A DNA stretch of 32,000 nucleotides from an uncultured Thiomicrospira sp. (GTDB lineage Bacteria > Pseudomonadota > Gammaproteobacteria > CAKMZV01): the NCBI GenBank assembly GCA_965195345.1, contig OZ239628.1, positions 803,339-835,338 of the forward strand, written 5' to 3'. The position numbers and the translations under genes are program-made. Under the pieces are notes generated by a model that did no database searches, was not told the origin of the DNA, and saw only the letters and a list, made by a program, of their open reading frames with translations. This document shows, piece after piece, positions 1-32,000 of this stretch (within the stretch, counting starts at the first letter, position 1; every line of letters starts with the position of its first letter).

Positions 1-1
1 G

Positions 2-3000
2 ACGATTAGCGTTGAGGTTAATCCAGTCAATGATAGACCTGTATTGATGCTATCATTAACCAGTCTTAGCTTAAATGAAGATTTTGGTACCTTTATCATA
101 AATACCACTGCAACCGACGCAGAAGATGGGACACTGTCAGTGAGCGTATCTGGACAGGCTGGCTTGGTAACCACTACTATCACCACTGGTCAAATTACTC
201 TAACTTCCATTGCCCATGCCAACGGAAGAACCACTCTAACTGTAAGCGCTAACGATAGTGAAAACCTCTTCGTAACCGACGAAGTGGTGGTGATTATCAA
301 TGCTGTTAATGATAATCCTGTATTGACGTTATCAACAACCAATCTCAGCCTTAATGAAGACTTTGGCACTTTCATAATCAACACCACTGCCACCGATATA
401 GAAGATGGCGTGTTGCCTTTTACAGTGTCTGGACAAGATGCCAGTATATTCACCGTCACTACCTCCACCAATCAGATAATGCTCACCTCCGTTGCTAATG
501 CCAACGGAATAGTTACACTAACTGTAAGTGCTAACGATAGTGAAAACCTCTCGGCAACCACCGAAGTTGTTGTTGTTGTCAATGCCATCAATGACACACC
601 CACACTTACCTTTTCAACCACTCAATTTAATCTGAATGCAAACTTTACCCCGCAAACAATAGCAACAGCAACAGACGTTGATGATATTTCCTTGCTCCTA
701 ACCTTTGCACTATCTGCAACCGATGTAGTACAAATAACGACGGTTGCTAATCAGTTTATATTAAATCCTATCATCAATGCTTTTGGCGACACAACTATCA
801 CCCTAGCAGTATCTGATGATGATGGTGCACGCTCTTCTTCTCAAATTTTCACAGTGCGCGTTAACACACCCATTGCATCGACAACGCCTACATTAGCCTT
901 ATCAACGCAGAACATCACTTTAGATGAAGACTTTGGTACTTTTATTATCAACACTACTGCAACCGATGCAGAAGATGGGACACTGTCAGTAACCGTATCT
1001 GGACAGGCTGACTTATTAACCACTAATGCTACTACTGGTCAAATTACGCTCACTTCCATTGCCAATGCTAACGGCACAACTACACTTACTGTACGTGCTA
1101 CCGATAGCGGAAACCTTTCCGTTACCACCGAAGTGGTGGTAACCATCAATGCCATCAACGATACTCCGACATTGACTCTTGCGACAACAAATATTACCAT
1201 CGTTGAAAATGCCACTGCTCGTCAAACGATTTCCATTACTGATGTGGCAGATATTGAGGGAAGCACACTTACTTTTTCAGTCATTGCCTCCACTTCTGTA
1301 TTTAGTAGTAATCCTACATCTGTAGTCTCTTTTTCAGACACAAGAATGATAACCTTCAGTAGACAAAGTACGACTGCTCAACTCTATTACACTCTACTGC
1401 CCGATACCACAGGCACTGGCTTCATTCAAATCGCTCTAACAGATGGCATAGACACACAGGTTACAACTGTTACCGTGACTGTGACAGAAGTTAGAACCTC
1501 ACCCCAAATCACTCAAGACTTTAGAACACATCGCTTCTTTGATGCGCGTGCAACACGTGTAGGCGCTGTTGGAGGTGTCTTATTTGCAGCACGAGGTGCA
1601 TTCACTGGATTGCTTGCATCAACCTCTACAGATGGTACAGGGAGTGCTATGAACCAATTAAACTTTGCTCGTTCCTTAGGGGGGAGTTTAGCCGAACTAT
1701 ACACTGAGGAAACATACAACGCTTTATTGGGTTCTGTTTTGGTTGCCAATGGCGCTACAACAGCAGGCTTTGATGATGACCGTTTTTGGCTTGGGCTTAC
1801 CAGTGTACCTAGCTTTTTTGGCGTCACTCTACCAAATCAACTTGACTCAGAAGCCCGTTATTTTTGGTTATCTGGTCAACGGGTATCGCAAGGATTAGGC
1901 GGCGGTACTCGTATAGACGTCCCAGGAGTATACATAGGCTGGGGGCCATCTGCTCCGGGTACTCAGGGTTGTGCTGATCTGATTCTTGGTGCTGAAGTAT
2001 CTGCAGCGTTCAGGCCTTGGGCAAGTGATCAATGCTTTGGAGGTGTTTTTGACGCTTTAAAAGCGTTGATGCAGTTCCCAAATGGCTTACCTACTACCTC
2101 CTCAATGATTGTTCAAGCAAGGTCTCCGATCACACTTATTCGTTTAAGTGGTTATGATCTTGATGGTTCAGATAATACATTGTCTTGGCAAGTCACCGAT
2201 GCATCTGGTGGTGGTATCGCCACTTCCACAGTCTATAGCAGTACTGGCGCACAAACCTTAGAGATTTCTTACACCCCTGTGAGCGGCTTTTCAGGCACTG
2301 CAACCCTTGTTGTAAGCTTAGATGATGGTGATAGTGCTACACAAAATAGTACTGCCCGTGTATTGGTGGTTAATAACACCCCAACTTTAACACTCTCAAC
2401 CAATGTTGTCAGCTTAGATGAAGACTTTACCAGCTTCGTCATTAACACCACTGCAACCGATGCAGAAGGGATAATCGACTTTAGTGTTAGTACAGGAAAC
2501 GGCATTGTTCTTGTAACCACCTCTGCTAATGCAATTACGCTGCAATCACTTGCGAATATAAGTGGTGCTGTAACCTTAACAGTCGTTGCGGATAGTGGTC
2601 TTTTGGCAAATACACAGACGATTAGCGTTGTGGTTAATCCAGTTAACGACACTCCCACGCTGTCTTTATCTGTGACGCAAAGGGCGCTTGCTCAAAACTT
2701 TGGCACTTTCGTCATCAACACCACTGCAACCGATGTGGAATCAGGACCATTGGGCTTTAGTGTCAGCACAGGTAATGGTATTGTCAATGTGACCACCTCT
2801 GTCAATACGATTACTCTGCAATCACTCGCTAATGTCATAGGCGATGTGACGTTAACGGTTAGCGTAAGCGATGGACTATTGACGGCGACACAGTCCATTT
2901 TTATAACCGTTAGTAGACCGTTTACGTTTGAAGTATCGACAAACACTATCGTTTTAGATGAAGATTTTAATACCTTCATTATTAACACCACTGCAACGGC

Positions 3001-5233
3001 TGCAGATGGGACTATATTACCTATTTCAGTGGTGCAGAGCAGCTCTAACCTACTTACATTCAGCACTATAACTGGGCGCATTACCCTTTCATCTATTGCG
3101 AATGCTAATGGAGTAACAACCCTTACCGTGAGTGCGGCTAATCAAAGTGGGCTAACGAACACGACAGAAGTAGCCATTACCATTAATTCCGTTAATGATA
3201 CTCCCACGCTCAGTTTATCAAGTACAAACTTAACCTTGGCATCTAATAGCACTGGTTTGATAACTGCCTTTGTCACGGATGTGGAAACAAGCAGTGCCTC
3301 ATTGATCTTTTCGGTACAACAAAATCCACCTTTGTTGCAGGTGAGTACACAAGGCAATGTCATCGTACTGAGATCGAGTGCTACTGCAGGCTCGACCACT
3401 TTAGTGATCACCGTTACTGATGGCGATGGTTCAAGCGCTTCAGCAACTGCTCGAGTTACTGTTCTATCAGGTGCTTTGAATATTGCTTTAAATGTTAAGC
3501 GCATTGATTTTTCTTGGAACACACTTCCTACAGCAAATCATTACCGCATGCTTAGCAATGTTGATTTGAATGCTGGTGGTGGTTTTGTTGATGCCAGTAG
3601 CGCAGGTTTGGTGTTTGTACCGAATAGCACGAATATTATCAATACCACAGTTTCTGCAACAGTGGATGTAGCACGCTATCTTTCTACGGCTAATGGACCA
3701 CAGTACCTGCTAGAAGCTTGTACCAGTGTGGATAATTCAGCCTGTTCTATTCATGCGCAACAAACCCTGAGCAATATTCAGTTACAGGGATTAATTGGTT
3801 ATTTTAAAGCCTCTTTTGCAGATGAGGGTGTGTTTGGTAGAGCTGTAGCAATAAGCGGTGATGGCAACACATTAGTTGTCGGTGCACCCGGAGAAAATAG
3901 CGACGCCACCGGCATCAATGGTGATCAGACGAACAATAACGCATCTGCCTCTGGTGCAGCCTATGTTTTTGTACGCAACAGTGCAGGCACATGGAGTCAA
4001 CAAGCCTATGTCAAAGCTTCTAATACAGGAGTTTTGGATCAATTTGGCACAGCTGTAGCAATAAATGATGACGGTAACACCATAGTTGTCGGTGCACTTG
4101 GGGAGGACAGTACCGCCACGGGTATCAACGGTGATCAATTAGATAATTCTGCAAGTGACTCTGGTGCAGCCTATGTTTTTGTGCGTAGTAGTACAGGTAC
4201 ATGGAGTCAACAGGCTTACATCAAGGCTTCTAATGCAGAAGCTCTTGATGATTTTGGCAGAACTGTATCGGTCACTGCTGATGGTAATACACTCGCTATT
4301 GGTGCGCCTTTAGAAGACAGTACTGCTACAGGCATTAACGGCGACGAAACAAACAATGGAGCAAGTGGCTCTGGTGCAGCCTATGTTTTTGTGCGTAGTA
4401 CTACGGGCACATGGAGTCAACAAGCTTATATCAAAGCTTCTAATGCAGAAGCTCTTGATGATTTTGGTTTTGCTGTATCGGTGAGCGATGATGGTAATAC
4501 TTTAGTTATTGGGGCATCTTTTGAAGACAGCACCGCCACGGGCATTAACGGCGATCAAACAACTAATAGTGCAAGTGCTTCTGGTGCAGCTTATGTTTTT
4601 GTGCGCAGTGCTACCGACACATGGACGCAAGAAGCCTACATCAAAGCCTCAAACACAGGTGTTAATGATCAATTTGGTTTAGCTACTTCAATTAGTGGTG
4701 ATGGTAACACACTGCTCATCAGCTCAATTGGAGAAGACAGCAATGCCACGGGTATCAACGGTGATCAAACAAACAATGCCGCAAATGGTGCTGGTGCAGC
4801 CTATGTTTTTGTGCGTAGTAGTACAGGCACATGGAGTCAACAAGCCTACATCAAGGCCTCCAATACAGGAGATCAGGATGAATTTGGTAGCGCTCTCTCA
4901 ATTAACAATGATGGTAGTATATTTGCTATCGGTGCTCCTTTTGAAGATAGTGATGTTAGTGGCATCAACGGTGATCAAATAAACAATGATGCATTTCGCG
5001 CTGGTGCAGCCTATGTTTTTGTGCGTAGTAGTACAGGCACATGGAGTCAACGAAGTTACATCAAAGCATCAAACACAGGAGTTTTAGATCGATTTGGTTC
5101 AGCTCTCTCAATAAGCGGTGATGGTAAGACACTCTCTATCGGTGCACCTTTCGAAGATAGCGATGCCACCGGCATTAATGGTGATCAGACGAATAACAAT
5201 GAGTCTGAGGCTGGTGCAGTGTATTTATATTAG
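2..5233 (+). CDS. Gene 1: giant surface protein, 5'-partial; cadherin-like repeats, C-type-lectin-like domain, FN3-like module, 7-repeat FG-GAP propeller
   Basis: The ORF track starts at 44 (M), but the frame is open upstream to nt 2 (TISVEVNPVNDRPVLMLSLTSLSLNEDFG), which is repeat sequence, so the true start lies before the window. Ends GAVYLY* (tag 5231-5233). Confidence 0.95.
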   Translation, partial: TISVEVNPVNDRPVLMLSLTSLSLNEDFGTFIINTTATDAEDGTLSVSVSGQAGLVTTTITTGQITLTSIAHANGRTTLTVSANDSENLFVTDEVVVIINAVNDNPVLTLSTTNLSLNEDFGTFIINTTATDIEDGVLPFTVSGQDASIFTVTTSTNQIMLTSVANANGIVTLTVSANDSENLSATTEVVVVVNAINDTPTLTFSTTQFNLNANFTPQTIATATDVDDISLLLTFALSATDVVQITTVANQFILNPIINAFGDTTITLAVSDDDGARSSSQIFTVRVNTPIASTTPTLALSTQNITLDEDFGTFIINTTATDAEDGTLSVTVSGQADLLTTNATTGQITLTSIANANGTTTLTVRATDSGNLSVTTEVVVTINAINDTPTLTLATTNITIVENATARQTISITDVADIEGSTLTFSVIASTSVFSSNPTSVVSFSDTRMITFSRQSTTAQLYYTLLPDTTGTGFIQIALTDGIDTQVTTVTVTVTEVRTSPQITQDFRTHRFFDARATRVGAVGGVLFAARGAFTGLLASTSTDGTGSAMNQLNFARSLGGSLAELYTEETYNALLGSVLVANGATTAGFDDDRFWLGLTSVPSFFGVTLPNQLDSEARYFWLSGQRVSQGLGGGTRIDVPGVYIGWGPSAPGTQGCADLILGAEVSAAFRPWASDQCFGGVFDALKALMQFPNGLPTTSSMIVQARSPITLIRLSGYDLDGSDNTLSWQVTDASGGGIATSTVYSSTGAQTLEISYTPVSGFSGTATLVVSLDDGDSATQNSTARVLVVNNTPTLTLSTNVVSLDEDFTSFVINTTATDAEGIIDFSVSTGNGIVLVTTSANAITLQSLANISGAVTLTVVADSGLLANTQTISVVVNPVNDTPTLSLSVTQRALAQNFGTFVINTTATDVESGPLGFSVSTGNGIVNVTTSVNTITLQSLANVIGDVTLTVSVSDGLLTATQSIFITVSRPFTFEVSTNTIVLDEDFNTFIINTTATAADGTILPISVVQSSSNLLTFSTITGRITLSSIANANGVTTLTVSAANQSGLTNTTEVAITINSVNDTPTLSLSSTNLTLASNSTGLITAFVTDVETSSASLIFSVQQNPPLLQVSTQGNVIVLRSSATAGSTTLVITVTDGDGSSASATARVTVLSGALNIALNVKRIDFSWNTLPTANHYRMLSNVDLNAGGGFVDASSAGLVFVPNSTNIINTTVSATVDVARYLSTANGPQYLLEACTSVDNSACSIHAQQTLSNIQLQGLIGYFKASFADEGVFGRAVAISGDGNTLVVGAPGENSDATGINGDQTNNNASASGAAYVFVRNSAGTWSQQAYVKASNTGVLDQFGTAVAINDDGNTIVVGALGEDSTATGINGDQLDNSASDSGAAYVFVRSSTGTWSQQAYIKASNAEALDDFGRTVSVTADGNTLAIGAPLEDSTATGINGDETNNGASGSGAAYVFVRSTTGTWSQQAYIKASNAEALDDFGFAVSVSDDGNTLVIGASFEDSTATGINGDQTTNSASASGAAYVFVRSATDTWTQEAYIKASNTGVNDQFGLATSISGDGNTLLISSIGEDSNATGINGDQTNNAANGAGAAYVFVRSSTGTWSQQAYIKASNTGDQDEFGSALSINNDGSIFAIGAPFEDSDVSGINGDQINNDAFRAGAAYVFVRSSTGTWSQRSYIKASNTGVLDRFGSALSISGDGKTLSIGAPFEDSDATGINGDQTNNNESEAGAVYLY
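1495..2100 (+). other. C-type-lectin-like domain in gene 1
   Basis: NFARSLGGSLAELYTEETYNALLGSV..DDRFWLGLTS..YFWLSGQ..GVYIGWGPSAPGTQGCADLIL..RPWASDQC resembles the CTLD pattern (GG.LA.., WiGL, W.dG, W..g.P, C..L...W...C). Only the inner Cys pair is evident. Confidence 0.6.
3491..3775 (+). other. FN3-like module in gene 1, conserved between stalk and head in all seven genes (others start near 11509, 14218, 17461, 22187, 26908, 30611)
   Basis: NVKRI(D/N)FSW....ANHYRMLSNVDLNAGGGFVDASSA..VF.PNSTNIINTTVSA.VDVARYLS..-GPQYLL(Q/E)AC.SVDNS.CS is present in every copy. The FN3 assignment comes from the ..F.W....ANHYR.. layout and position. Confidence 0.55.
3784..5230 (+). other. FG-GAP beta-propeller head of gene 1 (7 repeats)
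   Basis: Seven (S/A)x(S/N)xDG(N/S)xxxx(G/S)Axx(E)(D/N)S motifs, each followed by GAAYVFVRSSTGTWSQQAYIKASNTG..D.FG; last unit truncated at GAVYLY*. Confidence 0.85.
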
Positions 5234-5483
5234 AATACGTATATAGCTAAAAGAGAACTAAAATTGCTTGATTACCCATACATTATGTATTCATCAGGAA
5301 GACGGGCATACAGCTTTTCTATTTAACGTTTATTGCTTTAAATGTTATAAACTGCTTGCATGTTTCATCATACTTTAATTTATAATCAATCAAATTGTCA
5401 CAGGCAAAATGTGAGCTTCTATCACATACGCAAGCTGTAGTGAAATTGTAATTGCATAATTAAATACATTAAGGTGAATTGAT

Positions 5484-8400
5484 ATGGGATATATACAGCG
5501 CTGGGCATTTCTGTTGTTGCTTGTTTTTCTGTCAGCTTGTGGTGGTGGTGATGGCGACACAATACCTCCGTCTACTAACACAACACCAACTTTAAGTCTC
5601 TCTGTCAATGCCGTAACGCTTGATGAAGATTTTGGTACCTTTATCATCAACACCACTGCCACCGACGTAGAAGATGGGACGCTGTCAGTGACCGTGTCTG
5701 GACAGGCTGGCTTGCTAACCACTAATGCTACTACTGATCAAATTACGCTCACTTCCATTGCCAATGCTAACGGAACAACTACACTCACTGTAAGTGCTAC
5801 CGATAGTGGCGCTCTTACAGTCTCCACCGAAGTGGTTGTTATTGTCAATGCCGCCAATGATACGCCCACACTTACCTTTTCAACCACTCAATTTAGTCTA
5901 AATGCAAATTTCATGCCTCAGACAATAGCAACAGCAACAGACGTTGATGATGCTTCCTTGCTCCTAACCTTTGCACTATCTGCAACCGATGTAGTACAAA
6001 TAACGACAGTTGCTAATCGGTTTATATTAAATCCTATCACTAATGCTTTTGGCGAGACAACCATCACTCTAACAGCAACTGATAGCAGCGGCAATCAGTC
6101 ATCTCAACGTTTTACAGTGCATGTTAACGCATCCATTGCATCGACAACACCTACATTAGCCTTATCAACGCAACGTATCACTTTAGATGAAGATTTTGGC
6201 ACTTTCGTCATCAACACCACTGCAAGTGATGCAGAAGATGGCGTGCTTCCCGTTGCAGTGACTGGACAAGACGCCAGTCTATTCGCCGTAACCACTTCTA
6301 CCGATCAGATAATACTTACCTCCGTTGCTAATGCCACCGGCATAGCCACGCTTACAGTAAGCATTGTTGATAGCGGAAATCTCTCCGCTACCACCGAAGT
6401 GGTTGTTGTTGTCAATGGCATCAATGATAGTCCTACATTGACACTATCAACAACGAACCTCAGCCTCAGTGAAGATTTTGGCACTTTCGTCATCAACACC
6501 ACTGCAAGTGATGCAGAAGATGGCGTGCTTCCCGTTGCAGTGACTGGACAAGACGCCAGTCTATTCGCCGTAACCACTTCTACCGATCAGATAATACTTA
6601 CCTCCGTTGCTAATGCCACCGGCATAGCCACGCTTACAGTAAGCATTGTTGATAGTGGAAATCTCTCCGCTACCACCGAAGTGGTTGTTGTTGTCAATGG
6701 CATCAATGATAGTCCTACCTTGACACTATCAACAACGAACCTCAGCCTCAGTGAAGATTTTGGCACTTTCGTCATCAACACCACTGCAAGTGATGCAGAA
6801 AATGGCAGGCTTCCCGTTGCAGTGACTGGACAAGATGCCAGTCTATTCGCCGTAACCACTTCTACCGATCAGATAATACTTACCTCCGTTGCTAATGCCA
6901 ACGGAACAGCCACACTCACTGTAAGCATTGTTGATAGTGGAAATCTCTCCGCTACCACCGAAGTGGTTGTTGTTGTCAATGGCATCAATAGTGCACCTGC
7001 ATTGACGCTATCAACAACGAACCTCAGCCTCAGTGAAGATTTTGGCACTTTCGTCATCAACACCACTGCCACCGATGTAGAAGATGGCGTGCTTCCCGTT
7101 GCAGTGACTGGACAAGATGCCAGTTTATTCGCCGTAACCACTTCTACCGATCAGATAATACTTACCTCCGTTGCTAATGCCAACGGAACAGCCACACTCA
7201 CTGTAAGCATTGTTGATAGTGGAAATATCTCCGCTACCACCGAAGTGGTTGTTGTTGTCAATGCCATCAATGATAGTCCTACATTGACACTATCAACAAC
7301 GAACCTCAGCCTCAGTGAAGATTTTGGCACTTTCGTCATCAACACCACAGCAAGTGATGCAGAAGATGGCGTGCTTCCCGTTGCAGTGACTGGACAAGAT
7401 GCCAGTCTATTCGCCGTAACCACTTCTACCGATCAGATAATACTTACCTCCGTTGCCAATGCCAACGGAACAGCCACGCTTACAGTAAGCATTGTTGGTA
7501 GCGGAAATCTCTCCGCTACCACCGAAGTGGTTGTTGTTGTCAATGCCATCAATGATAGTCCTACATTGACACTATCAACAACGAACCTCAGCCTCAGTGA
7601 AGATTTTGGCACTTTCATCATCAACACCACTGCCACCGATGCAGAAGATGGCGTGCTTCCCGTTGCAGTGACTGGACAAGATGCCAGTTTATTCGCCGTA
7701 ACCACTTCTACCGATCAGATAATACTTACCTCCGTTGCTAATGCCAACGGCATAGCCACACTTACAGTAAGCATTGTTGATAGTGGAAATCTCTCCGCTA
7801 CCACCGAAGTGGTTGTTGTTGTCAATGCCATCAATGATAGTCCTACATTGACACTATCAACAACGAACCTCAGCCTTAGTGAAGATTTTGGCACTTTCGT
7901 CATCAACACCACTGCAAGTGATGCAGAAGATGGCGTGCTTCCCGTTGCAGTGACTGGACAAGATGCCAGTCTATTCGCCGTAACCACTTCTACCGATCAG
8001 ATAATACTTACCTCCGTTGCCAATGCCAACGGAACAGCCACGCTTACAGTAAGCATTGTTGGTAGCGGAAATCTCTCCGCTACCACCGAAGTGGTTGTTG
8101 TTGTCAATGCCATCAATGATAGTCCTACATTGACACTATCAACAACGAACCTCAGCCTCAGTGAAGATTTTGGCACTTTCATCATCAACACCACTGCCAC
8201 CGATGCAGAAGATGGCGTGCTTCCCGTTGCAGTGACTGGACAAGATGCCAGTTTATTCGCCGTAACCACTTCTACCGATCAGATAATACTTACCTCCGTT
8301 GCTAATGCCAACGGCATAGCCACACTTACAGTAAGCATTGTTGATAGTGGAAATCTCTCCGCTACCACCGAAGTGGTTGTTGTTGTCAATGCCATCAATG

Positions 8401-11400
8401 ATAGTCCTACATTGACACTATCAACAACGAATCTCAGTCTCAGTGAAGATTTTGGCACTTTCGTCATCAACACCACTGCCACCGATGTAGAAGATGGCGT
8501 GCTTCCTGTTGCAGTGACTGGACAAGATGCCAGTCTATTCGCCGTAACCACTTCTACCGATCAGATAATACTTACCTCCGTTGCCAATGCCAACGGAACA
8601 GCCACACTCACTGTAAGCATTGTTGATAGTGGAAATCTCTCCGCTTCCACCGAAGTGGTTGTTGTTGTCAATGCCATCAATGATAGTCCTACATTGACAC
8701 TATCAACAACGAACCTCAGCCTCAGTGAAGATTTTGGCACTTTCGTTATCAACACCACAGCAAGTGATGCAGAAGATGGCGTGCTTCCCGTTGCAGTGAC
8801 TGGACAAGATGCCAGTTTATTCGCCGTAAGCACTTCTACCGATCAGATAATACTTACCTCCGTTGCCAATGCCAACGGAACAGCCACACTTACTGTAAGC
8901 ATTGTTGATAGCGGAAATCTCTCCGCTTCCACCGAAGTGATTGTTATTGTCAATGGCATCAATAGTTCACCTGCATTGACGCTATCAACAACGAACCTCA
9001 GTCTCAGTGAAGATTTTGGCACTTTCGTCATCAACACCACAGCAAGTGATGCAGAAGATGGCGTGCTTCCCGTTGCAGTGACTGGACAAGATGCCAGTCT
9101 ATTCGCCGTAACCACTTCTGCCAACCAGATAATACTCACCTCCGTAGCTAATGCCAATGGCAGAGCTACGCTTACAGTAAGCATTGTTGATAGTGGAAAT
9201 CTCTCCGCTTCCACCGAAGTGGTGGTGCTTGTCAACGCCGTCAATGACACGCCCACACTTACCTTTTCAACCACTCAATTTAGTCTAAATGCAAACTTTA
9301 CCCCGCAAACAATAGCAACAGCAACAGACGTTGATGATGCTTCCTTGCTCCTAACCTTTGCACTATCTGCAACCGATGTAGTACAAATAACGACTGTTGC
9401 TAATCGGTTTATATTAAATCCTATCACTAATGCTTTTGGCGAGACAACCATCACTCTAACAGCAACTGATAACAGCGGTAATCAGTCATCTCAAATTTTC
9501 ACAGTGCGCGTTAACGGATTCCCTACATTAGCCTTATCAACGCAGCGTGTCACTTTAGATGAAGACTTTGGTACTTTCGTCATCAATACCACTGCAAGTG
9601 ATGCAGAAGATGGCGTGCTTCCCGTTGCAGTGACTGGACAAGATGCCAGTCTATTCGCCGTAACCACTTCTACCAATCAGATAATGCTTACTTCCATTGC
9701 TAATGCCAACGGCATAGCCACACTCACTGTAAGCATTGTTGATAGTGGAAATCTCTCCGCTACCACCGAAGTTGTTGTTGTTGTCAATGCCATCAATGAT
9801 AATCCTACATTGACGCTATCAACAACGAACCTCAGCCTCAGTGAAGATTTTGGCACTTTCGTCATCAACACCACTGCAAGTGATGCAGAAGATGGCGTGC
9901 TTCCCGTTGGAGTGACTGGGCAAGATGCCAGTCTATTCGCCGTAACCACTTCTACCGATCAGATAATACTTACCTCCGTTGCTAATGCCAACGGCATAGC
10001 TACGCTTACAGTAAGCATTGTTGATAGTGGAAATCTCTCCGCTACCACCGAAGTGGTTGTTGTTGTCAATGCCATCAATGATAGTCCTACATTGACACTA
10101 TCAACAACGAACCTCAGTCTCAGTGAAGATTTTGGCACTTTCGTCATCAACACCACAGCAAGTGATGCAGAAGATGGCGTGCTTCCCATTGCAGTGACTG
10201 GACAAGATGCCAGTCTATTCGCCGTAACCACTACTACCAATCAGATAATACTTACCTCCGTTGCTAATGCCAACGGCAGAGCTACGCTTACAGTAAGCAT
10301 TGTTGATAGTGGAAATCTCTCCGCTACCACCGAAGTGGTTGTTGTTGTCAATGCCATCAATGATAGTCCTACATTGACACTATCAACAACGAACCTCAGT
10401 CTTAGTGAAGATTTTGGCACTTTCGTCATCAACACCACTGCAAGTGATGCAGAAGATGGCGTGCTTCCCGTTGCAGTGACTGGACAAGATGCCAGTCTAT
10501 TCGCCGTAACCACTTCTACCGATCAGATAATACTTACCTCCGTTGCCAATGCCAACGGAACAGCCACGCTTACAGTAAGCATTGTTGATAGCGGAAATCT
10601 CTCCGCTACCACCGAAGTGGTTGTTGTTATCAATGCCATCAATGATAGTCCCACATTGACACTATCAACAACGAACCTCAGCCTTAGTGAAGATTTTGGC
10701 ACTTTCGTCATCAACACCACTGCAAGTGATGCAGAAGATGGCCTGCTTCCCGTTGCAGTGACTGGACAAGATGCCAGTCTATTCGCCGTAACCACTTCTG
10801 CCGATCAGATAATACTTACCTCCGTTGCCAATGCCAACGGAACAGCCACGCTTACAGTAAGCATTGTTGGTAGCGGAAATCTCTCCGCTACCACCGAAGT
10901 GGTTGTTGTTGTCAATGCCATCAATGATAGTCCTACATTGACACTATCAACAACGAACCTCAGCCTCAGTGAAGATTTTGGCACTTTCATCATCAACACC
11001 ACTGCCACCGATGCAGAAGATGGCGTGCTTCCCGTTGCAGTGACTGGACAAGATGCCAGTCTATTCGCCGTAACCACTTCTACCAATCAGATAATACTTA
11101 CCTCCGTTGCTAATGCCACCGGCATAGCCACGCTTACAGTAAGCATTGTTGATAGCGGAAATCTCTCCGCTACCACCGAAGTGGTTGTTGTTGTCAATGC
11201 CGTTAATGACACTCCAACGCTCAGTTTATCAAGTACAAACCTAACTTTGACAGCTAATACCACCGCTTTAATCACTGCCTTTGGCGTAGATGTGGAAACA
11301 AGCAGTGCTTCATTGATCTTTTCTGTACAACAAAACCCATCTTTGTTGCAGGTGAGTACACAAGGCAATGTTATCGTACTAAGAGCGGGTGCTACTACAG

Positions 11401-13250
11401 GCTCTACCACTTTAGTGATCACCGTTACTGATGGTGATGGCTTAAGCACTTCAGCAACCGCTCAAGTTACTGTTGTATCAGGTGTTTTGAATGTTTTGAA
11501 TGTAAATTTAAATGTTAAGCGCATTAACTTTTCTTGGAACACACTTCCTGCAGCAAATCATTACCGCATGCTTAGCAATGTTGATGTGAATGCTGGTGGT
11601 GGTTTTGTTGATGCCAGTAGCGCAGGTTTGGTGTTTGTACCGAATAGTACGAATATTATCAATACTACAGTCTCTGCAACAGTGGATATAGCACGCTATC
11701 TTTCTACGGCTGATGGACCACAGTATCTGCTACAAGCTTGTAGTAGTGTTGACAATTCCGTTTGTTCTGATCTTGCGCAAGAATCTCTGAGTAATATTCA
11801 GTTAGAGGGATTGATTGGTTATTTCAAGGCTTCTAATACAGATGCAGATGATGAATTTGGTGAGGGTGTCGCAATAAGCGGTGATGGCAACACATTAGTT
11901 GTCGGTGCACCATTTGAGGACAGCACCGCCACTAGTATCAACGGCGATCAAACAAACAATAGTGCGGGTGATTCTGGTGCAGCCTATGTTTTCGTGCGCA
12001 GTAGTACGGGCAGCTGGCGTCAACAAGCATACCTTAAAGCCTCTGATGCACAAGCTAATGATCAGTTTGGTGCAGTTGTAACAATAAGCAATGACGGTAA
12101 TACTATAGTTGTTGGTGCAGAATTTAAGGATGTTGGCGCTCCTGGCGGTGTCCCCCAAGGCGACGCTGGTGCAGCCTATGTTTTCGTGCGCAGTAGTACC
12201 GGCAGCTGGCGTCAACAAGCTTTCATCAGCGCTTCTAATCTAAATGCCAATGATCGGTTTGGAAGAACTGTATCGGTTGCTGCTGATGGTAATACACTCG
12301 CTATCGGTGCACCTTTAAAAAGTGTACCTGGCACAAATCCTTTCACGGGTCAACCTGCGAGTATAGCTAATGTTGGTACAGCCTATGTTTTTGTACGCAG
12401 TAGTACGGGTACATGGAGTGAGCAAGCTTTATTGACACCACCTGCTGTAACACTTAATGCTAATTTTGGTAATGCTGTATCGATGAGTGGTGATGGTAAT
12501 ACCATGGTCGTTGGTGCAGTTGGTGACCAAAGTACTGGCATGGGTATCGACAGTGATGAATTCACCACTTTTGTTTTTGGTTCTGGTGCAGCCCATGTTT
12601 TTGTACGCAGTAGTACGGGTACATGGAGTCGGCAAGCTTATATTAAAGCCTCAAATTCAGAAAGTGTTGATCTCTTTGGTACAGCTGTATCGATGAGCGG
12701 TGATGGTAATACCATGGTCGTTGGTGCACCACAAGAAGACAGCAATGCCACGGGTATCGACGGCGATCAAGCAAATAATGGTAGTGGTGCTGATGGTATT
12801 AATTCAAATTCTGGTGCAGCCTATGTTTTTGTGCGCAGTAGTACGGGCACATGGACGCAAGATGCCTATATCAAAGCCTCAAATACAGGACTTGGTGATG
12901 AGTTTGGTTTTGCTGTTTCAATGAGAAGTGATGGTAATGCGTTCGTTGTTGGTGCACCATTTGAGGACAGCAATGCCACGGGAATCAACGGGGGGCAAGC
13001 AGATGGTGCTAATAACGCTGGTGCAGCCTATCTGTTTGTGCGCAGCAGCGCAGGCACATGGAGTCAACAAGCCTACACCAAAGCCTCAAACACAGGAGCT
13101 GATGATGCGTTTGGTTCAGTTCTCTCAATAAGCAGTGATGGTACAACGTTTGCTGTTGGCGCACCCAATGAAAACAGCAGTGCCACTGGTATCAATGGTA
13201 ATCAAACAGACGATAGTCAAGATAACGCTGGTGCAGCGTATTTGTATTAG
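5484..13250 (+). CDS. Gene 2: giant lipoprotein (2588 aa) with about 21 cadherin/Ig-like repeats, FN3-like module and 7-repeat FG-GAP propeller
   Basis: Complete ORF; N-terminus MGYIQRWAFLLLLVFLSACGGG (lipobox LSAC); AAGGTG upstream of ATG; EDFGTF..INTTA.DAEDG repeats; FG-GAP-like motifs; ends GAAYLY*. Confidence 0.95.
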   Translation: MGYIQRWAFLLLLVFLSACGGGDGDTIPPSTNTTPTLSLSVNAVTLDEDFGTFIINTTATDVEDGTLSVTVSGQAGLLTTNATTDQITLTSIANANGTTTLTVSATDSGALTVSTEVVVIVNAANDTPTLTFSTTQFSLNANFMPQTIATATDVDDASLLLTFALSATDVVQITTVANRFILNPITNAFGETTITLTATDSSGNQSSQRFTVHVNASIASTTPTLALSTQRITLDEDFGTFVINTTASDAEDGVLPVAVTGQDASLFAVTTSTDQIILTSVANATGIATLTVSIVDSGNLSATTEVVVVVNGINDSPTLTLSTTNLSLSEDFGTFVINTTASDAEDGVLPVAVTGQDASLFAVTTSTDQIILTSVANATGIATLTVSIVDSGNLSATTEVVVVVNGINDSPTLTLSTTNLSLSEDFGTFVINTTASDAENGRLPVAVTGQDASLFAVTTSTDQIILTSVANANGTATLTVSIVDSGNLSATTEVVVVVNGINSAPALTLSTTNLSLSEDFGTFVINTTATDVEDGVLPVAVTGQDASLFAVTTSTDQIILTSVANANGTATLTVSIVDSGNISATTEVVVVVNAINDSPTLTLSTTNLSLSEDFGTFVINTTASDAEDGVLPVAVTGQDASLFAVTTSTDQIILTSVANANGTATLTVSIVGSGNLSATTEVVVVVNAINDSPTLTLSTTNLSLSEDFGTFIINTTATDAEDGVLPVAVTGQDASLFAVTTSTDQIILTSVANANGIATLTVSIVDSGNLSATTEVVVVVNAINDSPTLTLSTTNLSLSEDFGTFVINTTASDAEDGVLPVAVTGQDASLFAVTTSTDQIILTSVANANGTATLTVSIVGSGNLSATTEVVVVVNAINDSPTLTLSTTNLSLSEDFGTFIINTTATDAEDGVLPVAVTGQDASLFAVTTSTDQIILTSVANANGIATLTVSIVDSGNLSATTEVVVVVNAINDSPTLTLSTTNLSLSEDFGTFVINTTATDVEDGVLPVAVTGQDASLFAVTTSTDQIILTSVANANGTATLTVSIVDSGNLSASTEVVVVVNAINDSPTLTLSTTNLSLSEDFGTFVINTTASDAEDGVLPVAVTGQDASLFAVSTSTDQIILTSVANANGTATLTVSIVDSGNLSASTEVIVIVNGINSSPALTLSTTNLSLSEDFGTFVINTTASDAEDGVLPVAVTGQDASLFAVTTSANQIILTSVANANGRATLTVSIVDSGNLSASTEVVVLVNAVNDTPTLTFSTTQFSLNANFTPQTIATATDVDDASLLLTFALSATDVVQITTVANRFILNPITNAFGETTITLTATDNSGNQSSQIFTVRVNGFPTLALSTQRVTLDEDFGTFVINTTASDAEDGVLPVAVTGQDASLFAVTTSTNQIMLTSIANANGIATLTVSIVDSGNLSATTEVVVVVNAINDNPTLTLSTTNLSLSEDFGTFVINTTASDAEDGVLPVGVTGQDASLFAVTTSTDQIILTSVANANGIATLTVSIVDSGNLSATTEVVVVVNAINDSPTLTLSTTNLSLSEDFGTFVINTTASDAEDGVLPIAVTGQDASLFAVTTTTNQIILTSVANANGRATLTVSIVDSGNLSATTEVVVVVNAINDSPTLTLSTTNLSLSEDFGTFVINTTASDAEDGVLPVAVTGQDASLFAVTTSTDQIILTSVANANGTATLTVSIVDSGNLSATTEVVVVINAINDSPTLTLSTTNLSLSEDFGTFVINTTASDAEDGLLPVAVTGQDASLFAVTTSADQIILTSVANANGTATLTVSIVGSGNLSATTEVVVVVNAINDSPTLTLSTTNLSLSEDFGTFIINTTATDAEDGVLPVAVTGQDASLFAVTTSTNQIILTSVANATGIATLTVSIVDSGNLSATTEVVVVVNAVNDTPTLSLSSTNLTLTANTTALITAFGVDVETSSASLIFSVQQNPSLLQVSTQGNVIVLRAGATTGSTTLVITVTDGDGLSTSATAQVTVVSGVLNVLNVNLNVKRINFSWNTLPAANHYRMLSNVDVNAGGGFVDASSAGLVFVPNSTNIINTTVSATVDIARYLSTADGPQYLLQACSSVDNSVCSDLAQESLSNIQLEGLIGYFKASNTDADDEFGEGVAISGDGNTLVVGAPFEDSTATSINGDQTNNSAGDSGAAYVFVRSSTGSWRQQAYLKASDAQANDQFGAVVTISNDGNTIVVGAEFKDVGAPGGVPQGDAGAAYVFVRSSTGSWRQQAFISASNLNANDRFGRTVSVAADGNTLAIGAPLKSVPGTNPFTGQPASIANVGTAYVFVRSSTGTWSEQALLTPPAVTLNANFGNAVSMSGDGNTMVVGAVGDQSTGMGIDSDEFTTFVFGSGAAHVFVRSSTGTWSRQAYIKASNSESVDLFGTAVSMSGDGNTMVVGAPQEDSNATGIDGDQANNGSGADGINSNSGAAYVFVRSSTGTWTQDAYIKASNTGLGDEFGFAVSMRSDGNAFVVGAPFEDSNATGINGGQADGANNAGAAYLFVRSSAGTWSQQAYTKASNTGADDAFGSVLSISSDGTTFAVGAPNENSSATGINGNQTDDSQDNAGAAYLY
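6153..9254 (+). repeat. Tandem repeat block A: 11 copies of a 282-bp (94-aa) cadherin/Ig-like unit
   Basis: Unit starts at 6153, 6435, 6717, 6999, 7281, 7563, 7845, 8127, 8409, 8691 and 8973 (exactly 282 bp apart). Consensus: TLTLSTTNLSLSEDFGTFVINTTASDAEDGVLPVAVTGQDASLFAVTTSTDQIILTSVANANGTATLTVSIVDSGNLSATTEVVVVVNAINDSP. Confidence 0.95.
9255..9524 (+). repeat. Divergent repeat subtype (TLTFSTTQFSLNANFTPQTIATATDVDDASLLLTF..) separating blocks A and B; also present at ~5865-6150 and ~600-870
   Basis: Nearly identical protein segment in all three places: FSTTQFSLNANF(T/M)PQTIATATDVDD(A/I)SLLLTFALSATDVVQITTVAN(R/Q)FILNPI.NAFG(E/D)TTITL. Confidence 0.9.
9525..11216 (+). repeat. Tandem repeat block B: 6 further copies of the same 282-bp unit
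   Basis: Unit starts at 9525, 9807, 10089, 10371, 10653 and 10935; the 11217 boundary begins a different repeat type (TLSLSSTNLTLTANT). Confidence 0.95.
11806..13247 (+). other. FG-GAP beta-propeller head of gene 2 (7 repeats, class with modified blades 2-4)
   Basis: Blade cores AISGDGNTLVVGAPFED, TISNDGNTIVVGAEFKD, SVAADGNTLAIGAPLKS, SMSGDGNTMVVGAVGDQ, SMSGDGNTMVVGAPQED, SMRSDGNAFVVGAPFED, SISSDGTTFAVGAPNEN. Confidence 0.85.
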
Positions 13251-13514
13251 AAATAAGTTAAAGTAGTAACTTCAAAAGTCTAAAAGTTTTCCAAAAATAT
13301 AAGCAAATTATTTTTGCAAGAGCACATGTTATTCCATTAGCTTTTATTCTATCGTTATGATTCTTATTGCTCTGAATTATTTCAGTTATTAGAGTAATTT
13401 GTAGTCTATAATGTCACGATTATTGACTCACTACATAGTGAGTATTTACTATTGCTATCTATGTGTAAATCACATGATGTTATCTTGTACTAACTTTCAC
13501 ACTGTGAGGATAAA

Positions 13515-15986
13515 ATGTTAAAGAATTCAGAGAAAAAAATATATCACGTAAGTTGGGGGTCTCTACTACTTTTTGTCTTTTTATCTGCCTGTGGTGGTGG
13601 CGGTGGCGGTGGCGGTGATACAGCACCTCCGATTATTGCGAGCACAACACCAAATTTAAGTGTATCGACCAATGCCATAACACTCAATGAAGATTTTGGC
13701 ACTTTTATCATCAACACCACTGCTACCGATGCAGAAGATGGAACGTTGTCAGTAACCGTATCTGGACAGGCAGGCTTGATAACCACTGATATCACCACTG
13801 ATAGAATTACCTTAAATTCTGTTGCCAATGCTAATGGCGTAACTACACTTACTGTACGTGCTACCGATAGCGGAAATCTCTCCGCTTCCACCGAAGTAGT
13901 TGTCACCATCAACGCCGTCAATGATGCTCCAACGTTAAGTTTATCAACTACAAACTTAATCTTATTACCCAATAGTACTGGTAGGATAACTGCCGTTTTT
14001 TCGGATGTGGAAACAAGTAGTAACGCATTGAATTTTGCGTTCCCAGTAAATACAGCTTTGGTGCAGGCGAGTAGGGAAGGCAATGATGTCATCGTGCTGA
14101 TATCGAGTGTTGTTGCAGGCTCAACTACTTTTGTTGTTACCGTCACTGATCAAGGTAACTTAAGCGCTTCAGCAACAGCTCGAGTTACTGTTCTCTCTAA
14201 TGCTTTGGATGTCGCGTTAAATGTTAAACGCATTGATTTTTCTTGGGGCAACTTCCCTGAAGCAAATCATTACCGCATGCTCAGTAATGTCGATTTAAAC
14301 GCTGGTGGTGGTTTTATTGATGCTAGTAGTGCAAACTTGGTATTTTTGCCAAATAGTACAAATATTATCAATACTACAGTCTCTGCAATAGTGGATGTAG
14401 CACGCTATCTTCCTGCGGTTAATGATCCGCAGTATCTGCTACAAGCTTGTACCAGTGTGGATGATTCCGTTTGTTCTAATCTTGCGGAAGGAACTCTGAC
14501 CAATGCTCAGTTAGAAGGATTGATTGGTTATTTCAAAGCTTCTAATACGGGAATGGGAGATATATTTGGTGATGCTGTAGCAATAAGTGGTGATGGTAAT
14601 ACGCTTGCAGTCGGTGCTGCTTTTGAGGACAGCGACGCCAGGGGCATCAACGGGGATCAATCAGACAATGATGCAGGTAACGCTGGTGCAGTGTATGTTT
14701 TTGTACGCAACAGTGCAGGAACATGGACACAACAAGCATACATTAAAGCCTCGAACTCACAAGGAAATGATCAATTCGCTGCCAGTGTAGACCTAAGCAA
14801 TGATGGTAATACCTTATTGGTTGGTGCACGTTTTGAAGGGAGTGGCGCTACTGGTATTAACGGTGATCAATCCAACAATAATCTTGACCAATCTGGTGCA
14901 GGCTATATTTTTGTACGCAACAGTGGAGGCACATGGAACCAGCAAGCTTACGTCAAAGCCTCTAATACGGGTCGGATTGATCAATTTGGTGCAGCTATAG
15001 CAATAAGCGGTGAAAGTGGTGCTACCGCATTTGTTGGTGCGCCAAATGAGGACAGTGGTGCGACTGGCATCAACGGTAATGAATCTGATAGTGTTGGTGC
15101 TGTAACTAACTCTGGTGCAGTCTATGCTTTTGTGCGTGATAGCATTGGTGCGTGGAGTCAACAAGCCTATATCAAAGCATCTAATACAGGAGCTGAAGAT
15201 GATTTTGGTGAAGTTTTATCAGCGAGTAGAAATGGCAATACCGTCATCGTTGGTGCGCCAAATGAGGACAGCGTTGCCACGGGCATCAACGGGGATCAAT
15301 TAGACAATTCTACAGCTAACTCTGGTGCAGCCTATGTTTTCGTGCGTAGTAGTACGGATACATGGAGTCAACAAGCCTATATCAAAGCCTCTAATACAGG
15401 ATTTACTGATCGGTTTGGTGGAGCTGTATCGATAAGTGGTGATGGTAATACCATAGTCGTTGGTTCATCTTTTGAAGACAGCAACTCTACCGGTGTTAAT
15501 GGGGTTCAAACGAATAATGGCGCAAGCAACTCTGGTGCAGCCTATGTTTTTGTGCGCAGTAGTACGGGCAGATGGAGTCAACAAGCCTACCTAAAAGCCT
15601 CCAATACAGATACAAATGATCAATTTGGTATAGCTTTAGCAATAAGCGGTGATGGTAACTCCATCATTGTTGGTGCAGTTGGGGAAGGAAGCGATGCCAC
15701 AGGTATTAACGGTGTTCAAAGCAATGATCTCTCAAATAGGGGACCTCGTGGTGCAGCCTATCTCTTTGTGCGTAGTGGTACGACATGGAGTCAACAAGCC
15801 TACATCAAATCCTCGAATACAGGTATTTTGGATGAGTTTGGTAACTCTGTTTCAATAAGTAATGATGGTAAAACGTTTGCTGTTGGTGCACCCACTGAAG
15901 ATAGCACTGCCACCGGCATTAATGGCGATCAATCAAATAATGGTACTGGTATTGGTTCAAATGCTGGTGCAGTGTATTTGTATTAG
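13515..15986 (+). CDS. Gene 3: short-stalk paralog (823 aa) with 2 Ig/cadherin-like repeats, FN3-like module and 7-repeat FG-GAP propeller; lipoprotein
   Basis: Complete ORF; MLKNSEKKIYHVSWGSLLLFVFLSACGGGGGGGGD; upstream GTGAGGAT ribosome-binding-like sequence; ends GAVYLY*. Confidence 0.95.
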   Translation: MLKNSEKKIYHVSWGSLLLFVFLSACGGGGGGGGDTAPPIIASTTPNLSVSTNAITLNEDFGTFIINTTATDAEDGTLSVTVSGQAGLITTDITTDRITLNSVANANGVTTLTVRATDSGNLSASTEVVVTINAVNDAPTLSLSTTNLILLPNSTGRITAVFSDVETSSNALNFAFPVNTALVQASREGNDVIVLISSVVAGSTTFVVTVTDQGNLSASATARVTVLSNALDVALNVKRIDFSWGNFPEANHYRMLSNVDLNAGGGFIDASSANLVFLPNSTNIINTTVSAIVDVARYLPAVNDPQYLLQACTSVDDSVCSNLAEGTLTNAQLEGLIGYFKASNTGMGDIFGDAVAISGDGNTLAVGAAFEDSDARGINGDQSDNDAGNAGAVYVFVRNSAGTWTQQAYIKASNSQGNDQFAASVDLSNDGNTLLVGARFEGSGATGINGDQSNNNLDQSGAGYIFVRNSGGTWNQQAYVKASNTGRIDQFGAAIAISGESGATAFVGAPNEDSGATGINGNESDSVGAVTNSGAVYAFVRDSIGAWSQQAYIKASNTGAEDDFGEVLSASRNGNTVIVGAPNEDSVATGINGDQLDNSTANSGAAYVFVRSSTDTWSQQAYIKASNTGFTDRFGGAVSISGDGNTIVVGSSFEDSNSTGVNGVQTNNGASNSGAAYVFVRSSTGRWSQQAYLKASNTDTNDQFGIALAISGDGNSIIVGAVGEGSDATGINGVQSNDLSNRGPRGAAYLFVRSGTTWSQQAYIKSSNTGILDEFGNSVSISNDGKTFAVGAPTEDSTATGINGDQSNNGTGIGSNAGAVYLY
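14511..15983 (+). other. FG-GAP beta-propeller head of gene 3 (7 repeats)
   Basis: Blade cores AISGDGNTLAVGAAFED, DLSNDGNTLLVGARFEG, AISGESGATAFVGAPNED, SASRNGNTVIVGAPNED, SISGDGNTIVVGSSFED, AISGDGNSIIVGAVGEG, SISNDGKTFAVGAPTED. Confidence 0.85.
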
Positions 15987-16235
15987 AAGACGTATATAGC
16001 TAAAAGGCAATTAGAGTTGTTTGATTACTCGAGCATTATGTGTTCATCAGGAGAACAGGCGCACAACTTTCTTACTTAACGTTTCGCTGTAAATGTTATG
16101 AACTGTTTGCGAATTTTCTCATGCTTTAATTTGTAATGATTGAGATTGCTGGATTGTAGATATATTGCTTTTATCAAACACATAAACTGTTGTGATAATT
16201 GTGATTTCATAGTTAAAAATAAAATATAGGCCTAA

Positions 16236-19202
16236 ATGAAAATGAAACATTTAAAGTGCTGGGGGTTTCTATTGTCACTTGTTTTTCTATCTGCCTGCGG
16301 TGGCGGCGGCGGTGGCGGTGGCGGTGATACAGCACCTCCGATTATTGCGAGCACAACACCAAATTTAAGTGTATCGACCAATGCCGTAACACTCAATGAA
16401 GATTTTGGCACTTTTATCATCAACACCACTGCTACCGATGTAGAAGATGGAACGTTGTCAGTAACCGTATCTGGACAGGCTGGTTTGCTAACCACTGATA
16501 TTACCACTGGTCGAATTACCCTAACTTCTGTTGCCAATGCTAACGGCGTAACTACACTTACTGTACGTGCTACCGATAGCGGAAATCTCTCTGCTACCAC
16601 CGAAGTGGTTGTCACCATCAATGATGCTCCAACATTGACACTATCAACAACGAACCTCAGCCTCAGTGAAGATTTTGGCACTTTTGTCATCAACACCACA
16701 GCAAGTGATGCAGAAGATGGCGTGCTTCCCGTTGCAGTGACTGGACAAGATGCCAGTCTATTCGCCGTAACCACTTCTACCGATCAGATAATACTTACCT
16801 CCGTTGCTAATGCTAACGGCATAGCTACGCTTACAGTAAGCATTGTTGATAGTGGAAATCTCTCCGCTACCACCGAAGTGGTTGTTGTTGTCAATGCCAG
16901 TCCTACATTGACACTATCAACAACGAACCTCAGCCTCAATGAAGATTTTGGCACTTTTATCATCAACACCACTGCTACCGATGTAGAAGATGGAACGTTG
17001 TCAGTAACCGTATCTGGACAGGCTGGTTTGCTAACCACTGATATTACCACTGGTCGAATTACCCTAACTTCTGTTGCCAATGCTAACGGCGTAACCACAC
17101 TTACTGTACGTGCTACCGATAGCGGAAATCTCTCTGCTACCACCGAAGTGGTTGTCACCATCAATGATGCTCCAACGTTAAGTTTATCAACTACAAACTT
17201 AATCTTATTACCCAATAGTACTGGTAGGATAACTGCCGTTTTTGCGGATGTGGAAACAAGTAGTAACTTATTGACTTTTGTGATACAAGAAAATACAGCT
17301 TTGGTGCGGGTGAGTAGGCAAGGCAATGATGTCATCGTGCTGAGATCGAACACTGCGGCAGGCTCAACTACTTTAGTTGTTACCGTCACTGATGAAGGTG
17401 GGGCAAGCGCCTCAGAAACAGTTCGAGTTACTGTTCTCTCTAATGTTTTGAATGTCGCGTTAAATGTTAAACGCATTGATTTTTCTTGGGGCAACTTCCC
17501 TGAAGCAAATCATTACCGCATGCTCAGTAATGTCGATTTAACCGCTGGTGGTGGCTTTGTTGATGCTAGTAGTGCAAACTTGGTATTTTTGCCAAATAGT
17601 ACAAATATTATCAATACTACAGTCTCTGCAATAGTGGATGTAGCACGCTATCTTTCTGCGGTTAATGGACCAGAGTATCTGCTGCAAGCTTGTACCAGTG
17701 TGGACAACTCAGTTTGTTCTAATCTTGCGCAACAAACTCTGACCAATGCTCAGTTAGAAGGATTGATTGGTTACTTCAAAGCTTCTAATACAGGTGCTGA
17801 TGATAGGTTTGGTAGGGCTGTAGCAATAAGTGGTGATGGTAATACGCTTGCAGTCGGTGCTGCTTTTGAGGACAGCGACGCCAGGGGTATTAACGGCGGA
17901 ACAAATGATGCCCTCGCCGACTCTGGTGCAGTGTATGTTTTTGTACGCAACAGTGCAGGAACATGGGCACAACAAGCATACATTAAAGCCTCGAACTCAG
18001 GAGGAGATGATCAATTCGGTGCCAGTGTAGACCTAAGTAATGATGGTAATACCTTATTGGTTGGTGCACGTTTTGAGGACAGCGATGCGACTGGCATTAA
18101 CGGTGATGAAACAAACAATGATTCAAGAGCCTCTGGTGCAGCCTATATTTTTGTACGCAACAGTGGAGGCACATGGAGCCAACAAGCTTACGCCAAAGCC
18201 TCTAATACAGGATCTGATGATGACTTTGGTGAGGCTGTAGCAATAAGTGGTGATGGTAATACGCTAATTGTTGGTGCATCTGGTGAGGACAGCACCGCCA
18301 CGGGCATCAACGGGGATCAATTAGACAATTCTACAGCTAACTCTGGTGCAGCCTATGTTTTTGTGCGTAGTAGTACTGGTACATGGAGTCAACAAGTCTA
18401 CCTTAAAGCATCTAATGCAGAAGCCGGTGATAATTTTGGTAGAGCTTTATCGGCGAGCAGTAATGGCAATACCGTCATCGTTGCTGCGCCAAGTGAGGAC
18501 AGCGCTGCCACTGGCATCAATGGGAATCAATTAAATAATTCTACAGCTAACTCTGGTGCGGTCTATGTTTTCGTGCGTAGTAGTACTGGTACATGGAGTC
18601 AACAAGCCTATGTTAAAGCCTCTAATACAGGAACTAATGATGATTTTGGTTTTGCCTTGTCACTGAGCGATGATGGTAATACCATGGTCGTTGGTGCGCC
18701 TGCTGAAGACAGCAATTCTACCGGTGTTAATGGGGTTCAAACGAATAATGGCGTAAGTAACTCTGGTGCAGTCTATGTTTTTGTACGTAGTAGTACGGGC
18801 AGCTGGCGTCAACAAGCATATCTAAAAGCCTCCAATACAGATAATGACGATCTATTTGGTCATGCTGTAGCAATAAGCGGTGATGGTAATTCCATCATTG
18901 TTGGTGCAGTAGCTGAAGAAAGCGATGCCACAGGTATTAACGGCGATCAAACAAGCAATGCTACACGTTTTTCTGGTGCAGCCTATCTTTTTGTGCGTAG
19001 TGGTACGACATGGAGTCAACAAGCCTACATCAAAACAACGAACCCAGGCTTTTTTGATGAGTTTGGTGACGCTGTTTCAATAAGTAATGATGGTAAAACG
19101 TTTGCTGTTGGCGCACGCAATGAAGAAAGCAGTGCCACTGGTATCAATGGTGATCAAACAAACAATAGTCAAGATAACGCTGGTGCAGTGTATTTGTATT
19201 AA
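16236..19202 (+). CDS. Gene 4: paralog (988 aa) with 4 Ig/cadherin-like repeats, FN3-like module and 7-repeat FG-GAP propeller; lipoprotein
   Basis: Complete ORF; MKMKHLKCWGFLLSLVFLSACGGGGGGGGGD; ends GAVYLY*. Confidence 0.95.
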   Translation: MKMKHLKCWGFLLSLVFLSACGGGGGGGGGDTAPPIIASTTPNLSVSTNAVTLNEDFGTFIINTTATDVEDGTLSVTVSGQAGLLTTDITTGRITLTSVANANGVTTLTVRATDSGNLSATTEVVVTINDAPTLTLSTTNLSLSEDFGTFVINTTASDAEDGVLPVAVTGQDASLFAVTTSTDQIILTSVANANGIATLTVSIVDSGNLSATTEVVVVVNASPTLTLSTTNLSLNEDFGTFIINTTATDVEDGTLSVTVSGQAGLLTTDITTGRITLTSVANANGVTTLTVRATDSGNLSATTEVVVTINDAPTLSLSTTNLILLPNSTGRITAVFADVETSSNLLTFVIQENTALVRVSRQGNDVIVLRSNTAAGSTTLVVTVTDEGGASASETVRVTVLSNVLNVALNVKRIDFSWGNFPEANHYRMLSNVDLTAGGGFVDASSANLVFLPNSTNIINTTVSAIVDVARYLSAVNGPEYLLQACTSVDNSVCSNLAQQTLTNAQLEGLIGYFKASNTGADDRFGRAVAISGDGNTLAVGAAFEDSDARGINGGTNDALADSGAVYVFVRNSAGTWAQQAYIKASNSGGDDQFGASVDLSNDGNTLLVGARFEDSDATGINGDETNNDSRASGAAYIFVRNSGGTWSQQAYAKASNTGSDDDFGEAVAISGDGNTLIVGASGEDSTATGINGDQLDNSTANSGAAYVFVRSSTGTWSQQVYLKASNAEAGDNFGRALSASSNGNTVIVAAPSEDSAATGINGNQLNNSTANSGAVYVFVRSSTGTWSQQAYVKASNTGTNDDFGFALSLSDDGNTMVVGAPAEDSNSTGVNGVQTNNGVSNSGAVYVFVRSSTGSWRQQAYLKASNTDNDDLFGHAVAISGDGNSIIVGAVAEESDATGINGDQTSNATRFSGAAYLFVRSGTTWSQQAYIKTTNPGFFDEFGDAVSISNDGKTFAVGARNEESSATGINGDQTNNSQDNAGAVYLY
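16398..16633 (+). repeat. Gene 4 internal duplication, copy 1 (partner 16941-17176)
   Basis: gaagattttggcacttttatcatcaacaccactgctaccgatgtagaagatggaacg...gtcaccatcaatgatgctccaac recurs 543 bp downstream with about one silent difference. Confidence 0.9.
16941..17176 (+). repeat. Gene 4 internal duplication, copy 2
   Basis: See the partner copy; the offset is exactly 543 bp (181 codons). Confidence 0.9.
17755..19199 (+). other. FG-GAP beta-propeller head of gene 4 (7 repeats)
   Basis: Seven cores from AISGDGNTLAVGAAFED to SISNDGKTFAVGARNEE; most similar to the gene 3 head. Confidence 0.85.
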
Positions 19203-19449
19203 ATACGTATATAGCTAAAAGGCAATTAGAGTTGCTTGATTAACCCACCATTATGTATTCATCAGGAGAACAGGCGCACAACTTTTTTACTTAATGTTTC
19301 GCTGTAAATGTTATGAACTGTTTGCATGTTTTCTCATGCTTTAATTTATAATGATTAGGATTGCTGGATTGTAGACATACTGCTTTTATCAAACACATAA
19401 ACTGTTGTGATAATTGTGATTTCATAGTTAAAATAAAATATAGGACTAA
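19203..19449 (+). repeat. Conserved ~247-bp intergenic module between paralogs (also 15987-16235 and 23923-24170; partial at 5234-5400 and 28635-28794)
   Basis: Shared ACGTATATAGCTAAAAGGCAATTAGAGTTG.TTGATTA...CGCTGTAAATGTTATGAACTGTTTGC...AAACACATAAACTGTTGTGATAATTGTGATTTCATAGTTAAAA. Confidence 0.9.
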
Positions 19450-22400
19450 ATGAAAATGAACCATTTAAAGTGCTGGGGATTTCTATTATCACTCGTTTTT
19501 TTATCTGCCTGTGGCGGTGGGGGTGGCGGCGATTCAACACCTCCGTCTACTAATACAGCACCAAGTTTAAGTCTCTCTGTCAATGCCCTAATGCTTGATG
19601 AAGATTTTGGCACTTTTGTCATCAATACCACTGCAACCGATGCAGAAGATGGGACACTGTCCGTAACTGTATCTGGACAGGCTGGTTTGCTAACCACTGA
19701 TGTCACCACTGGTCGAATTACCCTAACTTCTATTGCCAATGCTAACGGCACAACTACACTTACTGTACGTGCTACCGATAGCGGAAACCTCTCTGCTACC
19801 ACCGAAGTAGTTGTCACCATTAACGCCATCAATGATGCCCCGACATTTACTCTTGCTACAACAAACATTACTATCGTTGAAAATGCCACTGCTCGTCAAA
19901 CGATTTCCATTCCCAATGTAGTCGATGTTGACGGAAACGCACTGACCTTTTCAGTCATTGCCTCCACTTCTTTATTTAGTACTAACCCAACACCTGTTGT
20001 GTCTTTTTCAGATACAAGGGTGATAATCTCCGATACACAACCTACAGCTCAACTCTATTACAGCCTACTGCCCGACGTCACAGGCTCTGGCTTCATTCAA
20101 ATTGCTTTAACAGATGGCATAGAGACCCAACGTACGACCGTTACTGTTACTGTTACAGAAGTTAGAACTCCACCCCAAATTACCCAAGACTTTAGAACAC
20201 ATCGCTTCTTTGATGCGCGTGCAACGCGTGTAGGCGCTGTTGGAGGTGTCTTATTTGCAGCACGAGGTGCATTTACTGGATCGACTGAAACAACCTCAAC
20301 AGATGGTACGGGGAATTTTAGTAATCAATTAAACTTTGTCCGTTCCTTAGGAGGGAGTTTAGCCGAACTTTACACTGAGGAAACATACAACGCTTTATTG
20401 GGTTCTGTTTTGGTTTCCAATGGCACTGCAACAGCAGACTTTAATGATGATCGTTTTTGGCTTGGACTCACTGATACACCCAATGCTTTTGGCGCTTCTG
20501 TGTCAGATCAATCTTCCTCATTAGAGCGTTATTTTTGGTTGTCTGGTCAGCGGGTGTCACAAGGATTAGGTATTTCTCGTATAGAAGTTCCAGGAGTGTA
20601 CATAGGCTGGGGGTCATCCGCCCCAACTGCAAGCAATGAGCCCTGTGCTAATTTGATTCTTGGTGCCGAAGTATCTGCAGGGCTCAGACCTTGGGCAAGT
20701 ACTGGGTGCGATGGATCATCATCTGCTACTTTCAATGTGCTAAAAGCGTTGATGCAGTTCCCAAATGGCTTACCTACTACTTCTTCAATGATTGTTCAAG
20801 CGAGGCTCCCAATCACCCGTATTCGTTTAAGTGGTTATGATCTTGATGGTTCAGATAATACATTGTCTTGGCAAGTTACCGATGCATCTGGTGGTGGTAT
20901 CACTACTTCCACAGTCTATAGCAGTACTGGCGCACAAACCTTAGAGATTTCTTACACTCCTGTGAGCGGCTTTTCAGGCACTGCGACCCTTGTTGTAAGC
21001 TTAGATGATGGTGATAGTGCTACGCAAAATAGTACTGCCCGTGTATTGGTGGTTAATAACACACCAACTTTAATATTTTCCACCAATACTGTCAGCTTAG
21101 ATGAAGACTTTACCAGATTCGTCATTAACACCACTGCAACCGATGCAGCAGGGATAATCGACTTTAGTGTTAGCACAGGAAACGGTATTGTTTTTGTAAC
21201 CACCTCTGCTAATGCGATTACACTGCAATCACTTTCGAATATAAATGGTGCTGTAACCTTAACAGTCGTTGCGGATAGTGGTCTTTTGACAAATACACAG
21301 ACGATTAGCGTTGTGGTTAATCCAGTTAATGACACTCCCACGCTGTCTTTATCTGTGACGCAAAGGGTGCTTGCTCAAAACTTTGGCACTTTCGTCATCA
21401 ACACCACTGCAACCGATGTGGATTCAGGCCCATTGGGCTTTAGTGTCAGTACAGGTAATGGCATTGTTAATGTAACAACCTCTGTCAATACGATTACTCT
21501 GCAATCACTCGCTAATGTCATAGGCGATGTTACGTTAACGGTTAGCGTAAGCGATGGACTATTGACGACGACACAGTCCATTTTTATAACCGTTAGTAGA
21601 CCGTTTACGTTTGAAGTATCGACAAACACTATCGTTTTAGATGAAGATTTTAATACCTTCATTATTAACACCACTGCAACGGCTGCAGATGGGACTATAT
21701 TACCTATTTCAGTGGTGCAGAGCAGCTCTAACCTACTTACATTCAGCACTATAACTGGGCGCATTACCCTTTCATCTATTGCGAATGCTAATGGAGTAAC
21801 AACCCTTACCGTGAGTGCAGCTAATCAAAATGGACTAACGAACACGACAGAAGTAGCCATTACCGTTAATTCCGTTAATGATACTCCCACACTCAGTTTA
21901 TCAAGTACAGACTTAACTTTCTCACCTAATGGAACCGGTTTTATAACTGCTTTTGGTGCGGATGTGGAAACAAGCAGTGCCTCATTGATCTATTCTGTAC
22001 AACAAAACCCATCTTTGTTACAGGTGAGTACACCAGGCAATGTCATCGTACTGAGAGCGGGTGATACTACAGGCTCGACCACTTTAGTGATCACCGTTAC
22101 TGATGGCGGTGGTTCAAGCGCTTCAGCAACCGCTCGAGTTACTGTTTTATCAGGTGTTTTGAATGCTTTGAATGTAAGTTTAAATGTTAAACGCATTAAC
22201 TTTTCTTGGAACACACTTCCTACAGCAAATCATTACCGCATGCTTAGCAATGTTGATTTGAATGCTGGTGGTGGTTTTGTTGATGCCAGTAGCGCAGGCT
22301 TGGTGTTTGTACCGAATAGTACGAATATTATCAATACTACAGTCTCTGCAACAGTGGATGTAGCAGGCTATCTTTCTACGGCTGATGGACCACAGTACCT

Positions 22401-23922
22401 GCTACAAGCTTGTAGTAGTGTTGACAATTCCGCTTGTTCTAATCTTGCACAACAATCTCTGAGCAATATTCAGTTAGAGGGATTGATTGGTTATTTCAAA
22501 GCTTCTAATACAGATGCAGATGATGAATTTGGTGAGGGTGTCGCAATAAGCGGTGATGGCAACACATTAGTTGTCGGTGCACCATTTGAGGACAGCACCG
22601 CCACTGTCATCAACGGCGATGAATCAGACAATTCTAGAAGTGACTCTGGTGCAGCCTATGTTTTCGTGCGTAGTAGTACGGGCAGCTGGCGTCAACAAGC
22701 CTATATCAAAGCCTTTGATGCACAAGCCAATGGTCAGTCTAATTCAGCTGTACCAAGGAGCAATGATCAGTTTGGTGCAGCTGTAACAATAAGCAATGAC
22801 GGTAATACTATAGTTGTTGGTGCAGAATTTAAGGATGTTGCCGCTCCTGGCGGTTCCGTTCAGCCCAACACTGGTGCAGCCTATGTTTTCGTGCGCAGTA
22901 GTACCGGCAGCTGGCGTCAACAAGCTTTCATCAGCGCTTCTAATCTAAATGCCAATGATCGGTTTGGAAGAACTGTATCGGTCGCTGCTGATGGTAATAC
23001 ACTCGCTGTCGGTGCACCTTTAAAAAGCGTAAATGCTCTAACTTCTGTTGGTACAGCCTATGTTTTTGTACGCAGTAGTACAGATTCATCATGGAGTGAG
23101 CAAGCTTTATTTACACCACCTACTGTAATAATTAGTAGTAATTTTGGTTCTGCTGTATCGATGAGTGGTGATGGTAATACCATGGTCGTTGGTGCAAGTG
23201 GTGACCGAAGTAATGGCATGGGTATCAACGCTGATGAAGTCCCTACTAGTACTCCTCTTTTTAATTCTGGTGCAGCCCATGTTTTTGTACGCAGTAGTAC
23301 AGATAGTACATGGAGTCGGCAAGCTTATATTAGAGCCTCAAATCCAGGTAGTACTGATCTCTTTGGTGCAGCTGTATCGATGAGTGGTGATGGTAATACC
23401 ATGGTCGTTGGTGCACATCAAGAAGACAGCAATGCCACGGGAATCGGCGGGGGGCAAGGAGATGTTAGTAATCCTAATTCAAATTTTGGTGCAGCCTATG
23501 TTTTTGTGCGCAGTAGTACGGGCACATGGAGCCAACAAGAATATATCAAAGCCTCAAATACAGGATTTGGTGATGTGTTTGGTTTTGCTGTTTCAATGCG
23601 CAGTGATGGTAATGCGTTCGTTGTTGGTGCACCATTTGAGGACAGCAATGCCACGGGAATCAACGGGGTCCAAGGAGGTGGTGCTACTGACGCTGGTGCA
23701 GTCTATCTTTTTGTACGCAGTGGTACGACATGGCGTCAACAAGCCTACATCAAAGCCTCAAACACAGGAGCTGATGATGAGTTTGGTGACTCTGTTTCAA
23801 TAAGCAGTGATGGTAAAACGCTTGCTGTCGGTGCACCCAATGAAGATAGCAATGCCACTGGTATCAATGGTAATCAAACAGACGATAGTCAAGATGACGC
23901 TGGTGCAGTGTATTTGTATTAG
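19450..23922 (+). CDS. Gene 5: giant lipoprotein (1490 aa) with cadherin-like repeats, C-type-lectin-like domain, FN3-like module and FG-GAP propeller
   Basis: Complete ORF; MKMNHLKCWGFLLSLVFLSACGGGGGGD; ends GAVYLY*; colinear with gene 6 at a constant +4721 offset over the N-terminal ~1000 aa. Confidence 0.95.
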   Translation: MKMNHLKCWGFLLSLVFLSACGGGGGGDSTPPSTNTAPSLSLSVNALMLDEDFGTFVINTTATDAEDGTLSVTVSGQAGLLTTDVTTGRITLTSIANANGTTTLTVRATDSGNLSATTEVVVTINAINDAPTFTLATTNITIVENATARQTISIPNVVDVDGNALTFSVIASTSLFSTNPTPVVSFSDTRVIISDTQPTAQLYYSLLPDVTGSGFIQIALTDGIETQRTTVTVTVTEVRTPPQITQDFRTHRFFDARATRVGAVGGVLFAARGAFTGSTETTSTDGTGNFSNQLNFVRSLGGSLAELYTEETYNALLGSVLVSNGTATADFNDDRFWLGLTDTPNAFGASVSDQSSSLERYFWLSGQRVSQGLGISRIEVPGVYIGWGSSAPTASNEPCANLILGAEVSAGLRPWASTGCDGSSSATFNVLKALMQFPNGLPTTSSMIVQARLPITRIRLSGYDLDGSDNTLSWQVTDASGGGITTSTVYSSTGAQTLEISYTPVSGFSGTATLVVSLDDGDSATQNSTARVLVVNNTPTLIFSTNTVSLDEDFTRFVINTTATDAAGIIDFSVSTGNGIVFVTTSANAITLQSLSNINGAVTLTVVADSGLLTNTQTISVVVNPVNDTPTLSLSVTQRVLAQNFGTFVINTTATDVDSGPLGFSVSTGNGIVNVTTSVNTITLQSLANVIGDVTLTVSVSDGLLTTTQSIFITVSRPFTFEVSTNTIVLDEDFNTFIINTTATAADGTILPISVVQSSSNLLTFSTITGRITLSSIANANGVTTLTVSAANQNGLTNTTEVAITVNSVNDTPTLSLSSTDLTFSPNGTGFITAFGADVETSSASLIYSVQQNPSLLQVSTPGNVIVLRAGDTTGSTTLVITVTDGGGSSASATARVTVLSGVLNALNVSLNVKRINFSWNTLPTANHYRMLSNVDLNAGGGFVDASSAGLVFVPNSTNIINTTVSATVDVAGYLSTADGPQYLLQACSSVDNSACSNLAQQSLSNIQLEGLIGYFKASNTDADDEFGEGVAISGDGNTLVVGAPFEDSTATVINGDESDNSRSDSGAAYVFVRSSTGSWRQQAYIKAFDAQANGQSNSAVPRSNDQFGAAVTISNDGNTIVVGAEFKDVAAPGGSVQPNTGAAYVFVRSSTGSWRQQAFISASNLNANDRFGRTVSVAADGNTLAVGAPLKSVNALTSVGTAYVFVRSSTDSSWSEQALFTPPTVIISSNFGSAVSMSGDGNTMVVGASGDRSNGMGINADEVPTSTPLFNSGAAHVFVRSSTDSTWSRQAYIRASNPGSTDLFGAAVSMSGDGNTMVVGAHQEDSNATGIGGGQGDVSNPNSNFGAAYVFVRSSTGTWSQQEYIKASNTGFGDVFGFAVSMRSDGNAFVVGAPFEDSNATGINGVQGGGATDAGAVYLFVRSGTTWRQQAYIKASNTGADDEFGDSVSISSDGKTLAVGAPNEDSNATGINGNQTDDSQDDAGAVYLY
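20161..20775 (+). other. C-type-lectin-like domain in gene 5
   Basis: NFVRSLGGSLAELYTEETYNALLGSV..DDRFWLGLTDT..RYFWLSGQ..YIGWGSSAPTASNEPCANLILGAEVSAGLRPWASTGCDGS. Confidence 0.6.
22474..23919 (+). other. FG-GAP beta-propeller head of gene 5 (7 repeats)
   Basis: Seven cores from AISGDGNTLVVGAPFED to SISSDGKTLAVGAPNED. Confidence 0.85.
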
Positions 23923-24170
23923 AAGACGTATATAGCTAAAAGGCAATTAGAGTTGCTTGATTACCCCACCATTATGTGTTCATCAGGAGAACAGGCACAC
24001 AGCTTTTTTACTTAATGTTTCGCTGTAAATGTTATGAACTGTTTGCATGTTTTCTCATGCTTTAATTTATAATGATTAGGATTGCTGGATTGTAGACATA
24101 CTGCTTTTATCAAACACATAAACTGTTGTGATAATTGTGATTTCATAGTTAAAATAAAATATAGGACTAA

Positions 24171-27100
24171 ATGAAAATGAACCATTTAAAGTGCTGGGGA
24201 TTTCTATTATCACTCGTTTTTTTATCTGCCTGTGGCGGTGGGGGTGGCGGCGATTCAACACCTCCGTCTACTAATACAGCACCAAGTTTAAGTCTCTCTG
24301 TCAATGCCCTAATGCTTGATGAAGATTTTGGCACTTTTGTCATCAATACCACTGCAACCGATGCAGAAGATGGGACACTGTCCGTAACTGTATCTGGACA
24401 GGCTGGTTTGCTAACCACTGATGTCACCACTGGTCGAATTACCCTAACTTCCATTGCCAATGCTAACGGCACAGCTACACTTACTGTACGTGCTACCGAT
24501 AGCGGAAACCTCTCTGCTACCACCGAAGTGGTTGTCACCATTAACGCCATCAATGATGCCCCGACATTTACTCTTGCTACAACAAACATTACTATCGTTG
24601 AAAATGCCACTGCTCGTCAAACGATTTCCATTCCCAATGTAGTCGATGTTGACGGAAACGCACTGACCTTTTCAGTCATTGCCTCCACTTCTTTATTTAG
24701 TACTAACCCAACACCTGTTGTGTCTTTTTCAGATACAAGGGTGATAATCTCCGATACACAACCTACAGCTCAACTCTATTACAGCCTACTGCCCGACGTC
24801 ACAGGCTCTGGCTTCATTCAAATTGCTTTAACAGATGGCATAGAGACCCAACGTACGACCGTTACTGTTACTGTTACAGAAGTTAGAACTCCACCCCAAA
24901 TTACCCAAGACTTTAGAACACATCGCTTCTTTGATGCGCGTGCAACGCGTGTAGGCGCTGTTGGAGGTGTCTTATTTGCAGCACGAGGTGCATTTACTGG
25001 ATCGACTGAAACAACCTCAACAGATGGTACGGGGAATTTTAGTAATCAATTAAACTTTGTCCGTTCCTTAGGAGGGAGTTTAGCCGAACTTTACACTGAG
25101 GAAACATACAACGCTTTATTGGGTTCTGTTTTGGTTTCCAATGGCACTGCAACAGCAGACTTTAATGATGATCGTTTTTGGCTTGGACTCACTGATACAC
25201 CCAATGCTTTTGGCGCTTCTGTGTCAGATCAATCTGCCTCAGTAGAGCGTTATTTTTGGTTGTCTGGTCAGCGGGTGTCACAAGGATTAGGTATTTCTCG
25301 TATAGAAGTTCCAGGAGTGTACATAGGCTGGGGGGCATCCGCCCCAACTGCAAGCAATCAGCCCTGTGCTAATTTGATTCTTGGTGCCGAAGTATCTGCA
25401 GGTCTCAGACCTTGGGCAAGTACTGGGTGCGATGGATCATCATCTGCTACTTTCAATGTGCTAAAAGCGTTGATGCAGTTCCCAAATGGCTTACCTACTA
25501 CTTCTTCAATGATTGTTCAAGCGAGGCTCCCAATCACACGTATTCGTTTAAGTGGTTATGATCTTGATGGTTCAGATAATACATTGTCTTGGCAAGTTAC
25601 CGATGCATCTGGTGGTGGTATCACTACTTCCACAGTCTATAGCAGTACTGGCGCACAAACCTTAGAGATTTCTTACACTCCTGTGAGCGGCTTTTCAGGA
25701 ACTGCGACCCTTGTTGTAAGCTTAGATGATGGTGATAGTGCTACGCAAAATAGTACTGCCCGTGTATTGGTGGTTAATAACACACCAACTTTAACACTCT
25801 CAACCAATGTTGTCAGCTTAGATGAAGACTTTACCAGCTTCGTCATTAACACCACTGCAACCGATGCAGCAGGGATAATCGACTTTAGTGTTAGCACAGG
25901 AAACGGTATTGTTTTTGTAACCACCTCTGCTAATGCGATTACACTGCAATCACTTTCGAATATAAATGGTGCTGTAACCTTAACAGTCGTTGCGGATAGT
26001 GGTCTTTTGACAAATACACAGACGATTAGCGTTGTGGTTAATCCAGTTAACGACACTCCCACGCTGTCTTTATCTGTGACGCAAAGGGTGCTTGCTCAAA
26101 ACTTTGGCACTTTCGTCATCAACACCACTGCAACCGATGTGGATTCAGGCCCATTGGGCTTTAGTGTCAGTACAGGTAATGGCATTGTTAATGTAACAAC
26201 CTCTGTCAATACGATTACTCTGCAATCACTCGCTAATGTCATAGGCGATGTGACGTTAACGGTTAGCGTAAGCGATGGACTATTGACGACGACACAGTCC
26301 ATTTTTATAACCGTTAGTAGACCGTTTACGTTTGAAGTATCGACAAACACTATCGTTTTAGATGAAGATTTTAATACCTTCATTATTAACACCACTGCAA
26401 CGGCTGCAGATGGGACTATATTACCTATTTCAGTGGTGCAGAGCAGTTCTAACCTACTTACATTCAGCACTATAACTGGGCGCATTACCCTTTCATCTAT
26501 TGCGAATGCTAATGGAGTAACAACTCTTACCGTGAGTGCGGCTAATCAAAATGGACTAACGAACACGACAGAAGTAGCGATTACCGTTAATTCCGTTAAT
26601 GACACTCCCACACTCAGCTTATCAACTACAAACTTAACTTTCTCACCTAATGGAACCGGTTTTATAACTGCTTTTGGTGCGGATGTGGAAACAAGCAGTG
26701 CCTCATTGATCTATTCTGTACAACAAAATCCATCTTTGTTGCAGGTGAGTACACCAGGCAATGTCATTGTACTGAGAGCGGATGATACTACAGGTTCGAC
26801 AACTTTAGTGATAACCGTTACTGATGGCGGTGGTTCAAGCGCTTCAGCAACTGCTCGAGTTACTGTTCTATCAGGTGTTTTGAATGCTTTGAGCGTAAGT
26901 TTAAATGTTAAACGCATTAACTTTTCTTGGAACACACTTCCTACAGCAAACCATTACCGTATGCTTAGCAATGTCGATTTGAACGCTGGTGGTGGTTTTG
27001 TTGATGCCAGTAGCGCAGGTTTGGTGTTTATACCGAATAGCACGAATATTATCAATACTACAGTCTCTGCAACAGTGGATGTGGCACGCTATCTTTCTAC

Positions 27101-28634
27101 GGCTGATGGACCACAGTATCTGCTGCAAGCTTGTAGTAGTGTGGACAATTTCGCTTGTTCTAATCTTGCACAACAATCTCTGAGCAATATTCAGTTAGAG
27201 GGATTGATTGGTTACTTCAAAGCTTCTAATACGGAAATGGGAGATGAATTTGGTGAGGGTGTCGCAATAAGTGGTGATGGCAACACATTAGTTGTCGGTG
27301 CACCCGGAGAAGATAGCGACGCCACCGGCATCAACGGCGATGAATCAGACAATTCTAGAAGTAACTCTGGTGCAGCCTATGTTTTCGTGCGCAGTAGTAC
27401 AGGCAGCTGGCGTCAACAAGCATACCTTAAAGCCTCTGATGCAGCAGATGATGATGGGTTTTCTTCAAGAGCTGTAACAATAAGCAATGACGGTAATACT
27501 ATAGTTGTTGGTGCACCACGCAAGGATGTTGCCGCTCCTGGCGGTAGCCCCCAGGGCAACACTGGTGCAGCCTATGTTTTCGTGCGCAGTAGTACCGGCA
27601 GCTGGCGTCAACAGGCTTTCATCAGCGCTTCTAATCTAAATGCCAATGATCAGTTTGGAACAGCTGTATCGGTTGCTGCTGATGGTAATACACTCGCTAT
27701 CGGTGCGCCTTCAAAAACTGTACGTACTATAGATTCTATGGGTCAATCTGTGAGCAGAGCTACTGCTGGTACAGCCTATGTTTTTGTACGCAGTAGTACA
27801 GATTCATCATGGAGTGAGCAAGCTATATTGACAGCACCTTTTGTAACGAGTTTTGCTTTTTTTGGTAATGCTGTATCGATGAGTGGTGATGGTAATACCA
27901 TGGTCGTCGGTGCAGACGGTGACCAAAGTACTGGCACGGGTATCGGCAGTGATGAATCCACCATTAATGATTTTGGTACCGGTGCTGCCCATGTTTTTGT
28001 ACGTAGTAGTACGGGTAGATGGAGTCGGCAAGAATATTTTAAAGCCTCAAATGCAGAAGGTACTGATCTCTTTGGTACAGCTGTATCGATGAGCGGTGAT
28101 GGTAATACCATGGTCGTTGGTGCACCAGGGGAAGACAGCAATGCCACGGGTGTCGACGGGGATCAAGCAAATAATGGTAGTGGTGTTAATTCAAATTCTG
28201 GTGCAGCCTATGTTTTTGTGCGCAGTAGTACGGGCACATGGACGCAAGAAGCCTATATCAAAGCCTCAAATACAGGAGATGGTGATGTGTTTGGTTCTGT
28301 TCTCTCAATGAGCAATGATGGTAATGCGTTCGTTGTTGGTGCACCAAATGAGGACAGCAATGCCACGGGAATCAACGGGGGGGAAGCAGGTGGTGCTAAT
28401 AACGCTGGTGCAGTCTATCTTTTTGTGCGCAGTGGTACGACATGGCGTCAACAAGCCTATACCAAAGCCTCAAACACAGGAGCTGATGATGCGTTTGGTG
28501 ACTCTGTTTCAATAAGCAGTGATGGTAAAACGTTTGCTGTTGGCGCATCTGGCGAAAATGGCAGCGCCACTGGTATCAATGGCGATCAAACAGACGATAG
28601 TCAAGATAACGCTGGTGCAGTGTATTTGTATTAG
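24171..28634 (+). CDS. Gene 6: giant lipoprotein (1487 aa), near-duplicate of gene 5
   Basis: Complete ORF; N-terminal signal and lipobox identical to gene 5; ends GAVYLY*. Confidence 0.95.
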   Translation: MKMNHLKCWGFLLSLVFLSACGGGGGGDSTPPSTNTAPSLSLSVNALMLDEDFGTFVINTTATDAEDGTLSVTVSGQAGLLTTDVTTGRITLTSIANANGTATLTVRATDSGNLSATTEVVVTINAINDAPTFTLATTNITIVENATARQTISIPNVVDVDGNALTFSVIASTSLFSTNPTPVVSFSDTRVIISDTQPTAQLYYSLLPDVTGSGFIQIALTDGIETQRTTVTVTVTEVRTPPQITQDFRTHRFFDARATRVGAVGGVLFAARGAFTGSTETTSTDGTGNFSNQLNFVRSLGGSLAELYTEETYNALLGSVLVSNGTATADFNDDRFWLGLTDTPNAFGASVSDQSASVERYFWLSGQRVSQGLGISRIEVPGVYIGWGASAPTASNQPCANLILGAEVSAGLRPWASTGCDGSSSATFNVLKALMQFPNGLPTTSSMIVQARLPITRIRLSGYDLDGSDNTLSWQVTDASGGGITTSTVYSSTGAQTLEISYTPVSGFSGTATLVVSLDDGDSATQNSTARVLVVNNTPTLTLSTNVVSLDEDFTSFVINTTATDAAGIIDFSVSTGNGIVFVTTSANAITLQSLSNINGAVTLTVVADSGLLTNTQTISVVVNPVNDTPTLSLSVTQRVLAQNFGTFVINTTATDVDSGPLGFSVSTGNGIVNVTTSVNTITLQSLANVIGDVTLTVSVSDGLLTTTQSIFITVSRPFTFEVSTNTIVLDEDFNTFIINTTATAADGTILPISVVQSSSNLLTFSTITGRITLSSIANANGVTTLTVSAANQNGLTNTTEVAITVNSVNDTPTLSLSTTNLTFSPNGTGFITAFGADVETSSASLIYSVQQNPSLLQVSTPGNVIVLRADDTTGSTTLVITVTDGGGSSASATARVTVLSGVLNALSVSLNVKRINFSWNTLPTANHYRMLSNVDLNAGGGFVDASSAGLVFIPNSTNIINTTVSATVDVARYLSTADGPQYLLQACSSVDNFACSNLAQQSLSNIQLEGLIGYFKASNTEMGDEFGEGVAISGDGNTLVVGAPGEDSDATGINGDESDNSRSNSGAAYVFVRSSTGSWRQQAYLKASDAADDDGFSSRAVTISNDGNTIVVGAPRKDVAAPGGSPQGNTGAAYVFVRSSTGSWRQQAFISASNLNANDQFGTAVSVAADGNTLAIGAPSKTVRTIDSMGQSVSRATAGTAYVFVRSSTDSSWSEQAILTAPFVTSFAFFGNAVSMSGDGNTMVVGADGDQSTGTGIGSDESTINDFGTGAAHVFVRSSTGRWSRQEYFKASNAEGTDLFGTAVSMSGDGNTMVVGAPGEDSNATGVDGDQANNGSGVNSNSGAAYVFVRSSTGTWTQEAYIKASNTGDGDVFGSVLSMSNDGNAFVVGAPNEDSNATGINGGEAGGANNAGAVYLFVRSGTTWRQQAYTKASNTGADDAFGDSVSISSDGKTFAVGASGENGSATGINGDQTDDSQDNAGAVYLY
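24882..25496 (+). other. C-type-lectin-like domain in gene 6
   Basis: Nearly identical to the gene 5 domain at +4721 bp, with a few substitutions (SSSLERYFW to SASVERYFW, GWGSSAP to GWGASAP, NEPC to NQPC). Confidence 0.6.
27195..28631 (+). other. FG-GAP beta-propeller head of gene 6 (7 repeats)
   Basis: Seven cores from AISGDGNTLVVGAPGED to SISSDGKTFAVGASGEN. Confidence 0.85.
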
Positions 28635-28794
28635 AATACGTATATAGCTAAAAGGCAATTAGAGTTGCTTGATTACTCCACCATTATGTATTCATCAGAA
28701 GAACAGGCGCACAACTTTTTTACTTAACGTTTATTGCTGTAAATGTTATAAACTGTTGTGGTAATTATGATTTCATAGTGAGAATATAAGGTTA

Positions 28795-31700
28795 ATGAAA
28801 ATGAAACATTTAAAACGTTGGGGATTTCTACTACTATTTGTCTTTCTAACTGCCTGTGGGGATGACACAACACCTTTGTCTACTAATATTAACACAACAC
28901 CAAACTTAAGTCTCTCTGTCAATACCTTAACACTTGATGAAGATTTTGGCACTTTTATCATCAATACCACTGCTACTGATGCAGAAGATGGGATACTGCC
29001 AGTAACCGTATTTGGACAGGCTGGCTTGCTAACCACTGATGTCACTACTGGCCAAATTACGCTCACTTCCATTGCTAATGCTACCGGCATAGCTACGCTC
29101 ACAGTGCGTGTTGTTGATAGCGAAAACCTCCCCGTTTCCACCGAAGTGGTGGTGACCGTAAACGCCATCGATGATACGCCTGTTTTGACGTTATCAACGA
29201 CTAACCTCAGTCTCAGTGAAGATTTTGGCACTTTTATTATCAACACTACAGCAACTGATGTAGAGGATGGTGTATTATCTTTTACAGTATCTGGTCAAGA
29301 TACAAGTGTATTAACAGTCAGAACTTCCACCAATCAGATAATACTCACCTCCGTTGCTAATGCCACCGGAACAGTCACACTCACTGTAAGCGCTACCGAC
29401 AGTGAGGCTCTTACAGCTAACACCGAAGTGGTGGTGATCATCAATGACATCGATGATACTCCTGTGCTGACAATATCAACAACGAACCTCAGCCTCAGTG
29501 AAGACTTTGGCACTTTTATCATCAACACCACTGAGGGTGATATAGAAGATGGTGTATTACCTTTTACAGTATCTGGTCAAGATGCAAGTATATTAACAGT
29601 TAGCACTGCTATCAATCAGATAATACTCACCTCCGTTGCTAATGCCAACGGAACAGTCACACTCACTGTAAGTGCTACTGATAGTGAGGATCTTACAGTC
29701 TCCACCGAAGTGGTGGTGATTATTAATGCCGTCAATGATACGCCTGTATTGACGCTATCAACAACCAACCTTAGCCTCAGTGAAGACTTTGGCACTTTCA
29801 TCATCAACACCACTGCAAGTGATGCAGAAGATGGCGTGCTTCCCGTTGCAGTGACTGGACAAGATGCCAGTCTATTCGCCGTAACCACTTCTACCGATCA
29901 GATAATACTTACCTCCGTTGCCAATGCCAACGGAACAGCCACGCTCACTGTAAGCATTGTTGATAGCGGTAACCTCTCCACTTCCACTGAAGTGGTGGTT
30001 GTTGTCAACGCCATCAACGATACGCCTGTATTGACGCTATCAACATCTAACCTCAGTCTCGATGAGGATTTTGGCACTTTCATCATCAACACCACTGCAT
30101 CTGATGCAGAAGATGGTGTGTTATCTTTTACGGTATCTGGTCAAGATGCAAGTGTATTAACAGTCAGCACTTCTATCAATCAGATAATGCTCACTTCCGT
30201 TGCTAATGCTAATGGAACAATGACTCTTACAGTCAGTGCAACCGATCAAGGTGGACTAACGACAACGGCAAAAATAACTATTGTCATTAATCCTGTTGAT
30301 GACAATCCAATACTTAATTTATCAGCAACAAACTTTAACTTACTAATGGATACAGCTGCGGTGCTCACTGCCTTTGGTGTAGATGTGGATTCAAGCAGTG
30401 CCGTGTTGGTCTATTCTGCACAGCAAGAAACACCTCTGTTAAATCAGATACAAATAGCAAGCAATACCATCGCGCTGGGAGCAGGTAATACTTTAGGCTC
30501 AACCACTTTGGTAATCACCGTCACTAATGACAGAGGATTAAGTACTTCTGCAACCGCTCGAGTTACTGTTTTATCTGCTATTTCGAATACTTTTTTAAAT
30601 GTAAGTTTAAATGTTAAGCGGATTAACTTTTCTTGGAGTATGCTTCCTGCAGCCAATCATTACCGCATGCTCAGCAATGTGAATTTGGCTACAGCGCGTG
30701 GCTTTGTTGATGCCAGTAGTGCACATGCAGTGTTTGCACCGAATAGCACCAATATTATCAATACTACAGTCTCTGCGACAGTAAATGTGGCGCGTTATCT
30801 TTCTACGGCTGATAGACCAGAGTATCTGCTACAAAGTTGTACGAGTGTGGATAATTCAGCCTGTTCTACTTATGCACAAGCAGCCCTGAGCAATACTCAA
30901 ATAAAGGGATTGATTGGTACTTTCAGACCCACTTGGCCAGACTTTGGAGATCAATTTACTGAAAGTCTGACATTCAATGGCGCTGGTAATATTTTTGTTG
31001 CTGGTGCACCTTTTGAAAGCAGTGACTTTACTGGCATCAACACATTTGTTTTAGTAGGTTCAAACAATAGGGCTAGGGCCTCTGGCGCAGCCTATATTTT
31101 TGAGCTTAGTAGCACTGGCACGTGGAGTCAACGAGCTTACCTCAAAGCCTCTAATACAGGAGTTGGTGATTTCTTTGGTAGAAGTCTGGCAATAAGTGGC
31201 GACGGCAATACTTTAGCTGTTGGGGCAACTTTGGAAGACGGCACCTCCACTGGCGTAAACGGGTATCAATTTAGCGATAATGAACTTCAATCCGGTGCAG
31301 TTTATGTTTTTGTGCGTAGTAGTGCCGGTGCATGGAGCCAGCAAGCGTACATAAAAGCTTCTAATACAGAAATGTATGAACAATTTGGTAGAGCTCTAAC
31401 AGTCAGCAGTAACGGCAATACCATCTTTGTTGGTGTCCCTCGTGAGGCTACTGGATTAGACGGCGATCAAACAAGAAACGGTGCACCTCAATCTGGCGGA
31501 GTCTATGTTTTTGAGCGCAACAGTTCGAGCGTATGGAGCCAAACAGCTTTAATCAAAGCTTCTAATTTACAGGCTGGTGACAATTTTGGTGAGGCTGTAT
31601 CGGTAAGCAGTGACGGCAATGTTTTACTTGTTGGTGCCCCTTTTGAAGCCAGTCTCGCTACTGGAATTAACGGAGATCAAACAAACAATGCTGGAAATGA

Positions 31701-32000
31701 CACTGGCGCAGCTTATCTTTTTGTCCGTAGTAGCACTGGTTCGTGGAACCAACAAGCCTACATCAAAGCCTCAAATCCAGAGGAATTTGATGTTTTTGGT
31801 GCCAGAGTAGCGATAAGTGGTGATGGTAATACCCTAGCCGTTGGAGCGGATTCAGAAGATAGCAACGCCACTGGAATCAATGGCGATCAAACGAACAATG
31901 ATGCACTTCAATCCGGTGCAGTCTATGTTTATGCTCGTAGTGGTACCGATACATGGGCACAACAAGCCTACATCAAAGCCTCTAATACAGACGCATACGA
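28795..32000 (+). CDS. Gene 7: paralog, 3'-partial; lipoprotein signal, about 6 cadherin-like repeats, FN3-like module, first ~5 FG-GAP repeats before the window ends
   Basis: Read directly: atgaaaatgaaacatttaaaacgttgg.. = MKMKHLKRWGFLLLFVFLTACGDDTTPLSTN. AAGG lies upstream of the ATG. The frame stays open to nt 32000 (..QAYIKASNTDAY) with no stop, which explains its absence from the ORF list. Confidence 0.93.
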   Translation, partial: MKMKHLKRWGFLLLFVFLTACGDDTTPLSTNINTTPNLSLSVNTLTLDEDFGTFIINTTATDAEDGILPVTVFGQAGLLTTDVTTGQITLTSIANATGIATLTVRVVDSENLPVSTEVVVTVNAIDDTPVLTLSTTNLSLSEDFGTFIINTTATDVEDGVLSFTVSGQDTSVLTVRTSTNQIILTSVANATGTVTLTVSATDSEALTANTEVVVIINDIDDTPVLTISTTNLSLSEDFGTFIINTTEGDIEDGVLPFTVSGQDASILTVSTAINQIILTSVANANGTVTLTVSATDSEDLTVSTEVVVIINAVNDTPVLTLSTTNLSLSEDFGTFIINTTASDAEDGVLPVAVTGQDASLFAVTTSTDQIILTSVANANGTATLTVSIVDSGNLSTSTEVVVVVNAINDTPVLTLSTSNLSLDEDFGTFIINTTASDAEDGVLSFTVSGQDASVLTVSTSINQIMLTSVANANGTMTLTVSATDQGGLTTTAKITIVINPVDDNPILNLSATNFNLLMDTAAVLTAFGVDVDSSSAVLVYSAQQETPLLNQIQIASNTIALGAGNTLGSTTLVITVTNDRGLSTSATARVTVLSAISNTFLNVSLNVKRINFSWSMLPAANHYRMLSNVNLATARGFVDASSAHAVFAPNSTNIINTTVSATVNVARYLSTADRPEYLLQSCTSVDNSACSTYAQAALSNTQIKGLIGTFRPTWPDFGDQFTESLTFNGAGNIFVAGAPFESSDFTGINTFVLVGSNNRARASGAAYIFELSSTGTWSQRAYLKASNTGVGDFFGRSLAISGDGNTLAVGATLEDGTSTGVNGYQFSDNELQSGAVYVFVRSSAGAWSQQAYIKASNTEMYEQFGRALTVSSNGNTIFVGVPREATGLDGDQTRNGAPQSGGVYVFERNSSSVWSQTALIKASNLQAGDNFGEAVSVSSDGNVLLVGAPFEASLATGINGDQTNNAGNDTGAAYLFVRSSTGSWNQQAYIKASNPEEFDVFGARVAISGDGNTLAVGADSEDSNATGINGDQTNNDALQSGAVYVYARSGTDTWAQQAYIKASNTDAY

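Follow-up and report, generated by a model that had tools for sequence, protein, structure and literature searches.

Tandem lipoprotein genes with variable cadherin-like stalks and divergent FG-GAP heads of predicted propeller fold in an uncultured gammaproteobacterium

The window analysed here, a 32,000-nucleotide stretch of contig OZ239628.1 from an uncultured Thiomicrospira sp., holds seven large lipoprotein genes in tandem on one (+) strand. As an earlier note on this DNA had proposed, they form a single paralogous family in which the cadherin/Ig-like stalk varies in length and the seven-bladed FG-GAP head keeps the same size. On balance, we favour the view that this tandem multigene family encodes binding proteins that are lipid-anchored, displayed on the cell surface and multivalent, and that it diversifies as genes are duplicated, stalk repeats slip and paralogs exchange sequence. 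The predicted binding face varies between the copies, which gives the array the look of a rapidly evolving set of proteins for binding at the surface; judged from sequence, the family is most reasonably read as a repertoire for adhesion or recognition.

The coordinates of the open reading frames bear out the description of seven consecutive genes with spacers of 160–264 bp (in order 250, 264, 249, 247, 248 and 160 bp). Each protein starts with a type II signal peptide and its lipobox, followed by a short Gly/Pro/Ser/Thr tether; next come 2 to 21 cadherin/Ig-like 'tandem-95' domains that make up the rod, then a β-sandwich neck and, at the C-terminus, a predicted seven-bladed FG-GAP_2 propeller; three of the genes carry an accessory domain in mid-stalk. 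At every residue, the products of g2, g4, g5 and g6 agree with genes publicly called on a contig of 1,920,693 bp, and that of g3 agrees likewise with its own public call (P0001). The full g7 is P0009, with 1169–1171 residues depending on the choice of start Met. The genes and their parts are as follows.

2–5233, + strand: g1, cut at its 5' end; 3' part of 1743 codons (at least 1743 residues), with a possible C-type-lectin-like insert at nt 1484–2116 and the head at nt 3800–5230
5484–13250, + strand: g2, 2588 residues; lipobox LSAC; 21 stalk repeats at nt 5586–11492; neck; head at nt 11820–13247
13515–15986, + strand: g3, 823 residues; lipobox; (Gly)8 tether; two stalk repeats and a partial one at nt 13650–14210
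14211–14528, + strand: neck of g3
14529–15983, + strand: head of g3
16236–19202, + strand: g4, 988 residues; lipobox; (Gly)9 tether; four stalk repeats; head at nt 17772–19199
19450–23922, + strand: g5, 1490 residues; lipobox; one stalk repeat; insert at nt 20155–20799; about 4.5 further repeats; head at nt 22492–23919
24171–28634, + strand: g6, 1487 residues; insert at nt 24876–25520; head at nt 27213–28631
28795 to beyond 32000, + strand: g7, first 1068 codons in the window; lipobox LTAC; six stalk repeats; head from about nt 30922

Pfam FG-GAP_2 (PF14312) matches the heads of all seven proteins with 108–190 bits (E 1e-48 to 1e-57; gathering threshold 23 bits). Exactly seven FG-GAP_2 stretches are present in each of g1–g6, and four of the seven blades of g7 lie inside the window. 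A blade HMM finds seven blades in 11 of 11 paralogs tested, the last blade stopping at HMM position 58 of 70 in all except one. The reported seven repeats and GA(V/A)YLY end hold at all six visible C-termini (g1–g6): g2 ends in GAAYLY, the other five in GAVYLY, and the full g7, outside the window, in GEVYLY. As a trait of this array the combination does not hold, since seven blades and the GAVYLY end are common to the whole PF14312 family, from Myxococcota to Gammaproteobacteria.

Structure prediction, proposed as a check on the blade number, also gave seven consistent repeats. The AF2 model of mature g3 (pLDDT 89.7, head blocks mostly above 90) has four strands in each repeat of 70 residues; one strand stands ahead of blade 1, and blade 7 has three strands only. 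We propose that the leading strand (LIGYFKAS) acts as the fourth strand of the last blade and closes the propeller, which may be why all of the proteins stop right after strand C; the GAVYLY ending would probably reflect this mode of closure. In BFVD, the head is matched best by FG-GAP domains predicted in proteins of giant viruses and phages, at E 1e-33 over about 500 columns, with 24–28% identity and, in the best matches, an r.m.s.d. of about 3 Å. Searches of the PDB with phmmer and with a 65-sequence profile returned no chain at E ≤ 0.01 except for a cadherin match to the stalk, and an earlier modelling study had found integrin αV (5ffg_A) to be the best template for PF14312 (PMC8078820). 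In the consensus blade, strand A carries D-x-F-G and strand B is followed by V-G-A-(P/x), the integrin-type FG…GAP/cage motif as given by Chouhan et al. (2011). The Ca2+ motif Dx[DN]xDG has no match in the seven heads, where the A–B loop reads S-x-S/G-x-D-G-N-T. The blades are 53% identical to one another, and a conserved B–C loop, E-D-S-x-A-T-G-I-N-G, is repeated sevenfold and kept across phyla. We considered the head as an enzyme and rejected this, as the motif is equally conserved in all seven blades, unlike a single active site.

The head had been described as fixed. This is true of its size, but in sequence the head is the most divergent region of the paralogs: among the window genes, identity is 47–80% for the heads, 49–95% for the neck and 63–99% for the N-terminus. 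Entropy is highest at blade-HMM positions 7–12, 15, 31–32, 36 and 45–51, which fall within the D–A and B–C loops, the loops forming the ligand face in integrins (PMC3192720, PMC8023676). We placed the variable loops on the 'top' face by the integrin topology rule rather than from coordinates. With loop classes set by structure, dN of the D–A/B–C loops is 3–12-fold above that of the A–B/C–D loops in most pairs, and dN/dS in the g2/g5/g6 clade is 0.8–1.5 versus 0.17–0.45; since dS is also elevated in the variable loops, positive selection is not needed to account for the pattern, which could stem from recombination, relaxed constraint or alignment noise. Between g5 and g6, the first ~1000 codons, from signal peptide to neck, are mostly 95–100% identical in nucleotide sequence and the heads 78–93%. 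By this comparison g6 is a recent duplicate of g5 that differs almost solely in its head.

The stalk is built from units of about 94 residues, and counting them confirmed the reported range of 2 (g3) to 21 (g2). There are at least nine in g1, four in g4, six in g7 and about 5.5 each in g5 and g6, where one precedes the insert and about 4.5 follow it; one further partial repeat stands ahead of the neck in each protein. The longest stalk contains a run of nearly identical units.

6188–11209, + strand: about 18 units of 282 bp in g2, 85–100% identical in nucleotide sequence, two of them fully identical

NCBIfam NF012211 (tandem-95; cut-off 90 bits) is exceeded by g1 (147.5 bits) and g5 (112.1 bits); g3 (28.3 bits) and g4 (51.8 bits) stay below it because they have too few repeats. 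Big_9 is above threshold in g1, g2, g5 and g7. The junction motif N-x-[IVL]-[NDS]-[DS]-x-P, which occurs 17 times in g2, parallels the cadherin junction motif DxNDNxP. With Foldseek, the whole g3 model retrieved strings of Ig/cadherin domains from the PDB at low TM-scores, the stalk matching cadherin EC structures and extender structures of RTX adhesins (6xi1).

We took a charged n-region, a hydrophobic h-region and a lipobox [LVI][ASTVI][GAS]C as the mark of a lipoprotein, and these are present at all six visible starts (g2–g7), the lipobox being LSAC or LTAC with its Cys at residue 19–26. The start of g1 is outside the window; its orthologue has a lipobox. A lipobox does not tell the location of a lipoprotein (PMC7857515). 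The tether begins with a (GGY)n tract, nine codons long in g4 and of 1–9 codons in the other paralogs and orthologues (g3 13593–13616, g5 19513–19530, g6 24234–24251), and most of the spacers resemble one another.

16299–16325, + strand: (GGY)n tract of nine Gly right after the lipobox Cys codon of g4
5234–5483, 15987–16235, 19203–19449, 23923–24170 and 28635–28794, + strand: five alike spacers, by sequence conservation
13251–13514, + strand: spacer before g3, unrelated to the other five, accompanying the distinct signal-peptide start of g3 (MLKNSEKK...)
16171–16199, 19386–19414 and 24107–24135, + strand: promoter-like TTATCA-17-TG-GATAAT, by consensus match alone

The conserved spacer at 15987–16235 also carries a Shine–Dalgarno-like AGGA, again by consensus match alone. 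The spacers contain no long homopolymer tracts; no invertible promoters were found, inverted repeats being weak at most, and no recombinase is present among the window ORFs or their Pfam matches. Neither Rfam families nor tRNAs were found, and exporters, Slam and T2SS among them, are absent both from the window and from the flanks of the related array described below.

An extra domain of about 215 residues is present in g1, g5 and g6 only. The three genes are those named by the earlier note, but its description of the domain as lectin-like was not substantiated. Lectin_C, the sole Pfam family listed, scores 15.1 bits (E 0.039), below the gathering threshold of 22.6 bits; the best PDB profile match is a C-type lectin in the same register, 6a7s_B, with a non-significant E of 0.71; and AF2 on four sequences gave no usable fold (pLDDT 35.8). 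The insert contains FWLGLTD and a C-x20-C around W-A-S and, on reading the sequence, W-A-S stands where WND is expected and neither EPN nor QPD precedes the Cys. A word-index protein search found no homologues, and exhaustive HMMER found only a paralog in the same genome, plus a low-complexity false match (P0122). From these sequence features the insert is possibly a C-type-lectin-like domain.

For comparison of the flanks we used a relative with LepA 99% identical (ERZ25066422 contig_40), an independent assembly whose array is collinear with that of the window. The array had been said to continue past both window edges; in the relative, at most two family genes precede the g1 orthologue, in keeping with an extension on that side, but the g7 orthologue is the last family gene. 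The relative is without g2 and one of g3/g4, which indicates a fast turnover of genes in the array. Between g3 and its orthologue there, head identity is only 66%, and g1 is 93% identical in nucleotide sequence to the 3' 5.4 kb of the relative's gene for 2645 residues. The 1.92-Mb genome devotes about 2.7% of its length to the family, with at least 12 paralogs; in two other gammaproteobacterial MAGs of about 2 Mb the family takes at least 3.2% and 5.5%, with stalks of up to 31 domains. In IMG/VR phage contigs the PF14312-type family is rare (three loci), and a phage origin was rejected on this ground.

PF14312 propeller lipoproteins have more than 7,800 significant matches among those listed, across phyla, and the present heads are 50–59% identical to those of Planctomycetota, Myxococcota, Flavobacteriaceae and others. 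These relatives share the neck, the seven-bladed head, the GAVYLY end, often the lipobox and an arrangement in small tandem arrays. The clustering that the earlier note had singled out is therefore less singular, as such arrays occur in other genomes too. Typical members, however, have 600–700 residues and are stalkless, whereas here 2–21 tandem-95 domains and an orphan insert domain are added. A literature search on FG-GAP_2/PF14312 found no functional study, ligand or solved structure.

Several known systems resemble the array in part. Integrin α has seven four-stranded blades, as predicted for the heads here, and its blades likewise carry FG in strand A and GA(P) just behind strand B; unlike it, the array proteins have no Dx[DN]xDG loops, no sequence or profile match to a solved integrin, no β subunit and no transmembrane segment. 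The Vlp/Vsa genes of Mycoplasma are tandem lipoprotein genes with conserved signal/5' regions and variable in-frame repeats that set protein length, and the array is like them in its tandem lipoprotein genes, conserved 5' regions and variable repeat number. Their proteins lack a globular head, and expression is turned on or off by homopolymer tracts in the promoter or by site-specific inversion, whereas the array proteins have a head and no such switch was found. Giant Ig-repeat adhesins (LapA, SiiE, MpIBP, the Aeromonas RTX adhesin 6xi1) share the long Ig/cadherin-like extender rod and carry ligand-binding modules at or near the far end, where the head stands here; in intimin and invasin, the tip of an Ig stalk is C-type-lectin-like. 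Those are single genes with T1SS or autotransporter-like export and other anchors. Here, a gene family with an N-terminal lipid anchor is found, and the array proteins, whose C-termini are propellers, match neither RTX/HemolysinCabind nor a β-barrel domain. The FG-GAP proteins of giant viruses and prasinoviruses, which include the best BFVD matches of the head, also combine stalk and head, some being fused to collagen-like repeats; they differ in being viral, in stalk type and in having predicted structures only. Seven-bladed propeller lectins such as fungal PVL and Photorhabdus PLL have an equivalent site in each blade and bind sugars multivalently (PMC8023676, PMC12203525). The heads are like them in their repetitive blades, a likeness of architecture rather than of demonstrated sequence kinship; for FG-GAP_2, sugar binding is only hypothetical.

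Other readings of the same data were weighed. The array could be a coat, in which dense rods of mixed length keep phages, predators, host immune factors and enzymes off the outer membrane and head variation serves evasion. Shielding by Vlp/Vsa is set by repeat length, and the tandem genes with conserved 5' regions and variable repeat numbers, the large share of small genomes taken by the family and the fast change of the predicted exposed loops between close strains would all suit such a role. Nevertheless, we regard it as unlikely: no on/off switch of the homopolymer or promoter-inversion kind was found, typical family members have no stalk at all, and a sevenfold loop motif kept across phyla favours a conserved binding or metal site over a mere spacer. 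Rather less likely still is a role as 'foragers' that catch polysaccharides or glycoproteins and pass them to uptake systems, with heads suited to different substrates. This is consistent with the breadth of the family in free-living environmental bacteria, with the secreted PKD subtilases that sit between family genes in two other MAGs, and with PVL and tachylectin, propeller lectins with repeated sites from the same supercluster (PMC8023676). Against it, no TonB-dependent receptor, SusC/D-like pair or glycoside hydrolase lies beside the array in the window or the relative, and a survey of 77 loci found no conserved exporter or partner gene, the only recurrent neighbours being GGDEF/EAL proteins and ABC transporters at chance frequency.

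That the proteins are periplasmic or structural outer-membrane lipoproteins, never exposed at the surface, is very improbable. An EC domain is about 4.5 nm long, so a rod of 21 domains is too long for the periplasm, which rods of 6–21 Ig-like domains (up to 31 in relatives) far exceed; fast loop diversification is also atypical of housekeeping envelope proteins. Finally, highly repetitive DNA could be misassembled, and of all the figures given here the least secure is the repeat count of g2, where 282-bp units fill 5 kb. We give almost no credence to an assembly artefact or a decaying pseudogene cluster, since the independent assembly of the close relative carries a collinear array; in addition, the source contig is 1.92 Mb long, none of the seven reading frames is broken, and a signal peptide and a Shine–Dalgarno-like site accompany each of the six visible starts.

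Returning to the favoured reading of a family of surface binding proteins, the lipid would hold the N-terminus in the outer membrane, and the rod, probably stiffened by Ca2+ because its junctions bear the cadherin-like N-x-I/V-N-D-x-P motif, would place the propeller roughly 10 to 100 nm off the cell. The head may bind an external, probably repetitive ligand, for example a glycan or surface polymer, through a face that we predict to consist of the seven conserved B–C loops and surrounding variable residues. As for diversification, sequence comparison shows that genes have been duplicated and lost, that the near-identical 282-bp stalk units would permit unequal crossing-over, and that heads appear to be replaced or to diverge through paralog exchange. 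The best explanation is that, within the repertoire, variation in predicted head specificity equals or exceeds variation in reach. A bolder idea, which we hold to be speculative and on present evidence improbable, is a combinatorial surface-recognition system in uncultured Gammaproteobacteria of about 2 Mb, in which a single ancient sevenfold propeller scaffold would bear hypervariable loops on its ligand face. Recombination would reshuffle these heads among the paralogs, and repeat slippage would tune the Ca2+-stiffened rods beneath them to lengths between about 10 nm and more than 100 nm, so that a cell would offer many specificities at several heights.

The locus and its relatives represent the PF14312 family at its most elaborate, with 2.7–5.5% of ~2-Mb genomes devoted to it and rods of up to 31 domains. 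The change of heads between strains with LepA 99% identical marks these proteins as likely determinants of attachment or of recognition by others. The array also offers a natural test series for ligand specificity and tether length, with different heads on the same stalk (g5, g6) and related heads on different stalks (g2, g5). Should the heads prove to be multivalent lectins, the family would offer glycan-binding modules in a large and so far untapped supply. Were the combinatorial system real, it would be a bacterial counterpart of the diversified adhesion and immune-type receptors of eukaryotes, and would probably decide the range of partners or hosts.

The window is filled by seven long ORFs, g1-g7, all on the + strand. 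The seven consecutive same-strand genes and the 160-264 bp spacing described in the earlier note were borne out by measurement, the successive spacers from g1 to g7 being 250, 264, 249, 247, 248 and 160 bp.

2-5233, + strand: g1, 5' end cut, at least 1743 aa
5484-13250, + strand: g2, 2588 aa
13515-15986, + strand: g3, 823 aa
16236-19202, + strand: g4, 988 aa
19450-23922, + strand: g5, 1490 aa
24171-28634, + strand: g6, 1487 aa
28795 to beyond 32000, + strand: g7, 1068 aa visible

The public gene calls on the 1,920,693-bp contig are identical to g2-g6. The full-length g7 product is present among public proteins (P0009) and has 1169-1171 aa depending on the choice of start Met; the gene therefore overshoots the window by ~310 bp. 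Five of the six spacers are similar, the odd one, which precedes g3, being unrelated to the rest, and three of these five contain a promoter-like TTATCA-17-(TG)GATAAT site. A Shine-Dalgarno-like sequence is found at the visible starts. Neither Rfam families nor tRNAs were found in the window. Unsupported antisense ORFs of 157-236 aa within g3, g4 and g7 (13544-14146, 16232-16774, 16784-17494 and 28773-29246, - strand) most likely arise as a side effect of the repetitive coding sequence.

The seven genes form a tandem family of lipoprotein precursors, each combining a modular rod with a head of seven repeats. In g2-g7 the N-terminus opens with a charged n-region and continues through a hydrophobic core to a lipobox of sequence LSAC or LTAC, whose Cys falls at residue 19-26. 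Directly 3' of the lipobox Cys codon lies an in-frame (GGY)n tract that encodes 1-9 Gly and varies in length across paralogs and orthologues; for example, g5 has six codons and its counterpart in a close relative (r1485) four, while g3 has eight and its counterpart (r815) seven. The tract is a flexible tether of variable length, not a frameshift switch. This microsatellite, the inserted domain of three of the genes and the repeat array of g2 are located as follows.

13593-13616, 16299-16325, 19513-19530 and 24234-24251: (GGY)n in-frame microsatellite after the lipobox Cys codon
1484-2116 (g1), 20155-20799 (g5) and 24876-25520 (g6): insert of ~215 aa, mid-stalk (g5 residues 236-450)
6188-11209: array of 282-bp units in the g2 stalk

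The stalks are built of ~94-aa repeats with matches to the NCBIfam family 'tandem-95' and to Pfam Big_9/Cadherin_4. An HMM built on one repeat counted two full repeats in g3 and 21 in g2, in agreement with the range claimed earlier, as well as at least nine in g1, four in g4, six in g7 and ~5.5 each in g5 and g6 (one ahead of the insert and ~4.5 past it); beyond these counts, one partial repeat precedes the neck in every protein. The repeats that set rod length are highly recombinogenic. In g2, units 3-13 and 15-20 share 85-100% DNA identity, units 8 and 10 being 100% identical, while units 2 and 14 represent a second repeat type and are 92% identical to each other. Each second-type unit precedes a stretch of near-identical ones. 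The g2 stalk thus appears to contain a duplicated higher-order block, probably the product of a recent duplication, and may be a hotspot at which repeats are gained and lost. The motif N-x-I/V-N-D-x-P recurs at the domain junctions, with 17 occurrences in g2, and resembles the cadherin Ca2+ linker DxNDNxP.

The domain called lectin-like in the earlier note is indeed present in g1, g5 and g6, its copies in the window being 79-98% identical. When 1.84 billion representative proteins were searched exhaustively with HMMER, a single real relative emerged, namely another paralog (P0121) encoded by the same genome. The sole Pfam family obtained was Lectin_C, below threshold (E 0.039, 15.1 versus 22.6 bits), and the top PDB profile match was a C-type lectin in the same register at a non-significant E of 0.71. 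The insert sequence includes FWLGLTD and a C-x20-C pair flanking W-A-S, and contains none of the EPN/QPD and WND sugar/Ca2+ residues. An AF2 model from a shallow alignment reached a pLDDT of 36. Given the sub-threshold Lectin_C match, the non-significant PDB match and the low pLDDT, a C-type-lectin-like fold is plausible from the sequence but unproven, and would not in itself imply lectin activity. From the half-repeats flanking it, the module may be nested in a split stalk repeat. Two copies of the insert occur in the 2645-aa gene of the close relative.

Seven FG-GAP_2 repeats terminate every complete protein (Pfam E 1e-48 to 1e-57), and the blade count agrees with the seven repeats noted earlier at every visible C-terminus. 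In most paralogs the last repeat halts at position 58 of the 70-residue blade, right after G-A-V/A-Y-L-Y. The AF2 model of mature g3, from a 65-sequence alignment, has a mean pLDDT of 89.7, with head blocks mostly >90, and shows four strands per 70-aa repeat: A (F-G-x-x-V-x-I), B (T-L-x-V-G-A), C (G-A-x-Y-V-F) and D (W-x-Q-Q-A-Y-I). Blade 7 comprises strands A-C only, and a lone strand (G-Y-F in LIGYFKAS) lies ahead of blade 1. Judged from repeat phase and DSSP assignment, the simplest reading would be a closed propeller in which the N-terminal strand finishes blade 7, and this would account for the invariant C-terminus.

In a Foldseek comparison of the whole g3 model with the PDB, the stalk matched cadherin, titin and RTX-adhesin extender chains, but nothing could be concluded about the head; no PDB chain matched the head by sequence or profile. 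Against BFVD, the g3 head aligned over ~500 columns with FG-GAP proteins from giant viruses, prasinoviruses and some phages (rmsd ~3 Å in the best matches, 24-28% identity, E to 1e-33). The best matches of this head (14529-15983) were Mimivirus LCMiAC01 proteins annotated as collagen triple-helix repeat, together with prasinovirus and Megaviridae FG-GAP proteins. The giant-virus matches could mean that bacteria and giant viruses have exchanged genes, or that they share a head-on-a-stalk design; IMG/VR yielded only three related loci (L081-L083). A modelling study listed PF14312 among repeat families without a structure, with integrin alphaV as the best template (PMC8078820). None of the heads contains the integrin Ca2+ motif Dx[DN]xDG, and the 53% identity between blades of one head is nearer to that of tandem-repeat propeller lectins than to that of integrins.

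The model of a fixed head at variable reach put forward in the earlier note needs revision. Across the window genes, orthologues and other paralogs, the heads are 47-80% identical, except for three orthologous pairs at 84-98%, and the necks 49-95%; within the window, identity over the N-terminal 130 residues is 63-99%. g5 and g6 differ mostly in the head, with mostly 95-100% DNA identity over the first ~1000 codons versus 78-93% in the head. g2 shares 80% head identity with g5 and g6 despite an entirely different stalk. Likewise, identity between g3 and its orthologue in the close relative falls from 90% at the N-terminus and 88% in the neck to only 66% in the head.

The heads differ mainly in two loop classes. 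Over 133 blades, positional entropy is highest at HMM positions 7-10, 12, 15, 31-32, 36 and 45-51, positions 7-12 corresponding to the D-A loop and 31-51 to the B-C loop; hardly any variation is seen in strands C and D or in the A-B and C-D hairpins. With loop classes set by structure and not by variability, dN in the pairs g5/r1485, g6/r1499 (both with genes of the close relative), g5/g6 and g2/g5 was 0.16-0.32 for the D-A and B-C loops versus 0.024-0.05 for the A-B and C-D loops. The corresponding dN/dS values were 0.8-1.5 and 0.18-0.45; since dS is also raised in the variable loops, positive selection is inseparable here from segment exchange, relaxed constraint and alignment noise. Inside the same D-A/B-C loops, E-D-S-x-A-T-G-I-N-G is kept in all blades and across phyla. 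In integrins, the ligand face is formed by the D-A and B-C loops, and Ca2+ is bound on the opposite face via the A-B loops (PMC3192720, PMC8023676). The loop comparison is new evidence that the predicted ligand face is the fast-changing part of the family.

Gene content and heads differ between near-identical strains. In the close relative (ERZ25066422 contig_40), whose LepA shares 99% identity with that of the window's genome, a seven-gene array collinear with that of the window encodes proteins of 2244, 716, 2645, 815, 1485, 1499 and 1179 aa. A porin and an aldehyde dehydrogenase gene flank it on the upstream side, and patatin, FGE-sulfatase, lepA and lepB on the downstream side. By blastn, g1 corresponds to the 2645-aa gene (93%), the 3' part of g4 through g7 to the 815- to 1179-aa genes (90%), and g3 with its flanks to the 815-aa gene (85%); thus, g2 and one of g3/g4 are extra in the window. 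Past the last family gene of this locus (L080, 13715-20496) lie a 79-aa ORF, a patatin-like lipase, an FGE-sulfatase-family gene and three ORFs without a Pfam match, followed by lepA and lepB. The array had been thought to extend past both edges. Leftward it does, by what remains of g1 plus a few further genes at most, but its right end is probably g7, as judged from this alignment of contigs.

The array is less exceptional than first judged. The neck and head of g3 are 50-59% identical to proteins of Planctomycetota, Myxococcota, Flavobacteriaceae, Burkholderiales and others, with >7,800 significant matches among those listed; such family counts are lower bounds, as the word-index search gave no match to the insert although g5 and g6 are in the collection, its g3 matches lacked g2, g5 and g6, and poor indexing may affect long proteins. 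Almost all family ORFs in 77 loci from other genomes have seven blades, most end in GAVYLY or a near variant, and about half have a lipobox, so the seven blades and GAVYLY ending, correctly observed, are constants of the family and not striking for this locus. Clustering, singled out earlier as the standout feature, is real but also recurs, with four to six tandem copies in several other genomes. The typical member has 600-700 aa without a stalk; in these loci, stalked forms were confined to the window's lineage and two ~2-Mb Gammaproteobacteria MAGs (OZ255843.1 and OZ255827.1), in which up to 31 repeats and lengths up to 4,272 aa occur. With at least 12 paralogs, the family occupies at least ~2.7% of the window's genome; the share is at least 3.2% in OZ255843.1 and at least 5.5% in OZ255827.1. 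LepA places the organism in a deep gammaproteobacterial lineage, with next relatives 77% and cultured taxa ~66-70% identical.

Two gene types recur between family genes in the arrays of these two MAGs (L001, L002, L005, L009 and L072), namely a 1280-aa gene with four PKD domains, a subtilase S8 and a proprotein-convertase P domain, and a 187-aa ORF without a Pfam match; neither is in the window. Another locus, L020 (OZ242267.1, 107773-129206), has six tandem family genes with an extra region, matching Flg_new_2 and Filamin-like and ending in TLGSYK, C-terminal of the seven-blade domain, so that the head is not C-terminal in that lineage.

We propose that the g1-g7 proteins would be anchored in the outer membrane and displayed at the surface, because rods of 6-21 domains at ~4.5 nm per domain are too long for the periplasm; the same geometry makes a periplasmic role unlikely. 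The most likely picture is that Ca2+ stiffens the rod, that the loop face of the propeller binds a repetitive external ligand multivalently, and that the genes diversify by duplication, by unequal crossing-over and by exchanges among paralogs. Surface lipoproteins with repeats are already known to form multigene families, and a shielding coat of the Vlp/Vsa type is a rival to ligand binding, although no on/off switch was found. The proteins could alternatively serve nutrient capture, but uptake genes were not found nearby. An assembly artefact, which the earlier note had named as a possible refutation, is excluded in practice by the intact frames and by the independent collinear assembly of the relative.

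The component families, lipobox, tandem-95/Big_9 and FG-GAP_2, are all already known. We found in the literature no description of such a stalked, arrayed family and no functional study of the family. What is new is the strongly stalked, arrayed version of an abundant family and how much of a small genome is devoted to it, and the array is a good experimental lead.
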